Shown here: piece by piece, positions 1 through 64,000 of the stretch
Numbering within the stretch: position 1 is the stretch's first letter
Layout of the letters: each line of letters opens with the position of its first letter
IMG/VR virus record: IMGVR_UViG_3300009550_000009
DNA length: 64,000 nucleotides
Strand: one strand, 5' to 3'
Source of the DNA: a virus
Program-made: the position numbers and the translations under genes
Notes under the pieces: model-generated
Told to the model about the DNA's origin: nothing
The model's input: only the letters and a program-made list of their open reading frames with translations
Database searches by the model: none

Positions 1-439
1 CCTCAACTTAGGAGTTGCCAACCAACCAAACTACTTAAGAGATATACCAGTTCCCGGTGATAAAATTGATTTCGGTGATTTAAACATCCGATTTCTTGTT
101 GATGAAGACTTAAAAAATTTCATGGAAATACAAAAATGGTTAAGAGGTTTAGGTTTTCCAGAAGAAGTTCAAGAGTTTCGTGATTGGGAAGCAAGTGGAC
201 TTCAACCAAAAAGAAACTATGGTAAAGCACCTCAAGATATTTTTTCTGATGGAACTTTACAGATTTTAAGTAGTAACTTTATTCCTAAATTTAATGTTAC
301 ATTTAAAGATTTATGGCCCTATAGTTTGACTACTTTATCATTCGATGCTACAGATACAGATATTGAATACTTTACAGCTGATGCAAGTTTCAAATATACC
401 ATGTATAATATAACTGACTTATCCAATAATCCTTTATGA
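1..439 (+). CDS. gp3: T4 gp3-like tail tube terminator/tail completion protein (5'-truncated by window)
   Basis: Frame open from base 2 (LNLGVANQPNYLRDIPVPGDKIDFGDLNIRFLVDEDLKNF...). PGDK..F..L...F.VDE and ..P.SL..L.F motifs; usual position upstream of uvsY. Confidence 0.8.
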   Translation, partial: LNLGVANQPNYLRDIPVPGDKIDFGDLNIRFLVDEDLKNFMEIQKWLRGLGFPEEVQEFRDWEASGLQPKRNYGKAPQDIFSDGTLQILSSNFIPKFNVTFKDLWPYSLTTLSFDATDTDIEYFTADASFKYTMYNITDLSNNPL

Positions 440-870
440 TTGATCTTGAAAAACTTCAAGAGATGTGGGAAAAAGATGCAAAAATAGATCGTGATAATCT
501 ACATGATGAGTCACTTAATATCCCCTCTCTACATGCAAAGTATTTTGAATTATATAATACAATCTTTCTATTAAGAAAAAAAGCAGAACAACAAAGAAAA
601 AATATTCGTCATGAACGGTATGAGTATTTTAGTGGAAAAGCAGATCCAGATGTTTATATTGAGAATCCATTTCCAAAAAAGATAAGAGATAAAGATACCA
701 TGACTAAGTATCTTGATGCAGATGATAAATTATCAAATGCCACTTTGAAAATAGATTACTATGATACGATGTTAGTATATCTCGAAAGTATTCTTAAAGT
801 AATACAAAATAGGACATTTCAAATTAAAAATGCTATTGAGTTTATGAGATTTAATTCTGGACTGGGTTGA
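436..870 (+). CDS. uvsY: Recombination mediator UvsY
   Basis: W.KD..ID...L..ES..IP.LHAKY and R.FQIKNAIE motifs; gp3-uvsY-uvsW synteny. Confidence 0.92.
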   Translation: MIDLEKLQEMWEKDAKIDRDNLHDESLNIPSLHAKYFELYNTIFLLRKKAEQQRKNIRHERYEYFSGKADPDVYIENPFPKKIRDKDTMTKYLDADDKLSNATLKIDYYDTMLVYLESILKVIQNRTFQIKNAIEFMRFNSGLG

Positions 871-897
871 TAAATACATATAGATTTATGGATCTAT

Positions 898-2370
898 GTG
901 ACAGCAAACGTTGTTATATCTAAAGCAAATGAAGTATTCTTGACAGTAAATGCTGAACCACACATTCAGTATGAACTTCGAGATCATTTCACATTTCAGG
1001 TTGAGGGTGCAAAGTTTATGCCCCAATATCGTAATCGTAACTGGAATGGTGAAATACATTTATTTGATCTACGGTCAAAAAGAATTTACATTGGACTGTT
1101 AGATCGTATCATAGCATTTTGTAAGAAGCACGATTATAGTTATAGATTTGAAGATAATGAATATTACGGATCTCCTTTTGAGTTGAATGAAAGGATTTCA
1201 TATGAAGGTGTAAAAGATTATATACGTTCTATTTCAAGAATTTCCCCTCGTAATTATCAGATAGATGGAGTATATGATGCCTTACGGCACAATAGAAAAT
1301 TATTGATATCACCGACTGCTTCAGGTAAATCTTTGATGATTTACGCTCTTGTAAGATATTATGTAGATAAATCTCAAAAAATCCTGCTAGTTGTTCCAAC
1401 GACATCCCTTGTAGAACAGATGTATAAGGACTTTCAAGATTATGGTTGGGATTCTGATTCATATTGCCATCGAATATATTCTGGAAAAGAAAAGACCAAT
1501 GAATATCCAGTTACGATTACAACATGGCAATCTGTATATAAACTTGAAAGATCTTTCTTTGAAGATTATAGTGTAATCATTGGAGATGAAGCTCACCTGT
1601 TTAAGAGTAAGTCATTAATATCTATAATGACAAAACTACATCATGCAAAATATCGTTTTGGATTTACTGGAACTTTGGATGGAACACAAACACATAAGTG
1701 GGTATTGGAGGGATTATTTGGCCCATCATATAAAGTAACTAAAACAGATGAATTGATGAAGCAGGGTCATCTATCTCAATTGGATATACAATGTTTGGTT
1801 CTCAAACACTCTCCACAAAAATTTGAAACATATGAAGATGAACTGCAATATTTAATCACACATTCACAAAGAAATCGTTTCATAACTAACTTAGCACTTG
1901 ATCTAAAAGGTAATACTCTTATCTTATACAGTCGAGTAGAAACTCATGGTGCAGTTTTATATGAACTAATAAATACTAACAAGAGTGGTAATCGAAAAGT
2001 TTTCTTTGTTCATGGTGGTGTGGATGCTGAAGAAAGAGAACAGATTCGTGAAATCACTGAGAGAGAAGTGAATGCTATTATTGTTGCATCCTATGGAACA
2101 TTTTCAACAGGTATCAATATTAAAAACTTGCATAATATTGTTTTTGCCTCTCCGTCAAAGTCTCGAATTAGAAACCTCCAAAGCATTGGCAGAATACTCA
2201 GAAAAGGAACTAACAAAACCAAAGCTATTCTATACGATATCTCTGATGACTGCTCTAATAAATCTAGAAAAAACTACACATTAAATCACCTAATAGAAAG
2301 GATAAAAATTTATAACGAAGAAAACTTTAACTATGAAATAATTACAATTCAATTAAAAGGAGACAAATGA
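898..2370 (+). CDS. uvsW: SF2 DNA helicase UvsW
   Basis: SPTASGKS Walker A, DEAH, TGT, QSIGRILR motifs. Confidence 0.96.
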   Translation: MTANVVISKANEVFLTVNAEPHIQYELRDHFTFQVEGAKFMPQYRNRNWNGEIHLFDLRSKRIYIGLLDRIIAFCKKHDYSYRFEDNEYYGSPFELNERISYEGVKDYIRSISRISPRNYQIDGVYDALRHNRKLLISPTASGKSLMIYALVRYYVDKSQKILLVVPTTSLVEQMYKDFQDYGWDSDSYCHRIYSGKEKTNEYPVTITTWQSVYKLERSFFEDYSVIIGDEAHLFKSKSLISIMTKLHHAKYRFGFTGTLDGTQTHKWVLEGLFGPSYKVTKTDELMKQGHLSQLDIQCLVLKHSPQKFETYEDELQYLITHSQRNRFITNLALDLKGNTLILYSRVETHGAVLYELINTNKSGNRKVFFVHGGVDAEEREQIREITEREVNAIIVASYGTFSTGINIKNLHNIVFASPSKSRIRNLQSIGRILRKGTNKTKAILYDISDDCSNKSRKNYTLNHLIERIKIYNEENFNYEIITIQLKGDK

Positions 2371-2762
2371 TAGAAGATGATTTTTATGCTACAATAAAAT
2401 TTAAGAATGGTGAAGAAATATTTGCCAAGGTAGCAGCCTCTGAAGAAGAGGATAGAACTTTACTTATTGTATCTAATCCTATCGTTATTAATGAAGTTAA
2501 AGCAAAGAATGGAATTTCTGGATATCGAATTGAACCATGGTTAAAAACAACTAAAGAAGATATATTCATGATTAATTTAACAGATATCCTAACCTTATCA
2601 GAATCATATGATGTTGAAGTAATTTCAATGTATCAAAAATGGGTAAAGGATACAACAAGAGTAAAAAACAAAGAACCAAAACTAAGTCGTGAAATGGGAT
2701 ATATTGCTAGTGTAAGTGATGCAAAAGATATATTAGAAAAACTATTTAAACTTAAAGGCTAA
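2367..2762 (+). CDS. Conserved cyanophage hypothetical protein (Sm-like fold suspected)
   Basis: IKFKNGEEIFAKV...PW pattern; typical gene between uvsW and gp55. Confidence 0.6.
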   Translation: MIEDDFYATIKFKNGEEIFAKVAASEEEDRTLLIVSNPIVINEVKAKNGISGYRIEPWLKTTKEDIFMINLTDILTLSESYDVEVISMYQKWVKDTTRVKNKEPKLSREMGYIASVSDAKDILEKLFKLKG

Positions 2763-2787
2763 TTACCCTTGAACCTCTACAAAGGTT

Positions 2788-2816
2788 ATTCTACACATAT
2801 TTTAATACCTTGTCAA
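2788..2816 (-). promoter_or_regulatory. Sigma70-type promoter on the minus strand, antisense to the uvsW operon
   Basis: Reverse complement reads TTGACA-N17-TAGAAT. Confidence 0.65.
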
Positions 2817-2821
2817 GTAGC

Positions 2822-2850
2822 TTGCTATTTTGATACAAAAATGTTATAAT
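2822..2850 (+). promoter_or_regulatory. Sigma70-type promoter of gp55
   Basis: TTGCTA-N17-TATAAT with an extended -10 TG. Confidence 0.75.
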
Positions 2851-2875
2851 TTCTACATAATAATGATTAATAGTT

Positions 2876-3370
2876 ATGGCAATAATTAAACCTATGCCGA
2901 AAAGAAAACGATCTGAACATTATGTGAATAACAAAGAGTTTCTTGCTGCTTTGATTCGATACCGTGAAGATGTAGAGATAGCAGAAATTAGAGGTAATCC
3001 AAAACCAGTTATTCCAAGATATATTGGTGATTGTTTTTTAAAGATTGCTAATCATCTATCATTTAAACCAAACTTTGTAAATTATATGTTCAAGGAGGAC
3101 ATGATCTCTGATGGAATCGAAAATTGCGTTCAATACATACATAATTTTAATCCTGAGAAATCCAAAAATCCTTTTGCTTACTTTACGCAGATTATTCATT
3201 TTGCGTTTCTCAGGAGAATACAAAGAGAAAAAAGACAATTAGATATTAAAAATAAAATACTAGAAAGATCCGGTTATGATGAAGTCTTTCATGGTGATAA
3301 GGTTGACGGAATGGCTACTTCCGACTATAATCAAATTAAGGATGCAGTGCACTCTAAACTACGTTATTAA
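2876..3370 (+). CDS. gp55: Late transcription sigma factor gp55
   Basis: HYVNNKEF, NF.NY.F.EDMISDGIENC, NPFAYFTQI..AFLRRI motifs. Confidence 0.96.
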   Translation: MAIIKPMPKRKRSEHYVNNKEFLAALIRYREDVEIAEIRGNPKPVIPRYIGDCFLKIANHLSFKPNFVNYMFKEDMISDGIENCVQYIHNFNPEKSKNPFAYFTQIIHFAFLRRIQREKRQLDIKNKILERSGYDEVFHGDKVDGMATSDYNQIKDAVHSKLRY

Positions 3371-4410
3371 TGAAAATTGCGATTATAACAGATCAACACT
3401 TCGGGTGTCGTAAGAACTCGCAAATTTTTCATGATTATTTTTTGAAATTTTATAATGATATATTTTTTCCTAAACTAGAAGAAGAAGGTATCACTACCAT
3501 AATTGATATGGGAGATACTTTCGATAGTCGAAAGGGGATTGATTTTTCTGCTTTAACTTGGGCAAAGAAAAATTACTTTGATAGACTTAAGCAGATGGGT
3601 ATAACAGTTCATACTATTGTTGGAAATCATACTGCATATTATAAAAATACAAATGAAGTAAATGCTATTGATTTATTATTGAAAGAATATGACAATGTAA
3701 GAGTATATTCTGAAACAACTAATATATGCATAGATGGATTAAATATTCTCCTTGTTCCTTGGATCAATTCAGAAAATAAAGAAAAAAGTTTAGCATTAAT
3801 TAAAGACTCACAATCTCCTGTTTGTATGGGACATCTGGAGTTAAAGGGTTATAAAGTAAATGAATATGTTGTAATGGATCATGGGTTAGATGATAAACCT
3901 TTTGAAAAATTTGAAAGAGTTTTCTCTGGACATTTTCATACAAGATCAAATAATGGTAAAGTTTATTACTTTGGTAATCCTTATGAAATGTATTGGAATG
4001 ATTATGATGATACAAGAGGATTTCATTTCTTTGATACAAACACCTTAGAGCATACTGCAGTTAATAATCCATATCGTTTCTTCTATAAAATTTATTATGA
4101 GGATACACCTCATCAAACTTTTGATACAAGAGAATACGAAAATAAAATTGTAAAATTAATTGTTCGTAAAAAATCTGATCCTAAAAAGTTTGAAAAGTTT
4201 ATTGATAAATTATATGCTTCAAATATTCATGAACTTAAAGTTATTGAAAATTTTCAATTGCATGAGAATGAAGAGTTTGAGGCTTTTGAATCAGAAGACA
4301 CTCTCTCTATTTTAAATAGGTATGTTGAAGAATCTGATGTTGATCTCAAAAAATCTACAATACAAGATTTGATTAAAGAAGTTTATCAAGAGGCATGTGA
4401 ATTAGTTTAA
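3370..4410 (+). CDS. gp47: Recombination nuclease subunit gp47 (Mre11/SbcD-like)
   Basis: Metallophosphoesterase motifs DQHFG, GDTFD, GNH, SGHFH. Confidence 0.95.
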   Translation: MKIAIITDQHFGCRKNSQIFHDYFLKFYNDIFFPKLEEEGITTIIDMGDTFDSRKGIDFSALTWAKKNYFDRLKQMGITVHTIVGNHTAYYKNTNEVNAIDLLLKEYDNVRVYSETTNICIDGLNILLVPWINSENKEKSLALIKDSQSPVCMGHLELKGYKVNEYVVMDHGLDDKPFEKFERVFSGHFHTRSNNGKVYYFGNPYEMYWNDYDDTRGFHFFDTNTLEHTAVNNPYRFFYKIYYEDTPHQTFDTREYENKIVKLIVRKKSDPKKFEKFIDKLYASNIHELKVIENFQLHENEEFEAFESEDTLSILNRYVEESDVDLKKSTIQDLIKEVYQEACELV

Positions 4411-4682
4411 TGTTTGTTCTAACAATCGTAGGAAGAGAAGATGAAGGAGCATACTCTGTTCAAAATGAAGAAGGTGATAGTATCTTGTATCTTTTTGAAG
4501 AACAAGACGATGCTGTTAGATATGCTATGATGTTAGAGGATATGGATTATCCTGAAATGCATGTGATGGAAGTCGATCCAGCTGCTATGTTAAACTTATG
4601 TCAAAATTATGATTATGAATACACGGTTATTACTCCAAATGATATTGTTATCCCACCTGATATAGAGCATGATTTTATTTGA
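4410..4682 (+). CDS. Hypothetical protein (DUF3110-like)
   Basis: EGAYS...LYLFEE.DDA.RYA..LE motif; sits between gp47 and gp46. Confidence 0.6.
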   Translation: MFVLTIVGREDEGAYSVQNEEGDSILYLFEEQDDAVRYAMMLEDMDYPEMHVMEVDPAAMLNLCQNYDYEYTVITPNDIVIPPDIEHDFI

Positions 4683-6381
4683 AAAAGTTCGTTGGAAAAA
4701 TTTCCTTTCAACGGGTGATCAATATTCTGAGATAGATTTTCAAGGTTCATCTACAACTTTGATAGTGGGATCTAATGGAAGTGGAAAGAGCACAGTTTTA
4801 GATGCTTTAACTTTTGGTTTGTTTTCAAAACCATTTCGTAAGATAAACAAAAGTCAATTAATTAATACTGTTAATGAGAAAGATTTACGAGTTGAAGTTG
4901 AATTTGTAATAGGAACAATAACATGGAAAGTAATACGTGGTATCAAACCAAATATATTTGAGATATGGAGAAATGATAAACTACTTGATCAGTTTGCATC
5001 TGTAAATGATCAGCAAAAATGGTTAGAACAAAATGTAGTAAAGATGAATTATAAATCGTTTACACAGATTGTAATTTTAGGATCAAGTAACTTTGTCCCA
5101 TTCATGCAATTAAGTGCAACGAATCGTAGAGAAGTAATTGAAGATTTACTTGACATAAAAATATTCACATCGATGAATAATATTATCAAGGATAAGATTA
5201 GGCAGGTTAAAGAGAAAACAAAAACTTTAGATCTTAAAAAAGAATCTTTAATTGATAAAGTTTCTATGCAAGAAAGATTTATGAATGAAATAGAGACTCG
5301 TGGTAAAGAGGATATTGAAAAGAAGAAAAAAAAGATGGATAGTTTAGGTGATGATATTTGTGTTTGTATTATGCAGAATGAGGATGCAGAGGATAGTATC
5401 TATGGATTGCAGCAAAAACAAGAAAAATTAACAGCAGCATCAGACACTTTAGCTAAACTTAATAATTTAAAAGGTCAGATATCTAATAAAGTATCAATGA
5501 TATCTAAAGAGGATAAATTTTTTAAAGACAATACGGTTTGTCCTACATGCACTCAGGAAATCGATGAAGATTTCAGAATAAATAAAATCAATGACGCTCA
5601 AAATAAAGCAAAGAAGTTGCAATCAGGTTATAAAGAACTTGAAGATACAATTAAAAAAGAACAAGAAAGAGAGCGTCAATTTACAAAAATATCAAAGGAG
5701 ATTACTAAACTCACGCATGGCATTTCTCAAAACAACTCTCTCATCTCTAACTGTCAAAAACAACAACGAGATCTTAAAGATGAAGTTCAAACACTTACCA
5801 ATCAAATTGAAAACAGAAATACTGAGCATGAAAAGTTAGAAACATTTAAACAAAATCTCCAAGATACATATGAAGAATTAGGGTCTCAGAAAGAGAAAAT
5901 AAAATATTTTAATTATACCTATGAGTTATTGAAAGATGGTGGAGTTAAAGCAAAAATTATAAAGAAGTATTTACCATTAATAAATCAACAGATAAATCGT
6001 TATCTACAGATGATGGACTTCTATATTAATTTTACTCTTGATGAAGAGTTTAATGAAACCGTTCAATCACCAATTCATGAAGATTTTTCATATGCTTCGT
6101 TTAGTGAGGGAGAAAAACAAAGAATAGATTTAGCTTTGTTATTTACTTGGAGAGAAGTTGCTAAGTTTAAAAATTCAATATCTACTAATTTAATGGTATT
6201 GGATGAAGTGTTTGATAGTTCACTTGATGGTCAAGGAACAGAGGAATTTTTAAAGATAATTAAATATGTTATTGAAGATGCTAACATATTTGTTATTTCT
6301 CACAAAACAGGTCTAGATGATAGATTTGAAAATGTGGTAAGATTTGAAAAAATTAAAGGATTCAGTAGGATGGTATCATGA
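4669..6381 (+). CDS. gp46: Recombination ATPase gp46 (Rad50/SbcC-like)
   Basis: GSNGSGKS Walker A, CPTC zinc hook, FSEGEK signature, LDEVFD Walker B. Confidence 0.96.
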   Translation: MILFEKVRWKNFLSTGDQYSEIDFQGSSTTLIVGSNGSGKSTVLDALTFGLFSKPFRKINKSQLINTVNEKDLRVEVEFVIGTITWKVIRGIKPNIFEIWRNDKLLDQFASVNDQQKWLEQNVVKMNYKSFTQIVILGSSNFVPFMQLSATNRREVIEDLLDIKIFTSMNNIIKDKIRQVKEKTKTLDLKKESLIDKVSMQERFMNEIETRGKEDIEKKKKKMDSLGDDICVCIMQNEDAEDSIYGLQQKQEKLTAASDTLAKLNNLKGQISNKVSMISKEDKFFKDNTVCPTCTQEIDEDFRINKINDAQNKAKKLQSGYKELEDTIKKEQERERQFTKISKEITKLTHGISQNNSLISNCQKQQRDLKDEVQTLTNQIENRNTEHEKLETFKQNLQDTYEELGSQKEKIKYFNYTYELLKDGGVKAKIIKKYLPLINQQINRYLQMMDFYINFTLDEEFNETVQSPIHEDFSYASFSEGEKQRIDLALLFTWREVAKFKNSISTNLMVLDEVFDSSLDGQGTEEFLKIIKYVIEDANIFVISHKTGLDDRFENVVRFEKIKGFSRMVS

Positions 6382-7166
6382 TTGGAATTGTTGGTAATGG
6401 TTTTGTTGGCAACGCTGTCTATCAAAATTTTAGAGACAAAACACAATGCAAGGTCTATGACACAGACAAAAATAGATCTTTAAATACTTTGGGAGAGGTA
6501 ATAAATGAGAATTTTATTTTCGTTTGTTTACCAACCCCAATGAGATATGGGGGTGAGTGTGATTTATCAATCTTAAATAAATTTTTTGAGGATTTGCCAG
6601 ATCATATTACTGGAACATTTGTTATCAAATCAACTGTTCCAATAGGAACAACTAAAAAGTTTTTTGAGAGACATAATGTAATTCATAATCCAGAATTTTT
6701 AACTGCTAGAAATGCAATAAAAGACTTTGCAAATTCTGAGAGAAATATTGTTGGTGGTGATATGGAATTATGTGTTGATTTTGTTCGTATGTTTGAAGGA
6801 TATTTTCCCCACATTCCAAGTATCATTACAACTTCTGATGAGAGTGAAGCAATTAAGTATTTTTCAAATACATTTCTTGCATACAAAGTAGCATACTTCA
6901 ATAAAATATATGATTTATGCCAAAAGGTTGGTATGGATTATGATGTAGTGGTTGAAGGTGTGACTGCAGATAGTCGCATTGGTAAATCACATACTAAAGT
7001 TCCCGGAATTGATAATGATCGTGGATTTGGTGGAACTTGTTTTCCTAAAGATTTGAACTCATTGATTGTTCAGATGGAATCTCATGATGTAAATGCTGAC
7101 ATGTTCAAAGAAATATGGAAGTATAATCAAGAGATTAGAAATGTAATTGACTGGCCAGTAACATGA
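6378..7166 (+). CDS. Short UDP-glucose/GDP-mannose dehydrogenase-family protein
   Basis: GNGFVG Rossmann motif, KSTVP, NPEFL, KY..N.FLA, GGTCFPKD catalytic Cys; lacks the usual C-terminal domain. Confidence 0.85.
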   Translation: MIGIVGNGFVGNAVYQNFRDKTQCKVYDTDKNRSLNTLGEVINENFIFVCLPTPMRYGGECDLSILNKFFEDLPDHITGTFVIKSTVPIGTTKKFFERHNVIHNPEFLTARNAIKDFANSERNIVGGDMELCVDFVRMFEGYFPHIPSIITTSDESEAIKYFSNTFLAYKVAYFNKIYDLCQKVGMDYDVVVEGVTADSRIGKSHTKVPGIDNDRGFGGTCFPKDLNSLIVQMESHDVNADMFKEIWKYNQEIRNVIDWPVT

Positions 7167-7888
7167 AAGTATTAGTAACAGGACACCGTGGATTTATCGG
7201 TAGATATGTATTTGCTGATTGGAGAAAGGAATTGGGTTATGAGGTGCATGGTATCGATTTTCCTGATGATATGAAAAATTTTAAAGGTGGTGATTATGGA
7301 TTAGTCATACATCTTGCTGCGTATGCTGATCTACGAGAAAGTGTAGAACAACCAGAAAAGTATTATGAAAATAATGTTGTAAAATCAAAACCACTTTTCA
7401 ATTGGTGTCGAGAAACAAATACAAGATTATTATACGCATCAACTGGTGCTGCAAATGAAAACTACTGGGATAATCCTTATGCTTTGAGTAAGTGGGTAAA
7501 TGAGCAAATGGCTCCACCTAATTCTGTTGGTATGAGATTTTCTACAGTGTATGGGCCTGATGTCAGACCAAACATGATGTATGGTTTGCTACGAGATAAA
7601 AAGGCAACCTATGTGACTAATCACAAAAGAGATTGGATTCATGTTAAGGATGTGTGTAGTGCAATAAGATATCTTGCTCCTAGTTCAATAACAGGCCCAG
7701 TTCAAATAGGATATGGAGAATCTGTTCCAGTTAAAAAACTTGCAGAAAAATTTGGACAAGGTGATTTACCTGTTAAAGATTACACTCCCGGTGAAGTGGA
7801 TGATAATGTTGCTGATATATCTGTGATGGCAAGTATTGGATGGATGCCAACAATTAGTGTATTGGAGTCAGTAGATGCCGACCTATAA
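7163..7888 (+). CDS. NAD-dependent nucleotide-sugar epimerase/dehydratase
   Basis: TGHRGFIG, HLAA, YALSK (YxxxK), RF.TVYGP, RDWIHV.D. Confidence 0.88.
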   Translation: MKVLVTGHRGFIGRYVFADWRKELGYEVHGIDFPDDMKNFKGGDYGLVIHLAAYADLRESVEQPEKYYENNVVKSKPLFNWCRETNTRLLYASTGAANENYWDNPYALSKWVNEQMAPPNSVGMRFSTVYGPDVRPNMMYGLLRDKKATYVTNHKRDWIHVKDVCSAIRYLAPSSITGPVQIGYGESVPVKKLAEKFGQGDLPVKDYTPGEVDDNVADISVMASIGWMPTISVLESVDADL

Positions 7889-8522
7889 ACAATTAAGACC
7901 TGAATTTCCTAGTCCTGCAAAAAGATTATTTCATATCCACATACCTAGAACTGCAGGTAGATTTTTGATGAATAATATTTTATCAAATGGATTTGATCTT
8001 GAAGGAACAATTTTACCAACAGAAAATGGAATGGAACCACAACATTTTCATGCAGAATTATATGAGAGATATTATGATATTGCAAATATTCCACATATTG
8101 CAATTGTTCGTAATCCTATAGATCGATTTATATCATGTTCAATATTTTTAAAAAAAATGTATGGTGACATACAAGATGCAATGGAAGATCCAATGATGTT
8201 TTCGTCTTTAATTGAAAACTATCCATTTGAAGGTATTAATTGGTTTAGACCACAGATGGATTTTATTACTGATGAAACTAATCTTTGGAAATTTGAAGAT
8301 GGATTTGGTAGTGACTTTGATGAGTGGATGACAGATTTGATTGGTGCACCATATGTTACTAAAGATGTGCCATACCAAAAACTGGTAATAAATGAGGATG
8401 ACAAATTAATAAAGACTGATAGAATTATAGATAATATCAAGTCGTTATATAGGAAGGACATTGAGCAACTCTATCCCGAATTGGCAACACCACTCCAAAA
8501 AACAACAGAAACGCAGACTTAA
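7875..8522 (+). CDS. Sulfotransferase family 2-like protein
   Basis: PAPS-binding motifs HIPRTAG (5'-PSB) and RNPIDRFIS (3'-PB), F.PQ, LY.KD. Confidence 0.75.
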   Translation: MPTYKQLRPEFPSPAKRLFHIHIPRTAGRFLMNNILSNGFDLEGTILPTENGMEPQHFHAELYERYYDIANIPHIAIVRNPIDRFISCSIFLKKMYGDIQDAMEDPMMFSSLIENYPFEGINWFRPQMDFITDETNLWKFEDGFGSDFDEWMTDLIGAPYVTKDVPYQKLVINEDDKLIKTDRIIDNIKSLYRKDIEQLYPELATPLQKTTETQT

Positions 8523-8706
8523 ACCACAAGCTCTGCGACAAGCAAGAGCACGAAGAAACCACTTAATAAAGTGTCTACTTAAGACCTCTGGCAAGCGTCA
8601 GGGGTTTTATAATGGCCATATACACACACAGGAAACAGATGGCAGTTCAATACGAAATCAAATCACAACTTGCAAAACTACTTGCAACAGAAGATCTTAT
8701 TGTTGA
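8461..8706 (+). CDS. Small basic cyanophage hypothetical protein
   Basis: TTG start after AGGAAGGA; PNWQHHSKK..KR.LKPQALRQA resembles a small ORF I recall at this locus in cyanomyoviruses; overlaps both neighbours. Confidence 0.45.
   Translation: MSNSIPNWQHHSKKQQKRRLKPQALRQARARRNHLIKCLLKTSGKRQGFYNGHIHTQETDGSSIRNQITTCKTTCNRRSYC
8558..8613 (+). promoter_or_regulatory. Promoter with upstream imperfect inverted repeat (early-type motif)
   Basis: ACCACTTAATAAAGTGTC at 8558-8575 and TATAAT at 8608-8613; a hairpin with a T-run lies between them. Confidence 0.55.
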
Positions 8707-10837
8707 GCATAAGCATGTAGAGACAGCGCAGTTCAATGTCCAGACTCGCGTATTGATTCTGCCTCTTTGGGAGAAAGCAAGTAATTCTGTATATGATATG
8801 TTGGTAGCGCATGAAGTTGGGCATGCGTTATTTACACCTAATGAAGATTATAGAGACAAAGTAAAAATACCTTTTGATTTCATAAATGTTTGCGAAGATG
8901 CTCGTATAGAGAAGTTGATGAAGCGTAAGTATCAGGGTCTTCCAAAAACATTTTATTATGGATATAGTGATCTTCATGATGATGATTTCTTTAATGTAGT
9001 AGATGTTGATTTTGAAAAATTTAATCTTGCTGATAAAGCAAATCTTCATTTCAAGATTGGTAATTTTATTGATATAACATTTACATCAAAAGAGAAGGAG
9101 ATTATTGACGAGATTGCTAACACAGAAACTTTTGATGAAGTTCTTGTAGTATCAGAGAAGTTATATAATTACTGCAAGGAGAATATGGAGGAGCAGAAGA
9201 AGCAAGTTCAAGATCTTGATCTTCATATGACTCCACAAACAGGACAACCAGAATCTCCAGAGTCATCTGATAGTAATGATGATGGTGAGTTAGAAGAAGT
9301 TGATCAGCAAGTCACTCAATCAGAAACTAAACCACAAAATGATTTTGGTTCAGATGAAGGTGGTGATATGGTTACACCAGAGGATGAGCAATCTGATTCT
9401 CCTTATGATCCTGATTCTTCAGAACCACAAGTTGCAACTGCAGAAGAGTTGGAGAAGAGTTTAAAAGATTTAATTGCAAGTCATGATGGTAGAGAGAATA
9501 TCTATGTTGAATTACCTGATGTTAAACTTGACAAAATTATTGAATCTAATAGTGATGTTCATGATGTTATCGAAAAACATTTTGCATGGGAGTGGAGTAG
9601 AATTAAAGCAGATAGAGAGAAGAATGGATATTCATGTGTTGCAAATCCATTTGAAGAAATTGATTCTGAATTTAATAATTTTAAAAAGAATGCAAGAAAG
9701 GAAGTTAATTATCTTGTTAAAGAGTTTGAGTGTAAGAAAGCTGCATCTGCATATGCTCGTGCTGCAGTAGCTCGCACTGGTGTATTGAATACATCAAAAC
9801 TTCATACTTATAAGTTCAATGAAGATCTTTTCAAAAAAGTTACCATATTACCTGATGGTAAAAATCATGGATTAGTATTCATTCTTGATTGGTCAGGATC
9901 AATGCAATATATCTTACAGGATACTTTAAAGCAACTTTATAATTTAATTTGGTTCTGCAGAAAAGTAAATATTCCCTTTGATGTATATGCTTTTTCAAAT
10001 GAATTCAAACGTGATGAGGGTTGGGGTTATTCTCATAATTATGATACTGTTGCCTATGAGAAGAGAGAGAACATAATGGCAATTGATAGTTGTTTTTCTC
10101 TTATGCATTTTTTCTCAAGTGATATCAAAGGAAAAGATCTTGAACAACAAATGCTTAACATATGGAGAGTTGCATCTTTATTCAGAGTATGGGGTCATGT
10201 AACTTATCCACGTAGACTTGCATTATCAGGAACGCCATTGAACGAATCATTAATCACTCTACGTCAAATTCTTCCAGAGTTCCAAAAGAAACATAACCTT
10301 GAAAAAGTTCAGTGTATTGTTCTTACTGATGGTGAAGCTGGGCATCTCTCATATCATGTGGAGGTTAAACGTTCTTGGGAAGATGAACCATACATGGGAA
10401 CACGCGGTATCGTTCCCGAAGCGACATTTATACGTGACCGTAAACTTGGTTGTAATTATAAAATTGGTTATAGATATACAGATTTTACAGATACTATTCT
10501 TCAAAATCTTCAAGATCTATTTCCAACAGTAAACTTTATCGGTATTCGAGTTATCGTTCCTAGAGCTGCATTATCTTTTGCAAGACATTTTACAACTGAT
10601 GAAACAAAGTTAAATGTGATTGAGAAAGATTGGAAAAAAACAAAAAGTTTCAATATTGTTGACTCTGCTTATGATGCATATTTTGTAATGTCATCAGTAA
10701 ATCTTAATGACAATTCAGATTTTCAAGTAAAGGAAGATGCTACCAAGTCGCAGATTAAATCAGCATTCGTTAGATCACTCAAGACAAAAAAACTAAATAA
10801 AAAAGTATTGGGCGAATTTATTTCTTTAGTGGTATGA
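8639..10837 (+). CDS. Metallopeptidase-like (HExxH) plus von Willebrand A domain protein (CobT-like partner of the AAA+ ATPase)
   Basis: AHEVGHA, NVCEDARIE, acidic linker, MIDAS elements DWSGSM, GTPL, LTDGE. The probable start is ATG 8639 (MAVQYEIK), not 8612. Confidence 0.88.
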   Translation: MAVQYEIKSQLAKLLATEDLIVEHKHVETAQFNVQTRVLILPLWEKASNSVYDMLVAHEVGHALFTPNEDYRDKVKIPFDFINVCEDARIEKLMKRKYQGLPKTFYYGYSDLHDDDFFNVVDVDFEKFNLADKANLHFKIGNFIDITFTSKEKEIIDEIANTETFDEVLVVSEKLYNYCKENMEEQKKQVQDLDLHMTPQTGQPESPESSDSNDDGELEEVDQQVTQSETKPQNDFGSDEGGDMVTPEDEQSDSPYDPDSSEPQVATAEELEKSLKDLIASHDGRENIYVELPDVKLDKIIESNSDVHDVIEKHFAWEWSRIKADREKNGYSCVANPFEEIDSEFNNFKKNARKEVNYLVKEFECKKAASAYARAAVARTGVLNTSKLHTYKFNEDLFKKVTILPDGKNHGLVFILDWSGSMQYILQDTLKQLYNLIWFCRKVNIPFDVYAFSNEFKRDEGWGYSHNYDTVAYEKRENIMAIDSCFSLMHFFSSDIKGKDLEQQMLNIWRVASLFRVWGHVTYPRRLALSGTPLNESLITLRQILPEFQKKHNLEKVQCIVLTDGEAGHLSYHVEVKRSWEDEPYMGTRGIVPEATFIRDRKLGCNYKIGYRYTDFTDTILQNLQDLFPTVNFIGIRVIVPRAALSFARHFTTDETKLNVIEKDWKKTKSFNIVDSAYDAYFVMSSVNLNDNSDFQVKEDATKSQIKSAFVRSLKTKKLNKKVLGEFISLVV

Positions 10838-11319
10838 TCACATTCAAAGAATTCATGCAAGAGAGCAGTCTCTCTCGTATAAAAAGTAAATCAGATAAGA
10901 GTGGTATAGCAACTCTTTCGGGTGATCGTGGTGACAAATCAAGGAAAGAAAATCAAGCAAGATCAAAACAATTGCAAAAAGATATTCGTGGTAAGTTTGG
11001 TAGAGGGCCAACTAAATTAAAGGGATCATATTTAGAAAATCCCGGTTCAAAAGATGAGAGAAAAGTAAAAGAGAAAAGTTATGCAATAGATCGTGGTAAG
11101 ATGGGTAAAAGAAAATTCAAGAAAGAAGTTAAGAAGTTGGGTAAGAAGTATGGGCAGGATTCCGTATTAACACAAACTAAAAAAACTGCTACACTACATA
11201 GAACAAGAAAAGGTGGATTAGATAAAAAAGGAGAAAATGTCGGTAGGTTTAAACCACAAGGTAAAAACCCATACGGTCAATCACAAGTTAAAGGTAAAAC
11301 TTTCGCATATGGAGATTAA
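10834..11319 (+). CDS. Basic hypothetical protein with a T4-like capsid-targeting N-terminus
   Basis: Begins MITFKEFMQE; Lys-rich; KKYGQDSVL motif; CTAAATA late-type promoter just upstream (~10793). Confidence 0.7.
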   Translation: MITFKEFMQESSLSRIKSKSDKSGIATLSGDRGDKSRKENQARSKQLQKDIRGKFGRGPTKLKGSYLENPGSKDERKVKEKSYAIDRGKMGKRKFKKEVKKLGKKYGQDSVLTQTKKTATLHRTRKGGLDKKGENVGRFKPQGKNPYGQSQVKGKTFAYGD

Positions 11320-11556
11320 ATGACAAAACCTTATGATGACTCCAACTGGAGAGAAGAATACAAACAGTATACAAGTGATAAACATTATCTTGAATTACTG
11401 GAAAATGGGCCTAAAAGTTTATCTCAGTCGTGGATACTAGGTGCATTATATAATAAATGGAAAAAGATAAAGGGGTATCATAAGTATGATCCTAAAGAGA
11501 ATACAGGGCAGTGTCAATCCTCTTTTGCAGAGTGGGAATCAAAGATAAATAACTGA
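11320..11556 (+). CDS. Conserved cyanophage hypothetical protein
   Basis: WREEYK...LLENGPKSLSQSW motif; GGAG ribosome-binding site. Confidence 0.65.
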   Translation: MTKPYDDSNWREEYKQYTSDKHYLELLENGPKSLSQSWILGALYNKWKKIKGYHKYDPKENTGQCQSSFAEWESKINN

Positions 11557-11563
11557 CACTAAA

Positions 11564-11618
11564 GACAATAAATAAACTGTCCCTTTTAGTGGTATATGCG
11601 ATCATAGTTTGATATAGT
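11564..11618 (+). promoter_or_regulatory. Promoter with upstream inverted repeat (same motif as at 8558)
   Basis: GACAATAAATAAACTGTC at 11564-11581; TGaTATAGT extended -10 ending at 11618. Confidence 0.55.
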
Positions 11619-11644
11619 AAAGGTATACAAACACAAATCGCATC

Positions 11645-12775
11645 ATGACAAAAAAATTATTCAAACCCTTTGAAGTCAAAATGACTCGTGAAGAAATTAT
11701 TGAGGGTCTTAGATCCAACTATGGCACAGAATTTACTGCTGCTGATGTAAAAGGTTTTTGTGCGATGAATGATATTGCATATTCGACTATTACCAAAAAG
11801 ATTGATGAGTTTAAAGTTGGTCGTGGAAAGTGGAATTTTGAAGTTACTAAAAAATCAGTAGAAAAGATAGAGCGTTCATTTAGTGCTCCAAGCGTTACAC
11901 CTTTTGTGGAAGAAAATCTAGTTCCTACAATAAATGACACATTCGTAAAGTTTGGTAGTTTTACTGATCTTAGAAGTATTATTAAGTCAAAATTATTCTA
12001 TCCTACATTTATCACAGGTTTGTCTGGTAACGGAAAAACTTTTAGTGTTGAGCAAGCATGTGCACAACTCAACAGAGAACTTGTTCGTGTAAACATTACA
12101 ATCGAAACAGATGAAGATGATCTTATTGGCGGTTTCCGTCTTGTTAATGGTGAAACCGTATGGCACAATGGCCCAGTCATCGAAGCACTTGAGCGAGGTG
12201 CAATCTTGCTCCTTGACGAAATCGACCTTGCATCCAACAAGATCCTCTGCCTTCAGAGCATCCTTGAAGGAACTGGAGTCTTTCTTAAAAAGATTGGGAG
12301 ATTTGTCAGACCATCCGCAGGATTCAACGTCATTGCCACCGCAAATACTAAAGGTAAGGGTTCAGACGACGGAAGATTTATTGGAACTAACGTGCTCAAT
12401 GAGGCCTTCCTTGAAAGATTCCCAGTAACGTTCGAGCAAGAATATCCTGCACCAAAGACAGAGCAAAAGATTCTTGCTAATGCATCTGCAGAAATTGGTA
12501 TCAAAGATGCTGATTTTTGTAAGAGACTTGTTGATTGGGCAGACATCATTCGTAAGACATTCTACGATGGTGGTGTAGAGGAGATCATTTCTACTCGTCG
12601 TTTAGTTCATATCATTCGTGCATATGGAATCTTCAAGAACAAAGCAAAAGCAATCGAAGTATGTGTCAATCGTTTTGATGATGAGACTAAGCAATCATTC
12701 ATGGAGTTATATGACAAAGTGGATGCAGATGTAGATTTTAATCAAGAGAACAATGGATCTGTGGAACAAGTATAA
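11645..12775 (+). CDS. cobS: CobS-like/MoxR-type AAA+ ATPase
   Basis: GLSGNGKT Walker A, LLLDEID Walker B, ATANTKG, NEAFLERF, ISTRRL. Confidence 0.92.
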   Translation: MTKKLFKPFEVKMTREEIIEGLRSNYGTEFTAADVKGFCAMNDIAYSTITKKIDEFKVGRGKWNFEVTKKSVEKIERSFSAPSVTPFVEENLVPTINDTFVKFGSFTDLRSIIKSKLFYPTFITGLSGNGKTFSVEQACAQLNRELVRVNITIETDEDDLIGGFRLVNGETVWHNGPVIEALERGAILLLDEIDLASNKILCLQSILEGTGVFLKKIGRFVRPSAGFNVIATANTKGKGSDDGRFIGTNVLNEAFLERFPVTFEQEYPAPKTEQKILANASAEIGIKDADFCKRLVDWADIIRKTFYDGGVEEIISTRRLVHIIRAYGIFKNKAKAIEVCVNRFDDETKQSFMELYDKVDADVDFNQENNGSVEQV

Positions 12776-13370
12776 GTCTGTTCTCCATGAAACAATCTCA
12801 TTAGATTATGATGAGACATGGGGAGCATGGGAATCAAAAGGTATGAGTCTTTTTGCGAAGACTTATACCAATCCTTTTTTAATTAAATCAAGAGAGGTAG
12901 ATATTTGGAGTGATAAATGTTCCATTTATAACAACATCCTTTACCCAAAAACAGGTAGTAATCTTCCATGTTTTGGTATGGATTTGATGGGATTCAATGA
13001 AAAGAAAGTTATCATAGTATTTGACTTTCAACATCCAGTTGAAAACTATCGTTACTCTGTTGATGGATTACCAAAAGGAAAAAATGATTATAGATTTTTT
13101 GAAGTTGGAAATCATTTTTCAGATAACATTTATGTTGCCAAATGTGAAATGAATCAAGTAAATGAACATCTTGAAATGTTTGAAAATTACTTGACTAAAT
13201 TTAAAAACATGTTAGAATTAGAAAAACCAGCTGGTGATGATACTAGCTTGTATAAAGACTTCGATGCATATATGACTAAACTTGATCCAGTATCAGGTTT
13301 CCTGACTGGTAAATTTGGTAAAGATGCATCAGAGAGTCTCGTAAACGATTTTCTTTTTGCATATGGTTAA
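12753..13370 (+). CDS. pebS: Phycoerythrobilin synthase (ferredoxin-dependent bilin reductase)
   Basis: YN.ILYPKTG..LPCFGMDLM.F..KKVIIVFDFQHP, YRFFE.GNHFS and DFD.YMT.LDPV closely match cyanophage PebS as I recall it; both catalytic Asp present. Confidence 0.9.
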   Translation: MDLWNKYKSVLHETISLDYDETWGAWESKGMSLFAKTYTNPFLIKSREVDIWSDKCSIYNNILYPKTGSNLPCFGMDLMGFNEKKVIIVFDFQHPVENYRYSVDGLPKGKNDYRFFEVGNHFSDNIYVAKCEMNQVNEHLEMFENYLTKFKNMLELEKPAGDDTSLYKDFDAYMTKLDPVSGFLTGKFGKDASESLVNDFLFAYG

Positions 13371-13890
13371 TGCGTGGAGTTTAGCATGGGAGGTATTAAA
13401 CGGATCTATGGATGAAACTTATCCAGTTAAAAATAATACCCCAGAAGATGATGGTCTTGATTATGAAGTTAATTATTATGGTGACTACATGGCAGATGTA
13501 GATGACCAGAGAGCACATCATTTTTCAACACAATCAGTAGAGGAACAAATGGATTACGAACCACAAAGAAATAATCAATACAAGTATCATGAGGAAGAAA
13601 TTCTAAAAGATATTGAAGATTATGTTTCAATGACGTATAATGGGCATTATACAGGGACAAAACATGAGTTCCGTAAAGTTCAAACAATTGACCTGATGGC
13701 AGCAAGGGATATTGCATCAGGATTTTGTCAAGCTAACATATTGAAATATGGTAGTAGATATGGAAGTAAAAATGGGAGAAATAAAACAGACTTGCTAAAA
13801 GTCATTCATTATGCTATGCTACTATTACACTTTGATGGACATTATGGCGAACCATCAATGCCTACTGATGAATTTGAACAAATGCCATAA
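13363..13890 (+). CDS. Conserved T4-like phage protein (DUF3310-related)
   Basis: TY.GHY, F..ANILKY.SRYG.K.G...DLLK..HYA motif. Confidence 0.7.
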   Translation: MVNAWSLAWEVLNGSMDETYPVKNNTPEDDGLDYEVNYYGDYMADVDDQRAHHFSTQSVEEQMDYEPQRNNQYKYHEEEILKDIEDYVSMTYNGHYTGTKHEFRKVQTIDLMAARDIASGFCQANILKYGSRYGSKNGRNKTDLLKVIHYAMLLLHFDGHYGEPSMPTDEFEQMP

Positions 13891-14576
13891 TGAAACTTAG
13901 ACCTCTTACTATGAAAATCTCTGATAAAACTTTAACTCTTTTAAAAAACTTTTCTAACATCAATCAATCAATCCTTTTTAAACAGGGTAGATCTTTAAAA
14001 ACTATATCTGTCATGAAAAACATATTGGCAGAAGCAGAGATTGGTGAAGACTTACCAAAAGATTTTGGTATCTATGATCTTAATCAGTTTCTTAATGGTC
14101 TTACATTGCATCGAACACCAGAACTTGATTTTGCAAATGAGGGATTCTTGGTAATTAAAGAAGGTCGTATGAGATCAAAATATTTCTTTGCAGATCCAAA
14201 AGTTATTGTTACACCTCCCGACAAAGAAATTACTTTACCAAGTGAAGATGTAGCATTTACAGTGAGCACAGAACAGTTGGATAAGTTACTTAAGGCTGCA
14301 GCGATATATCAATTACCTGATCTATCTGCTGTTGGTGAAAATGGTGTTGTTAAACTTCTTGTTCGTGATAAGAAGAATGATACATCTAATGATTTCTCAA
14401 TTGTTGTAGGTGAAACTGATTCAACATTTTCTCTTAACTTTAAGGTTGAAAATATTAAGATTCTTCCCGGAACTTATGATGTTGTTATGTCAAAGAAACT
14501 TCTATCAAGATTTATAAGTAAAGATTATAATTTAAAGTATTACATTGCATTAGAACCAGACTCAACATTTGAATAA
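13890..14576 (+). CDS. gp45: Sliding clamp gp45
   Basis: LKNFSNINQSI, FGIYDLNQFL, YYIALE motifs. Confidence 0.95.
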   Translation: MKLRPLTMKISDKTLTLLKNFSNINQSILFKQGRSLKTISVMKNILAEAEIGEDLPKDFGIYDLNQFLNGLTLHRTPELDFANEGFLVIKEGRMRSKYFFADPKVIVTPPDKEITLPSEDVAFTVSTEQLDKLLKAAAIYQLPDLSAVGENGVVKLLVRDKKNDTSNDFSIVVGETDSTFSLNFKVENIKILPGTYDVVMSKKLLSRFISKDYNLKYYIALEPDSTFE

Positions 14577-14833
14577 TGAAACTAACTCAAGAGATGATTG
14601 ATGAGATTCAAAAACTCATGAATCACACAAAAAAAGATGGAAGTATGAACTGGGTTGATGGTGACGATATTGAAATAAATTTAGCAGGAACATTTGCTGC
14701 TGATAGATTCATTGTCATAAAGAATGCATCCAAGAAACCTTGGAAAAAGGCAGAACCTCATCCTTACTTTGACTATGAGAAAAAAACCTTTATAAAAAGT
14801 AAAGGTATTCCCGCACCAGAAGATATAGGGTGA
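14576..14833 (+). CDS. Hypothetical protein
   Basis: Intact ORF translationally coupled to gp45. Confidence 0.6.
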   Translation: MKLTQEMIDEIQKLMNHTKKDGSMNWVDGDDIEINLAGTFAADRFIVIKNASKKPWKKAEPHPYFDYEKKTFIKSKGIPAPEDIG

Positions 14834-14857
14834 GATTTAAAAAAAGCACTGGTCAAA

Positions 14858-15070
14858 ATGAAAAAACGTGCTAACATATGGAATATATGGAAGTATGCCC
14901 TTGGTTCCTTCCAAGATGAGACGACTAAAAAGTATGATAATACGATTTGTATTATACGCACTTTTATTTTCTTACAATTAGTTGTCACCAATTGTTTTAT
15001 CGTTGCCGGTAACATTCGACACTGGAACGATCATTATACACCACCACATTATGAACGTATTCGTGACTGA
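14858..15070 (+). CDS. Small membrane hypothetical protein
   Basis: W.IWKYALGSF.D..T..YD....IRT...TNCFIVAGNIRHW, a pattern common in marine phages. Confidence 0.65.
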   Translation: MKKRANIWNIWKYALGSFQDETTKKYDNTICIIRTFIFLQLVVTNCFIVAGNIRHWNDHYTPPHYERIRD

Positions 15071-15587
15071 TCCCTGCCCTTACAAATCGGCAGAAGTATT
15101 ACCAGACAAACACATAGTTAAGATGCCACTTGAGACTTGCCAGATGTTGGCAGTAGTCTATTCCAAGTGGTATTTTAATTGGGGAGATGAATTATTATCC
15201 AAGAAGGATGGAACACCCTACAACACCAAGAAAGGGGCATTCAGGGGGCATCCGTGCACCGTATGGGCAGCAAAAGACATTAAGAACACTGCATGGTTAA
15301 TTGCACATGGAACTGCCTTATGTTATGAATATTACAAGAGATATGAAAAAATACATTCATGCTCTAAAACAATGAATGAAGCGAGACATGTTTTTCTTAA
15401 ATACTCTGGAGAGAAAGATTTTTCTATCTGCAGAAAAGTAAATACATTTGCCTTTGCAGGGCCTGATGAATTTAAATATGATAAAAGTATTGATATATTT
15501 ACTGCATACAAAAGATATATTTCAAGTAAACCTTGGGCAGCATCTAATTACTTACGTAATCCATCTCGAAAACCTGATTGGTTATGA
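15051..15587 (+). CDS. Pyrimidine-dimer DNA glycosylase/DenV-like family protein
   Basis: MN.F.TD.CP..SA..L.DKH.VKM.LE.CQML and HPCT.W motifs; start at ATG 15051. Confidence 0.7.
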   Translation: MNVFVTDPCPYKSAEVLPDKHIVKMPLETCQMLAVVYSKWYFNWGDELLSKKDGTPYNTKKGAFRGHPCTVWAAKDIKNTAWLIAHGTALCYEYYKRYEKIHSCSKTMNEARHVFLKYSGEKDFSICRKVNTFAFAGPDEFKYDKSIDIFTAYKRYISSKPWAASNYLRNPSRKPDWL

Positions 15588-15703
15588 GTGATCACAAACC
15601 CAACAATGATGACAAAATACCTAGATGGTTTTATAATACAGTTATTAGTATGGGTATTATGGTCTTTATTGCTTTTGGTTTAATTTTATTTGGTATGATA
15701 TGA
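15584..15703 (+). CDS. Small membrane protein (39 aa, missing from the ORF track)
   Basis: MSDHKPNNDDKIPRWFYNTVISMGIMVFIAFGLILFGMI; ATGA overlaps at both ends. Confidence 0.55.
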   Translation: MSDHKPNNDDKIPRWFYNTVISMGIMVFIAFGLILFGMI

Positions 15704-16041
15704 AACACGTTCTATTTGATTTAAAACAATGTCTGATCACTCCTCCTTTAGATGATGAGGAGTATGTGAAAGAGACTCTAGTAGAGGCAGCAAAGATTGC
15801 AAACCTAGAATTACTAAAGGTTGATACACATAAATTTGAACCACATGGCGTGACTGGTTATGCATTACTTGCAGAGAGTCACATAAGCATACACACATGG
15901 CCTGAAGATGATGTTGCTAGATGTGACTTATTTTCGTGCAATCCAAAGACAGATTACAAATCTGTGATACAATATATGCAAACCCGTTTTCACTCTATGG
16001 AAGTTAAAAGATGGGGATGTGATAGATCTAATTGGTTATGA
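15700..16041 (+). CDS. speD: S-adenosylmethionine decarboxylase proenzyme family
   Basis: F.P.GVT...LLAESHISIHTWPE with the ESH autocleavage site; D.FSC. Confidence 0.92.
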   Translation: MKHVLFDLKQCLITPPLDDEEYVKETLVEAAKIANLELLKVDTHKFEPHGVTGYALLAESHISIHTWPEDDVARCDLFSCNPKTDYKSVIQYMQTRFHSMEVKRWGCDRSNWL

Positions 16042-16499
16042 AGGAATTTGATTATGAACTCGATTACAAGAGACTTAGTTTTACAGACGAGGAAACTCGT
16101 AAATTTTATCGTATTGGAAGGGGAGAGCAAGGAGTTTTACTGGTTCGCCCTTATACTAACGATATATGTGCTCATTGGAGATTCAAAACTCCTGATGAAG
16201 CAGTAAAATCTTCTAACAAAATTTTTGCAATGTATCTTGATTATCGTGATGAAAAAGATTTCATCGGTATGGATATGTGTCGTAAGTTTTTGGAGATGGG
16301 ATTTACTCGTGCAAGACGATATGCAAATCACAACTCTGGACGTAAGTATGATGATGAGGGAAATGTAAAACCACAAGAACCTGATCATGCTACGAGTAAA
16401 TATGCACAATCTGCAACAATTTTTAAGAAAGTGCGAGATTTAGTGGCTAACAACGATACATATAAACATATGAGAAAAACATGGAGGTCTAAAGAATGA
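16038..16499 (+). CDS. DUF4385-like protein
   Basis: YRIGRGEQGVL.V.PY, DF.GMDM.RKFL.MG.TRARRYANH. Confidence 0.8.
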   Translation: MKEFDYELDYKRLSFTDEETRKFYRIGRGEQGVLLVRPYTNDICAHWRFKTPDEAVKSSNKIFAMYLDYRDEKDFIGMDMCRKFLEMGFTRARRYANHNSGRKYDDEGNVKPQEPDHATSKYAQSATIFKKVRDLVANNDTYKHMRKTWRSKE

Positions 16500-16660
16500 T
16501 TTTTTTATCTAAACCATCAGCGTATTTTTTACCGAATACTTGGGAAGCACCAAACGTGACTTACGATTTATTCCCCGCAGAAGTGCAAATGTTAGCATTA
16601 TGTGTTATGATAGCAGCAGTCGCATTACTATCAACTAGAAGGAAGAGAAAGTTAAACTAA
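16496..16660 (+). CDS. Small membrane protein (54 aa, missing from the ORF track)
   Basis: MIFLSKPSAYFLPNTWE...MLALCVMIAAVALLSTRRKRKLN; GGAGG RBS and ATGA overlap. Confidence 0.5.
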   Translation: MIFLSKPSAYFLPNTWEAPNVTYDLFPAEVQMLALCVMIAAVALLSTRRKRKLN

Positions 16661-16675
16661 ACTTACTATTTTATT

Positions 16676-17617
16676 ATGAGTGATTTTATATGGGTTGAAA
16701 AATATAGACCCAAAACCATTGACGATTGTATTCTTCCAAAAAGTATTAAGAAAACATTTCAAGACTTTTTGGAAAAAGGTGAAATACCAAATATGTTGTT
16801 ATCAGGGCCACCCGGCATTGGTAAAACTACAGTTGCAAAAGCATTATGTCAACAACTTAATGCTGATTACTACGTTGTTAATGGATCAGATGAAGGTAGA
16901 TTTCTTGATACTGTAAGAAATAAAGCAGCGAACTTTGCATCAACAGTTTCTTTAGTTGGTGGTGCAAATCATAAAGTAATTATCATCGATGAGGCAGATA
17001 ATACTACTCACGATGTTCAACTTTTACTGAGAGCAAATATAGAAACATTCTATAATAACTGTCGATTTATATTTACTTGTAATTATAAGAATAAGATCAT
17101 TGAACCTTTGCATTCAAGATGCACTGTTATTGACTTTGCGATCAATAAGAAAGACAAACCTGCAATCGCAGCATCTTTCTTTCAAAGAATAAATGATATC
17201 TTAGATAAAGAGAGAGTAAAGTCTGATAAGAAAGTTTTAGCAGAACTAATTAACAAACACTTTCCTGATTGGAGGAGAGTATTAAACGAGTGTCAAAGAT
17301 ACTCTGTAAGCGGAGAAATAGACTCCGGTATATTAGCAACCTTTTCTGACGTATCAATCAATGATCTCATTAAAAACCTCAAAGAAAAAAACTTTCCGTC
17401 GGTTCGTAAATGGTGTGTCGATAACTTGGATAATGATACTACTTTACTTTATCGTCGCATTTACGATAGTCTCTACGAATCCTTGGTCTCTAATTCTATT
17501 CCTGCTGCCGTTCTTATTCTGGCTAAATATCAATACCAAGTCGCATTCGTAGCAGATCAAGAAATAAACATGTTGGCATGTTTAACTGAGATTATGGTAG
17601 AGTGTAAATTTAAATGA
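16676..17617 (+). CDS. gp44: Clamp loader large subunit gp44
   Basis: WVEKYRP, GPPGIGKTT, IIDEAD, SRC motifs. Confidence 0.96.
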   Translation: MSDFIWVEKYRPKTIDDCILPKSIKKTFQDFLEKGEIPNMLLSGPPGIGKTTVAKALCQQLNADYYVVNGSDEGRFLDTVRNKAANFASTVSLVGGANHKVIIIDEADNTTHDVQLLLRANIETFYNNCRFIFTCNYKNKIIEPLHSRCTVIDFAINKKDKPAIAASFFQRINDILDKERVKSDKKVLAELINKHFPDWRRVLNECQRYSVSGEIDSGILATFSDVSINDLIKNLKEKNFPSVRKWCVDNLDNDTTLLYRRIYDSLYESLVSNSIPAAVLILAKYQYQVAFVADQEINMLACLTEIMVECKFK

Positions 17618-17736
17618 AGAAAGAAAGAGAACCATTCAGACTTAACTGTTTCGGTTTTCTCGGAATCTTGTTACTATTAAGTGGTATTGGTTCTGGTATT
17701 GTTGTCTACTACACTATTATGGAAAACTTAAAATGA
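17614..17736 (+). CDS. Small membrane protein (40 aa, missing from the ORF track)
   Basis: MKKEREPFRLNCFGFLGILLLLSGIGSGIVVYYTIMENLK; ATGA overlaps at both ends. Confidence 0.5.
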   Translation: MKKEREPFRLNCFGFLGILLLLSGIGSGIVVYYTIMENLK

Positions 17737-17978
17737 CCAAATTCACAAAACTAAAACATCAAGTAAAATCAAACAAATATTATCTGTTCTGGGGTGCTTG
17801 CACTATTGCAGTCATGGTAGGACAAATTTATGTTGGCAATGGATATCGTAAAATGTCAGAAACTGGTGATGCAATATCCGCTGATATTAATTTATTAATA
17901 GAGGTTTTGACCATGCCTTCCGAAAGACAATTTTACTCCGAACCTGAACAACCATTTAAAATGCCTATCATACAATGA
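17733..17978 (+). CDS. Hypothetical membrane protein
   Basis: YLFWGACTIAVMVGQIYVG hydrophobic segment. Confidence 0.6.
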   Translation: MTKFTKLKHQVKSNKYYLFWGACTIAVMVGQIYVGNGYRKMSETGDAISADINLLIEVLTMPSERQFYSEPEQPFKMPIIQ

Positions 17979-19102
17979 TTATCAGTGAAGCAGATGCTAC
18001 ATGGGCTGCTAATGAATTTATTGATTACTTTGGTAGATTTGAAACTATTGAAGACTATATTCGTTTTACAAAAGAGGCAGCAGTTAAAGAAAGAGGTAAA
18101 TCAATTGTTTCTCTAAAAGATGAATTCTTCAATGAAGATGTTCATCCAGAGGACATGGATTTTGAGGTTAAGTTTGTTGGAGATAGATTTCAACAATCTG
18201 TTCCTCAAGCATATTATCATGAACTTTTAACTGCAACATCATCTGCAATCATTGAGAAAAATATTCCCGGTAGAGAGTTGCGTTGGATAGTATATGAAAA
18301 GAATAGTAAGAAGATAATTGGATTCATTCGCTTTGGATCTCCTACGATTAATTCTAAACCAAGAAATGAATGGTTAGGTCAACCAGCAAATCTTTCTATA
18401 TTTAATCGCCATGCAGTGATGGGTTTTGCAATCGTTCCATCCCAACCATTTGGATATAATTATCTTGGCGGTAAATTACTTGCCTTACTATGTGTATCTC
18501 ATTTTGCAAGAGAGCATCTTAATGTGGTATTTGAAAAAGATATTGGATGGTTTGAAACAACCTCTTTATATGGATCTACAACTTCTGCATCACAGTATGA
18601 TGGTCTAAAACCTTTTATTAGATTTAAAGGTTTAACTGATAGTAAATTTCTTCCTTTATTGCATGATAGAGCATTTCATAAATTGCATGATAGATTCACT
18701 GTAATTAATGATAATAATCCTGTAACTCCTACTTATGTTTCATCTAAAAAGATGAAGAGACAAACTAGAATGATTTCATGGACTAAGAATTCATTGAAAG
18801 AATATGGACAAGTAGAAAAACTAAAAAAGTTGGATGGAGTTCTTAAGAATGCATTTAAACTTACACAAAGAAAGAGATCATATACTTCTGATTATGGTTA
18901 TGGTAATGTTCGTGAAGTATTACTTGGTAAGCAAGATAAATTAGTTCGTGGTCAAAACTGGGATAAGTTCTATCTTGATAATATTATTTCATGGTGGAAG
19001 AAGAAAGCTGGTAAAAGATATGAAAAGTTAAAGTCTGAGGGTAGGTTTAGAACTGAGGTCGAACTCTGGACAGAAGATCAAGATATTCAAATTATAAGAT
19101 AA
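17975..19102 (+). CDS. DUF4338/DruA-like protein
   Basis: PGR.LRW.V.E...K.IG.I.FGS, P.QPFG.NYLGGKLLAL, FETTSLYG...SQY. Confidence 0.65.
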   Translation: MIISEADATWAANEFIDYFGRFETIEDYIRFTKEAAVKERGKSIVSLKDEFFNEDVHPEDMDFEVKFVGDRFQQSVPQAYYHELLTATSSAIIEKNIPGRELRWIVYEKNSKKIIGFIRFGSPTINSKPRNEWLGQPANLSIFNRHAVMGFAIVPSQPFGYNYLGGKLLALLCVSHFAREHLNVVFEKDIGWFETTSLYGSTTSASQYDGLKPFIRFKGLTDSKFLPLLHDRAFHKLHDRFTVINDNNPVTPTYVSSKKMKRQTRMISWTKNSLKEYGQVEKLKKLDGVLKNAFKLTQRKRSYTSDYGYGNVREVLLGKQDKLVRGQNWDKFYLDNIISWWKKKAGKRYEKLKSEGRFRTEVELWTEDQDIQIIR

Positions 19103-19482
19103 TGGAACTTAAAGATTGGTTGAACTCGATCAACTTCAATAAAGAAAATTTAACTGAAGATGATCCAAGTGTAATAAAAGATTATCCTCCATACATTATT
19201 AATCGTTGTTTATCAGGACATCTTGATTGTGTAATGTTTGCAAATGAGATGAATAAATATCCTTTCTTAGATAAGGATCTTCAATATTCTTTTTATCTAA
19301 ATACACTTAGGAAAAAGAAGAGATTCTCTCCTTGGCTCCGTAAGGATAAAGTCACAGACCTTGAAATTGTCAAACAATACTATGGTTATAGTAATGAAAA
19401 AGCATCACAAGCTCTGAAAATTTTAACCGCCGAACAGATTACTTTTATTAAACAACGACTTGATACTGGAGGAATGAAATGA
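19102..19482 (+). CDS. gp62: Clamp loader small subunit gp62
   Basis: YPPYIINRCLS, ANEMN, RKKKRFSPW, YYGYS.EKA. Confidence 0.93.
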   Translation: MELKDWLNSINFNKENLTEDDPSVIKDYPPYIINRCLSGHLDCVMFANEMNKYPFLDKDLQYSFYLNTLRKKKRFSPWLRKDKVTDLEIVKQYYGYSNEKASQALKILTAEQITFIKQRLDTGGMK

Positions 19483-19916
19483 CGGTCACTGTTGAACCTA
19501 CTGTGCAATGGTCTCAAGATCAAATGCTAGAGGTTGTATTAAATGAACCAGATGATTTTTTGAAAGTTCGTGAGACACTAACCCGTATTGGAGTTGCGTC
19601 TAGAAAAGAGAAAAAACTCTATCAATCCTGCCATATTTTACATAAGCAAGGAAAATATTATATTGTTCACTTTAAAGAATTATTCGCTTTAGATGGTAAG
19701 CATGCTAATCTAACAATTAATGATGTGCAGAGACGTAATCGCATAACTCATTTATTGGCTGACTGGGGACTTATTTCTATTGTTAAAGAGGATAGTTGTG
19801 TTGATATCGCACCACTAAATCAAATTAAAGTCTTATCATATAAGAATAAATCTGAATGGCAACTTGAGCAGAAATACAATATTGGGAAGAAAGGAAAAAC
19901 AACCGAATCTGAATAA
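19479..19916 (+). CDS. regA: Translational repressor RegA
   Basis: DDFLKVRETLTRIG, LYQSCHILHKQG.YYIVHFKELF.LDG. Confidence 0.96.
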   Translation: MTVTVEPTVQWSQDQMLEVVLNEPDDFLKVRETLTRIGVASRKEKKLYQSCHILHKQGKYYIVHFKELFALDGKHANLTINDVQRRNRITHLLADWGLISIVKEDSCVDIAPLNQIKVLSYKNKSEWQLEQKYNIGKKGKTTESE

Positions 19917-20624
19917 TTGAAAAAATTTATTTTTGACATTGACGGCACTCTCACACCGAGTCGTCAACAAATGGATATGTCTTTTATGGCATGGTTTATT
20001 ATCTTTGAATGTAATCATCCAGTTTATCTTGTAACCGGAAGTGATAGAGAGAAGACTATAGACCAAGTTGGTTTAGATGTTTATAATAGAGCAAAGAGAG
20101 TTTACAATTGTGCAGGTAATGCGATCTATGAAAAAGATAAACTTGTCTATCAAAATCCTTGGGTTCTATCTAATGATGCCAAAAAATTTTTATTAGAAGA
20201 GTTGGAACAAAGTTCATTTCCAATCAGAACAGGAACTCATATAGAAGATAGGCCTGGATGTGTAAACTTTAGTATTTTAGGAAGAGGTGCAAACTGGGAA
20301 GAAAGGCAAACATATAAAGAATGGGATAAGGAAAAGAATGAAAGAGTTGGTATTGCAAGAAGATTTAATAAAAAATTTCCTGATCTCTATGCGTTTGTCG
20401 GTGGAGAAACAGGAGTTGATATATCATCAAAAGGTAGTGATAAGGGACAAATCATAAGAGATTTTTCTTTTGAAGATGACATACATTTTTTTGGTGATAG
20501 AATGGACAAAGATGGTAATGATTATCCTTTAGCACAAGAGGTTGACAAAAGAGGAGGAATCAATTATCATGTGAACAGTTGGCAAGATACTAACAAGAGA
20601 TTGCTTGAAATACTTGACATCTAA
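19917..20624 (+). CDS. HAD-IIB hydrolase, eukaryotic-type phosphomannomutase-like
   Basis: FDIDGTLT, IE.R...NFS..GR, GG..G.DI, FFGD.....GNDY; TTG start. Confidence 0.8.
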   Translation: MKKFIFDIDGTLTPSRQQMDMSFMAWFIIFECNHPVYLVTGSDREKTIDQVGLDVYNRAKRVYNCAGNAIYEKDKLVYQNPWVLSNDAKKFLLEELEQSSFPIRTGTHIEDRPGCVNFSILGRGANWEERQTYKEWDKEKNERVGIARRFNKKFPDLYAFVGGETGVDISSKGSDKGQIIRDFSFEDDIHFFGDRMDKDGNDYPLAQEVDKRGGINYHVNSWQDTNKRLLEILDI

Positions 20625-20642
20625 ATAAACTCATACTATAAT
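20614..20642 (+). promoter_or_regulatory. Consensus sigma70 promoter
   Basis: TTGACA-N17-TATAAT. Confidence 0.85.
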
Positions 20643-20726
20643 AAGTATATCGCAGATTTTTTCACAGGTTGAAGGAGGACGCTCGTAACAATACGCAAAT
20701 TGTAAATCCTATTACCAATTAATAAC

Positions 20727-22031
20727 ATGCCTAATCGTAAGCAAAGACGACAAATTAAAAGACTTTTTAAGAGAGTCACAAATATATTACTTAGAAAAAA
20801 AGATCCATATAATAAAAATCTCTGGGATCTGTATAATACATTTCACAACCTCTTCGTAGCACCAGATGATTTTCAAAGACCCTTATCTTGGGGCCCTGAA
20901 CAAAAAGTAAAATACTTTGATTCTATTTTAATGAATAGAGTTGAAGGAACAATAGTAGTTGTTAATGCGCCAAAAGCACTTGCAGCACTCAAAAGATATG
21001 GTAACAAAAATGCTGGATGTAGCAGCATATCAAAAGCGATAGAACTTTTTGAAAAAGAGATTGCTAAAGGTAAAAAGTGGATAGTTATTGATGCAAACAA
21101 TCGTTTAGATTTTATTTGCAACTTATTAGCAGATAACTATGCTATACCAGAGGGTGAGTATGAATTTATTCCTGATGCAGACGACAACTTCTCCGGTTCA
21201 TTTGTTGTTGACAAAACAAACAACAGATTTTCATTACTATCAGATTTGGTGCAAGAGGCTATCAAAAGTAGAGTCACTGTAATTAGCGAATACGTGCAAA
21301 CAGATTGGCAAGGAATGTCCATTGCCTTTATTAACACAAATAATATGGTTGCACCTAATGAGCAAGAAATCAGAAATGCTTTTTACTCTGAATGGCCTGA
21401 ATACGTTCGTAACCTTCGTAAGCACAATATTGATCTTTTAAGTTTAGTATTTACAAAAGATCCTGTGAAAAGATATTGTGGTGATGAGTTTCTTCTAAAC
21501 TGCATTGCTCTGGATAAATCTTGTATCGTTGAAACTGAAACTCTTAATGAGTTTTCAGCAAAAGTTAATGAAGGAAAAGAAGATAAAGAGGAAAAGTTAA
21601 AGATTAACGTGGCATGCAAAGCTTTAACTCAAAAAGTCAAAGATGACATATACATCTCTGAATTTGATGAGGATGAAACAGAATATTATGAAAGAGTCTT
21701 TATGCATCTTTATGATAATATTCGTAAAATGCAAAAGAATAACGTGCCATTCAATGCAACACAATCACTTATACAAAATTTGTTTTGGTTAATGTGTAAT
21801 GGAATCGATACCTATCAAGAGTTTGAGTTAGCAGTTAAGTATCATCAGGATGCGTATAATGATGCGAACATAACTTATTCTGAGGATGCAGCAACATTCA
21901 GAAATGCTTGTTCTGGTTCCACTAAAAAGAATATTGAGTTTCGTTACATAATACTATCTCGTATAGTAGAGAGGGTAAAGTTAGAAACTCTTATTACTCC
22001 AATGAATGAGACCATGAACATAGAGGTTTAA
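20727..22031 (+). CDS. DUF262/ParB-superfamily-like protein (GmrS-like N-terminal domain)
   Basis: FQR..W.....Y..SI and VIDANNRL (variant of DGQQR), F..N....L...E.RNA. Confidence 0.55.
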   Translation: MPNRKQRRQIKRLFKRVTNILLRKKDPYNKNLWDLYNTFHNLFVAPDDFQRPLSWGPEQKVKYFDSILMNRVEGTIVVVNAPKALAALKRYGNKNAGCSSISKAIELFEKEIAKGKKWIVIDANNRLDFICNLLADNYAIPEGEYEFIPDADDNFSGSFVVDKTNNRFSLLSDLVQEAIKSRVTVISEYVQTDWQGMSIAFINTNNMVAPNEQEIRNAFYSEWPEYVRNLRKHNIDLLSLVFTKDPVKRYCGDEFLLNCIALDKSCIVETETLNEFSAKVNEGKEDKEEKLKINVACKALTQKVKDDIYISEFDEDETEYYERVFMHLYDNIRKMQKNNVPFNATQSLIQNLFWLMCNGIDTYQEFELAVKYHQDAYNDANITYSEDAATFRNACSGSTKKNIEFRYIILSRIVERVKLETLITPMNETMNIEV

Positions 22032-22072
22032 TCGGTTAACCGTATATGGAGTGCCAACCGTATATCAAAATT

Positions 22073-22097
22073 GGGGGTATCACTACTCCCTTTTTTT
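22073..22097 (+). terminator. Rho-independent terminator
   Basis: GGGGGTA-TCAC-TACTCCC followed by T7. Confidence 0.8.
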
Positions 22098-22103
22098 GTG
22101 ATC

Positions 22104-22163
22104 TGTTATAATTAGTATGTCGCCTTCGGGGACACAATTCACACTCGCTGTAACAGGAGAACT
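22104..22163 (+). promoter_or_regulatory. hsp20 promoter and ROSE-like structured 5'UTR
   Basis: TGtTATAAT at 22104-22112; cUUCGg hairpin at 22118-22134; CUCGCUG/CAGGAG hairpin at 22144-22159 masks the Shine-Dalgarno sequence. Confidence 0.7.
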
Positions 22164-22583
22164 ATGACTAACATTTATCGCGCAAAAGATCTAGGAGAAC
22201 TATTTGAAAAGATAACAGCCAATTCAATAGGTATTGATAAAGCAATTGAAAGTTTTTGGCAAAATCCAAACTCCACTTATCCGCCATTTAATATTCTGCA
22301 AGAAAATAATCACGAATCTATTTTAGAAATTGCATTAGCAGGATTTAAAAAAAGTGAAGTTAAAGTCTACACTGAACATGGAAAGATTATTGTAGAGGGA
22401 AAGAAAAACGAAAAAAAAGAAAATGAATATGTCCATCGTGGGATGGCTCAACGATCATTTAAAAGAGAATGGCAACTTACAGATGATGTGGTTGTAAAGG
22501 ATGTAAAATTTGAAGATGGATTACTTGTAATTAATCTAGGTAAAGTAGTTCCAGAACATCATGCTCGAAAAGATTATCTCTAA
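22164..22583 (+). CDS. hsp20: Small heat-shock protein Hsp20
   Basis: YPPFN, LEIALAGF, HRG.A.RSF.R.W.L, F.DGLL.I.L. Confidence 0.95.
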   Translation: MTNIYRAKDLGELFEKITANSIGIDKAIESFWQNPNSTYPPFNILQENNHESILEIALAGFKKSEVKVYTEHGKIIVEGKKNEKKENEYVHRGMAQRSFKREWQLTDDVVVKDVKFEDGLLVINLGKVVPEHHARKDYL

Positions 22584-22609
22584 ATAAAAACGAGTTCGAG
22601 ATGGAACTT

Positions 22610-22644
22610 GGGGATCTTGACGATCCCCTTTTTTATGTTATAAT
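22610..22644 (+). terminator. Terminator overlapping a sigma70 promoter
   Basis: GGGGATC-TTGAC-GATCCCC-T6; the loop supplies a TTGACG -35, and TGtTATAAT ends at 22644. Confidence 0.75.
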
Positions 22645-22665
22645 TATATGAGGACAAAAAACTAA

Positions 22666-23016
22666 ATGACGGTAAAAATATTATTACTTAAATCTGGTGA
22701 AGATGTCATCGCTGATGTCAAGGAGATGATTTCTCCCGAAGAAAAAGTTATTGGATATTTCCTTACAAAACCTGTTGTGGTTAAGTTAATACCAAAAAAA
22801 TCTAATAACGACAAAAAAGAAACATCTATATCAATGTTTCCGTGGATGCCCCTTGCAAAAGAAAAGGCTATACCACTACCAACTGACTGGGTTGTAACTA
22901 TGGTAACACCCATCGAAAAAATTGAACAAATGTATAAAGAGGAAGTTTTAAATGGAGAAACCACCGATCAAACTGATAGTGCTGATGAATCAACAAAAAC
23001 TAATATCTCAGATTGA
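22666..23016 (+). CDS. Conserved cyanophage hypothetical protein (Sm-like)
   Basis: LLLKSGEDVIADV...PW.PL...DWVVT.V.P. Confidence 0.7.
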   Translation: MTVKILLLKSGEDVIADVKEMISPEEKVIGYFLTKPVVVKLIPKKSNNDKKETSISMFPWMPLAKEKAIPLPTDWVVTMVTPIEKIEQMYKEEVLNGETTDQTDSADESTKTNISD

Positions 23017-23212
23017 TGAGATTGGTGCTGACATTGGACAACCTGATTGTAAATTAACTGAACCTTTTATAGTTGGAGATAATAATACTTTGTCTCCTTG
23101 GTTAGTTGAATCTACCAATCAGAATGTTTTTATGTTATCATCAGATAAGATCCTCACACTTGTTGATCCCAAACCTACTTTACTTGAAAAATATCAAGAC
23201 CTTCTTAAATGA
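22952..23212 (+). CDS. Conserved cyanophage hypothetical protein
   Basis: ADIG.PDCKL.EPF...PWL...SDKILT..DP; typical gene before gp43. Confidence 0.7.
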   Translation: MEKPPIKLIVLMNQQKLISQIDEIGADIGQPDCKLTEPFIVGDNNTLSPWLVESTNQNVFMLSSDKILTLVDPKPTLLEKYQDLLK

Positions 23213-25703
23213 AATTCTATACTAATGTCCAGTTGATTGGTAATCAATTTCTGGTTCGTGGTGTTGAGAATGGGAAAAGATATGAACACAGAGATGAGTT
23301 CTTTCCCACTCTTTTCGTTAGATCAAAAAAGAAAACAAAATACAAAACATTAATGGTGTTTCGGTTGATGCTATCAATCCGGGATCTGTAAGAGATTGTC
23401 GTGATTTTTTTAAGAAGTATGATGAAGTCGAGGGATTTGAAATATATGGAAATGATCGATATATCTATCAATACATATCAGAAAAATATCCAGAGGATGA
23501 GATCAAGTTTGATATTAGTAAAATTAAATTAGTCACTCTTGATATTGAGGTGTCATCTGAACAAGGATTCCCCGATGTTGAATCTTGTGTAGAGGAAATA
23601 CTTGCGATTACAATACAGGATTATACAACAAAAGAAATCATTACATGGGGTGTTAAACCATTTAATAATACACAAAAGAATGTAACATATCATTGTTGTA
23701 ATACTGAAGAGAATTTACTTCGCACCTTTATTAATCATTGGATGCAAGATGTTCCTGATGTGATTACTGGCTGGAACATTCAACTATACGATATACCATA
23801 CATTTGCAAACGCATCAATCGTGTTCTTGGTGAGAAGACAATGAAACGTATGTCACCTTGGGGTCTTGTATCTGAGGGTGAGATTCATCTTATGGGAAGA
23901 AGTCATACCACCTTTGATGTTGGTGGTGTCACGCAACTTGATTACTTGGATCTATACAAGAAGTTTACATACAAGGCACAAGAATCATACCGATTAGATT
24001 ACATTGCAAAGGTAGAACTTGGTCAACAAAAACTTGATCACTCAGAGTTTGATACATTCAAAGACTTCTATACAAAAGGGTGGCAGAAGTTTATTGAATA
24101 CAACATCATTGACGTTGAACTTGTTGATCGTTTGGAAGACAAGATGAAACTGATTGAACTTGCATTGACGATGGCATATGATGCCAAGGTGAATTACAAC
24201 GATGTGTTTTATCAGGTAAGAATGTGGGATACTATTATCTACAACTATCTCAAGAAACGTAACATTGTAATCCCCCCAAAGAATAGATCAGCAAAGAATG
24301 AAAAGTATGCAGGTGCTTATGTAAAAGAACCAATTCCCGGAAAGTATGATTGGGTTGTAAACTTTGACCTTAACTCTCTATATCCTCATCTGATCATGCA
24401 ATATAATATCTCGCCGGAGACATTGATTGAGGAAAGACACCCAACAGTTACTGTTGATAAAATATTATCTGAAGAGATAACATTTGAAATGCATCAAAAT
24501 AATGCAGTATGTGCAAACGGTGCGATGTATCGTAAGGATATTCGTGGGTTTCTACCAGAACTGATGGATAAGATGTATGGAGATCGTGTGGTCTTCAAAA
24601 AGAAAATGATTGAAGCAAAGAAACAGTATGAAAAAACTCCTACTAAACAATTGGAAAAGGAGATTGCTAGATGTAACAACATTCAGATGGCAAAAAAGAT
24701 CTCCCTTAATAGTGCTTATGGTGCTATTGGTAATCAATATTTTCGCTATTACAAACTTGCCAATGCAGAAGCTATTACACTATCTGGTCAGGTTTCTATC
24801 CGTTGGATAGAAAACAAAATGAACAACTATCTAAACAAAATACTTAAAACAGAGGAGGTTGACTATGTTATTGCTTCAGATACTGATTCCATCTATCTTA
24901 ATCTTGGGCCTTTGGTGGAGGTCATATACAAAGATCGAGAGAAGGATGGTGCGAGCATTGTCTCGTTCCTTAATAAGATCTGTGAAATGGAACTTGAGAA
25001 GTATATTGAGAGTTCTTACGAAGCGTTGGCGAAATACGTAAACGCATATGATCAAAAGATGTTCATGAAGCGAGAGAACATTGCAGATCGTGGTATATGG
25101 ACAGCAAAGAAAAGATATATTTTAAATGTATGGGATAGTGAAGGTGTTCGATATGAAGAACCTAAACTAAAGATGATGGGTATTGAGGCAGTCAAGTCAT
25201 CAACTCCTGCACCTTGTCGTAAGATGATTAAGGATGCACTTAAGATAATGATGAATGGCACAGAGGAAGATATAATTGATTATATTGATGCTTGTCGTAA
25301 GGAATTCAAAACATTACCGGCAGAGGAAATATCATTTCCTCGCACAGCATCAAATGTAGATAAGTATCGAGCACATTCTACGATATACTCAAAGGGAACT
25401 CCCATACATATACGTGGTGCGTTATTGTTTAACCACCATGTGAAAAAGAATAAGTTGGATAATAAATATTCACTTATTCAAAACGGTGAAAAAATTAAAT
25501 TCTGTTATTTGAAAAAACCTAACATTATTCACGAAAATATTATATCCTTTATCCAAGACTTTCCTCGTGAAATTGGACTTGATGCGTATATCGATTATGA
25601 TCTACAATTTGATAAGTCATTCTTGGAACCACTCAAAATCATTCTTGATGCCATTGGGTGGAATGTAGAAAAAACTGTAAACCTCGAACTATTCTTTTCC
25701 TAA
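23209..25703 (+). CDS. gp43: Family B DNA polymerase gp43, interrupted by a single -1 frameshift near 23352
   Basis: The N-terminus MKFYTNVQ...KYKTL is in one frame and continues as NGVSVDAINPG...DIEV (ExoI) in the -1 frame; DLNSLYP, KISLNSAYG and SDTDS motifs intact. Confidence 0.93.
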
Positions 25704-25873
25704 TGGATTTACCTGTTGACGACAGAGAACTTGCCACTATAATAAAAGCATTGACTTTAGGTGGTGATACTGCATTGTATCAAAAACTTAAATTAGTCAA
25801 AGAAACACGGGATCAAAATCCCGGTGGCCCTTATAAAAAAATTCTACGTGAAACTCACGGATTAGTGATATGA
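25703..25873 (+). CDS. Small conserved cyanophage hypothetical protein
   Basis: MDLPVDDRELATIIKALTLGGDTALYQKL; ATG overlaps the gp43 stop. Confidence 0.6.
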   Translation: MDLPVDDRELATIIKALTLGGDTALYQKLKLVKETRDQNPGGPYKKILRETHGLVI

Positions 25874-26139
25874 TTTTTTCTACTTTAATTGAACACGGAA
25901 ACTATGATGGATTACCACCAACAGGTGTATTCATATTTTGGATCGTAGCATCCATAGTTATAACAGTAGGGTATGGTTTATACAATACTTTTGGAGAAGG
26001 TGGTAAAAACCTTAAAGATGAAATTTTAGAGCATGCGAAAATGCATGAGTTAGGGATTGCACATGGTCATGAAGGACGTAAACCAGTAATGACACAGAGA
26101 GCACAAGAAAAAGATTATCCACTACATCATCATAAGTAA
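25870..26139 (+). CDS. psbN: PsbN-like protein with His-rich extension
   Basis: TM helix followed by GY.LY.TFG...K.L.D...EH, matching the PsbN pattern GYALYTAFG...LRDPFEEH. Confidence 0.6.
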   Translation: MIFSTLIEHGNYDGLPPTGVFIFWIVASIVITVGYGLYNTFGEGGKNLKDEILEHAKMHELGIAHGHEGRKPVMTQRAQEKDYPLHHHK

Positions 26140-26600
26140 TGTTTTATAAAAAAGTGAGTCTGGTTACTGGTGGGTTTGATCCTTTACACAGTGGCCACAT
26201 ATCATATTTTGCAAGAGCAAAAGACTTCTCTGATTTTTTGGTTGTTGGTATTAATACTGAAGAGTGGTTAACTAAAAAGAAGGGACAATACTTTCAATCA
26301 TGGACAGAGAGAGCAGAAATTATTCGTCATCTAAGAATGGTTGATGCTGTCATTACTGTCCCTGATGACGATCAAGGATCCGCGTGTGGTGCAATAGATA
26401 AATGTTTAGAGATTGCAGATGAAATTATTTTCTGTAACGGAGGTGACAGAGAAAAAGGTAACACACCAGAACTTGACAGATTTAAAAAAAATGATAGAGT
26501 TAAGTTTGAATGGGGTATCGGTGGTAATGATAAAATGAATAGTAGTTCATGGATTCTACACGGATATTTTGAAAGACAACGTAAATTACTAGGAATCTGA
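26139..26600 (+). CDS. Cytidylyltransferase-family nucleotidyltransferase (HldE/TagD-like)
   Basis: TGGFDPLHSGH, VG.N...WL..KKG, NGGDR, K.NSSS. Confidence 0.88.
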   Translation: MFYKKVSLVTGGFDPLHSGHISYFARAKDFSDFLVVGINTEEWLTKKKGQYFQSWTERAEIIRHLRMVDAVITVPDDDQGSACGAIDKCLEIADEIIFCNGGDREKGNTPELDRFKKNDRVKFEWGIGGNDKMNSSSWILHGYFERQRKLLGI

Positions 26601-27139
26601 TGGAAACGCATAGAAATACATTGCGTATGTTACTCAAAGAGAGAGCGTATAAGCATGGTAAATTTACCCTATCATCGGGTAAAGAATCAGAACATTACAT
26701 CAATTGCAAACCTGTCACCTTATCATGTGAAGGGAATGCATTGTTATCTCACCTAATGATTGAACATGTGGAGGATAACGCTGCAGCAGTAGGTGGTCTA
26801 ACTTTAGGTGCTGATCCTTTAGTATGTGGCATTGCACAGAAGGCTTATTATTCTGGTAAACATATTGATGCTCTTATTGTAAGAAAAAATCCTAAAGGAT
26901 ATGGGACAAAGGAAGTTATTGAAGGTAATAAACCACCAAAAGGATCAGTTGTTACTGTTTTAGAAGATGTTACTACTACAGGTAGTAGTGCGATCAAGGC
27001 AGTGAATGTATTACGAGATGCAGGTTATATTGTAAATCGTGTTGTTGCGATTGTAGATCGTCAAGAGAATCATAAGGTGTGGGATAATAACGAACTAGAA
27101 TTTATTTCATTATTTAAATTAGAGGATATTATTAAATGA
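26600..27139 (+). CDS. pyrE: Orotate phosphoribosyltransferase
   Basis: FTLSSG..S.HY, VRK..K.YG, PRPP-binding VLEDVTTTGSS. Confidence 0.93.
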   Translation: METHRNTLRMLLKERAYKHGKFTLSSGKESEHYINCKPVTLSCEGNALLSHLMIEHVEDNAAAVGGLTLGADPLVCGIAQKAYYSGKHIDALIVRKNPKGYGTKEVIEGNKPPKGSVVTVLEDVTTTGSSAIKAVNVLRDAGYIVNRVVAIVDRQENHKVWDNNELEFISLFKLEDIIK

Positions 27140-27285
27140 ATTGTTGGCATTGCAATACTGAATTGATCTGGGGAGGAGATCATGACATTGACGAAGATGA
27201 GAGTATGGAGTATGATATGGTTACTAACTTATCATGCCCAACTTGTGAATCTTATGTTGAAGTGTATCACAAGTTTAAAAAATAA
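27136..27285 (+). CDS. Small zinc-ribbon protein (49 aa, missing from the ORF track)
   Basis: MNCWHCNTELIWGGDHD...LSCPTC with two CxxC motifs. Confidence 0.65.
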   Translation: MNCWHCNTELIWGGDHDIDEDESMEYDMVTNLSCPTCESYVEVYHKFKK

Positions 27286-27287
27286 TT

Positions 27288-28295
27288 ATGGATTTTCTAA
27301 AAGAAATTGTAAAAGAGATTGGAGATGACTTTACTCAACTGGCATCAAATATCGACGAAACTGAAACATTTATTGACACAGGTTCGTTTATTTTTAATGG
27401 ACTTATATCAGGGAGTATATTTGGTGGTGTATCTAATAACAAGATCACTGCAATTGCTGGTGAAAGCAGCACTGGAAAGACTTTTTTCTCCCTCGCAGTG
27501 GTTAAAAACTTCCTTGATTCTAATCCTGATGGTTATTGTTTATACTTTGACACAGAGGCCGCAGTTAATAAAGGATTACTTCAGTCTCGTGGTATAGATT
27601 TAGATCGTCTTGTTGTAGTAAATGTTGTTACAATAGAAGAGTTTCGTAGTAAAGCACTCAAGGCAGTAGATATATATCTTAAAAAACCAGAGGATGAACG
27701 TAAACCATGTATGTTTGTGTTAGATTCTCTTGGCATGTTATCGACAGAGAAAGAAATAAATGATACACTAAATGAAAAACAAGTTAGAGATATGACCAAA
27801 TCTCAACTTGTCAAAGGTGCATTTAGAATGCTCACTTTGAAACTTGGTCAAGCAAAGATTCCACTTATTGTTACTAACCACACTTATGATGTCATTGGTT
27901 CTTATGTCCCTACAAAAGAAATGGGAGGAGGCAGCGGTCTCAAGTATGCTTCAAGCACAATCATTTATCTCAGTAAGAAAAAGGAGAAGGATGGAAAGGA
28001 AGTTATTGGAAACATTATCAAAGCAAAGACTCATAAATCACGCTTGAGTAAAGAAAACAAAACAGTTGAGATTCGTTTGTATTATGATGAACGTGGTCTT
28101 GACAAATATTATGGTCTCCTTGAGTTAGGTGAGATTGGTGGACTATGGAAAAACGTTGCTGGTAGATATGAAATCAATGGTAAAAAAATCTATGCAAAAC
28201 AAATCTATGCAGAACCAGAAACATACTTTGATGATTATGTAATGCAAGCTCTAGATGAAATAGCACAAAAGGAGTTTAGTTATGGAGAAAGTTGA
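27288..28295 (+). CDS. uvsX: RecA-like recombinase UvsX
   Basis: AGESSTGKT, YFDTE, LDSLG, MGGG.G.KY. Confidence 0.96.
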   Translation: MDFLKEIVKEIGDDFTQLASNIDETETFIDTGSFIFNGLISGSIFGGVSNNKITAIAGESSTGKTFFSLAVVKNFLDSNPDGYCLYFDTEAAVNKGLLQSRGIDLDRLVVVNVVTIEEFRSKALKAVDIYLKKPEDERKPCMFVLDSLGMLSTEKEINDTLNEKQVRDMTKSQLVKGAFRMLTLKLGQAKIPLIVTNHTYDVIGSYVPTKEMGGGSGLKYASSTIIYLSKKKEKDGKEVIGNIIKAKTHKSRLSKENKTVEIRLYYDERGLDKYYGLLELGEIGGLWKNVAGRYEINGKKIYAKQIYAEPETYFDDYVMQALDEIAQKEFSYGES

Positions 28296-29658
28296 GTTTC
28301 TTATCCTAAGAAACCTTTTATATAATGAAGAATATCTCCGTAAAGTTGTCCCTTTTATTAAACCAGAATACTTTGAAGATGAAAAACAAAAGATAGTTTT
28401 TCAAGAGATTACTGCGTTTGCTGAACAGTATAATGAACTTACTACCAAAGAAGTTCTTTGTATTGAGATTGAAAAACGAAATGATATTAATGACTCTATG
28501 TTCAAGGATATCACGTTGTTCATCGGTGAATTAGACGACAATCCTGCAGATCTTACATGGTTACTCGATACAACTGAAAAGTGGTGTCGAGATCGTGCTA
28601 TATACTTAGCATTAATAGAATCAATACAACTAGCAGATGGAAAAGATGACACTAAAGGAAGGGATGCTATTCCTTCTATTTTGTCTGATGCTCTGGCTGT
28701 GTCTTTCGATAATCATGTAGGTCATGATTATTTAATTGATTATGAGGATAGATATGAGTCTTATCACAGAAAAGAAGATAAGATACCATTCGACTTGGAG
28801 TTCTTCGATAAAGTCACAAAAGGAGGTCTCCCGAATAAAACGCTTAACATCGCTCTTGCTGGCACTGGTGTTGGTAAGTCTTTGTTTATGTGCCATTTTG
28901 CCTCTTCTGTTTTACTCCAAGGTAAAAATGTTCTCTATATTACTATGGAGATGGCTGAAGAAAAGATTGCGGAAAGGATTGATGCGAATCTTTTGAATAT
29001 TAATATTCAAGATATTACAGACTTACCTAAACCAATGTTTGAAAGTAAGGTGACTGACATATCAAAGAAGACACAAGGCACACTTATAATTAAAGAGTAT
29101 CCAACTGCTGCTGCACATTCAGGTCATTTTAAATCATTGTTAAATGAACTTGCATTAAAAAAATCTTTTAGACCTGATATTATATTCATTGATTATCTAA
29201 ACATATGTGCGTCCTCTCGTTATCGTGGTAATTCTAATGTCAATTCTTACTCGTATATCAAAGCAATTGCGGAAGAACTCCGTGGTCTTGCGGTTGAAGC
29301 AAACCTTCCAATCGTTTCAGCTACCCAAACCACTCGTAGTGGGTTTGCTAGTAGTGATGTGGATCTTACAGATACGTCCGAATCCTTTGGTCTCCCTGCA
29401 ACTGCTGACCTTATGTTCGCTCTTATATCTACAGAGGAGTTGGAGAGCATCAACCAAATATTGGTTAAGCAATTAAAGAATAGATATAATGATCCCACCA
29501 TACATAAACGTTTTGTTGTTGGTATTGATCGTGCAAAGATGAGATTATATGATTGTGAACAGAAAGCACAAGATGATATTATTGACAACGGACAAGAAAC
29601 AGAGTATGATGATGATAAATCAAAATTCAAAAAAACATTCGGTGATTTTAAATTCTAA
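28282..29658 (+). CDS. gp41: Replicative helicase gp41
   Basis: AGTGVGKS, IKEYPT, IDYLN, SATQ, SESFG, QLKNRY. Confidence 0.96.
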   Translation: MEKVEFLILRNLLYNEEYLRKVVPFIKPEYFEDEKQKIVFQEITAFAEQYNELTTKEVLCIEIEKRNDINDSMFKDITLFIGELDDNPADLTWLLDTTEKWCRDRAIYLALIESIQLADGKDDTKGRDAIPSILSDALAVSFDNHVGHDYLIDYEDRYESYHRKEDKIPFDLEFFDKVTKGGLPNKTLNIALAGTGVGKSLFMCHFASSVLLQGKNVLYITMEMAEEKIAERIDANLLNINIQDITDLPKPMFESKVTDISKKTQGTLIIKEYPTAAAHSGHFKSLLNELALKKSFRPDIIFIDYLNICASSRYRGNSNVNSYSYIKAIAEELRGLAVEANLPIVSATQTTRSGFASSDVDLTDTSESFGLPATADLMFALISTEELESINQILVKQLKNRYNDPTIHKRFVVGIDRAKMRLYDCEQKAQDDIIDNGQETEYDDDKSKFKKTFGDFKF

Positions 29659-29954
29659 TGACATTACCTGATTATTTTTATCCCTACTGGTCTGTATATG
29701 ATGGTTTAGGTCAACATTATAATGATTGCAGTCATGAAAAATATGCTATAGATACTTTGAGATTGCATCCTAATGAGGGGTTTACATACAAACAAATAAA
29801 TGCACCAAAACCATTACCACCACATATTGTTGATGTAACTGCCGAAACAGAAGGCGCATTACCGGGTCAAAAAGGATTGCCTAAAGCAACCGAAAGATTG
29901 CCCTTTGAACCCATACTAGAAGAACTACCAGAAAGTAATTTACAAGAAATTTAA
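29658..29954 (+). CDS. Hypothetical protein
   Basis: Intact ORF coupled to gp41. Confidence 0.55.
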   Translation: MTLPDYFYPYWSVYDGLGQHYNDCSHEKYAIDTLRLHPNEGFTYKQINAPKPLPPHIVDVTAETEGALPGQKGLPKATERLPFEPILEELPESNLQEI

Positions 29955-29956
29955 TT

Positions 29957-30364
29957 ATGACAGTTGACACAGAAAAATACTTAGACTTTGTGCATGATGT
30001 AACAAGCGCAGAAAGTTTAGACTATGCTGCTCTCTTAACTCGTATGAATAAACTAGAGTTAGAAGATGACTGTAATCTATCACAGTTATTAACCGCTGCA
30101 CTTGGTCTCACAGCAGAGTCTGGTGAATTTACTGAAGTAGTAAAGAAAATTATTCTTCAAGGAAAACCATATAATGAAAATAATGTCTTTCATATGAAGA
30201 GAGAACTAGGTGATATTTGTTGGTATATTGCTCAAGCATGTATGGCACTCGACACAACATTTGATGAAATAATTGAGATGAATGTTGATAAATTAAAGAA
30301 AAGATATCCCGGTGGTGAGTTTAACGTGCATCAATCCGAAAATCGTAAGGCAGGAGATCTATAA
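29957..30364 (+). CDS. mazG: MazG nucleoside triphosphate pyrophosphohydrolase
   Basis: GL.AE.GEF.E.VKK, ELGDI.WY, N..KL..RYP. Confidence 0.93.
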   Translation: MTVDTEKYLDFVHDVTSAESLDYAALLTRMNKLELEDDCNLSQLLTAALGLTAESGEFTEVVKKIILQGKPYNENNVFHMKRELGDICWYIAQACMALDTTFDEIIEMNVDKLKKRYPGGEFNVHQSENRKAGDL

Positions 30365-30367
30365 ATA
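30360..30367 (+). promoter_or_regulatory. T4-type late promoter
   Basis: TATAAATA. Confidence 0.75.
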
Positions 30368-30392
30368 CTTTTGTTAAATTCTAATAATTCCC

Positions 30393-31079
30393 ATGGGCTT
30401 AATGAATGATCTTGCAGGTTTATCTGCAGCATACGCCTCTATGAATAAGAGTGATCAAGGATATCTTTTGACAAGAGCAGATAAAGATGGTAATACTCCT
30501 GCGTGGCAAAATCGTTATAAGATAAATGAGGCAACAGGTAAACCATTGTATATAATGGCAGATCATCTTGTTGAGTCATTCGAGAATGAACTATTTCATA
30601 AAATTGATGAGGCTCTTGAGGAGTTAGATAAGTTAAACGAAGGAAAGATACCTGCAGGACTTAGAGCATACCTTGATAAGAAAAAAGGTAAAAAAGGTAA
30701 TGGAAAAGATAATGGTAATGGGAAAGATCATGATGATGATAATGGAAATGGAAATGGTAAAGGGAAACCAGATTTCATAGATCTTGATAAAGATGGTGAT
30801 AAAAAGGAGTCAATGAAAAAGGCTGCTAAAGATAAGAAAATGAAAGAGGAAAATTCTCTTTTAGATTCTGGTATTTTTTCTGAAGAAGAAATAACTGGTA
30901 TTCTTTGGGGTGAGTTTGAGGAGAACAGACAAGTTGCTATGAATCCTGAGAAGTATAAAGATCCAGATGAATCTGATAAACCATATCGTCAGAGATCAAA
31001 AGCAGCAAGAATGAGAGATCCTGAGAGAGGAATCAACTCTCCTGCGTTCAAGAAGTTTATGGCAGACCGAGGAATGTGA
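30393..31079 (+). CDS. Late, charged, modular protein (putative capsid-internal protein)
   Basis: Late promoter; Gly-Asn low-complexity tract; PDFIDLDKDGD (DxDxDG) motif; hydrophobic-X-E junctions. Confidence 0.6.
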   Translation: MGLMNDLAGLSAAYASMNKSDQGYLLTRADKDGNTPAWQNRYKINEATGKPLYIMADHLVESFENELFHKIDEALEELDKLNEGKIPAGLRAYLDKKKGKKGNGKDNGNGKDHDDDNGNGNGKGKPDFIDLDKDGDKKESMKKAAKDKKMKEENSLLDSGIFSEEEITGILWGEFEENRQVAMNPEKYKDPDESDKPYRQRSKAARMRDPERGINSPAFKKFMADRGM

Positions 31080-31101
31080 TATTCAATATTGTATGCTACA
31101 A

Positions 31102-31109
31102 TATAAATA
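31102..31109 (+). promoter_or_regulatory. T4-type late promoter
   Basis: TATAAATA. Confidence 0.65.
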
Positions 31110-31129
31110 TCTCAGATATTTAAATTACT

Positions 31130-31384
31130 ATGGCATTACATATGCGTGAGCAAATCCTAAGAGCATTGATTGCACATGCTCAAGGAGACATTGCAAAACA
31201 TAGAGCAAATGTTGAAGTTTATCTTGAACATCCTGCAGGTGTTGGTGAGCACACTGACATACTAGAATCTATTGAAAAGGAATTAGATACTATTGCAAAG
31301 TATCAAGATCAGATAGATGTAATCAAGAAGTATTTCATGTCGTCTCAAACTATGTCTAATATTGACAAAAGATCGAGTGAGTAG
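31130..31384 (+). CDS. Conserved cyanophage hypothetical protein
   Basis: HA.G.I.KH.ANVEVYL..P.GVGEH.D motif. Confidence 0.75.
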   Translation: MALHMREQILRALIAHAQGDIAKHRANVEVYLEHPAGVGEHTDILESIEKELDTIAKYQDQIDVIKKYFMSSQTMSNIDKRSSE

Positions 31385-31388
31385 ATAG

Positions 31389-32840
31389 ATGGCTGATTCA
31401 CCCAAATTATCAGAATCATCACAAGCATTATTTTGTGCTGTTGTTGATTATTTGGGTAAACCAATTAATGGTAGAAATAGACCGGCAAATTATCCTGCTT
31501 TTAAAAGAGAATATGGATCAATAATTAATAGAGTAAAAAACAAAGTTAAAACTGGATCTGTTTCAGTGTCAAGTATTGAAAGATATTTAACGGAGAATAA
31601 AGACTGGTATGACTCATCAATTAATATAGCGAATGAACTTTTTAATGCAACAGCAAAAATATCTAGAAAAACTTACAATAGAATAAAACCAAAAGGAATA
31701 AGTTTGTTTTATATTAGAGGTGATAAAGGCACGAGAGATATCATGAGTGACATTGCACTTATTTGGAAATATACAAATACTGCTGTAAAAAAAAGAAACA
31801 GATTAGAAGGGATAAACGATTTAACATTTAACGATATAAACAAGTGGAGTCCAGCAGATATCTATCTTGCCTCTCAAAAAGGTAGGATGGTTATAAGACA
31901 ATTAGCCTCTGGAAAAGTAATGGGTAGTGGAATTAAAATTGGTAAAACAAATATTGATTCACTTACTGCTATGACAAGTTTTTCAGTATTGAACGCTTTA
32001 TTAAAACAAATGATGGAGAATGGTGACATACTGCCACTGTCTTTAAAGAAAGCACCTAACAAGGATAGCGTTGTTATAAAAACAATAAATTTTATGGACA
32101 ATGATGTTGCGAATGCTTTGAAAAAAAATGATATTAGATATCACGGTTATATATTTTCACAAACACAGGACGTATTCAACTCAAAAGATGTTTATATTAA
32201 GATAACTACAGGCCCTTTTAAGTTGCAATTCAGAGATAAGGGTGGAACTGGTGGTGGACAAAAACCCACTTTTTCTTATCAGTGTATAATATCTGGAGGA
32301 AAACAAGCTCTTGATGGTAGTCTTGCAGGTGATTCGATAGGTAATGTTATATTTCAAACAAACCAATCTTTAGGAAGACAATTCTCTTCAGCAAGTCAGA
32401 GTAGAATAATAGACTCAGCTTTTAAGATTGCAAAAAATATGCAAAAAGAGATAGATGTTGATGGGGTTCTATCTAAATCAATAGAAAATACTATTTGTAG
32501 AAAAGTATATGAATATGCGGTGAAATACTCTAATACCGCGATAGGATCAATAAAATCCTTTTACGAAGAATTAGTTAATCATCCTCAGTTTTCGAGGGGT
32601 GGCACATCTATCATGGTCAAGGAAGATGGTGGTAAGGTGAGACTTGAGAGTGAACTTTTAGTTGAAAGAGCAAGAACACAATTTTTATTTGGAAAGTTTA
32701 TGGGTGGTAGATTGATAGAGGGCATGGAGAGATCAAAAAAAGACGCTGATGAAATAGCGATAAATTTATTATTATATGCAGGATCAAGAACGGCTAAATC
32801 ATCACCCCATGTTAAAGCATCTGATATCTCATCATTGTAA
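31389..32840 (+). CDS. Hypothetical protein, possible PD-(D/E)xK nuclease fold
   Basis: NKWSPADIYL...PLSLKK. Confidence 0.5.
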   Translation: MADSPKLSESSQALFCAVVDYLGKPINGRNRPANYPAFKREYGSIINRVKNKVKTGSVSVSSIERYLTENKDWYDSSINIANELFNATAKISRKTYNRIKPKGISLFYIRGDKGTRDIMSDIALIWKYTNTAVKKRNRLEGINDLTFNDINKWSPADIYLASQKGRMVIRQLASGKVMGSGIKIGKTNIDSLTAMTSFSVLNALLKQMMENGDILPLSLKKAPNKDSVVIKTINFMDNDVANALKKNDIRYHGYIFSQTQDVFNSKDVYIKITTGPFKLQFRDKGGTGGGQKPTFSYQCIISGGKQALDGSLAGDSIGNVIFQTNQSLGRQFSSASQSRIIDSAFKIAKNMQKEIDVDGVLSKSIENTICRKVYEYAVKYSNTAIGSIKSFYEELVNHPQFSRGGTSIMVKEDGGKVRLESELLVERARTQFLFGKFMGGRLIEGMERSKKDADEIAINLLLYAGSRTAKSSPHVKASDISSL

Positions 32841-32870
32841 ATCGCTAAATAAAGTATATAATACCATCTT

Positions 32871-34145
32871 ATGAAAGGTTTTTCACGATTTTTAGTTGAA
32901 GCAGAAGAATCCAAAGTAGCCGCTCAAGCAAAAAGACTCAATCTAAAGAGTGATGGGCATGGCGGTTGGTTAGATGCTGGTGGAAAGTATGTTGCAAAAA
33001 CAGAAAAAGGAAAACTAAAATTCTTTGGTAAGAGAGGTGGAGCAAAAGAAGATCCACAGACACAAACTCGTAGACCAACACCAGAACCAATCAAAACTAA
33101 AGTTGCTGCAAGACCCGGACAAGTTGCAGCACCAGCAAAACCAGCACAACCAGAAACTGCAGCACCTGTAAAGACAAAAAAACCTGATGAGGCAGAGACT
33201 GCAGAGGGAGATACAATTACAGTTGCGTTTGGTAGATTTAATCCACCAACTATAGGTCATGAAAAATTATTAAAAGCAGCACAAAAAGTTGCTGTGGGTG
33301 GTGAATTAAAAATATACCCATCAAGATCACAAGATCCAAAGAAAAATCCTCTTGATCCTGATATGAAAGTTTCATTCATGAGAAAGATGTTTCCAGAGTT
33401 TGAAGAAAATATTATAAATGATTCAGAAATGAGATCAATATTTAATGTATTGGTTACAGCAGCAGAGGAAGGATATAAAAATGTTAATATTGTTGTTGGA
33501 GCAGATCGTCAAGCAGAGTTTGAAAATCTTGCAAACAAATATAATGGAGAACTATATGATTTTGATGAGATTAGAGTTATTTCTGCTGGCGTGAGAGATG
33601 CTGATGCTGAAGGAGTTGAAGGGATGTCGGCATCTAAAATGAGAAAAGCTGTAGTAGATGATGATTTTAATTCATTTAAAACAGGAACACCAAGTTCTAT
33701 AAAAGATGCAGATGCACAAGCTTTATATGATGCAGTTCGTTCTGGTATGAAGATTGCAAAGAAGAAAGCAGTTGCAGAATTATGGCAAATTGCACCTAAA
33801 TGTGATCCAAGAGGTTTGAGAGAACAATATGTATCTGGTAATTTATATAAATTAGGTGATTATGTTGAAAGTTTGAATACGGGACTGATAGGAAAAATAA
33901 TTCGTCGTGGAACTAATCATTTAATATGTGTAACCGAAGAAAATTATATGTTTAAAACATGGATAAAGGATGTCATGGAATATTCTGAAGTCAGAATGAG
34001 TCGTCGTATGAGAGATAAAACACACCCAAATTACTTAATTGGCACTTCAGGATATAGAAAAAACGTTATGGATAAGATGGGTATGAAGAAAATACAGAAC
34101 TTTGATATTAAGGAGTTCATAAATAAATACAGACTAAAAAAGTGA
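32871..34145 (+). CDS. HxGH-class nucleotidyltransferase (cytidylyltransferase/NMNAT-like) with a capsid-targeting-like N-terminus
   Basis: FGRFNPPTIGH, VVGADR, MSASKMR; begins MKGFSRFLVE; CTAAATA upstream. Confidence 0.85.
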   Translation: MKGFSRFLVEAEESKVAAQAKRLNLKSDGHGGWLDAGGKYVAKTEKGKLKFFGKRGGAKEDPQTQTRRPTPEPIKTKVAARPGQVAAPAKPAQPETAAPVKTKKPDEAETAEGDTITVAFGRFNPPTIGHEKLLKAAQKVAVGGELKIYPSRSQDPKKNPLDPDMKVSFMRKMFPEFEENIINDSEMRSIFNVLVTAAEEGYKNVNIVVGADRQAEFENLANKYNGELYDFDEIRVISAGVRDADAEGVEGMSASKMRKAVVDDDFNSFKTGTPSSIKDADAQALYDAVRSGMKIAKKKAVAELWQIAPKCDPRGLREQYVSGNLYKLGDYVESLNTGLIGKIIRRGTNHLICVTEENYMFKTWIKDVMEYSEVRMSRRMRDKTHPNYLIGTSGYRKNVMDKMGMKKIQNFDIKEFINKYRLKK

Positions 34146-34146
34146 C

Positions 34147-35484
34147 ATGCCACAAGGAATATCGCCAAACCCATTAAACAAACTATCACAAATCTACTTA
34201 AATCAGATTGTTGAATCTGATTGTGATTGTGAAGGATGTGGTCAAGACCCATGCATTAAGTGTGGAAGAAGTCATCATATTGTGAATGAGCATCATAAGA
34301 AAGACGCAGATGGTAATACGATTCCTCATGAGGGTGAAGATGTTGATGAAGCAATGTATACAGGCCCTAACAAAGAAGATAGAAAGCAAATTAAAAAAAT
34401 GGATGACCCTAGTTATGCTAAGAAGTTAGCAGACTATGAAAAGAATATGGATCCTAAGAAACGTCAGGCTCTTAAGGATAAAGCAACTAAGGGTATGAAG
34501 TTTACTCATGAAGCATTTTCTGACACAGGTATGGCAAAAGGATCTGGAAAACCATCTGGTGCTATGAAAGATTTTCTTGATAAGAAAGCAAAGAAACTAG
34601 AAAAACAAAGAGCGTCACAATCTCAAGCTGCTAGAAATAATCCTCACTTTGATAGCACACAACCATCACCATCAGGTAGAAATAAGTATATGGAATCTAT
34701 TTCTAATTGGAGAGAAGATTTTATATGGGAAGAAGAAGTTGAAGGCCCCGATAATAAAGATAATAAAAAAGTAACAGAGAAAAATATAAAAAATAAAATT
34801 GTTATTAATCCTAAATTAGGTGAGGCAGTTGAAAGTATGGGTGGACAACTGATTGATGTTGTTGAAATGGATATGGATAAAAAGGGTCAAGAGGATCCAC
34901 AAATGAAATCAAAGATGCTTCGTCAAAGGCAACTTAAAAAACAAGTATTACTTCGTAAATTACAGGCAGTAAGACAAACTGGTGGTGAAGACATTGTTGC
35001 ATCATATGAACCAGACGGTGAACAACTTGATGAATATGGTAATCCAAGAGTAGGAATGAGGTTGAAAGTTGCTCGTGCGATTGATAAAGTAAATCCAAAA
35101 CCAAAAGTAGGTAGTAAGAGAACTGCTATTTCAAACAAGTTGAAGATGTCTTCAATACGAGCAGAAACTAGAAGACAAAAACAAAAAGATAATCCATATT
35201 CAGTTGGTAAAAAAGTAAAGACTGCACTTGGAATGAGCACTGAAGACTACATTCCAGAAGAGGGATATGATCATTATAAAGATCGCATGGCTGAAAGGGG
35301 TATTGATATAAGTTCTCCTGATAAGAAAGATGCAACAACTATGCCAAGAAAACCAGAGAAACAATCAAAAGGCATGACTGCTGCACAAAAAGCAGCAAAA
35401 GGTAAATCTGCGCTTGATATTGTGAAAGCAGACATTAGGAAAAAATATGGTAAAGGTGCCATCATGGATATGAGTAAAAAATAA
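34147..35484 (+). CDS. Late, modular, Lys-rich protein (putative internal polyprotein)
   Basis: ATAAATA upstream; Cys cluster CDC..C...C..C; basic blocks separated by hydrophobic-X-E. Confidence 0.65.
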   Translation: MPQGISPNPLNKLSQIYLNQIVESDCDCEGCGQDPCIKCGRSHHIVNEHHKKDADGNTIPHEGEDVDEAMYTGPNKEDRKQIKKMDDPSYAKKLADYEKNMDPKKRQALKDKATKGMKFTHEAFSDTGMAKGSGKPSGAMKDFLDKKAKKLEKQRASQSQAARNNPHFDSTQPSPSGRNKYMESISNWREDFIWEEEVEGPDNKDNKKVTEKNIKNKIVINPKLGEAVESMGGQLIDVVEMDMDKKGQEDPQMKSKMLRQRQLKKQVLLRKLQAVRQTGGEDIVASYEPDGEQLDEYGNPRVGMRLKVARAIDKVNPKPKVGSKRTAISNKLKMSSIRAETRRQKQKDNPYSVGKKVKTALGMSTEDYIPEEGYDHYKDRMAERGIDISSPDKKDATTMPRKPEKQSKGMTAAQKAAKGKSALDIVKADIRKKYGKGAIMDMSKK

Positions 35485-37229
35485 TGCCAGCACTTTCCAA
35501 AAAACAACAAAGATTTATGGGAATGGTTTATGCAACCAAAAAAGGTGAAATGGATAATCCGTCACCTGAAGTTCAAAAGGCTGCAGACTCTATGAAAAAA
35601 AGTGATGCAAAAGATTTTGCATCTACAAAACATAAAGGTTTACCAAATAAAGTAGTGCAAAAGGAAGAATCAAATCCTCGTATTCCTCGCAAGAAGGGGC
35701 AACCAGCAGGTTCAAAAAAACATTCTGATTTATATACTGATGAAAATCCTAAAGGAACTATTCATGGACTTGGTTTTAAGGATGTGGCTACTGCTAAAGC
35801 ATCTGTCTCAAAAATACGTAATTCTTCAAGATCACATGCTCATAAAATTCAAGCAGCAGTTGCTATGGAACAAAGGGCAAGAGAAATGGGTAAAACCTCT
35901 GAAGCAGCAGTCTATAGAAAATTCATCAACACGATGAAGGAAAAGACAAAGAAGATGAATGAAGCGATAAATCCTGCACAACAGGCTGCTATTGCTATCT
36001 CTAAAAAGAATAGATTGCAAGATTTAAAAATTGTTAAGAAAAAAAAGAAATCTATGAGTGAGAAAAAAGATCATGAACACTCAATGATAAGATCTCAACT
36101 CTCCACTATCATGAGAGCATCACAGAGATTGAAGAAAAAAATGAAAGGTGAAGGTGATGTAGAAGCATGGGTTCAATCAAAGATTACTAAAGCAGCAGAT
36201 TATATAGATACTGCAGCAGATTATGTAGATAGTGGTGAAGTAAACGAAGAAGGTTTACGGAACTGGTTTGGTAAATCAAGCGGAACTACTAAGTCTGGAC
36301 GCAAAGTAAAAGGTTGGGTTCAAGTTGGTGGTAAGTATGATGGTAAACCTTGTGCTCGCCAACCCGGTCAGAAAACAACTCCTAAGTGCACCTCTTCATC
36401 AAAGAGAGCATCTATGAGTGATAAAGAAAGAGATAGTGCTCGTCGTCGTAAGGTCGCTGCTGATCCCGGTCAACCACAAAAGTCTGGTGCAGCAAAACCT
36501 ACCATGGTATCAACTGACCCCAAGAAAAAAATGAAAGAAGCAAAAGAGCTCCCTAAAAATGTAAAAGGGATTGCAAAAGAGCTTGATAAAGCAGTTGAAT
36601 TGCATTCTAGTCAAGCAAAAAGGTTAAGAAAAGCTGGTATAAGTGAAGCAAAGGACAAAAAAGGTAAGGGTAGTGGCACAAAAGATGCTTGCTATCATAA
36701 AGTTAAGTCACGTTATTCAGTTTGGCCTAGTGCATATGCTTCAGGTGCTTTAGTTAAGTGTCGTAAAGTAGGTGCTGCTAACTGGGGTAACAGCACGAAA
36801 GAAGAGTTCGTGAAGGACGGAATCTCATTTCAACAGTTTCAGGAAAAGTGTTGGAAAGGTTATGAAAAGAAAGGTATGAAGACGATGTTTGGTAAGAGAT
36901 ATCCAAACTGTGTCAAGAAAGAGGAGACTGAGGTAGTAAGAGAGGATGATATGAAGGGGATGAGCGTCAAGTCTGGTCATAAAAGACCCACAAAAAGTGG
37001 GGCTGGAATGACAAAAAAGGGTGTTGAGGCGTATCGCCGTAGAAATCCGGGGTCTAAATTAAAGACAGCGGTGACTACTCCTCCATCAAAACTAAAAGCC
37101 GGAAGTAAGTCTGCCAACAGAAGAAAGAGTTACTGTGCAAGAAGTGCAGGGCAAATGAAGAAGTTTCCTAAAGCAGCGAAAGATCCAGATAGCAGATTAA
37201 GGCAAGCACGAAGACGCTGGAACTGCTGA
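35484..37229 (+). CDS. Highly basic multi-module protein (DUF3008-like, DUF5872-like and DUF6321-like modules); putative internal polyprotein
   Basis: Modules S.KQQRFMG...DFAST, HSDLYTDENPKGT, WVQSKITKA.DY, L..WF...W...PCAR, DACY.KVK.RY..WPSAYASG, CW.GY...PNCVK, G.GMT..G...RRKS.CAR...RRW.C. Confidence 0.75.
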   Translation: MPALSKKQQRFMGMVYATKKGEMDNPSPEVQKAADSMKKSDAKDFASTKHKGLPNKVVQKEESNPRIPRKKGQPAGSKKHSDLYTDENPKGTIHGLGFKDVATAKASVSKIRNSSRSHAHKIQAAVAMEQRAREMGKTSEAAVYRKFINTMKEKTKKMNEAINPAQQAAIAISKKNRLQDLKIVKKKKKSMSEKKDHEHSMIRSQLSTIMRASQRLKKKMKGEGDVEAWVQSKITKAADYIDTAADYVDSGEVNEEGLRNWFGKSSGTTKSGRKVKGWVQVGGKYDGKPCARQPGQKTTPKCTSSSKRASMSDKERDSARRRKVAADPGQPQKSGAAKPTMVSTDPKKKMKEAKELPKNVKGIAKELDKAVELHSSQAKRLRKAGISEAKDKKGKGSGTKDACYHKVKSRYSVWPSAYASGALVKCRKVGAANWGNSTKEEFVKDGISFQQFQEKCWKGYEKKGMKTMFGKRYPNCVKKEETEVVREDDMKGMSVKSGHKRPTKSGAGMTKKGVEAYRRRNPGSKLKTAVTTPPSKLKAGSKSANRRKSYCARSAGQMKKFPKAAKDPDSRLRQARRRWNC

Positions 37230-37258
37230 CCTATATAATATACGTTTAGGAAATTATT

Positions 37259-37453
37259 ATGCTTTCATTTTTACTACCATTCGCATCAAAAATTGTATCT
37301 GATGCGGTGAATAAAATCCCTGAAAATGAGGAATTAGGGGATAAACTTATTGAAGTTTGTATAGTCATCCTTAAAAAAGCAGTTAAGTTAACAAAAACTG
37401 ACATGGATGATAAACTTTTAGCGGAAGTCGAGAAGGCAATTCAGACCCGTTAA
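37259..37453 (+). CDS. Small conserved cyanophage hypothetical protein
   Basis: FLLP.A..I...AV.KIP...LT.TDMDD.L. Confidence 0.65.
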   Translation: MLSFLLPFASKIVSDAVNKIPENEELGDKLIEVCIVILKKAVKLTKTDMDDKLLAEVEKAIQTR

Positions 37454-37471
37454 TTTTGAAGATCACATATC

Positions 37472-37479
37472 TATAAATA
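37472..37479 (+). promoter_or_regulatory. T4-type late promoter
   Basis: TATAAATA. Confidence 0.75.
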
Positions 37480-37512
37480 TTAATTAGCAAGAAAATCTAA
37501 AGAGAGAAAAAC

Positions 37513-38802
37513 ATGGCACTTTGGGGAAACAAGGATGCTGGTATTGGAACTGCCCCTGCAGCACATGCAGCGCAGGCCACGTTAACCTTGAATTATGCAA
37601 CAAAAGAAATTGTTGGAGCAGCAACCACGTTTGGTCGTGTCGGTGCAGCAAAAACAGGTGATGTAATAGAAATCGGATCAAGAGCACCGGGTGCCACTTA
37701 TTTCGGTAGTGCTACCATTGTTGGTATCGCAAGCACGACTTCCATTTCTATTGGATCAACAGCCGGTTTAAGCGGTGCAGCAATATCTGGAGTTACATTT
37801 TTCAAAGTTCGTGAGTGTCCTACCTCATCAGAAGGCGATCAATCATTCAGCACAAGAAATGATTCCGCATCAAGTTTGAATAAAATTGGAGAAGTAATTT
37901 TAGGAGCAGCAGTTGCCACTTCTGATGCAGCGGGTGTTGGTGTTAGTGTTTTCTCTGTAAGTAAGGCACAACAAAGTAGTGAGAGAGGACTAGGATTAAT
38001 AGTTGGAGATAGCATAGATACAAATACTGGTAATCTTGTCATATCAAAAGTAAATGATGCTGTTGTGACCACATTATCTGCTGTTGGAGCAGGAGAAACA
38101 GTCTTTAGATTCGCTCCTCCACCGGGTATAAAACATGGTCAATTTATTCAAGACCAGAGTGGATCAATCGTTGGTTTTGGATCTACTACAGTAAAAGCGT
38201 TAGTTGGACAGGGTGCAACAACTAATTACATAACAATTAGTAATCTTGCTGGACATAATCTCTTGGCGGGAGATACAATTTTAACTCCTAATATTGCATC
38301 TGCTGTTGCAATCGGAACAGTGAATGTAGGTGTTAATACTATTTCATTAGTTGCTGGTGCCTCTGGAGGAACAATTACTGCTGGTATGGCGATCACAGTC
38401 TTTAGTGATACTATAGTTACATTAACTAAGGGTGCTGACATTGCTGTTAACGCTGGTTTAGGATTGACTATTGTTGGTGATGAGACTGCAGCGTTCATAT
38501 CATTCTCATCGAAAACAGGATCAGCTATTGCTTCTGGAGCAGGTGTAACTGTTAATAGATTCCAAGGTGGTTATGATAGATTCATATATGGAACTGCAGG
38601 TGCTGGTCTAACAGCAACAGGTGACTCTACTGCCGGTGATAAATTTATTCTTGACCATTCCGGATGGGTTGGTGTTCAAACATACGTTGATTCAGCGGGT
38701 AACTTAAGAGTTAAGAAAGAAGTATTAGTTGCAATGTCAGGTATTACAACTGCTGATACTCCGATCTATCCAGCATATCCACCAAATCCACCAGCTGCAT
38801 AA
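37513..38802 (+). CDS. Gly/Ala/Thr-rich virion structural protein (fibre/decoration-like)
   Basis: MALWG.KD N-terminus and H.GWVG..TY.D..GNLRVK.E.LVAMS C-terminus flank a variable beta-rich middle; late promoter. Confidence 0.7.
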   Translation: MALWGNKDAGIGTAPAAHAAQATLTLNYATKEIVGAATTFGRVGAAKTGDVIEIGSRAPGATYFGSATIVGIASTTSISIGSTAGLSGAAISGVTFFKVRECPTSSEGDQSFSTRNDSASSLNKIGEVILGAAVATSDAAGVGVSVFSVSKAQQSSERGLGLIVGDSIDTNTGNLVISKVNDAVVTTLSAVGAGETVFRFAPPPGIKHGQFIQDQSGSIVGFGSTTVKALVGQGATTNYITISNLAGHNLLAGDTILTPNIASAVAIGTVNVGVNTISLVAGASGGTITAGMAITVFSDTIVTLTKGADIAVNAGLGLTIVGDETAAFISFSSKTGSAIASGAGVTVNRFQGGYDRFIYGTAGAGLTATGDSTAGDKFILDHSGWVGVQTYVDSAGNLRVKKEVLVAMSGITTADTPIYPAYPPNPPAA

Positions 38803-38819
38803 ATTATTAAAAGTATGAT

Positions 38820-39224
38820 ATGAGATTTACTGAATTGAATGAGGGCAACTTCCTCTTGTTTGCGATTAAAAATTATGAAAATCCACAAGCCGTTACAAAG
38901 GACGACTTTGATAAGGATTTAAATCACTTCAAATATATCAAAAGATTATTGAAGAGATACAAAAACACTGGTGTCCTTAAATCTCATTTACTACTTAATC
39001 ATTTTATAGTTCTCTATAATATTTTCGGTGAAGCGACAACTCCGATGTTATTTTACAAAATAGACGAAGATCTGTGGGATACGATGAAGAGTTTTGTAAT
39101 CTTTTTAAACAGATTACCTGAGTATCCTAAGACAAGCATGCATGATGTCAAAGTTGACGTGGTATGTTTGAAAGAACTTTATAGGGATTACAATGAAAAA
39201 AACTCCGCTAGAAAAGGTAATTGA
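38820..39224 (+). CDS. Conserved T4-like phage hypothetical protein
   Basis: F.ELN..NF.LFA.K.Y.NP, F..DL..FKYIKRL, LLNH.I.LYN.FG. Confidence 0.75.
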   Translation: MRFTELNEGNFLLFAIKNYENPQAVTKDDFDKDLNHFKYIKRLLKRYKNTGVLKSHLLLNHFIVLYNIFGEATTPMLFYKIDEDLWDTMKSFVIFLNRLPEYPKTSMHDVKVDVVCLKELYRDYNEKNSARKGN

Positions 39225-39381
39225 ATTAATTCGTGAGCAAGCGATTGGTGGTGCTCCAACGAATAATGTTGGTAGTGGAAATATAGCAGGAACAAGTCAA
39301 GCGGGTGATGATCCCCCTATTAGAAAGAAGAAAAGATATATCTATACTAGGGGGGCACGAAAGCAATGGATGAAGAAGTAA
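39193..39381 (+). CDS. Small hypothetical protein
   Basis: IRE...PTN.VG.G.IAG...DDPP.RKKK. Confidence 0.6.
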   Translation: MKKTPLEKVIELIREQAIGGAPTNNVGSGNIAGTSQAGDDPPIRKKKRYIYTRGARKQWMKK

Positions 39382-39767
39382 GAGTCGCTATTCTAGAACA
39401 AAAACAAGAAGTTCTCGAACATTTTGTAGAGAAGTTAGATTCTGCTATTGAAAAAATTGCAGAGGTAAATACTAATGTTAGTAGGATGCTTGCCGTCCAT
39501 GAAGAAAAATTATCGAAACAAGACGAAATCGACGGAATACTCTTTGCTAAAATTGACGAACTCCGTGATAAAATGGACAGCGATCATGTCGTCCTGCGTC
39601 AAAGACTATCATTATTGGAACGGAGACTTTGGACTACTGTTGGAGCATTGGGAGCAGTGGTATTACTAAGTAATCCCCAAGCTATCAAATTAATTAGACC
39701 ATTGTTTTCTTCTGCAAATAGTGCTATAATAGCACCAGTAGTTGCTATTGTGGATGGATCAAGTTGA
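39366..39767 (+). CDS. Coiled-coil protein with a C-terminal membrane segment
   Basis: KLD.AIEK, MLAVHEE, R.S.LE..W followed by a hydrophobic tail. Confidence 0.65.
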   Translation: MDEEVRVAILEQKQEVLEHFVEKLDSAIEKIAEVNTNVSRMLAVHEEKLSKQDEIDGILFAKIDELRDKMDSDHVVLRQRLSLLERRLWTTVGALGAVVLLSNPQAIKLIRPLFSSANSAIIAPVVAIVDGSS

Positions 39768-40722
39768 TTCTAAGTATATTGGATTAGTATCATCAAGACT
39801 ACAAAAATTCAAAAGAGTTAAATCTGATCTGTATAATTTCAGATGCCCGATTTGTGGTGACTCAAAAAGAACTAAAAGTAAAACGAGAGGATATCTCTAT
39901 GCAATTAAGGCAAATGTAAATTTCAAATGTCATAATTGTGGTGCTTCAATGTCTTTGAGTAATTTTTTGAAGAAGATAGACCCTGTTGTTCATAAACAAT
40001 ATGCTTTTGAAAAATTTAAGGACGGTCATACTGGTCGTAACTTTGTTGTTGAAGAACCAAAGTTTGAATTTAAAGCACCAGTTTTTAAACCCAAACTAAA
40101 TTTACCAAAGGCAATTGATAATCCAATTGCAAAAAAATATCTAGAAAAAAGAAAGTTAAACCCATCTGAATTTTATTATACAGATACATTTAAGAAGTGG
40201 GTAAATACTTTAGTCTCTAAATTTGATGATGTAACTTATGATGAACCACGAATAGTAATTCCTTTAATATATGAAAACAATCTTATAGGAATACAAGGAA
40301 GGTCTCTAGGCCCTAATTCTGTTAAATATATTACTATCATGTTAGAGGAGGATGCTCCCAAAATTTATGGACTCGACAAAGTTAACAAAGAAAAATCAAT
40401 TTATATCATTGAAGGCCCTTTCGATTCCTCCTTCGTGGAGAACTCGGTTGCTATGTGCGGTTCCGATCTTGATGTTCGGTCGTTTGGTTGGAGCGATTAT
40501 ATTTGGGTTTTTGATAATGAACCACGTAACAGAGAAATCGTCAATCGAATCTCCAAAACCATCGATAGAGGAGATAAAGTGGTAATTTGGCCTAGTAATA
40601 TTGTTGAAAAAGACATAAATGATATGGTGATGAGTGGACAAGATGTAATGAGCGTGTTAGAATCTAATACATATTTTGGTTTAGAAGCAAAACTTAAATT
40701 TAATACTTGGAAAAGAATATGA
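39754..40722 (+). CDS. gp61: DNA primase gp61
   Basis: CPICGDS...CHNCG zinc finger; TOPRIM EGPFDS, DNEPRN, KDINDM. Confidence 0.96.
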   Translation: MDQVDSKYIGLVSSRLQKFKRVKSDLYNFRCPICGDSKRTKSKTRGYLYAIKANVNFKCHNCGASMSLSNFLKKIDPVVHKQYAFEKFKDGHTGRNFVVEEPKFEFKAPVFKPKLNLPKAIDNPIAKKYLEKRKLNPSEFYYTDTFKKWVNTLVSKFDDVTYDEPRIVIPLIYENNLIGIQGRSLGPNSVKYITIMLEEDAPKIYGLDKVNKEKSIYIIEGPFDSSFVENSVAMCGSDLDVRSFGWSDYIWVFDNEPRNREIVNRISKTIDRGDKVVIWPSNIVEKDINDMVMSGQDVMSVLESNTYFGLEAKLKFNTWKRI

Positions 40723-43013
40723 GCAACGGAACTAAAGTTGTTAAAAGAGATGGTTCAATTGAACTACTCGATCTAGAAAAGATGCATGTCATGGTCGAAG
40801 AGGCATGTAAAGGTCTTGGAGGGGTCTCTGCGAGTCAAGTTGAGATACAATCTGGCATACAGTTCTATGATGGTATTACCACTGCTGAAATTCAGGAAAT
40901 ACTGATCAAATCTGCTAGTGATTTAATATCTACTGATAATCCTAACTACCAATTTGTTGCTGCTAGACTATTATTGTTCTCTGTAAGAAAAAATTTGTAT
41001 GGTGGTGTTCGTGATTTACCTCATTTAGAAAATCACATTTACAGTTGCACAAATATTGATGTATATGATAAAGACATTTTTAACAAATATTCTAAGGAGG
41101 AGATTGACAAGGCTAATGGTTTCCTTGACCATAGCCGCGATTTTCTATTCACATATGCAGGACTTCGGCAAGTGGTCGATAAATATCTTGTGCAGGACAG
41201 GAGTGGTGGAGGTGTTTTTGAAACACCACAATTCATGTATATCATGATTGCCCTGACAATATTTGCAGAATATCCAAAAGAAACCAGACTTAACTACGTA
41301 AAAAGATACTATGACGCAATCAGTAAACACAAAATCAACATCCCAACACCAATTATGGGAGGTGTCAGAACACCTCTTCGTCAATTTGCATCTTGCGTTT
41401 TGGTTGATATTGATGACACCCTCGATAGTATCTTTAGCAGTGATATGGCTATTGGCAAGTATGTCGCACAAAGGGCTGGTATCGGTATTAACGCAGGGAG
41501 AGTCCGTGGTATCAACAGTAAAATCAGAGGCGGAGAGGTTCAACACACAGGTGTCATCCCCTTCCTTAAAAAATTTGAATCAACTGTCAGATGCTGCACT
41601 CAAAACGGGATCAGAGGCGGTTCAGCTACTGTCCACTTTCCAATCTGGCATCAAGAAATTCAAGACATCATTGTTCTCAAAAACAACAAAGGCACGGAAG
41701 ACAACCGAGTAAGAAAGTTAGATTATAGTATTCAATTAAGTGCTTTATTTTATCAAAGATTTATTGATGATGGAGAAATAACTTTATTCTCTCCTCATGA
41801 TGCACCCGGACTTTATGATGCTTTCGGAACTGATTCTTTTGATGAACTTTATGAAAACTATGAGAAGAGTGATATACCAAAAACCACTGTAGGTGCACAG
41901 AAATTAATTCTTGATCTTTTAAAAGAGAGAGCAGAGACTGGTCGTATCTATATTATGAATATTGATCATTGCAATAGTCATAGTTCTTTCAAAGATAGAG
42001 TGACTATGAGTAATCTTTGTCAGGAGATTACTTTACCCACATATCCACTACAACATATCGATGATCATTTGGGTGAGATTGCACTTTGTATCCTATCTGC
42101 AATTAATGTTGGTAAGGTTCAATCTGATAAAGAATTAGAAGATTTATGTGATTTATCTGTCCGTGCACTAGAGGAGTTGATTGATTATCAAGATTACCCT
42201 GTAAAGGCAGCAGAGATCGCTACAAAGGCAAGAAGATCACTTGGTGTAGGATTTATAGGTCTAGCACATTATTTGGCAAAACTTGGGTTCAAATATGACT
42301 CTCAAGAGGCATGGGATGCTGTTCATAGTTTATCAGAATCTTTTCAATATTACCTTTTAAAATCATCTAATCAGTTAGCAATTGAAAAAGGCCATTGTGA
42401 AAACTTCGGAAGAACAAAATATTCAGATGGAATACTTCCAATTGATACATATAAGAAGGATGTAGATGAAATTAGTAATTTAGAGTGTCAGCATGATTGG
42501 GAATCTCTTAGGTCATCTATCTTGGAGCACGGTCTCAGGCACTCAACATTGTCCGCACAAATGCCTTCGGAGAGTAGTTCCGTTGTGTCAAACGCAACAA
42601 ATGGAATTGAACCTCCTAGAGCATACTTGTCCATTAAAAAATCAAAGAAGGGGCCTCTTAAGCAGGTTGTTCCATCTTATGGAAGTCTAAAAAACAATTA
42701 CACTCTTCTTTGGGATATGCCTGATAATACCGGATATATTAACATAGTTGCAGTAATGCAAAAGTTTTTCGATCAAGCAATCTCTGGAAATTGGTCATAC
42801 AATCCAGAGCATTTTGACGACTCTGAAGTTCCGGTTAGTGTGATGGCACAAGATTTATTAACAACATACAAATATGGTTGGAAGACATCCTATTATCAAA
42901 ATACTAATGATATGAAAACTGATGATGTAGAATCAGATAAACCTGATATACTAGACTTGATTAACGAAATAGACGACGCAAACGAAGAGGAGTGCGAATC
43001 CTGTGCAATTTAA
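40719..43013 (+). CDS. nrdA: Class Ia ribonucleotide reductase alpha subunit
   Basis: ATP cone V.KRDG, QFASC, SNLCQEI, LCILSA, C-terminal CESC; no intein or intron seen. Confidence 0.97.
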   Translation: MSNGTKVVKRDGSIELLDLEKMHVMVEEACKGLGGVSASQVEIQSGIQFYDGITTAEIQEILIKSASDLISTDNPNYQFVAARLLLFSVRKNLYGGVRDLPHLENHIYSCTNIDVYDKDIFNKYSKEEIDKANGFLDHSRDFLFTYAGLRQVVDKYLVQDRSGGGVFETPQFMYIMIALTIFAEYPKETRLNYVKRYYDAISKHKINIPTPIMGGVRTPLRQFASCVLVDIDDTLDSIFSSDMAIGKYVAQRAGIGINAGRVRGINSKIRGGEVQHTGVIPFLKKFESTVRCCTQNGIRGGSATVHFPIWHQEIQDIIVLKNNKGTEDNRVRKLDYSIQLSALFYQRFIDDGEITLFSPHDAPGLYDAFGTDSFDELYENYEKSDIPKTTVGAQKLILDLLKERAETGRIYIMNIDHCNSHSSFKDRVTMSNLCQEITLPTYPLQHIDDHLGEIALCILSAINVGKVQSDKELEDLCDLSVRALEELIDYQDYPVKAAEIATKARRSLGVGFIGLAHYLAKLGFKYDSQEAWDAVHSLSESFQYYLLKSSNQLAIEKGHCENFGRTKYSDGILPIDTYKKDVDEISNLECQHDWESLRSSILEHGLRHSTLSAQMPSESSSVVSNATNGIEPPRAYLSIKKSKKGPLKQVVPSYGSLKNNYTLLWDMPDNTGYINIVAVMQKFFDQAISGNWSYNPEHFDDSEVPVSVMAQDLLTTYKYGWKTSYYQNTNDMKTDDVESDKPDILDLINEIDDANEEECESCAI

Positions 43014-44187
43014 AATTTCATCAACAGAATCAAAACCAATGGCAGAAGTTAAGGGTATGACTGTGTTCAACACAAAAGATGTTGACACTAAGAAACAACC
43101 CATGTTTTTTGGACAACCATTAGGTGTTCAAAGATATGATAACTTCAAATATCCACAGTTTGAAAATTTAACTAAACAACAACTTGGATATTTTTGGAGA
43201 CCAGAAGAGGTGTCTCTACAAAAAGACCGTGGTGATTACCAAACATTACGTCCAGAACAGAAGCATATCTATACTTCTAACCTAAAGTATCAGATCATGC
43301 TTGACTCAGTTCAAGGTCGTGCACCCGGAATGGCATTTTTGCCATACTGTTCATTACCAGAACTTGAAGCATGTATGGAATGTTGGTCATTTATGGAAAT
43401 GATACACTCACGTTCTTACACTTATGTAATTAAGAATGTCTATTCTGATCCATCTGAAGTATTTGATACAATCATTAATGATCCAAGAATACTAGAACGT
43501 GCTGCAAGTGTTACAGGTTCTTATGATGACTTTATCAACGAGGCACATGAGTATGATACTGGAAATCAATGGAAATCAGAGAACAAAGGTTCTTATCTGA
43601 GAGATTATACAAGAAAAGAATTAAAAAGAAAACTTTATAGGGCAGTCGCTAATGTCAATATTTTGGAAGGTATCCGCTTTTATGTATCTTTCGCTTGTAG
43701 TTTTGCTTTTGGTGAGCTTAAACTCATGGAAGGATCTGCGAAAATCATATCTCTTATTGCAAGAGATGAGAATCAGCATCTGGCAATAACACAAAACATT
43801 TTAAATAATTGGAGAAAGGGTGATGATCCAGAGATGCAACAGATTATGAAAGAGGAAGAAGAGTGGACTATATCAATGTTTGACAAGTGTGTTAATGAAG
43901 AGAAAGCATGGGCAAAGTATTTGTTCAAAGATGGTAGTATGATTGGTTTAAATGACAAACTACTTCATCAGTATGTTGAGTGGGTATGTAATCGTAGATT
44001 AAGATCGATTCATCTTAAACCACAGTATGATATTCCTGCAAGAAACAATCCATTACCTTGGACTGAGCACTGGATATCTTCAAAAGGATTGCAGGTTGCA
44101 CCGCAGGAGACAGAGGTTGAATCTTATGTTGTGGGCGGAATAAAACAAGATGTCAAGAAAGACACATTTAGTGGGTTTAAACTGTAG
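43003..44187 (+). CDS. nrdB: Ribonucleotide reductase beta subunit
   Basis: FWRPEE, E.IHSRSY, EGIRFY.SF, RDE.QH, APQETE. Confidence 0.97.
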   Translation: MQFKISSTESKPMAEVKGMTVFNTKDVDTKKQPMFFGQPLGVQRYDNFKYPQFENLTKQQLGYFWRPEEVSLQKDRGDYQTLRPEQKHIYTSNLKYQIMLDSVQGRAPGMAFLPYCSLPELEACMECWSFMEMIHSRSYTYVIKNVYSDPSEVFDTIINDPRILERAASVTGSYDDFINEAHEYDTGNQWKSENKGSYLRDYTRKELKRKLYRAVANVNILEGIRFYVSFACSFAFGELKLMEGSAKIISLIARDENQHLAITQNILNNWRKGDDPEMQQIMKEEEEWTISMFDKCVNEEKAWAKYLFKDGSMIGLNDKLLHQYVEWVCNRRLRSIHLKPQYDIPARNNPLPWTEHWISSKGLQVAPQETEVESYVVGGIKQDVKKDTFSGFKL

Positions 44188-44220
44188 GAAGTAGACTAGA
44201 TAGTAATAATCTATCTAATC

Positions 44221-44433
44221 ATGGATGCACTCTCATGCCCTTGGCCTGATCCTTTTTACAGAACTTATATGAACGGAAGACTTAAAAAAATTGACATGGA
44301 ATCAAGACTTCTTAAAATTAAAAGAGGTCTTGACGAACACTCTTGGTATCCAGAGTGGAATGATACTCAAAGAGGTGCTGCACAACGCATACTAAATAAT
44401 GCGTTAGAAGTGCTTCATGAGTATGACTATTGA
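44221..44433 (+). CDS. Hypothetical protein
   Basis: Intact ORF, possibly starting at the internal MNGRLKK. Confidence 0.55.
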   Translation: MDALSCPWPDPFYRTYMNGRLKKIDMESRLLKIKRGLDEHSWYPEWNDTQRGAAQRILNNALEVLHEYDY

Positions 44434-44863
44434 TTATGAAAATCCCTGGCTATATAAAGGTTCAAATTTCTCTTCTAATGATATTGGCGATTTCTTCGGT
44501 TACGTCTACATCATTACAAATAATAAGAACGGTAGGGAATATATCGGACGTAAATATTTTTGGCAGTTCAGAACTCCTAAAGGTAAAAAACGAAAAGTAA
44601 AATCAGAATCTGATTGGAAGAAGTATTATGGGTCTTGTCCGGAACTTAAAGAAGAAATTGGACGATTGGGTAAACAAAATTTTAGTCGAACTATCTTATC
44701 ATTACATTATACAAAGGGCAAAACAAACTACGAAGAAACCAGACAACTCTTTACGAACAGGGTTCTTACGGAGCAGCTTGACGATGGAACCCCAAAATAC
44801 TACAATAGCAACATACTCTCAAGATATTTTAGAAAAGATTACTATGAAGGGAACATCGACTGA
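44417..44863 (+). CDS. GIY-YIG-like endonuclease domain protein
   Basis: FGYVY.ITN..NG..YIGRK, ESDWKKYYGS, F.R.IL, YYN.NI. Confidence 0.8.
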   Translation: MSMTIDYENPWLYKGSNFSSNDIGDFFGYVYIITNNKNGREYIGRKYFWQFRTPKGKKRKVKSESDWKKYYGSCPELKEEIGRLGKQNFSRTILSLHYTKGKTNYEETRQLFTNRVLTEQLDDGTPKYYNSNILSRYFRKDYYEGNID

Positions 44864-45047
44864 GGAGACCGTATACTCAACACGTAAGTGGTCTATTGCT
44901 CGTATAGATGAAGCAAAACCAGTCGCCGATAAAAATGCTATATACAAAGAGTTTGCAGAATGGATAGAACTTGAGATCGGTGACGATGATATAGAAGTTT
45001 TATCACTAGAACCACTAGACGATTACTACCGAGAATCAGAGGGTTGA
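44844..45047 (+). CDS. Small acidic hypothetical protein
   Basis: MKGTSTEE...W...RI...A...EF.EWI; probable start at ATG 44844 within the longer called ORF. Confidence 0.55.
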   Translation: MKGTSTEETVYSTRKWSIARIDEAKPVADKNAIYKEFAEWIELEIGDDDIEVLSLEPLDDYYRESEG

Positions 45048-45072
45048 CAACTCTCAGATAGTATGTCATAAT
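45044..45072 (+). promoter_or_regulatory. Sigma70 promoter of the manA RNA
   Basis: TTGACA-N17-CATAAT with an extended TG. Confidence 0.75.
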
Positions 45073-45093
45073 AAGTTTGTCGGACGCGACATA

Positions 45094-45265
45094 GGGAGTG
45101 ACTGAATAAACTTACTGGCATATTGCTGGTTAAGGTGATGAGACAGAGGTGGTGCTCGCTGTCAGGAATGGCAGAACTATCTTACCAGATAGGTCTTAGG
45201 CAAAGATGTATTTACTCTGTAGTAATGCCCATCTTTTGTTGGTATACAGGAATCCAACCTCCCCC
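45094..45265 (+). ncRNA. manA RNA motif-like structured RNA
   Basis: GC-richer non-coding stretch closed by GGGAG...CTCCC with several internal hairpins. It lies directly upstream of a mannose-6-phosphate isomerase-type cupin, the context that named the motif in cyanophages. Confidence 0.75.
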
Positions 45266-45272
45266 TTTCTTT

Positions 45273-45323
45273 TAAGACCTAAGATGCAACTTTACAAGTG
45301 GGGCAGAGGGTCTTATTTTTTTT
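45273..45323 (+). terminator. Terminator between the manA RNA and the cupin gene
   Basis: TAAGACC...GGTCTTA followed by T8. Confidence 0.6.
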
Positions 45324-45330
45324 AATTGAT

Positions 45331-45666
45331 ATGAAAGTAGATAAACCATGGGGATCATATGAGGTATTGTTGGACGAACCAACATACAAAGTAAAAAGAA
45401 TTATAATCTTACCTCAACAACAACTCTCTCTACAGTATCATAATCTTAGAGAGGAGCATTGGACAATTGTAGAAGGTAGTGGAACTATACATGTTAATGG
45501 TGTGGATTTCCAAGGTATTGTTGGTGATAGAATTATGATTAACAAAAAAGAGGTTCACCGAGCAAAGGCTAATCAAGAACGTTTAGTTTTTATTGAGGTT
45601 CAATTAGGTGAATGTAAAGAAGATGATATTATTAGATTAGAGGATCAGTATGGTAGAGTCAAATGA
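45331..45666 (+). CDS. Mannose-6-phosphate isomerase type II cupin domain protein
   Basis: KPWGSY, KVKRI...P.Q.LSLQ.H..R.EHW, HR, IEVQ.G...EDDI.R.ED.YGR. Confidence 0.88.
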   Translation: MKVDKPWGSYEVLLDEPTYKVKRIIILPQQQLSLQYHNLREEHWTIVEGSGTIHVNGVDFQGIVGDRIMINKKEVHRAKANQERLVFIEVQLGECKEDDIIRLEDQYGRVK

Positions 45667-45911
45667 TTATTGTAAGATGCAAAGATTGTAATAAAGAGAT
45701 AACCAGTAGTAAGAAACCAGAGTCATGTGGATGTCCTAACATGTTGGTTGTAACAGGCGATTCTTTTACGGCAAAAAATCTAAAGAAAGTTATAATGTTA
45801 AATAATAATACACAAAAAACAGATGCGAAAGCATTAACACCAGAAGAACTTGCTTGGCAAGAACAAAGAAGAAAAAGAAAAGTCAGAAAACTTGACTTTG
45901 AAATACGTTAA
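45663..45911 (+). CDS. Zinc-finger hypothetical protein
   Basis: C..C and CGC.N motifs; C-terminal RR.RKVRKLDFE.R. Confidence 0.7.
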   Translation: MIIVRCKDCNKEITSSKKPESCGCPNMLVVTGDSFTAKNLKKVIMLNNNTQKTDAKALTPEELAWQEQRRKRKVRKLDFEIR

Positions 45912-45919
45912 GTCTTAAC

Positions 45920-46279
45920 ATGATCGATACACTAATCAGAGAGTTCCCAGTAACTACTGTTACTAAACTCAAAAGAAAAAACGATTCTTACACTAAAGAA
46001 GAAGTTAATTTACTCATTGAAGCAGCTGTTAAAGAGGCAGTGAATCAAGCAAGAGAGATTGATGAGATATCAATGGCAAAGCATAATCGCGATGCCACTG
46101 TTATCAGTATGATTCTTGGATTCACCACTCTTGCATTATTTGTTGATGGTCTATTAAGAATGTTAGGAATCATTCCACCATTTATGCATATTGATGTTAA
46201 TATTTTAGATAAGATAGAGACTGATATAATTGATAAAATAAAACAAGTTCCTATTCAAAAGTTATTTCAACGACAATGA
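45920..46279 (+). CDS. Hypothetical membrane protein
   Basis: HNR.AT.ISMILGF..LALF.DGLLR.LGIIPPF. Confidence 0.7.
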   Translation: MIDTLIREFPVTTVTKLKRKNDSYTKEEVNLLIEAAVKEAVNQAREIDEISMAKHNRDATVISMILGFTTLALFVDGLLRMLGIIPPFMHIDVNILDKIETDIIDKIKQVPIQKLFQRQ

Positions 46280-46503
46280 ATGATTTTACTGTTTTTATCT
46301 TCCTTATATTTTTTGTAGGTGTATTTGGCGCAACATTTGCTTTCATGTGGAAGATGATGACTACCACTATTGATTCTCTAAACAAACCAATCAAAAGACA
46401 AAATATTCACCCAGAAATGACAGACGTTAAATCAGGTGAAGAACTTTTAGTATTTAATGTTGAAGATGATGACGATGATGATGTCATAATAATTCGTAGA
46501 TAA
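46276..46503 (+). CDS. DUF2973-like membrane protein
   Basis: N-terminal TM helix; HPEM.D...GEELLV. Confidence 0.6.
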   Translation: MNDFTVFIFLIFFVGVFGATFAFMWKMMTTTIDSLNKPIKRQNIHPEMTDVKSGEELLVFNVEDDDDDDVIIIRR

Positions 46504-46529
46504 TATATAATATACGTCGCCATACTACA

Positions 46530-46661
46530 ATGCCTGATAAAAAGGTTGCTTTAGAAAGATTACATGAAGATTACCGAGCAATTGAGAGGAAAAAGAAGGT
46601 AAGTAAAGAAGATGAGGCTATAATAGAATTATATACAACTGGTCGGGGATCCGATGCTTGA
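46530..46661 (+). CDS. Small hypothetical protein (43 aa, missing from the ORF track)
   Basis: MPDKKVALERLHEDYRAIE...; fills the intergenic gap. Confidence 0.4.
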   Translation: MPDKKVALERLHEDYRAIERKKKVSKEDEAIIELYTTGRGSDA

Positions 46662-46686
46662 CATTATCACAGATTAAATTTAAAAT
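46658..46686 (+). promoter_or_regulatory. Sigma70 promoter
   Basis: TTGACA-N17-TAAAAT. Confidence 0.7.
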
Positions 46687-46695
46687 AAACTGTAA

Positions 46696-46911
46696 ATGTA
46701 TAAAGCAATGACGCTTAAAAACAAATTTAAAAGGGATATTCACACCCTACTTGGTGCTGTCAACAAAGAATTTTTTCTTGATGTATCTCATCCAAAACTT
46801 TTTAAAAAAGTTAAAAGATATTACAATAATAAAGAAAATATAGAATTTACTGGCAATCACTATGAGGATTATGATATAATGATGGAAGTTATACTAGAGG
46901 ATCTCTCATGA
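46696..46911 (+). CDS. Hypothetical protein
   Basis: LD...PKL.KKV.RYY...F.G...DY motif. Confidence 0.6.
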   Translation: MYKAMTLKNKFKRDIHTLLGAVNKEFFLDVSHPKLFKKVKRYYNNKENIEFTGNHYEDYDIMMEVILEDLS

Positions 46912-47135
46912 ATGTAATTCTAGAACGTTTCCCATACCGATACATTGAAATGGATGACTTACTTCCAAACGGTTTTAAAGATTATCGTATCCAAAAGTTT
47001 AATGAATCAACTCAAAGATGGAGAGACATGTATCTTTGCGATAATTTTATGCAAATAGATACAGCGATGGAGGATTTTGAATATACTAAATGGTTAGATC
47101 CAGAAGATGTCCCCTGCTATACCAATACTAAATAA
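46908..47135 (+). CDS. Conserved cyanophage hypothetical protein
   Basis: ERFPYRY, DYRIQK, DMYLCDN.MQ...AMEDFEYTKWLDP..VPCY. Confidence 0.7.
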   Translation: MNVILERFPYRYIEMDDLLPNGFKDYRIQKFNESTQRWRDMYLCDNFMQIDTAMEDFEYTKWLDPEDVPCYTNTK

Positions 47136-47152
47136 AGAAAATTAATAAAACC

Positions 47153-47359
47153 ATGGCAGCAAAAGGAAAAGCAGCAAAGTCTGCAACAGGTGCTTCTATG
47201 TCAAAATATGATGTAGAGGTAGAGGCAAGACTCAAAGCATTGGAAGAAGCAGTCGCTGAATTGAAATCACATACACATGATAGTGATGTCAGTAGCGATC
47301 ATGATACACTTGTAAGTATGATTGAAACACTTCACGATGCCTTCCCCGGAAGATTCTAA
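47153..47359 (+). CDS. Small coiled-coil hypothetical protein
   Basis: SA.GASMSKYDVEVE.RL.ALE; CTAAATA upstream. Confidence 0.65.
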   Translation: MAAKGKAAKSATGASMSKYDVEVEARLKALEEAVAELKSHTHDSDVSSDHDTLVSMIETLHDAFPGRF

Positions 47360-47361
47360 GA

Positions 47362-47390
47362 TTGACATTTAATTCTTAATTTCTTATAAT
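47362..47390 (+). promoter_or_regulatory. Consensus sigma70 promoter of the glycan cluster
   Basis: TTGACA-N17-TATAAT. Confidence 0.85.
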
Positions 47391-47410
47391 AATTATAATA
47401 CGATAATCGC

Positions 47411-48544
47411 ATGAGTAAATTTAAAAAAACTGCACTTGTTCTCGGTGCTGGTGGCTTTATTGGAAGTCACATGGTTAAGCGACTTAAATCCGAAGGATAC
47501 TGGGTGCGTGGAGTTGATTTAAAATATCCTGAATTTTCAGACAGTGAAGCACATGAATTTATTCAAGGTGATTTACGTGATGTTCATTTTGTAAAACGTG
47601 TCCTTGAATTTAAAGGTTATCAAGGTAATTTTTATAATTCAGTTCCTTATCAACACATTGAACCATTTGATGAGATATATCAATTTGCTGCTGATATGGG
47701 TGGTGCAGGGTTTGTATTCACAGGAGAGAATGATGCAGACATCATGCACAACTCAGTATCAATTAATTTAAATGTTTTAGAAGAACAAAGAAAGTTGAAT
47801 GAAACATTCAATGGTGAAAAGAAAGATTGGACAGAAGCAAATAGATCTAAGTTACTCTGGAAAACAAAGATATTTTATTCTGGGTCTGCATGTATGTATC
47901 CAGAACACAATCAACTAGACCCTAATAACCCAGACTGTCGTGAAGAATCCGCTTACCCTGCTAACCCTGATTCCGAATACGGATGGGAAAAACTCTTTTC
48001 TGAGAGGTTATATCTCTCTTATAATCGTAATCATGGTATCCCTGTTAGGATTGCTCGTTACCATAACATCTTCGGGCCAGAAGGAACATGGAAAGGAGGA
48101 AGAGAAAAGGCTCCCGCTGCCATCTGCAGAAAGGTTGCCTACGCTACCAGCGGAGATGAGATTGAAGTATGGGGAGACGGAGAACAAACAAGATCCTTCC
48201 TCTACATCGACGAATGTATTGAAGCAACCCGTAGGCTTATGGATTCCGATTTTCTAGGGCCTGTAAACATAGGGTCTGAGGAGATGGTTACTATTAATCA
48301 ATTGGTAGAGACTGCTGCTAAAGTTGCAAATAAAACAATTAAGAAAAATCATATTGATGGCCCTCTAGGAGTGCGTGGTCGTAATTCTAACAATGATCTT
48401 ATTCGTGAGAAACTTGGGTGGGATTATGAGCAAACTTTAGAGGAAGGTATCAAGAAAACATATGGTTGGATAAGTTGGCAAATATCTAAAGAACTTTATC
48501 AGGAAGCAGATCCAATTTTAAACGAGGCAATGATTGCAGGTTAA
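47411..48544 (+). CDS. GDP-mannose 3',5'-epimerase-like SDR
   Basis: GAGGFIG, AADMGG.GF, SACMYP, YGWEK and R.HNI.GP.GTWKGGREKAPAA.CRK, the last nearly identical to the plant GME motif. Confidence 0.88.
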   Translation: MSKFKKTALVLGAGGFIGSHMVKRLKSEGYWVRGVDLKYPEFSDSEAHEFIQGDLRDVHFVKRVLEFKGYQGNFYNSVPYQHIEPFDEIYQFAADMGGAGFVFTGENDADIMHNSVSINLNVLEEQRKLNETFNGEKKDWTEANRSKLLWKTKIFYSGSACMYPEHNQLDPNNPDCREESAYPANPDSEYGWEKLFSERLYLSYNRNHGIPVRIARYHNIFGPEGTWKGGREKAPAAICRKVAYATSGDEIEVWGDGEQTRSFLYIDECIEATRRLMDSDFLGPVNIGSEEMVTINQLVETAAKVANKTIKKNHIDGPLGVRGRNSNNDLIREKLGWDYEQTLEEGIKKTYGWISWQISKELYQEADPILNEAMIAG

Positions 48545-48546
48545 TT

Positions 48547-49395
48547 ATGAGAGTTAGTATATTGGGCTCCGGTGGACAGATAGGAGCATATCTTGCAGAA
48601 TATTTTCGCAAGAAAAATTATGAAGTCTTAGAGTTTGATATTACAAACGGTCAACATGAAGATATGACTGTGATTCCTAATCCAGAATTGCATCGTAAAA
48701 TAATGTTGTCAGATTTTGTTTTCTTTTTAGCATTTGATGTTGGTGGATCGCATTATCTTAAAAAATATCAACACACATTTCAGTTCATAGATAACAACAC
48801 TAGACTGATGGCAAACACATTTGGGTTATTGCAAAAATATAATAAACCTTTTGTATTTGCATCATCACAAATGAGTAACATGTCATACTCACCTTATGGT
48901 GTGTTAAAAAGAGTTGGCGAACTTTATACCAAGTCTCTTGGTGGATTAATTGTCAAATTTTGGAATGTTTATGGCATTGAAAAGAATATGGAAAAGGCAC
49001 ATGTCATCACAGATTTCATTCGTAAAGGATTTGAAACTGGTGTCATAGATATGATGACAGATGGAACTGAAGCAAGGGAGTTTCTTTATGCAGAAGACTG
49101 TTGCGAAGCGTTGGAAGCTGTCATGGCAAATTATGATAGACTTACTTCTGACGACGAACTTCATATTACTACTGGTAATTGCACAACTATACTGGAAATT
49201 GCACAGAGTATACAAAAATTATTTTCCAACATTGGAAAAGAAGTTGTGATCAGACGATCAGAATCTGTAGATGAAGTGCAGAAAGATGCCCGAAACATAT
49301 CAGATCCTTACATACAAAAATTTTGGAAATCTAAAACCTCTGTTAAAGAGGGTGTTTCAAAAGTCTTTGAGGAGATGAAAAAAAATTATGTCTGA
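48547..49395 (+). CDS. NAD-dependent epimerase/dehydratase
   Basis: GSGGQIG, YGVLK, NVYG, REFLYAED. Confidence 0.85.
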   Translation: MRVSILGSGGQIGAYLAEYFRKKNYEVLEFDITNGQHEDMTVIPNPELHRKIMLSDFVFFLAFDVGGSHYLKKYQHTFQFIDNNTRLMANTFGLLQKYNKPFVFASSQMSNMSYSPYGVLKRVGELYTKSLGGLIVKFWNVYGIEKNMEKAHVITDFIRKGFETGVIDMMTDGTEAREFLYAEDCCEALEAVMANYDRLTSDDELHITTGNCTTILEIAQSIQKLFSNIGKEVVIRRSESVDEVQKDARNISDPYIQKFWKSKTSVKEGVSKVFEEMKKNYV

Positions 49396-50197
49396 TTTAA
49401 AATGGTGGTCTTGGTATATTAAAGAAAAAATTGCTTCTGAAGAAGTTATTAACTTTCTTAGTGATACTAGATTTTGTGATTTAGGAACTAATTCTTTATT
49501 GTTAATTGATCTGGTAAAGGATGTAAAGAATAAAAGATTTTTAGATCTTGGTGTTCGTGACGGTGCATCATCTATCGCTTTATCTGTTAATGCTTCTGAA
49601 AATAATAATCACGTTTATGGATGCGATTTAAATTTTTCAGGATTATCTGTGAACGGAGGAGAAAAATTTTTAAATGACAACTATGTTAGATGTCAAGCAG
49701 ATAGTGTAACATTAGGAAAAAATTGGTGTGTAGATCCTTTTGATATAATTTTTGTAGACACGTTACATACAAGAGAGATTGTTCTCGCAGAACTTTATTT
49801 TTGGTCAAATCATATTAATGAAAATGGATATTTCATTTTTCATGATTCTCACTGGGATCATACTACAAAGGGAGATATGATAGCAGGAAAAGAGTATAGA
49901 AGAGTAGATGAAGCGATTACCGAATTTTTTAATCTCCCTAAAAATGTTATGGAACTAACTGAGTATGATGATCATGACATTTTTCTCTCCCATCATCCGG
50001 GTGATTATGGAATGACTTTTATAAAAATTAAAAATTTAGATGCAATAAAGAGATTTAAGGATGGAATTGATTGGGAAGAAGTATTTGTTCTTCGTAACGA
50101 ATTAAATGATTTACATTTTAACAAGAACAATCCTAAGTTTATAAATTGGAAACAAGATATTCCTAATATTCAAAATGAATTAATTATTACACCATGA
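49388..50197 (+). CDS. Class I SAM-dependent methyltransferase (Methyltransf_24-like)
   Basis: DLGVRDG.S, D.IFVDT.H, G..IFHD. Confidence 0.8.
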   Translation: MSDLKWWSWYIKEKIASEEVINFLSDTRFCDLGTNSLLLIDLVKDVKNKRFLDLGVRDGASSIALSVNASENNNHVYGCDLNFSGLSVNGGEKFLNDNYVRCQADSVTLGKNWCVDPFDIIFVDTLHTREIVLAELYFWSNHINENGYFIFHDSHWDHTTKGDMIAGKEYRRVDEAITEFFNLPKNVMELTEYDDHDIFLSHHPGDYGMTFIKIKNLDAIKRFKDGIDWEEVFVLRNELNDLHFNKNNPKFINWKQDIPNIQNELIITP

Positions 50198-51006
50198 GTT
50201 TTTCTGTTTCCCATTGGTCGGGTCGTTTAGGAAATAATATACAGCAAGTTGCAAACTGCATCATAGCTGCTGAGAAATATAAAACTGATTTCACTCAGAC
50301 ACTTGATCACGATATAATATCCAAATTCACAGTTAATTTTGGATCTGATAATGTATATCAATCAGGCAGATTTTATGCTTGGGAGGCATTGGTTCATTGT
50401 GAGAAAGGAATATATGAAGGTGGTAATGAAATTGGAGTAGGTGTAGAACATGTATATCGTAATATGCGACGTGTATGTAAACGTATCTCACCTAATTTAA
50501 ATTTACCAAAGAAAGATTCTATCGGTGATGATACGATTGTAATGCATCTTCGTAGTGGTGATAATTATCATCGTGTCTTTGATCCACCAACAAATTATAT
50601 TCCAAACCCACTTATCTTTTATCTAAATCTTATTGATTCATTTGAGAAATGTATTCTTATTACAGAACCAGATAGAAACAATCCTATAGTTCATGAACTT
50701 ATGAAGATTGATAAGGTAAAAGTTCAATCTTCTACAGTAGCAGATGACTTTGCAACATTGATGAGTGCAAAGAATGTAGCACTATCTGGTGTGGGAACTT
50801 TCGCAATGGCAGCAGCTCTGTGCTCCACTCAAATAAAGAACCTATATACAACTGACTTGTTATTGACAGAGCATTTGAATTATAGTATGCTGATGAAAAC
50901 AGATGTTGAAGTTCATGTGATGGAATTGGATAACTATCTTCCTGTTTTTCCATGTAGTTGGAAAAATACAGAGGATCAACGTAAATTTATTCTAGATTAT
51001 CGATGA
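50194..51006 (+). CDS. GT11-like (alpha-1,2-fucosyltransferase-like) glycosyltransferase
   Basis: GRLGNN, HLRSGD, DF..L, GTF. Confidence 0.65.
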   Translation: MSFSVSHWSGRLGNNIQQVANCIIAAEKYKTDFTQTLDHDIISKFTVNFGSDNVYQSGRFYAWEALVHCEKGIYEGGNEIGVGVEHVYRNMRRVCKRISPNLNLPKKDSIGDDTIVMHLRSGDNYHRVFDPPTNYIPNPLIFYLNLIDSFEKCILITEPDRNNPIVHELMKIDKVKVQSSTVADDFATLMSAKNVALSGVGTFAMAAALCSTQIKNLYTTDLLLTEHLNYSMLMKTDVEVHVMELDNYLPVFPCSWKNTEDQRKFILDYR

Positions 51007-51995
51007 AGATTTTTGTAACCGGATGTGCCGGATTACTTGGTGCTAATTACACTCGCCACTTGATTAAAAATGGACATCATGTGATTGGTATTGATGACCT
51101 ATCCGGTGGACATAAAGCGTTTATCACGAAGGGTGAGAACTTTGAATTTGTTAAATTAAATTTAGAGAGAAGAAAAAAGGTTGAAGCATTGTTTGAGGAA
51201 CATAAACCTCAAGTATTGCTTCATTTTGCTGCGTATGCTGCTGAAGGATTATCACCATTTATTCGTAATTATAATTATCGTAACAATCTTATTTGTTCTG
51301 CAAATCTTATCAATCCATGTATTACATATAAAACTAAGATGATATTTACATCATCGATGGCAGTATATGGTGCACAGGAACCACCATTTACAGAGGATAA
51401 ACAACCACAACCTATAGATCCATACGGTATGGCAAAGTATGCCGTAGAATGCGATCTAAAGATGGCAGAGAAGCAGTTTGGATTAAGATATAATATTGTC
51501 AGACCACATAATGTTTTAGGAACATATCAAAATATTTGGGATAGATATCGTAATGTAATTGGTATTTTTATTCGCAAGACTCTAAACGGTCAACCCATAC
51601 TTGTTTATGGTGATGGGGAACAAACCCGTGCGTTTTCTGATATTAAATACTATATGAATCCTTTTGATATATTATTAAAAGAATTTGATGGAGAAACATT
51701 TAATATTGGTGCTGATAAATTCTTTACACTCAATCAGGTTGCAAAAACAGTTCAGGATATTGGTAAAAAATATGGGTATGATGTTCCGATAGAACATGGC
51801 CCTCCCAGACATGAAGCAAAACATGCGTATTGTAATCATGACAAGGCAAAAAATTTGCTCAAGTTTAAAGACAATACTAATCTAGAAGAATTAATTGAAA
51901 GTATGTTTGTCTGGGCGATGAAACAACCTAATCGTAAAGTAAAGGATATGGAATATGAAGTAACGGAAGGGATATATGACTACTGGAAAAATTAA
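51003..51995 (+). CDS. NAD-dependent epimerase (UDP-glucose 4-epimerase-like)
   Basis: TGCAGLLG, HFAA, SS.AVYG, YGMAK, GDGEQTR.F. Confidence 0.88.
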   Translation: MKIFVTGCAGLLGANYTRHLIKNGHHVIGIDDLSGGHKAFITKGENFEFVKLNLERRKKVEALFEEHKPQVLLHFAAYAAEGLSPFIRNYNYRNNLICSANLINPCITYKTKMIFTSSMAVYGAQEPPFTEDKQPQPIDPYGMAKYAVECDLKMAEKQFGLRYNIVRPHNVLGTYQNIWDRYRNVIGIFIRKTLNGQPILVYGDGEQTRAFSDIKYYMNPFDILLKEFDGETFNIGADKFFTLNQVAKTVQDIGKKYGYDVPIEHGPPRHEAKHAYCNHDKAKNLLKFKDNTNLEELIESMFVWAMKQPNRKVKDMEYEVTEGIYDYWKN

Positions 51996-52749
51996 TATGG
52001 AAGAGAATAGAGCACCTAATTATTGGCTTCGATATGATAAAAAAGATCATTACAGACTGAGGCATCAGTTTAAAAATTCTGAAAATGTAGAGGTAAACTG
52101 GTCACAATCAATGCAAGACATCTTTGTATTGAGTATGTTGGATGGTAAAAAGAATGGGTATTATGTTGAGATAGGTGCAGATATGCCTAGAATAATAAAC
52201 AACTCATACTTATTGGAAAAAAATTATGATTGGACTGGAGTTTCATTTGAATTGGATAGTGAAAAGGTTGAATACTTTAACACTATTAGAAAAAATAAAT
52301 GTGTATGCACTGATGCAACTACATTTGATTACAAAAAACTTTTTGAAGAAAGAAACTATCCAAAGCAAATTGACTATCTACAATTAGATATTGATCCATC
52401 AGAGGCGACACTTGCTGCTCTAGAAAATTTACCACTAGATGATTATAGATTTTCTGTTATCACATATGAAACTGAAGTTTACCGAGCAGGTATAGATGGA
52501 TATTATGATGAAATATGGCAAAAGAAATCTAGTGCAATTCTAAGTGATTATGGATATGAACTTGTTGTTAAAAATGTAGCAAATCAAGGAAATCCGTATG
52601 AAGATTGGTGGGTTGATCCAAAAGTCATAGATCGTGCTATAATAGAGAAGTTTAAAGACGATAGTGGATTCACTAAAGAATCTATAGAATGTGTTTTAAG
52701 TAATACAAATTTCACCGTAATGCCCATGTATACCCTCACTGAAATATAA
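51976..52749 (+). CDS. FkbM-family (Methyltransf_21-like) methyltransferase
   Basis: SQ..QD, YVEIGA, NS..LE...W.G, IDYLQLDID, EDWWV. Confidence 0.78.
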   Translation: MTTGKINMEENRAPNYWLRYDKKDHYRLRHQFKNSENVEVNWSQSMQDIFVLSMLDGKKNGYYVEIGADMPRIINNSYLLEKNYDWTGVSFELDSEKVEYFNTIRKNKCVCTDATTFDYKKLFEERNYPKQIDYLQLDIDPSEATLAALENLPLDDYRFSVITYETEVYRAGIDGYYDEIWQKKSSAILSDYGYELVVKNVANQGNPYEDWWVDPKVIDRAIIEKFKDDSGFTKESIECVLSNTNFTVMPMYTLTEI

Positions 52750-53612
52750 TGAAAAGAAAAGTATTTGATTCTATTATTTTCTTCAATGAACTAGAATTGT
52801 TAGAGATGCGTCTCAACATTTTAGGTGATGTTGTGGATCATTTTGTCATAACTGAATCTCCATTCACTGTGAGTGGAAATGAAAAACCCCTTTACTATGC
52901 AGAGAATAAAGATAGGTTTGCTAAGTTCAATGATAAAATTATACATCATGTCACAGAAGAGATACCGAATGATTACAATCATCTGTTAGAGAAGACTAAG
53001 TTTCATTGTGCATATAAAGAGAATGATCCTTATGGCACACCAATGATTGATCTCCCAGTCAGATATCAAAGAGCATTATTCAATCGTAATAATAGTGCAT
53101 TTGGTATTGAGAAAGGTAATCCAAAACCAGAAGATATAATCATCACAAGTGATGCTGATGAGATTCTTGATCCACGAGTTCTAGAAAATTTAGATTGGTT
53201 TGATGGTTACAATCATTATGTCGCAACAGGCCCTGCATTTTATTTCAAACTTAATTTTAAATATCAAGATGACTGGATGGGGCCAAGAATATGTAATTGG
53301 TTCAAACTAAAAGACACAACAGTAGATCAACTCAGACAAGATCATAAGAACGCATATCGTATCGAAGATACTGCATGGCACTTTAGTTTCCTTGGTGATG
53401 CAGAAAACTTTAAACTTAAGTTGGCATCATATGAACATACAGAAAATAATAGTGCAAATGTTCTTGCAAATGCAGAGGAAAAGGTGGAGAAGGGATTAGA
53501 CCCACTAGGTAGAGGACAAATGTATAAAGCAGTTGCGATTGATGATACATACCCAGAATACATTGTAAACAATCAAGACAAGTATTCTAATTTAATTAAA
53601 CCATGGAAGTAA
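52749..53612 (+). CDS. GT17-like GlcNAc transferase
   Basis: D...F.NEL.LL..RL, FV..ES..T.SG..KP, SDADEI, WHFSF.G. Confidence 0.85.
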   Translation: MKRKVFDSIIFFNELELLEMRLNILGDVVDHFVITESPFTVSGNEKPLYYAENKDRFAKFNDKIIHHVTEEIPNDYNHLLEKTKFHCAYKENDPYGTPMIDLPVRYQRALFNRNNSAFGIEKGNPKPEDIIITSDADEILDPRVLENLDWFDGYNHYVATGPAFYFKLNFKYQDDWMGPRICNWFKLKDTTVDQLRQDHKNAYRIEDTAWHFSFLGDAENFKLKLASYEHTENNSANVLANAEEKVEKGLDPLGRGQMYKAVAIDDTYPEYIVNNQDKYSNLIKPWK

Positions 53613-54538
53613 TCGAAGGAGTTGCTCTCTCTGAATTATGTGATTATTCATTTGGAGATCAATCAGGACAATGGAGTGGCATCTATACATCTTTTATGAA
53701 GGATGCCAATCTTATTAATACTGAATTTGTAAGTAAAGTTTTTGAAATACAAAAAGAGAGAAATTATATGACTCTCTTCATTGATAACATTCGTTTATAC
53801 AAGAGAGATATTAAAGAGGTAAAACCAGAGGATAAACCATATGTAAATGAGTTGATGGATCGTAATAATCTATTGAAACTATGTGGTAATTTTTCAAACA
53901 TGAAATTTATTATCTTCACTAATCTTGAAGATACTCCGATAGATGAACACATACACACCATGATACCTTCAAATGTATTATGCATATCTGCTGTCAATGC
54001 AATATCGCATGGTAATAGAGTTATTCCTGCACCATACGGTGTTCAAAGAAGGATGATCTCGCAAGATAATCGTATTGGCGATCTTGAAGTTTATATGGAA
54101 TGTGTTCCTGAAAATCCATCAGGTTTACTATATGTAAGTCATAATGAAAATTCTAATCCAGAGAGAGTTGGTATAAAAGATTTATTTCGTGATAAGTCAT
54201 GGGCACAGGTTAATGAAAAAAGAGCACCTTACTCTGTATTCTTATACAATCTTGCTAATTCAAAGTTTATGATATGTCCTAAAGGTAATGCAATTGACTG
54301 TCATCGTAATTGGGAAGTTATCTATATGAGAAGAGTTCCTGTAATGATTAGACATCCATATCTAGAAACATTATTTGAAAATTATCCTGTTCTATTTGTG
54401 GATAAATATAGCGATGTCACTGAAGAGTTATTGCTTGCAAATAATGATTTATTTAAGCGAGCACAAACAATGGATTTGTCAAATTTGACTCTACCAAAAT
54501 TCTTTGATAATATTGTTGATAGGTATGTGAATAGATGA
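53603..54538 (+). CDS. Exostosin/GT47-like protein
   Basis: KF.ICPKGN.IDCHR.WE...VP. Confidence 0.7.
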   Translation: MEVIEGVALSELCDYSFGDQSGQWSGIYTSFMKDANLINTEFVSKVFEIQKERNYMTLFIDNIRLYKRDIKEVKPEDKPYVNELMDRNNLLKLCGNFSNMKFIIFTNLEDTPIDEHIHTMIPSNVLCISAVNAISHGNRVIPAPYGVQRRMISQDNRIGDLEVYMECVPENPSGLLYVSHNENSNPERVGIKDLFRDKSWAQVNEKRAPYSVFLYNLANSKFMICPKGNAIDCHRNWEVIYMRRVPVMIRHPYLETLFENYPVLFVDKYSDVTEELLLANNDLFKRAQTMDLSNLTLPKFFDNIVDRYVNR

Positions 54539-55122
54539 ATACATTCATTGAAAAAGCACTTAATGGGACAATGGATTCTGATCGACACTTGGTGTCGATT
54601 TTTGCAATGGCACTTGCCTCAAGAGGTAAAGTTTTTATTGAACTTGGTGTCAGAGAAGGACATACAACAAAACCATTATATGAGGCAGCAAAACTCACTG
54701 GTGGTCATTTGTGGTCTGTTGATATAAATGATCCTACAAAATTTAAACCTAACAATGGTAATTACACCTTTACTAAACAAGATAGTATCAAGTTCTTAGA
54801 GGAGTGGCCTAGAGATAAAAAGATTGATGTTGCGTATGTGGATGATTGGCATTCATATGAACATGTCAAAAGACAATTAGAATTGTTAGATGAATTGGTT
54901 GGCCCCAGCAGCATTATCCTTTTACATGATTTGATGTATGGTAATACTGAACCTTTTTACCACTCAGATCTAGCACATCATGAGGGTCAATGGGCAAGTG
55001 GTGGGCCATATCGCGCAGTAGCAGAATTAAATCCACAGTTTTGGGAATGGTCAACATTGCCATGGAACAATGGATTGACTATACTGCGTAAAAAGTATAG
55101 CAACAAGTATCATAGGAGTTAG
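54535..55122 (+). CDS. Class I SAM-dependent methyltransferase (Methyltransf_24-like)
   Basis: ELGVREG.T, SVD, DS..FL, D..YVD..H.Y, LHD. Confidence 0.82.
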   Translation: MNTFIEKALNGTMDSDRHLVSIFAMALASRGKVFIELGVREGHTTKPLYEAAKLTGGHLWSVDINDPTKFKPNNGNYTFTKQDSIKFLEEWPRDKKIDVAYVDDWHSYEHVKRQLELLDELVGPSSIILLHDLMYGNTEPFYHSDLAHHEGQWASGGPYRAVAELNPQFWEWSTLPWNNGLTILRKKYSNKYHRS

Positions 55123-55123
55123 T

Positions 55124-56047
55124 ATGTTAGCAACAAGCATTCATGAGCATGCAGGATTGGGAAATCAAATATGGAGATACGTTTGTTGTCGTGTATTTGC
55201 AGAAAATCATGGTTATGATTTTGGTGTCAGTCACCCTGGCTGGAGAGGTAAGTTTTTAAATGTTGATTGGGGTAAAGTTGTCCCTAACTTTGAAGAAGAC
55301 TCTGATTATCATATCAATTCTGGATACTTGTATTATAAAGAAGAATCTATACATCATGCATCAGCACCCGGAGAAATTGGTGATCCAGATCCTAGATTTA
55401 AAGAATTAGAACCTAACACATATATCAATGGCACATTTCAAAAGATGTCATATATTGAAGAGCATCGAGATAAGATAAGAGATTGGTTGACGTATGATAG
55501 TAAATTTAATATTACTGATTATTCTGATGAAAATATATGTGTCATTCAACTAAGAGGTGGTGATTATACAACAGGGCATTCAATGTTACCTCCAGAGTAT
55601 TATCATCAGGCGATGCATCATATGAGACAAAACAACCCAGACGTTGAGTTTGTAATTGTCACAGATGATCCGAAGACTGCAGGAAGAATGATACCTAATA
55701 CACCTATAGTAGGATCGGCAACTGCAGAAGAAAAAGATCCCGATCAAAAGTTTATTAGTTGGTATGAATATACTGGAGGGCCTGTGTATATGGACTATAG
55801 TATACTAAACAACGCAAAGTATGCTATAATATCATCATCAACATTCGCTTTCTGGCCTGTGTGGTTGAATACAAAATTAGAAAACGTGATAGCACCTAAG
55901 TATTGGTTTGATTGGAATCGATCTGATGGGTGGTGGAGACCTAAAGATGGGATTGTAAATGATCCTGCATGGTTGTGGATGGATAAGTTTGGTGGATTGT
56001 ATGAAAGTGAAACTTGTATTAATTTAGCAAAAAAATACTATGCTTAA
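55124..56047 (+). CDS. GT11-family glycosyltransferase
   Basis: GLGNQ, G.FQ, QLRGGDY, VTDDP, SSTFAFW, IAPK.W. Confidence 0.82.
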   Translation: MLATSIHEHAGLGNQIWRYVCCRVFAENHGYDFGVSHPGWRGKFLNVDWGKVVPNFEEDSDYHINSGYLYYKEESIHHASAPGEIGDPDPRFKELEPNTYINGTFQKMSYIEEHRDKIRDWLTYDSKFNITDYSDENICVIQLRGGDYTTGHSMLPPEYYHQAMHHMRQNNPDVEFVIVTDDPKTAGRMIPNTPIVGSATAEEKDPDQKFISWYEYTGGPVYMDYSILNNAKYAIISSSTFAFWPVWLNTKLENVIAPKYWFDWNRSDGWWRPKDGIVNDPAWLWMDKFGGLYESETCINLAKKYYA

Positions 56048-56714
56048 TCTTGATAATGTAACGTTATTTTGCATTTCATCTGACAATACAGATGGTGCGA
56101 TCACGGCTTTGCAATATAGTATGAGGGGTATTAATTATGGTGCTGTTAAACTCATCACACATAAGAAACCCGATAACTTACCACAGGGAATTGAATTCTC
56201 TGAATGCTATGAAATTACTTCAATACACGAATACAATTACTATTGCATCTATAACCTTACCAGACACATTGATACCGACTATTGTTTACTGGTTCAACCT
56301 GATGGATTTGTTATAAATCCTGACAAGTGGGATAATGAATTTTTTGATTATGATTACATAGGTGCACCATGGGAGAAGGTAGATCATTCCTATCTTGATC
56401 CATGGGGTAAACCACATCGTGTGGGTAACGGAGGATTTTCTTTCCGTAGCAAAAAACTATTAGATATACCGAAGAGAGCACATATACAATTCGATGTAAA
56501 CTGGGGAGATTTCTATAAACATTTTGGATATGGTAACACAGCAGAAGATGGAAATATCTGTGTGCACAATCGACATATATATGAACAACTAGGATGTAAG
56601 TTTGCACCGGTTTCTGTTGCTGCTAAGTTCTCTCATGAGAAACAGTTACCAGAGACACAGGGTATTACACCGTTTGGATTTCATTATCATTTACCACCCG
56701 GAACTACATTATGA
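56040..56714 (+). CDS. DUF5672 glycosyltransferase-like protein
   Basis: Q.DGF, YDYIGAPW, VGNGGFS.RS, ED, A..FS.E, FGFH. Confidence 0.8.
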   Translation: MLNLDNVTLFCISSDNTDGAITALQYSMRGINYGAVKLITHKKPDNLPQGIEFSECYEITSIHEYNYYCIYNLTRHIDTDYCLLVQPDGFVINPDKWDNEFFDYDYIGAPWEKVDHSYLDPWGKPHRVGNGGFSFRSKKLLDIPKRAHIQFDVNWGDFYKHFGYGNTAEDGNICVHNRHIYEQLGCKFAPVSVAAKFSHEKQLPETQGITPFGFHYHLPPGTTL

Positions 56715-57526
56715 TAGGTCACAATCACTTAGGAAAGAACGGAAGATTTGGTAATCAGATGTTCCAGTATGCAGCAACCAGAGGTATCGCAGCAAAACGT
56801 GGATACGATTGGTGCATACCAGATGGCCCTAAGACAGATGATGAGTTTGAAGATGAAGAGAATCAACACAAACTTTTTATGGCATTTAAAATGGGTGGTG
56901 TCAAAACGATTAACATGCATCCTGCTCCTTATAAAGAGGAGGGTAGTTTTACTTTTGATCAAGACTTGTTTGACAATTGTGAGGATAATGTAAATCTATA
57001 TGGATACTTTCAATCAGAAAAATATTTTAAACACATAGAAGATGAGATAAGAAAAGACTTTGAGTGGAGAGATGACGTAAAGAAGTTATGTAAGGATATG
57101 ATTGATGGTCTTCATGTTGATCAACTTATATCTCTACATGTTCGTAGAACAGATCATTTAGTCAAACCAACTTACCATAATGTTCTCCCTTTAAGTTATT
57201 ACAAGGAAGCACTTTCTAAGTTACCTTTGACTCATGATAGTTGCACAATACCAGTCCTTATATTTTCTGATGATCCTGATTGGTGTAAAGAACAAAAGTT
57301 GTTCTCATCTGATAGATTTCTTGTATCAGAAAGTGGGGATAATATTACAGACATGTGCTTGATGAGTATGTGTGATTATCACATCATGGCAAACTCTACT
57401 TTCTCATGGTGGGGATCGTGGTTGTCAAACAGTAAACGTATCATTGGCCCTAAACTTTGGTTTGGGCCTGATGGTCAAGATCCTAGAGATGTCTATGTAG
57501 ATAGATGGGAGTATCTTGATGTTTGA
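56711..57526 (+). CDS. GT11-family alpha-1,2-fucosyltransferase-like
   Basis: GRFGNQMFQYA, GYFQSEKYF, HVRRTD, FSDDP.W, NSTFSWWG. Confidence 0.9.
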   Translation: MIGHNHLGKNGRFGNQMFQYAATRGIAAKRGYDWCIPDGPKTDDEFEDEENQHKLFMAFKMGGVKTINMHPAPYKEEGSFTFDQDLFDNCEDNVNLYGYFQSEKYFKHIEDEIRKDFEWRDDVKKLCKDMIDGLHVDQLISLHVRRTDHLVKPTYHNVLPLSYYKEALSKLPLTHDSCTIPVLIFSDDPDWCKEQKLFSSDRFLVSESGDNITDMCLMSMCDYHIMANSTFSWWGSWLSNSKRIIGPKLWFGPDGQDPRDVYVDRWEYLDV

Positions 57527-58268
57527 GTTTTCAATTGCGATCCCTGCACATGATCGTGGTGAAAACGGCCCTAAATGGATGAGAGAGTTACTTGACTCTC
57601 TTGAAAGACAAACCTTTCAAGAATTTGAGGTTGTTGTCTCTGATCAGAGCAAGAATGATGATATTATGAATGTATGTAAGGAATATGATTTCCAATTTAC
57701 ATACATTAAATATCAAGGAGATGTCCCTTGTGAGAATATAAACATAGCATTGAATCACTGTGAAGGTAGAATTATTAAACCGATGTTTTCTGATGATATC
57801 TTTCTCAAAGATTGTGCACTTGAAAGAATACAGAGAGAATATAACAAGTTAGATTGCAAATGGGCATTCAGTGGATTTTCAAACTGGGATGGTAAAAATA
57901 AACATGACAAAAAAACACCAGTATGGGCAGACAAAACTCTTGAAGGTAGAAACTTATTGAGTAGTCCATCAGTTGTATCTTTTTTGAATGAATGTAAAGA
58001 ACAATTTGATGCAAATCTCAAACTCTTGCTAGATGTAGATTTTTATCATAGAATGAGAATGAGGAACGGTATGCCACATATCATACTTGGTTCTCTGGTT
58101 GCAAATCGAGAACATGATGATAGAATAAGCAGTGATGCAACATCTAATTATGATTGTGTGGTCGAGCATCCAGAGGGTAACTGGCTTATGAACAGTAGAG
58201 AACTACAATATATTCATGAGAAGTATCCTGAATTTATTAAAAAACAAATTTATCCTGATGAGATCTGA
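57519..58268 (+). CDS. GT2-family glycosyltransferase
   Basis: SIAIP, L.SL..Q....EVVVSD.S, SDD, PS, D.DF..R. Confidence 0.82.
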   Translation: MFEFSIAIPAHDRGENGPKWMRELLDSLERQTFQEFEVVVSDQSKNDDIMNVCKEYDFQFTYIKYQGDVPCENINIALNHCEGRIIKPMFSDDIFLKDCALERIQREYNKLDCKWAFSGFSNWDGKNKHDKKTPVWADKTLEGRNLLSSPSVVSFLNECKEQFDANLKLLLDVDFYHRMRMRNGMPHIILGSLVANREHDDRISSDATSNYDCVVEHPEGNWLMNSRELQYIHEKYPEFIKKQIYPDEI

Positions 58269-59079
58269 TTTATCAAAAGCAACATTTATTATTCCGATTA
58301 GGATTGAATCTCCTGATAGGATGCGTAATGTAATTACTACTACTGCATTTCTACTAGAGAATTTTAAAACAAATATTATTATTCAAGAAGTTGACAAAGA
58401 ATCTGTATTTGAAAAAGAAGCGTTACCAATCTTAGAGGATATAGTTGATGTTGATATATGGGAAAACTTTAACTTTATTTTCAAACAAAGTAATGAACCA
58501 TTATTTCATCGTCAAAGAGTTTTAAATGAAATGATTATGGAGGCAGATACTGAAATAGTTGTGAATTATGACTGCGATGTTATCTTACCCCGTAAATCAT
58601 ATGAACTCGCGTATCAGGGGATTGTGGACGGTCTATATGACGTTGTTTATCCATACGCTCAAGGTGATTATCAGAAGCGTGTAGCAGCAACAGACATTAC
58701 AGTATCAAAGTTTTTAGAGACAGGTGACTACGAGTTTCTAAATGCTGTATCTGATATATCAACATCTGATTTTGGATGGGCTCAATTCTTTCGTAGGCAA
58801 GTTTACATTGATGGTGGTATGGAAAATGAGAATTTCAAAGCATATGCCCCAGAAGATAAGGAAAGATTTTACAGATTCACAACTCTTGGTTATAATGTAG
58901 GTAGAATTAATGATTACGTTTATCACTTGGAACATTCAAGAGGAGAAAACTCATGGTTTAGTAATCCACATATGCAGGACAATCAGCAGGAGTGGATTAA
59001 ATTATCGCAAATGAGTAAAGAGAAATTACTTCAATATTATTCTGAACAGGAGTATCTAAAAAAATATGCTCGCCTTTAA
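58258..59079 (+). CDS. GT2/GT7-like (galactosyltransferase C-terminal-like) glycosyltransferase
   Basis: FIIP.R, N.DCD (DxD), GG.NE.F...ED.E...R, YHLEH. Confidence 0.78.
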   Translation: MRSDLSKATFIIPIRIESPDRMRNVITTTAFLLENFKTNIIIQEVDKESVFEKEALPILEDIVDVDIWENFNFIFKQSNEPLFHRQRVLNEMIMEADTEIVVNYDCDVILPRKSYELAYQGIVDGLYDVVYPYAQGDYQKRVAATDITVSKFLETGDYEFLNAVSDISTSDFGWAQFFRRQVYIDGGMENENFKAYAPEDKERFYRFTTLGYNVGRINDYVYHLEHSRGENSWFSNPHMQDNQQEWIKLSQMSKEKLLQYYSEQEYLKKYARL

Positions 59080-59917
59080 TAATATCGGTAGTCTTGGAAG
59101 ACTAGGTAATCAAATGTTTGAGTATGCTGCACTTCGTGGCATCTCTGCTAAACATGGATACGAATGGATGATACCACCACCAGAAAACAAAGGTATTGAA
59201 AACTATAGTTTGCATGAGTGTTTTAAATTATCATCTGATCGTAAAGAAGGTATTATGGATCCTTGTCATTATGCACAAGAACCTCACTTTCATTTTTGCG
59301 AAGAACTATATGAAAGATGTCCTGATGGTGTGAGTCTTCATGGATTCTTTCAATCATGGAGATACTTTCATAATGTGGAAGATGAACTTAGAAAAGATTA
59401 TACTTTTCATGAGGGTATCTCAGAACCATGTAAGGAGATGATAGAAGAACTTGGTGATAAAGAACCAATCATGTTGCATGTAAGAAGAGGTGATCCGAAT
59501 CTTACAGATCCTCGTGGTTTCAAATGGTCATACACACAGTGTGGAGATCAGCATCCCGTCCAACCCATAGAATATTATGAGAAAGCACTATCACATTTTG
59601 ATTCAAAACAACCTGTAATTGTGTTCTCCGATTCAACTGAATGGGTAAAAGAGCAAGAGATCTTTAAACCTGATAGATTTATGGTTTCTGAACCAGAGGA
59701 TAAATATGCTGACGGTTCATTTACACCGTATGCTGACTTGTGCTTGATGAGTCTATGTTCACATGCTATAATAGCAAATAGTTCTATGAGTTGGTGGGGT
59801 GCTTGGTTGATCTCCAATCCCGACAAGCAAGTTATCGCACCAAAGATGTGGTTTGGCCCTGCATATGCAGACAAAGATACGACAGACCTTTATTACCCTA
59901 ATTGGATTGTATTATGA
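59066..59917 (+). CDS. GT11-family alpha-1,2-fucosyltransferase-like
   Basis: GRLGNQMF.YA, G.FQS..YF, HVRRGD, FSD, NSS.SWWGA. Confidence 0.9.
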   Translation: MLAFNNIGSLGRLGNQMFEYAALRGISAKHGYEWMIPPPENKGIENYSLHECFKLSSDRKEGIMDPCHYAQEPHFHFCEELYERCPDGVSLHGFFQSWRYFHNVEDELRKDYTFHEGISEPCKEMIEELGDKEPIMLHVRRGDPNLTDPRGFKWSYTQCGDQHPVQPIEYYEKALSHFDSKQPVIVFSDSTEWVKEQEIFKPDRFMVSEPEDKYADGSFTPYADLCLMSLCSHAIIANSSMSWWGAWLISNPDKQVIAPKMWFGPAYADKDTTDLYYPNWIVL

Positions 59918-60687
59918 CTAGAATAGAAAGTTATGAGGATCTGACAGATAAAATTGTTGGATGGTTAAAAGATTATTACTTTGATAATAATATAAAAGCA
60001 TTTGTAGTAGGAGTGTCAGGTGGAATAGATTCTGCCGTGGTATCTACTCTTTGTGCTAGAACAGGATTACCCACATACGTTGTGTGTATGCCTCTAGAAT
60101 CTAAGTTTGAAAACACAAGGCTCTCTGATGCACACTCAAAGGCATTGGTAGAAAAATATGATAATGTTAAGAGAGTAGAAGTAGAATTGTTTAGTGCTTA
60201 TGATAGTCTAATCAAATCAATCGAGTGGTGGTCAGAGGCACAACATTTTGATAAAAAGGAATTCACATCAAGTGAACTTGCAAATGCAAATACTAAATCA
60301 CGCATTCGTATGGTAACTCTATATCAGATAGCAGGATCTGTTGGTGGTATAGTGGTTGGAACAGGTAACAAAGTAGAGGATTATGGAGTCGGTTTTTATA
60401 CTAAGTATGGTGACGGTGGTGTTGATATCGCCCCTATTGCTGACCTTTATAAAACGGAAGTCTGGGAACTAGGAGAATACCTAGAGGTAGATGAAAGGAT
60501 TTGTGAAGCACCACCAACTGATGGTCTATGGAAAGATGCTCGTAGTGACGAGGATCAACTAGGTGCATCATATGCAGAACTAGAGGAAGCAATGGAGACA
60601 GGCACAGGCCCTGCTGTTGAAGTTCTCAAGAAATTCAACACACAAAACAAACATAAAATGGAACCCATCCCTACATTTAAACTATGA
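59914..60687 (+). CDS. nadE: NH3-dependent NAD+ synthetase
   Basis: GVSGGIDSA PP-loop, N.KSR.RM, GTGNK.E, F.TKYGDG, KTEV, PT.GLW, DE..LG..Y. Confidence 0.92.
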   Translation: MTRIESYEDLTDKIVGWLKDYYFDNNIKAFVVGVSGGIDSAVVSTLCARTGLPTYVVCMPLESKFENTRLSDAHSKALVEKYDNVKRVEVELFSAYDSLIKSIEWWSEAQHFDKKEFTSSELANANTKSRIRMVTLYQIAGSVGGIVVGTGNKVEDYGVGFYTKYGDGGVDIAPIADLYKTEVWELGEYLEVDERICEAPPTDGLWKDARSDEDQLGASYAELEEAMETGTGPAVEVLKKFNTQNKHKMEPIPTFKL

Positions 60688-61787
60688 AGATAGGATTAAT
60701 CGGAGCAGGTAGATTAGGTATCTGCTTAGCTCTTTTAATTGAAAGAGCAGGATTTGATGTTATAGCATCAGATGTTCGTGAAGATTATATTGAAAATCTT
60801 AAACACAAAGTTATATTCACAAATGAACCACAAGTTCAAGATTATCTTTCTCAATCTGAAAACATTGAATTTACCACAGATAATCAGAAGGTAATTGATG
60901 ATTCAGATATTATCTTTACTTTGGTTCAGACACCATCACTTGAAGATGGTAGTTATGATGTAAGTGCTGTATGGAAAGTTGTTCAGAATCTTCAAAACTC
61001 TAACACAAAAGGGAAGTCTTTCGTGGTTGGTTGCACAACAAACCCCGGTGATTGTGATGAGTTTCAAAAAATGCTTGACATGGACGTATACTACAATCCA
61101 GAGTTCATAGCACAAGGATCTATCATCAAAGATTTGCAGCATGCAGATATGGTTTTATTGGGTGGAAATGGAAAACACCTTGAAGCATTGCAAGAACTAT
61201 ATTACTTAATTCAATATAGTTTTAAACCTGCACATGTGCATACTATGAGCACAAAGGCTGCAGAAATTACAAAGATTGCTGTTAATTGTTTCTTAACTAC
61301 TAAGATCAGTTATGCAAATATGCTTGGTGAAGTTCTTTCATTATCAGGATTAGATGATGAAATTAAAACTGTATTAAGTGCGATAGGAACTGATAGTCGA
61401 GTGGGCACAAAGTATCTTAACTTTGGTTTTGGATTTGGTGGGCCTTGTTTTCCAAGGGACAATCGAGCATTTGCTGCACATGCACAAAGCGTGGGGGTTA
61501 AACATAACATTGGTTATACAACTGACGCATTTAATGAAGAACATGCTCAGTTTATCAAAGAGTTTTTCATACGTAAGAACGAAAATCGATTACCCTTTGC
61601 ATTCAAATATTTGACATACAAACCGGGTATCGATATACTTACAGAGAGTCAACAATATCGTTTATGCCTTGATCTTTTGAATGAAGGATGCAAAGTATAT
61701 TGTATGGACGATGCGATCATTCATTTATGTGATGATCGAATTATATTTGAAGACCCTAAAGAGGATGTCTATTGGATCAATCTGTAA
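60684..61787 (+). CDS. UDP-glucose 6-dehydrogenase family protein
   Basis: GAGRLG, V.TP, YNPEF, K...N.FL, GFGGPCFPRD. Confidence 0.88.
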   Translation: MKIGLIGAGRLGICLALLIERAGFDVIASDVREDYIENLKHKVIFTNEPQVQDYLSQSENIEFTTDNQKVIDDSDIIFTLVQTPSLEDGSYDVSAVWKVVQNLQNSNTKGKSFVVGCTTNPGDCDEFQKMLDMDVYYNPEFIAQGSIIKDLQHADMVLLGGNGKHLEALQELYYLIQYSFKPAHVHTMSTKAAEITKIAVNCFLTTKISYANMLGEVLSLSGLDDEIKTVLSAIGTDSRVGTKYLNFGFGFGGPCFPRDNRAFAAHAQSVGVKHNIGYTTDAFNEEHAQFIKEFFIRKNENRLPFAFKYLTYKPGIDILTESQQYRLCLDLLNEGCKVYCMDDAIIHLCDDRIIFEDPKEDVYWINL

Positions 61788-62575
61788 CTGATAAGAATAA
61801 GTCTGCTTATAAGTTAAAAAACTTTGGGCCTGTATATTGTATTAATCTTGATGGGCAACCAGATAGATGGCAATTTATGGAGTCACAATTTAAGTTTTGG
61901 GAGATCGATAATTATACTCGTATCTCTGCTTATGATGGACGTGAAGATGACTTAAGCGATATTATCAAGGGTAAATATCCTGAGAATATGTCATCTGGTG
62001 AGGTAGGATGCACAACATCACACCTGAGAGCGATGAAGCACTATCTAGAAACAAGTGATTCACCATATGCAATCATGATGGAAGATGATTGTAGTTTAGA
62101 TCTTGTTAAGTTTTGGAATTTTAAATGGAGTGATATCTACGCACACTTCCCTTATGATTATGATGTAGTTCAACTTGCTATCATATGCACTGGTGATATA
62201 CATGTAAGATTGCACAAGAGATTTGTTAATGACTTCTCCACTGCATGCTACGTAATCAGTCGCTATCATGCAGAAAAGTTGGTTCGTTTACATTGTCGTG
62301 GTGATAAGTATAAACTTGATCAAGGTGTGAAGCCACGTCCTGTTGCAGATGATTTAATTTACAACTCAGGAAATGCATTTGCAATTCCACTTTTGGTTTA
62401 CAAGTTTGAATTAGGATCAAGCATACATCCAGTTCATGTGGACGTATATCATAAAAATAATTATGAAGCACAAGTTAATTTTTGGACACAGAATGGTGCA
62501 AATATTGACATTGCTGACTATATGAACTATGATCCATACCTTGGTCGTGTTACAGAAAGTAGTGCGGGTAAGTGA
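61772..62575 (+). CDS. GT25-family glycosyltransferase
   Basis: YCINL....DR, R.SA.DG, GE.GC..SH, MEDD, ST.CY.I. Confidence 0.85.
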   Translation: MDQSVTDKNKSAYKLKNFGPVYCINLDGQPDRWQFMESQFKFWEIDNYTRISAYDGREDDLSDIIKGKYPENMSSGEVGCTTSHLRAMKHYLETSDSPYAIMMEDDCSLDLVKFWNFKWSDIYAHFPYDYDVVQLAIICTGDIHVRLHKRFVNDFSTACYVISRYHAEKLVRLHCRGDKYKLDQGVKPRPVADDLIYNSGNAFAIPLLVYKFELGSSIHPVHVDVYHKNNYEAQVNFWTQNGANIDIADYMNYDPYLGRVTESSAGK

Positions 62576-62600
62576 CAGACACATAAGTGGTTGTCATACG

Positions 62601-62634
62601 TTGACACCGTTTAGATAATCTGGTATTATAAATA
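62601..62634 (+). promoter_or_regulatory. Overlapping sigma70 and late promoters
   Basis: TTGACA-N17-TATTAT overlapping TATAAATA at 62627-62634. Confidence 0.7.
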
Positions 62635-62638
62635 AATC

Positions 62639-62658
62639 AACTGTCACATGTGACAGTT
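62639..62658. repeat. Perfect 20-bp palindrome
   Basis: AACTGTCACATGTGACAGTT is its own reverse complement. Confidence 0.9.
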
Positions 62659-62764
62659 CTAGTCAAAGGACTCGAAAGATCGTAACCCTGTGGCGAATGT
62701 TAAACTATCCTGTCGGGGATAGAATCATCCGCAGGGAAAACTCTGCGAGACACTATAAAAAACA

Positions 62765-63118
62765 ATGTCTATTAAATCAATTGCAGCTCTTGCTGTATCT
62801 CCATTCCTTTTCGCAGGTGCTGCTTTTGCTGGCCCATATGTTAATATTGAATCAAATTCAAGTTTTACTGGATCTGACTACACAAGCACAGCAACAGACC
62901 TAGCAATCGGATACGAAGGTGCTAACTGGTGGGTTCAAGGTGGCCCTGTAGTTACATCACCTGACAATGGTGAGTCTTCAACAGACCTTCTTGTTAAAGC
63001 AGGTGGTAACGTTGCTCTTAACGATGTAGTTGGTGCATACGGTGAAGTATCATACCAAACAGCAGACAATGCTGATTCAGCATACGGTGTAAAACTAGGA
63101 GCAAGATATAGTTTCTAA
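62765..63118 (+). CDS. Small outer-membrane beta-barrel-like protein of the picocyanobacterial type
   Basis: Signal peptide ending AFA, GPYVN.E.N, alternating beta strands, C-terminal G.KLG.RY.F. Confidence 0.75.
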   Translation: MSIKSIAALAVSPFLFAGAAFAGPYVNIESNSSFTGSDYTSTATDLAIGYEGANWWVQGGPVVTSPDNGESSTDLLVKAGGNVALNDVVGAYGEVSYQTADNADSAYGVKLGARYSF

Positions 63119-63165
63119 ATAAGCATGAGACCTTTCGTGCGGTCTCTGCAAAACGGAACACCCAT

Positions 63166-63194
63166 GACCTCTACATAACGTAGGGGTCTTTTTT
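63166..63194 (+). terminator. Rho-independent terminator
   Basis: GACCTCTAC-ATAAC-GTAGGGGTC followed by T6. Confidence 0.85.
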
Positions 63195-63196
63195 AT

Positions 63197-63388
63197 ATGA
63201 AAAAAATCATCCAAGTTATTACACATCCTGTCACTTATACTAACTTATTAATAGTTGGAACATTATTGATGATAGAATTATTTCATACACAAGCACATTA
63301 CAGAATGAATATAGATGTGCATGGGTATTGTAAACAATATGAAACTAATCAGCCCACAGAGGTTGAAGATTATGAGGAAGATTGGTAA
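63197..63388 (+). CDS. Small membrane hypothetical protein
   Basis: HPVT..NL..VG.L..IE..HT.AH...DVHGYC. Confidence 0.6.
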   Translation: MKKIIQVITHPVTYTNLLIVGTLLMIELFHTQAHYRMNIDVHGYCKQYETNQPTEVEDYEEDW

Positions 63389-63415
63389 TATTTTTGTAAT
63401 ATAAGTTAATCTAAT

Positions 63416-63437
63416 GGGGGTCATAAGACCTCCTTTT
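63416..63437 (+). terminator. Rho-independent terminator
   Basis: GGGGGTC-ATAA-GACCTCC followed by TTTT. Confidence 0.7.
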
Positions 63438-63490
63438 CTATGTTCGGGATCCCGAATGTAAAGAATCTTGTCAAAACTTAACATTTGCTA

Positions 63491-63517
63491 TATAATATTG
63501 TTACATAAATTTACAAA
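63491..63517 (+). promoter_or_regulatory. hli promoter -10 with HLR1 (RpaB) direct repeat
   Basis: TATAAT at 63491, then GTTACATA-AA-TTTACAAA at 63500-63517. Confidence 0.75.
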
Positions 63518-63523
63518 GTCCAA

Positions 63524-63721
63524 ATGACAACAATTACTGAAAGTGGTGGTCGCCAAAATATGTATCCTACAGATACTCGTCCATATATTGATGAGTCAAT
63601 CTCATATGAGGGATATCCACAGAATGCAGAAAAAGTAAATGGTCGTTGGGCTATGATCGGTTTCGTGGCATTAATTGGTGCATACGTAACTACTGGTCAA
63701 ATCATCCCCGGAGTTTTTTAA
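63524..63721 (+). CDS. hli: High-light inducible protein
   Basis: AEKVNGRWAMIGF...TGQIIPG.F. Confidence 0.95.
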   Translation: MTTITESGGRQNMYPTDTRPYIDESISYEGYPQNAEKVNGRWAMIGFVALIGAYVTTGQIIPGVF

Positions 63722-63834
63722 TGAACTACTGGAAGAACGCAGAGTTGATCAATGGTCGTCTCGCAATGCTCGGTTTAGTAATCGGCACAATCAACTACGG
63801 TCTATTCGGATGGATAGCACCCGGTTTCTTTTAA
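63721..63834 (+). CDS. hli: High-light inducible protein
   Basis: MNYWKNAELINGRLAMLG...PGFF; start overlaps the previous stop. Confidence 0.9.
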   Translation: MNYWKNAELINGRLAMLGLVIGTINYGLFGWIAPGFF

Positions 63835-63885
63835 AGAATGAAATTCAATTCACAATTCACAATTAATCACAAAGAGGAAAAACTC

Positions 63886-63993
63886 ATGACTCCAGAAGCA
63901 GAAAGATTTAACGGTTGGGCAGCAATGCTTGGTTTCGTAGCAGCAGTCGGTGCATACGCAACAACAGGAAACATCATCCCCGGTATATTCTAA
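63886..63993 (+). CDS. hli: High-light inducible protein (missing from the ORF track)
   Basis: MTPEAERFNGWAAMLGFVAAVGAYATTGNIIPGIF; GAGG RBS. Confidence 0.93.
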   Translation: MTPEAERFNGWAAMLGFVAAVGAYATTGNIIPGIF

Positions 63994-64000
63994 TGACAAA

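Follow-up and report, generated by a model that had tools for sequence, protein, structure and literature searches.

Purge of GGWCC, CCWGG and further palindromes by synonymous recoding in a marine cyanomyovirus lineage

Results

Setting and candidate genes

The window, a 64,000-nt stretch of IMG/VR record IMGVR_UViG_3300009550_000009, derives from a T4-like marine cyanomyovirus and has a G+C content of 34.5%. Together with an upstream extension, ~115 kb (114.8 kb) of an expected genome of ~190 kb were analysed; a 72.7-kb contig that is 98–99% identical to the window carries the word purge described below 50.8 kb further upstream. The host is probably a high-light Prochlorococcus, judging from one gene of a kind exchanged among cyanophages, hli, which is 85–90% identical to that of high-light Prochlorococcus.

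An open reading frame flanked by two clamp-loader genes (17975–19102, + strand) encodes a DruA/DUF4338-like protein of 375 aa with a GNAT fold (Pfam DruA, E 4.9e-8; phrog_19197). With its AF2 model (pLDDT 91.7) the best Foldseek matches were all GNAT proteins, and the best VIA match, at Z 9.8 and rmsd 3.8, was Mom of phage Mu (8bv8). Mom is a phage-encoded, S-adenosylmethionine-independent modifier that acts on DNA in a sequence context and blocks restriction, a GNAT-fold DNA adenine N6-carbamoylmethyl transferase. The GNAT core aligns with it over 173/202 residues, but at 13% sequence identity and with a Z level with those of dozens of ordinary GNATs, and the phage protein carries additional helical parts, absent from Mom, at both its N and its C terminus. 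A homologue in S-SCSM2R is annotated as ‘methylcarbamoylase mom’, and the gene was not found in any cultured Prochlorococcus phage. Based on the modelled fold, we regard this Mom-like GNAT as a candidate for writing a DNA modification that depends on sequence context.

A very basic protein of 161 aa encoded at 10834–11319 (+ strand) has a match to the S-adenosylmethionine lyase family (Pfam PF23780; 66.7 bits at E 2.5e-18, where the cut-off is 28), had no sequence match in the PDB, and may act as an anti-restriction or anti-methylation factor. The 434-aa product of 20727–22031 (+ strand) matches GmrSD_N (DUF262) weakly (29.8 bits, under the Pfam cut-off of 33.2); the gene is absent from the sister lineage G287, and the only IMG/VR relative with it, L086, has normal GTAC numbers (30 vs 25 expected), which speaks against a nuclease of the phage's own. 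At 31389–32840 (+ strand) lies a conserved 483-aa frame of the late block, a widespread syntenic late gene whose family has >636 members. A role as a PD-(D/E)xK nuclease causing self-avoidance is not supported: its AF2 model matches no nuclease, and avoidance is absent from a phage whose homologue is 49% identical (observed/expected GGWCC 10/17, CCWGG 21/21, GTAC 42/47). No methyltransferase of the C5, N4/N6 or D12 families was found among the scanned window ORFs or elsewhere in the ~115 of ~190 kb of phage DNA analysed.

GGWCC and CCWGG are purged

Throughout the window (1–64000) GGACC, GGTCC and CCAGG do not occur and CCTGG occurs three times, at 20253, 44445 and 55235, exactly as read in the first-pass annotation, which had also described GATC, GGCC and CCGG as common (287, 52 and 49 copies). 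Expected numbers were obtained by permuting synonymous codons inside each of 92 + strand ORFs in 300 rounds. Against this codon-preserving shuffle both words fall far short, with 0 vs 38.3 for GGWCC (shuffle minimum 29, z −10.9) and 3 vs 31.7 for CCWGG (shuffle minimum 21, z −7.5), while their S counterparts are commoner than expected (38 vs 13.0 for GGSCC, 29 vs 13.0 for CCSGG). Over 114.8 kb the counts are 0 vs 69.6 for GGWCC and 8 vs 76.1 for CCWGG. Depletion among the ten SSWSS word classes is confined to these two palindromes, and the remaining eight stand at expectation.

Codon choice mirrors these numbers. All 35 Gly-Pro pairs of the window use an S-ending glycine codon (GGC 20, GGG 15), although GGC and GGG together account for 13.8% of Gly codons, and 26 of the 28 Pro-Gly pairs use CCC (20) or CCG (6), the remaining two CCT, against a share of 16% for CCC and CCG among all Pro codons; the pair preferences noticed on first reading hold in full. 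Tabulated by codon phase, the excess of GGSCC (35 vs 6.9) and CCSGG (26 vs 7.5) is found only at sites centred on a third codon position. In the other two phases, both non-synonymous, where ~9 and ~11 copies were expected, GGWCC and CCWGG are absent or nearly so and the S forms are not in excess. The purge is the work of selection via synonymous recoding that leaves the proteins unchanged.

Further words are purged or depleted

The first-pass annotation had inferred two restriction or methylation systems, an underestimate: the purged words number at least five or six and differ in the phylogenetic depth of their loss. GTAC is missing from the window (0 vs 123) and from the 114.8 kb (0 vs 268.7). 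TTCGAA, ACTAGT and CACGTG are likewise absent from the window, with 0 vs 28.3 and 0 vs 19.9 for the former two over 114.8 kb and 0 vs 11 for CACGTG over ~115 kb. AGCT is rarer than in the shuffle (41 vs 170 in the window; 0.29 of expectation in the window phage), and AGCC is also depleted and scarcer (10 vs 65) than its complement GGCT (46 vs 69).

Surviving CCWGG sites share one flank

The early reading had missed that CCWGG is exempt in the context RGCCWGG. One survivor in the window is GGCCTGG at 20251–20257 (Arg-Pro-Gly, AGG CCT GGA), where the word, being preceded by RG, overlaps an RGCC; the other two, at 44445–44451 and 55235–55241, read CCTGGCT (Pro-Gly, CCT GGC), that is AGCCAGG on the other strand. 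Over ~115 kb all 8 surviving CCWGG lie in this context, compared to 6.7% of shuffled sites. Without the RG flank CCNGG comprises 69 S and no W forms, with the flank no S and 8 W forms. The rule extends to 7/7 survivors in G287, whereas in relatives without avoidance 3/161 CCWGG have this context. GGWCC and GTAC, which cannot overlap RGCY, have no survivors.

The exemption hints at a protective DNA modification in the RGCY context. Yet the depletion of AGCT and AGCC persists, although full protective RGCY modification would make avoidance needless. The link with the GNAT gene is loose (5/7 vs 0/5, in a small and phylogenetically dependent sample): the gene is present in S-SM2 and Sf-CH5, where RGCY and RGCC-flanked sites are still purged, and in L001 and G290, where CCWGG is not.

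Distribution among relatives

The purge is restricted to one lineage and nested by phylogenetic depth. It recurs identically in seven or more IMG/VR contigs of 96–100% identity, which are independent and come from different samples. The clade at ≥96% identity lacks GTAC, GGWCC and CCWGG; the 93–95% clade and G287, which at ~78% nucleotide identity still has the GGWCC/CCWGG purge in common with the window, lack the latter two and keep about half of GTAC; the remaining relatives lack GGWCC only, or nothing. In G290, G287 and the 93–95% clade, GTAC reaches 0.27–0.56 of the expected number. The S regime at CCNGG was never seen without that at GGNCC. Where relatives carry the W form or GTAC at orthologous sites, synonymous alternatives stand in the window, GTAC being replaced by varied words (GTTC, ATAC, GCAC, GTAT).

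Cultured cyanomyoviruses behave in the opposite way, with CCGG and GGCC purged and the W words kept. CCGG is absent from 6 of 10, and GGCC stands at 0.04–0.36 of expectation in 8 of 10. P-TIM68 has 19 GGWCC (20 expected) and 32 CCWGG (29 expected) but 2/30 TCGA, and GCGC is absent from P-HM2 and P-TIM40.

Restriction-modification genes of the likely host

Of 285 Prochlorococcus species genomes, 74 encode C5 methyltransferases. Adjoining them are LlaMI/MvaI-BcnI-family, EcoRII-C-family and HaeII nucleases as well as Vsr. In at least 10 genomes Dcm-like methyltransferases are paired with Vsr but have no evident restriction partner; some of these pairs lie beside an AIPR abortive-infection gene. 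The SinI family was found in none of the 285 genomes, which is little proof as the same search matched no control genome either. The first-pass annotation had expected the purge to fingerprint host defences. Prochlorococcus has C5-linked systems, but in the genomes searched no enzyme is assignable to GGWCC or GTAC specificity. The purged words and AGCT are not depleted in the host genomes, which rules out a shared mutational bias.

Discussion

We consider it probable that the phage lineage has escaped from several type II restriction enzymes, most likely those of its host, and that a modification in the RGCY context spares RGCCWGG. Site-specific double-strand nucleases met on infection would select against every copy of several short palindromes. 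Such nucleases would most likely be host type II enzymes, AvaII/SinI-like for GGWCC, EcoRII/MvaI-like for CCWGG and RsaI-like for GTAC, with further ones cutting TTCGAA, ACTAGT and CACGTG, and the phage has lost the sites through synonymous changes. Where Gly and Pro codons adjoin, in either order, a third-position G or C is the sole synonymous escape, which accounts for the use of the rare codons GGC, GGG, CCC and CCG and for the surplus of GGSCC and CCSGG. A modified C of RGCY would overlap the outer C of CCWGG and block the CCWGG enzyme, so that RGCCWGG persists. Both the host origin of the nucleases and the modification of RGCY in phage DNA are inferred.

A phage, or a mobile element in it, that itself encoded nucleases for GGWCC, CCWGG or GTAC would purge its own sites, and a purge as absolute as 0/70 for GGWCC and 0/269 for GTAC is what an enzyme always present would produce. 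T4-like phages degrade host DNA, and to our knowledge T4-like cyanophages have no hydroxymethylcytosine to tell self from host. ORFs 20727–22031 and 37513–38802 of the window lineage are missing or barely matched in G287, and ~40% of the genome lies outside the analysed DNA. Such self-avoidance is nevertheless unlikely: no nuclease candidate in the analysed DNA stands (neither 31389–32840 nor 20727–22031 is supported), five or six specificities would need equally many phage nucleases, the graded depletion of GTAC in relatives is more in keeping with pressure from hosts that comes and goes than with an enzyme resident in the phage, and the RGCCWGG exemption would still require a modification. 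Rather improbable, too, is that hosts methylate CCWGG and GGWCC and that marked progeny are cut by type IV nucleases in the next host. The C5 methyltransferases and the Dcm-like/Vsr pairs of Prochlorococcus, some beside AIPR, would provide for this, and the S-AdoMet lyase-like gene would suit a phage staying unmethylated; but the RGCC-flank exemption is unexplained unless the flank blocks the methyltransferase, and the two steps would have to be invoked anew for each of GTAC, TTCGAA and ACTAGT.

The first-pass annotation had offered base-calling errors at methylated CCWGG and GGWCC, read as CCSGG and GGSCC, as the alternative to real selection. Nanopore errors at Dcm sites are systematic, and the S excess roughly equals the number of missing W sites. 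Miscalls would, however, ignore the reading frame, and in the other two phases ~20 expected W sites are missing without S replacement. The confinement of the S excess to third positions and the same state in at least seven independent contigs, in G001 and in the diverged contigs of the sister lineage (G287/G288) speak for selection, as do the orthologous sites; GTAC gave way to many synonymous words, and eight RGCCWGG sites read normally. An artefact is effectively excluded. Equally hard to credit is a mutational or translational bias, for instance through codon-pair preference or deamination of 5-methylcytosine at CCWGG. The stronger depletion of AGCC than of GGCT indicates some strand-specific coding-level bias in the family, but deamination predicts CTWGG rather than CCSGG, the depletion spans all three phases and, of the SSWSS words, hits only the two palindromes, and close relatives pick opposite codons although their proteins and codon usage are the same.

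The chlorovirus CviJI system cuts RG^CY, and the four-word RGCY set is depleted across cyanomyoviruses and defines the protective flank in the window phage. The likeness does not go beyond the word; the analysed phage DNA yielded neither a nuclease nor a methyltransferase of CviJI type. If the GNAT protein writes the mark, its target would be the cytosine in RGCY, unlike the adenine modified by Mom. In marine Myoviridae-like genomes, SMRT sequencing revealed modified RGCY (commonest), CCNGG, GGWCC and CCWGG in varying combinations, none matched to a methyltransferase (Hiraoka et al. 2022, PMC8919816). Habitat, phage type and the words RGCY, CCWGG and GGWCC are shared with the window phage. Those phages, however, keep and modify the words, whereas the window lineage deleted GGWCC and CCWGG and would modify RGCY.

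Restriction-site avoidance is classic in Bacillus phages and coliphages. Palindrome avoidance was surveyed in virulent dsDNA phages (Rusinov et al. 2018, PMC6286503), in a text that does not mention cyanophages or the purged words. As there, short type II palindromes are under-represented in the window phage and lost synonymously, and the word set varies among relatives. Its purge differs in being absolute for five words over 115 kb and in exempting one word in a fixed flank context. Word avoidance is a family-wide habit of cyanomyoviruses, in which the window lineage has a different word set, the mirror image of the family norm. The S escape creates GGCC and CCGG, both of them purged by most cultured cyanomyoviruses, and so places the window lineage on the opposite side of a forced trade-off.

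Results

All sizeable ORFs of the window are encoded on the plus strand. They comprise T4-type replication and recombination genes (UvsW, gp55, gp46/47, clamp, clamp loader, DNA polymerase, UvsX, gp41, primase and NrdAB) together with the cyanophage genes CobS, bilin reductase, Hsp20, MazG and hli, and among named phages the closest are myoviruses of Prochlorococcus and Synechococcus, with ~75% nucleotide identity. A SegE-type GIY-YIG homing endonuclease gene (44417-44863, plus strand) is located directly past nrdB, and its copy in the diverged sister lineage G287 is 87% identical. A 15-kb run of 16 sugar and glycosyltransferase genes (47411-62575, plus strand) codes for sugar-nucleotide epimerases/dehydratases, UDP-glucose dehydrogenase, NAD synthase, glycosyltransferases of families 2, 11, 17 and 25, and small-molecule methyltransferases of the Methyltransf_24/FkbM types. 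This run is similar to a cluster in S-SSM7 and differs in gene content from G287.

The 161-aa product of ORF 10834-11319 (plus strand) matched the S-adenosylmethionine lyase family PF23780 above the curated cut-off (66.7 bits, cut-off 28, E 2.5e-18). It is strongly Lys/Arg-rich, starts with MITFKEFMQE and has homologues in G287 (75% identity) and in the relative G290 (92%). The family match is clear and the activity is predicted.

The raw word counts of the first-pass annotation were all correct on recount, and the scarcity of GGWCC and CCWGG that it had reported was maintained in a synonymous-codon shuffle keeping each protein and the codon usage of each gene. GGWCC occurs 0 times in the window against 38.3 expected instances and CCWGG 3 times against 31.7, with GGSCC lying ~3-fold and CCSGG ~2-fold above expectation. 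The tetranucleotide GTAC shows the largest purge in the window (0 against 123). Joining the window with G001, an independent 72.7-kb IMG/VR contig, yielded 114.8 kb of DNA with GGWCC at 0 against 69.6, CCWGG at 8 against 76.1 and GTAC at 0 against 268.7. Also missing are TTCGAA, ACTAGT and CACGTG, the remaining zero-count words being palindromes as well, and AGCT, AAGCTT, GCSGC and GAATTC are depleted but present. Among ten SSWSS word classes, depletion was restricted to CCWGG and GGWCC, i.e. to the two palindromes. At the codon level, each of the 35 Gly-Pro pairs has GGC or GGG as its Gly codon, two codons that account for 14% of Gly; in Pro-Gly, the Pro codon is CCC or CCG in 26 of 28 pairs, in agreement with the earlier reading.

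A separate observation concerns AGCC, whose window-wide depletion (10 against 65) far exceeds that of GGCT, its reverse complement (46 against 69). The same asymmetry occurs in relatives, e.g. in L002. Because this effect is strand-specific, a double-strand nuclease cannot account for it.

The few CCWGG sites that were retained follow a flank rule. All eight instances in the 114.8 kb read RGCCWGG on one strand, a class that constitutes 6.7% of the CCWGG sites in shuffled sequences and is not depleted (8 against ~5 expected). Accordingly, CCNGG sites split completely: the 69 without the RG flank all carry S at the central position and the eight with it all carry W. In G287, 7 of 7 CCWGG sites belong to this class, compared to 3 of 161 in non-avoiding relatives. 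An overlap with RGCY is impossible for GGWCC and GTAC, and neither of these words has a single survivor.

The purges are nested among the relatives. GGWCC avoidance is the widest, and CCWGG avoidance was found only inside it. The avoidance of TTCGAA and ACTAGT is common to the window lineage and G287, and the complete GTAC purge is confined to the clade with at least 96% identity, the nearest relatives retaining about half of the expected GTAC sites. Phages with 91-92% identity in one conserved protein can show opposite word states.

For comparison, ten genomes of cultured cyanomyoviruses were analyzed over 100 kb each (loci L327-L376). In eight of the ten, CCSGG and GGSCC were absent and GGCC was reduced to 0.04-0.36 of expectation; CCGG occurred 0 times against 47-96 expected instances in S-SSM7, P-HM2, P-TIM40, S-TIM4 and Syn30. 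Most of these genomes combine a lack of CCGG and GGCC at 0.04-0.2 of expectation with normal GGWCC and CCWGG, which is the reverse of the regime in the window. Some of them lack or nearly lack additional words, such as GCGC (0 in P-HM2 and P-TIM40), TCGA (2 against 30 in P-TIM68) and GTAC. A GGN-CCN codon pair must contain either GGWCC or GGCC, and a CCN-GGN pair either CCWGG or CCGG; therefore, only one word per pair can be avoided unless the dipeptides are given up. On these counts, avoiding sites is common throughout the cyanomyovirus family, and the window lineage is distinctive by its set of words, not by the avoidance as such. A literature search for restriction-site avoidance in cyanophages turned up no paper on such a pattern. 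The phenomenon is of a known kind, from which this case departs by its inverted regime, by the trade-off at the dipeptides and by the clean exemption of RGCY-flanked sites.

Discussion

A sequencing or base-calling artefact at modified sites would produce a lack of W words together with an excess of S words. The S forms were in excess only at sites whose middle base falls on a third codon position; the two remaining codon phases lacked the W words too, without replacement by S. Since a base-caller is blind to the reading frame, this phase-limited excess, brought out by the codon-phase tabulation that had been proposed, speaks against an artefact. Over the first 20.6 kb of the window, G001 matches it with 98-99% identity; this independent contig adds 50.8 kb upstream and belongs, with at least seven more contigs of 96-100% identity from different samples, to the same purge state. 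The same GGWCC/CCWGG state was found in G287, which is syntenic over 56 kb and encodes proteins that are only 65-96% identical. Conserved Gly-Pro and Pro-Gly positions have W in relatives and S in the window, and GTAC sites of relatives align with GTTC, ATAC, GCAC or GTAT, mostly synonymous, so that sites were lost by synonymous change across all reading phases. An artefact is very unlikely. The deficit relative to the shuffle, its restriction to palindromes and the synonymous removal in all phases, which are among the marks of restriction-site avoidance in a lytic phage, are each present in the window lineage.

The selecting agent could be encoded by the host or by the phage itself. A nuclease of the phage, forcing its genome to avoid the cognate sites, appears improbable to us; its residual probability reflects the ~40% of the genome that lies beyond the DNA analyzed. 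The graded, partial depletion in relatives is better matched by intermittent host pressure than by a phage nuclease. Two ORFs were considered as the phage's own nuclease and rejected. ORF 31389-32840 belongs to a widespread syntenic late-gene family, and the contig L276 carries a homologue without showing avoidance; comparisons of the structural model of the ORF by Foldseek and VIA gave no nuclease-like match. The GmrSD_N/DUF262-like ORF 20727-22031 (434 aa, plus strand, sub-threshold match), located between a phosphomannomutase-like gene and hsp20, was rejected as a GTAC nuclease, as its single relative in IMG/VR lies in a contig with normal GTAC frequency. This ORF is missing from G287. A single agent for both W words is rejected in view of the lineages in which GGWCC avoidance stands alone, CCWGG avoidance being only nested within it.

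Host enzymes are plausible as the selecting agents. The host is probably a high-light Prochlorococcus; the sole pointer is hli, a gene of a type that is exchanged, which shares 85-90% identity with high-light Prochlorococcus genes. Genes for C5-methyltransferases are present in 74 of 285 Prochlorococcus species genomes, adjoined by nucleases of the LlaMI/MvaI-BcnI and HaeII families and by Vsr. EcoRII-C-family nucleases occur in 3 of the 285 genomes, and the copies in G163 and G185 adjoin a C5-methyltransferase gene. The methyltransferases paired with Vsr had the E. coli Dcm subfamily model as their best match, with 347.6 bits where the cut-off is 710. EcoRII-like and Dcm-like plus Vsr families are therefore present in the likely host genus, their specificity for CCWGG being putative. 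The host search suggested by the first-pass annotation thus yielded C5-methyltransferases and nucleases of the EcoRII-C and MvaI-BcnI families, none of which can be assigned to GGWCC, GTAC or CCWGG from sequence. The SinI family PF09570 had no match in the 285 genomes, but control genomes gave no match either, and an NCBIfam scan of unnamed ORFs beside the methyltransferases matched no family. A conserved island with Vsr and a Dcm-like C5-methyltransferase gene was observed in six genomes (G049, G009, G012, G164, G225 and G139; loci L174-L179). The L174 island adjoins an AIPR abortive-infection protein, with no restriction nuclease recognisable. Prochlorococcus genomes with or without C5-methyltransferase systems showed no depletion of GGWCC, CCWGG, GTAC or AGCT, which rules out a shared compositional bias. 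An apparent CCWGG depletion in G091 (8 against 27 in 40 kb) was not maintained over 180 kb (116 against 132). The original proposal of selection by two specific host defence systems holds with regard to selection, and host enzymes as its agents are plausible, but it named too few words and missed the flank rule.

The exemption of RGCCWGG from the purge hints at a DNA modification. In a SMRT sequencing study of ocean viral genomes, RGCY was the motif most often modified among Myoviridae-like genomes, with nine viral genomes modified at it; CCNGG, GGWCC and CCWGG were also modified, in varying combinations, and no methyltransferase was matched (PMC8919816). RGCY, CCWGG and GGWCC are the three words at issue in the window lineage. 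The modified C of RGCY would coincide with the outer C of RGCCWGG, and such a modification would also cover GGCC, which the window lineage tolerates. The depletion of AGCT and AGCC in this lineage would be unaccounted for under RGCY modification. Methyltransferases of the C5, N4/N6 and D12 families were found neither in the scanned window ORFs nor in the available phage fragments. The suggested extension of the methylase search to further phage DNA came out negative as well, with no PF00145, PF01555 or PF02086 match in the fragment G001 and no PF00145 or PF02086 match in the G287 and G290 fragments.

A candidate writer is the DruA/DUF4338-like protein of 375 aa encoded by ORF 17975-19102 (plus strand), whose structural model (pLDDT 91.7) contains a GNAT core. 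A structure search gave 61 chains at Z ≥8, all GNAT among the matches listed, and the best Foldseek matches were GNAT throughout; no match to PDB sequences was obtained. Phage Mu Mom ranked first at Z 9.8, but many other GNATs were within 1 Z. Of the 7 genomes carrying the GNAT gene, 5 show relaxed RGCY or spare their RGCC-flanked sites, and of the 5 genomes lacking it none does, the 12 genomes not being independent; in the five that lack the gene, RGCY words were at 0.05-0.35 of expectation. S-SM2 and Sf-CH5 carry the gene yet break the association, and judged by their genomic word counts the homologues in these two phages seem inactive. Based on the structural model, we put forward ORF 17975-19102 as a hypothetical Mom-like writer of RGCY modification. 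The wider idea, that marine T4-like cyanophages possess a methyl-independent cytosine modification of RGCY made by this GNAT protein encoded between the clamp-loader genes, is tentative and, in our estimate, rather doubtful.

If it were true, the GNAT mark would be the source of the "m4C-like" RGCY signal that stands unassigned in ocean myovirus genomes. GGCC and RGCC-overlapped sites would be protected, and under this protection the lineage would have exchanged the purging of CCGG/GGCC for that of CCWGG/GGWCC, thereby gaining hosts that its relatives cannot enter; the S-adenosylmethionine lyase-like protein would meanwhile disable methyl-dependent host systems. Independently of the writer, the clean RGCCWGG exemption yields a sequence-level prediction of DNA modification at a motif already seen, with no known writer, in marine viral methylomes. 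A host with both kinds of enzyme (GGWCC plus GGCC, or CCWGG plus CCGG) would corner a phage that keeps its Gly-Pro or Pro-Gly pairs. The purged words are a record of the nucleases met by a wild, uncultured ocean phage lineage, and their differences between phages that still share 92-95% identity in a conserved protein point to a fast turnover of defence and counter-defence in Earth's most abundant photosynthetic cells.

Follow-up and report, generated by a model that had tools for sequence, protein, structure and literature searches.

Two genes of a T4-like cyanophage, encoding proteins of 445 aa and 581 aa, are likely to specify head cargo processed by the prohead protease gp21, as a variant of the internal proteins of phage T4; a third protein, of 228 aa, is probably a head-cargo polyprotein as well. 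These assignments come from sequence comparisons and from homologues reported in virions. The mini-proteins that make up the chains are joined by the T4-type head protease signal, which suggests that they are probably loaded as one chain and cut to about ten peptides. The first-pass annotation of this DNA had proposed polyproteins that are packaged into the prohead and cut by gp21, and this idea is partly supported: the comparative tests all agreed with it (indels in register with the motif, free-standing module genes and homologues in virions), and further support, beyond what had been proposed, came from avoidance of the motif inside modules, from the association of fused forms with gp21-bearing contigs and from the T4-type leader of a neighbouring enzyme. 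We infer that the proteins enter the head, that gp21 cuts them there and that the peptides are retained.

Genomic setting and late promoters

The window (the whole 64,000-nt stretch of DNA analysed here) belongs to a T4-like cyanomyovirus, an ocean phage, with the T4-type genes uvsX, gp41, gp61 and nrdA. In the nearest record, G001, which has 35% shared words with the window, gp21, gp22 and gp23 are found in canonical order, and all annotated relatives are Kyanoviridae with gp21, suggesting that this phage likewise encodes gp21. The ORFs at 30393-31079 (228 aa), 34147-35484 (445 aa) and 35484-37229 (581 aa) are as first annotated. A T4-type late promoter box, TATAAATA, is present as an exact match at 30360..30367 (+ strand), 26 nt 5' of the 228-aa ORF. 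Exact copies were found at 30360, 31102 and 37472 (four in the whole window), and each of these three block copies lies just 5' of a + strand ORF start. Of the late promoters first proposed, the one at 30360 thus stands as an exact box, whereas those at ~32845 and ~34120 are imperfect variants.

Modules of the 581-aa protein

The 581-aa protein has a net charge of +81 and is composed of modules 1 to 9, all encoded on the + strand (a slash below marks the position after Glu). Module 1 (aa 1-61; 35484..35666) is DUF3008-like, with three helices and the end VVQKE61/; it is N-terminal in 99% of 172 occurrences, and AF2 pLDDT for aa 11-40 is 81-86. The DUF3008 likeness first suggested is upheld in part, since the full PF11450 profile (1-57) is covered by aa 3-57 with an E of 6e-5, but the 23.5 bits fall below the cut-off of 24; close homologues carry precomputed PF11450 matches. 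Module 2 (aa 62-160; 35667..35963) reads NPRIPRK...HSDLYTDENPKGT... and ends in MNE160/, with an extra site at MKE153/ and an AF2 pLDDT of about 90 for aa 101-150. Glu is at P1 in all 39 distinct contexts upstream of this module, more than 12 different modules follow its MNE/ end among relatives, and it occurs as a free-standing gene, HTVC033P gp40. Module 3 (aa 161-193; 35964..36062) begins NPAQQAAIAI... and ends in MSE193/. Module 4 (aa 194-255; 36063..36248), with ...MIRSQL...WVQSKITKA... and the end VNE255/, is placed ahead of module 2 in many relatives, and exactly these 62 aa are missing from P0004, P0011, P0042 and P0045.

Module 5 (aa 256-352; 36249..36539) begins GLRNWFGKS..., ends in MKE352/ and is preceded by hydrophobic-x-Glu in 26/26 distinct upstream contexts. 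The DUF5872-like domain (PF19197) named in the first-pass annotation was not found by Pfam, even at E up to 10; a weak lead to DUF5872 for this module comes from an Atlas cluster (score 0.89), 14% of whose members have this domain. Module 6 (aa 353-388; 36540..36647), ...IAKELDKAVELH..., is one helix ending in ISE388/; it is missing from several close relatives and, as judged by eye, resembles HTVC033P gp41. Module 7 (aa 389-454; 36648..36845) reads DKKGKGSG...WPSAYASG..., ends in FQE454/ and has the full motif in 35/42 upstream contexts. Module 8 (aa 455-487; 36846..36944) is a CW.GY...PNCV beta-hairpin ending in VRE487/, with AF2 strands at 460-478 (pLDDT 77-81). Module 9 (aa 488-581 plus stop; 36945..37229) is DUF6321, with two invariant Cys residues; this domain is always C-terminal, 141/141 occurrences (100%) being within the last 90 aa, and [LVI]-x-E/DDMK precedes it in 34/34 distinct upstream contexts. 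Its identification as DUF6321 (PF19846) holds, with a Pfam match at aa 507-579 (E 5e-11; 43.4 bits vs. a gathering cut-off of 28.5). In the AF2 model, junctions 61, 193, 255, 352, 388 and 487 are in segments with pLDDT <50 that are flanked by confident islands.

Hydrophobic-x-Glu motifs at module borders

The motifs listed in the first-pass annotation are present at MNE160/A, MSE193/K, VNE255/E, MKE352/A, ISE388/A, FQE454/K and VRE487/D of the 581-aa protein, at IVE23/S, VNE48/H, VDE68/A, VTE211/K, LGE226/A and LDE296/Y of the 445-aa protein and at LNE83/G, MKE152/E and FEE177/N of the 228-aa protein. Raw motif counts are a weak signal (8 vs. 5.2, 10 vs. 6.0 and 8 vs. 4.0 expected; z 1.4-2.3). 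The claim that the motif marks module borders was borne out in the 581-aa protein, where 8/8 [LIVMF]-x-E sites are within 7 aa of independently defined borders, taken from homologues; ungapped similarity to 120 homologues placed the break-points at 60-62, 152-162, 249-256, 347-353, 379-388, 436-451 and 478-494. Among 72 non-redundant relatives, 72% of motif sites lie no more than 2 aa from a junction, compared to 25% of all positions and 22-27% of the hydrophobic-x-D/K/Q controls (24% for hydrophobic-x-Asp). The placement of the motif at junctions is not due to chance. One break-point of the 581-aa protein, at ~286/287, has no Glu motif, and no clear border was seen at VTE211 and LGE226 of the 445-aa protein.

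The junction logo is based on 231 distinct contexts upstream of 13 module anchors in two families, and these contexts are not phylogenetically independent; P1 is Glu in 93% of these contexts and P3 is hydrophobic as well in 83%, where chance would give about 1%. P2 is unconstrained and may be N, S, K, T, Q, G, D or another residue. P3 is T, Q or A at some junctions, and the border between DUF3008 and the next module, VVQKE61/E, is an exception in that the hydrophobic residue is at P4. The gp23 maturation site shares this logo (LTE/A in T4, IAE/Q in S-SM2, LME/Q in G001 and LSE/A in G010). Inside modules, 88 motif sites were seen vs. 158.7 expected (z -6.4), and hydrophobic-x-D/K/Q are enriched there.

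This pattern could also arise in uncleaved multidomain proteins, if the motif were a scar of gene fusion (a relic start codon, read as Met, Val, Leu or Ile, plus two residues) or if internal Met residues were secondary starts giving nested products. Met accounts for 23% of P3 residues, Val, Leu and Ile are one base from ATG, modules exist elsewhere as separate genes, and P3 is the very first residue encoded by some genes that are free-standing or shortened at the 5' end (MTE/ES-NPRIPRK, MNE/G-SLHKWF and MQE/G-WSDKY). This explanation is considered unlikely, as it does not account for the 93% Glu at P1, for Phe at P3 (10%), for the scarcity of the ATG neighbours Lys, Thr and Arg, for motif avoidance in module interiors or for the identity with the gp23 maturation site; moreover, in phages that lack a gp21-family match, the free-standing genes begin MA.KK... 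and not M-x-E. It is very improbable that the motif, as a short stretch of DNA or protein homology at junctions, promotes or records module recombination and has nothing to do with proteolysis. Such a role would fit the very fast change in module order and number, even in proteins that are ~99% identical over part of the query, and the K-rich flanks common to many junctions, but P3 varies among five residues and P2 among at least seven. Since both positions vary widely, junctions share no run of nucleotides beyond the Glu codon; their residues are conserved by chemical type, a sign that selection acts on the protein. Recombination does not predict the interior avoidance of the motif either.

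The 445-aa and 228-aa proteins

The 445-aa modular polyprotein (34147..35484, + strand) has motif-bounded borders at 23, 48, 68 and 296, and its residues 71-219 contain modules in common with the 581-aa family. Its N-terminal leader of 23 aa (34147..34215, + strand) ends in IVE23/, and in 103/120 homologues the similarity stops exactly at residue 23. The leader of most homologues ends in ISE/ and is followed directly by HHKKD; the Cys-rich insert found here at aa 24-48 brings its own VNE/ site. The 228-aa modular protein (30393..31079, + strand) belongs to PHROG 24078, and its C-terminal module begins after FEE177/N. This module is encoded by a free-standing 70-aa gene, PSSM4_157, in P-SSM4 (LDE/N before the module) and represents the C-terminus of a metaG-MbCM1 "cytidyltransferase" (YAE/N before the module); the module genes of P-SSM4 and MbCM1 begin MLSFK.[FY]L.E/.

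The neighbouring nucleotidyltransferase

The gene at 32871..34145 (+ strand) encodes a 424-aa cytidylyl/NMN-adenylyltransferase-like protein, T4-GC190 (PHROG 395, E 3e-102). Its first residues, MKGFSRFLVE/A (32871..32900, + strand), resemble the T4 IPII/IPIII leader, MKTYQEFIAE/A, and represent a putative leader of the capsid-targeting type. In the T4 leader, residues 4 and 7 function in targeting and residues 8 and 10 in processing (PMC9026906). With an IPIII-type leader defined by an aromatic residue at 4 and 7, an aliphatic residue at 8 and Glu at 10, MKGFSRFLVE/A matches at 4/4 functional positions (4, 7, 8 and 10), as does MKKFSAFLKE/A of P-SSM4, and the pattern is present in most of 150 representatives of the nucleotidyltransferase family. 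In long relatives, e.g., P0440, a single chain combines the leader, the nucleotidyltransferase and the basic modules seen in the polyproteins. An IPIII-type leader was not found in the 445-aa (MPQGISPN...) and 581-aa (MPALSKKQQ...) polyproteins. In the nucleotidyltransferase body the motif density is normal (9 vs. 7.9 expected); therefore, accessibility, and not sequence alone, must decide cutting.

Module gain and loss and free-standing modules

As had been expected, comparison with close homologues showed that changes in module content and order follow the register of the motif. Whole-module differences include loss of aa 194-255 or 161-255 and insertions of 40 aa and 64-101 aa; module sequences are well conserved and it is their combination that varies. 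Free-standing module genes, which had also been predicted, were found in HTVC033P and in DUF6321 contigs. HTVC033P gp36-41 form a row of tiny genes, four of which resemble modules of the present phage by eye. DUF6321 is free-standing, as a 91-114-aa gene without the motif, in 76/80 viral contigs, and the four fused forms all have [LV]-x-E/DDMK. Peptidase_S77 gave no match in 11 records with free-standing DUF6321, two of which are 100% complete, and is present in two of three fragments with the fused form. Small phages thus keep modules without fusion or a gp21-family protease, indicating that module function does not require the head-cargo route.

Homologues in virions

Homologues of both the polyprotein and the enzyme have been reported in virions by mass spectrometry, as the head-cargo proposal had anticipated. 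T4-GC119, which corresponds to the C-terminal two-thirds of the 581-aa protein, was represented by 13 peptides in S-SM1 virions, and the homologue of the 581-aa protein is annotated as "virion protein" in S-SCSM1 and as "structural protein" in S-B43 and S-E7. The T4-GC190 nucleotidyltransferase was detected in S-SM1 virions (PMC3037559), and NMNAT-like proteins have been reported in virions of S-SCSM1 and two further cyanophages (PMC9602691). Detection of homologues in virions does not place the polyproteins inside the head.

The polyproteins could instead form an auxiliary scaffold or core that is cut by gp21 and whose fragments exit the head ahead of, or in the course of, DNA packaging, like most fragments of T4 gp22. 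Both T4 gp22 and S-SM2 gp22 have a high density of this motif, and detection in virion proteomes is patchy, with Syn9 reading as annotated but not detected. Such patchiness is, however, expected for Lys-rich peptides of 4-10 kDa after gel separation and trypsin digestion, and the 13 peptides come from mature S-SM1 virions, with a homologue also found in S-SCSM1. In addition, scaffold fragments are acidic, whereas the polyprotein fragments are strongly basic and should stay on the DNA. A scaffold role is therefore rather unlikely, and retention as cargo is the preferred reading.

Proposed head-cargo route

As head cargo, each polyprotein would be synthesized late as one chain, with a module or leader of fixed position at its N-terminus, after which come small modules, mostly basic, in varying combinations; the 581-aa chain would end in DUF6321, whose C-terminal place is fixed. 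The chain would be built into the prohead core, and the nucleotidyltransferase would enter the prohead through its T4-type capsid-targeting leader. At each module border, a gp21-type prohead protease would then cleave [V/M/L/I/F]-x-E behind its Glu residue, giving about ten peptides of 0.9-10.5 kDa from the 581-aa protein, eight with a predicted pI of 9.5-11.4 and one near neutral, which would remain with the DNA. One targeting end would thus load many passengers at fixed stoichiometry, and in-register swaps of modules would keep packaging and release intact. The weakest step is the function of the peptides, for which charge neutralisation or condensation of DNA, or action at DNA entry, is favoured over specific anti-defence effectors; the shuffleable set of anti-defence effectors considered in the first-pass annotation found no direct support.

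More tentatively, this may be a cyanophage polyprotein strategy, in which a fixed N-terminal module brings a fast-reshuffled series of linked mini-proteins into the prohead, where the head protease separates them, and the basic peptides enter the cell with the DNA. As part of the same tentative reading, the mini-proteins could be drawn from a pool of dozens of module types common to marine phages and present as separate genes in small phages without a gp21-family match. If so, very abundant ocean viruses would carry combinatorial, stoichiometrically loaded, DNA-bound first-contact factors, which could neutralise charge, protect the DNA as it enters or act in host takeover.

Comparison with known systems

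No description of a head-cargo polyprotein system was found in the literature searched. Among known systems, IPI, IPII, IPIII and Alt are late-expressed, basic head contents of a T4-type phage, as is proposed for the proteins described here. The T4 internal proteins have a short N-terminal leader that ends in aliphatic-x-Glu and is removed by gp21, and mature IPI, IPII and IPIII contain no such motif site, in line with its avoidance inside modules here; Alt is a packaged enzyme, much like the nucleotidyltransferase with its IPIII-type leader. However, T4 internal proteins carry a single cargo and are cut once (Alt at both ends), whereas each chain in this phage would hold about 9-10 cargo units with a site of their own. 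The polyproteins also start with other position-fixed N-terminal modules and not with the T4 IPIII leader, and no IPI, IPII, IPIII or Alt family was found among the Pfam, PHROGs and NCBIfam matches. In adenovirus, a capsid-internal virion protease yields small, very basic, DNA-associated peptides from the core precursors pVII and pX (Mu); that system differs in its unrelated lineage and protease and in having one product per precursor.

In phiKZ, 201phi2-1 and SPN3US, a prohead protease related to gp21 cleaves many head proteins behind Glu residues, often at multiple positions in one protein, and some inner-body or ejection proteins are packaged with the DNA and ejected (PMC9026906). The multiple sites of these giant phages mostly remove propeptides and do not separate strings of shuffled mini-modules, and no homology was seen between their inner-body proteins and the polyproteins. 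Polyvalent proteins, known from phages and conjugative elements, are chains of 2-15 domains that are predicted to be packaged, delivered and released by proteolysis, in a paper that makes no mention of cyanophages (Iyer et al. 2017, PMC5512222). They consist of enzymatic conflict domains, usually with their own peptidase domain (MPTase), whereas the domains of the present chains are tiny and basic, have no known function and would rely on a separate prohead protease for their release. Assignment to this class was rejected: in Pfam and NCBIfam searches neither the 445-aa nor the 581-aa protein matched a peptidase or a known effector domain, and only the long relatives join nucleotidyltransferase and modules.

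Other late genes of the block

Two further + strand genes are found in the block. The gene at 31130..31384 encodes an 84-aa protein of unknown function (PHROG 1811) and has its own TATAAATA at 31102. The gene at 31389..32840 encodes a 483-aa late protein of unknown function (PHROG 1462) with one distant isolate homologue; its N-terminus, MADSPKLSE/S, resembles a short leader with an L-x-E end.

Module content and size of the putative polyprotein family

All genes of the window are carried on the + strand, among them uvsX, gp41 helicase, MazG, gp61 primase, nrdA and a big glycan operon, and the DNA and protein matches are to Prochlorococcus/Synechococcus T4-like myoviruses (Kyanoviridae). The block at 30393-38802, between mazG and gp61/nrdA, shows synteny with P-SSM4, where the order is mazG, cytidyltransferase (T4-GC190), GC420-422, GC119, GC424, structural proteins, gp61 and nrdA. 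The first-pass annotation had proposed that modular proteins of this block are packaged in the capsid and cut at hydrophobic-x-Glu sites by the prohead protease gp21; its ORFs and all the motifs it quoted are present in the window. The nearest genome record (G001) encodes gp21 (Peptidase_S77), gp22 and gp23 in canonical order, and no copy of the 581-aa modular protein was found in this record.

The 581-aa protein (35484-37229) has a net charge of +81. Among the domains previously named in it, DUF6321 was confirmed by Pfam, the DUF3008-like module fell just short of the Pfam cut-off (23.5 bits versus 24), and the DUF5872-like module had no Pfam match and one weak Atlas lead. The polyproteins had no match in NCBIfam, and the literature searched yielded nothing on DUF3008 or DUF6321, while DUF5872 came up in a single, irrelevant mention. 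The 581-aa family is very large, with at least about 8000 significant proteins per protein search. In a sample biased by the manner of its collection, DUF3008 held the N-terminal position in 99% of its 172 occurrences, the leader of the 445-aa family (window protein at 34147-35484) was always first, DUF6321 was always C-terminal and the middle modules floated in position. Some polyprotein relatives (P0138, P0139, P0141 and further Atlas rows) carry DUF192 (PF02643) or DUF5661 alongside DUF6321, and larger named domains therefore belong to the module pool.

Module borders and hydrophobic-x-Glu sites

The raw count of [LIVMF]-x-E motifs was rejected as sole evidence for cleavage, since a z of 1.4-2.3 against shuffles, with similar values in other ORFs of the window, proves little. 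Borders of the 581-aa protein were instead defined by the points where ungapped matches to 120 homologues tend to stop. These points clustered at residues 60-62, 152-162, 249-256, 347-353, 379-388, 436-451 and 478-494 and coincided with MKE153/MNE160, VNE255, MKE352, ISE388, FQE454 and VRE487, as well as with VVQKE61. The earlier claim that module borders fall at hydrophobic-x-Glu motifs was borne out, as all eight [LIVMF]-x-E sites of this protein lie within 7 aa of a border and none lies in a module interior. Among 72 non-redundant relatives, 72% of motif sites were no more than 2 aa away from a junction call, compared to 25% of all positions and 24%, 27% and 22% of hydrophobic-x-Asp, -Lys and -Gln sites, respectively. 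Module interiors (more than about 5 aa away from any junction call) contained 88 motifs versus 158.7 expected (z -6.4), and an excess of hydrophobic-x-Asp, -Lys and -Gln was seen there. The motif is also absent from the mature chains of the T4 internal head proteins IPI, IPII and IPIII. Judged by sequence, border enrichment together with interior avoidance is what a cleavage signal, and not a linker habit, predicts.

An AF2 model of the whole 581-aa chain had a mean pLDDT of 60 and a pTM of 0.26, with confident islands at residues 11-40, 101-150, 455-480 and 510-581 and with pLDDT below 50 around junctions 61, 193, 255, 352, 388 and 487, which is consistent with the junctions being accessible linkers. 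Foldseek found no match in the PDB at E up to 0.001, and a phmmer search of PDB sequences gave no meaningful hit.

Junction logo and the prohead protease

A first junction profile built from all ungapped HSP ends was too noisy, showing Glu enrichment and an unclear P3 signal, and was replaced by anchor-defined junctions, for which the conserved starts of 13 modules served as anchors and their upstream contexts were listed. Whichever module lies upstream, hydrophobic-x-Glu precedes the start of the next one. For DUF6321, [L/V/I]-x-E/DDMK (the slash marks the junction after Glu) was found in 34 of 34 distinct contexts with 12 different P2 residues; the motif directly precedes GLR.WFGKS in 26 of 26 contexts, and P1 is Glu in all 39 contexts of NPRIPRK. 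Over 231 pooled contexts, which are not independent and include many unrelated upstream modules, Glu occupied P1 in 93% versus a chance level of about 1%. P3 was V (23%), M (23%), L (16%), I (13%) or F (10%), P2 was free, and P1' was E, A, K, D or G. More than a dozen different modules are found directly after the one that ends in KKMNE/. Aligned gp23 maturation sites read LTE/A in T4, IAE/Q in S-SM2, LME/Q in G001 and LSE/A in a second genome record (G010), the same logo as at the polyprotein junctions.

DUF6321 was found at 80 loci when viral contigs were scanned for it. As had been anticipated, modules do occur as free-standing genes: DUF6321 stands alone in 76 of these loci, in proteins of 91-114 aa that start MA.KK and in which the motif is absent. 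The four fused loci (375-1076 aa) all carry [L/V]-x-E/DDMK. Peptidase_S77 was present in two of three fused-form fragments and had no match in 11 records with free-standing DUF6321, two of these records being genomes rated 100% complete (58 and 66 kb). Pelagibacter phage HTVC033P carries six tiny genes in tandem (gp36-gp41, 42-96 aa; L009:1362-2528) beside its lysis amidase, four of which, as judged by eye, resemble polyprotein modules: an NPRIPRK/YTDENP module, an IAKELD-like helix, GLYANIHAKRKR and DUF6321. HTVC010P and HTVC023P have DUF6321 without the other modules. That the junction motif represents fusion scars or internal starts was considered as an alternative to cleavage.

Gain, loss and relocation of modules

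Global alignments to close relatives showed whole-module gaps in register, which upheld the proposal that modules are gained and lost exactly at the motif. Residues 194-255 (MSE/ to VNE/) of the 581-aa protein are lost in four relatives and residues 161-255 (MNE/ to VNE/) in three, and extra modules of 40, 64 and 101 aa follow MNE160 and VVQKE61. In most relatives of the 445-aa protein the leader ends at ISE/HHKKD; the window's protein has a Cys-rich insert between IVE23/ and HHKKD, with its own VNE48/ at the end of the insert, and its residues 71-219 are modules common to the 581-aa family. An identical 445-aa protein is encoded on a 142-kb contig. The 228-aa protein (30393-31079) ends in a module that is a separate gene in P-SSM4 and the C-terminus of a 'cytidyltransferase' in phage metaG-MbCM1, and a Glu immediately precedes this module every time (FEE/N in the window, LDE/N in P-SSM4 and YAE/N in metaG-MbCM1). 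Recombination homology was considered as a further explanation of the motif.

Putative targeting leaders and presence in virions

The 424-aa nucleotidyltransferase of the block (32871-34145; T4-GC190) starts with a leader, MKGFSRFLVE/A (32871-32900), like that of P-SSM4 (MKKFSAFLKE/A) and of T4 IPII and IPIII (MKTYQEFIAE/A); in the T4 leader, Asp at position 10 prevents processing and leaves targeting intact. In IPIII, residues 4 and 7 have been shown to act in targeting and residues 8 and 10 in processing (PMC9026906); the window's leader matches all four functional positions. An IPIII-type leader (MK.F..[FL][LIV].E) is found in most of 150 representatives (P0361-P0510) of this phage family, which comprises 4333 proteins at E up to 0.001. 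In some members the leader directly abuts the HxGH core, and in many long members the same basic modules follow the enzyme; P0440 is laid out as MKE/module 2, enzyme and more modules. The nucleotidyltransferase has been detected in S-SM1 virions (PMC3037559), and NMNAT-like proteins have been reported from virions of S-SCSM1 and of another two cyanophages (PMC9602691). The enzyme looks like a widely conserved packaged cargo that is possibly injected.

P-SSM4 genes 157 and 158 (L006:5815-6617) and metaG-MbCM1 gene 191 (L007:4208-4858), which are small module genes, start with MLSFK.[FY]..L.E/ or MLSFKAYLAE/, a second leader type that resembles a capsid-targeting sequence (CTS).

T4-GC119, to which the last two-thirds of the 581-aa protein correspond, was represented by 13 peptides from S-SM1 virions and bears the annotation 'virion' or 'structural' protein in S-SCSM1, S-B43 and S-E7. 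A role of the polyproteins as an auxiliary scaffold that leaves the head was also considered. This rival, like fusion scars or internal starts and recombination homology, leaves unexplained at least two of these four observations: P1 is Glu, module interiors avoid the motif, the gp23 site agrees with the logo, and basic fragments were found in mature virions.

Proposed mechanism and comparison with known systems

According to the favored packaged-polyprotein reading, the polyprotein would be synthesized late as a single chain, incorporated into the prohead core and cut by gp21 at every module border, and about ten fragments of 0.9-10.5 kDa would be retained with the DNA. Of the fragments predicted for the 581-aa protein, eight have a pI of 9.5-11.4 and one is near neutral. 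Because the peptides are charged and conserved as single genes in other phages, they are more likely DNA-associated than fast-evolving anti-defence effectors; the comparative signs favor the earlier proposal of packaging and cleavage and lend no direct support to its effector reading.

The putative system is like T4 internal proteins and Alt in its mode of working (CTS plus gp21), like phiKZ-like inner-body proteins in its multiple cuts and like polyvalent proteins (Iyer et al.) in concept. Unlike all of these, it would combine on one chain numerous mini-cargo units that are independent and shuffled, every unit having its own site, and would rely on a protease acting in trans; homology to the known internal proteins is absent. 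In the literature searched, no description of a polyprotein head-cargo system was found and, apart from a T4 review, no paper linked 'capsid targeting sequence' with cyanophages.

T4-like cyanophages rank with the most abundant marine viruses, and to our knowledge they have no recognisable homologues of T4 internal proteins, a gap that the large polyprotein family would fill. Black reportedly engineered a CTS-fusion packaging system, of which these proteins would be a natural counterpart, a single targeting end serving many passengers that are then released. The system would account for a set of orphan DUFs as virion-cargo modules, and its sequence grammar, in which hydrophobic-x-Glu marks the borders and is avoided within modules, could allow head cargo and protease specificity to be predicted from sequence alone.

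Late promoters and neighboring genes

Late promoters had been placed at 30360 and near 32845 and 34120. The motif TATAAATA is exact at 30360 (+), and the other two sites hold imperfect variants only; further exact matches are at 31102 and 37472. The whole window has four copies versus 8.8 expected from shuffles, all on the + strand, and three of them lie within the 30-38 kb late block, close 5' of ORF starts.

A 483-aa late protein (31389-32840; PHROG 1462) has a short leader, MADSPKLSE/S, with an L-x-E end, and hardly any homologues among isolated phages (one, 28% identity); it may be a further head-targeted cargo. A conserved 64-aa protein (37259-37453, +; PHROG 402) starts with MLSFLLPF and corresponds to T4-GC424 in P-SSM4. 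It is adjoined by a 429-aa Ala/Gly/Thr/Ser-rich protein (37513-38802, +), upstream of which lies the exact TATAAATA at 37472 and which occupies the position of the P-SSM4 'S-layer domain protein', recorded there as similar to an S-SM1 protein.
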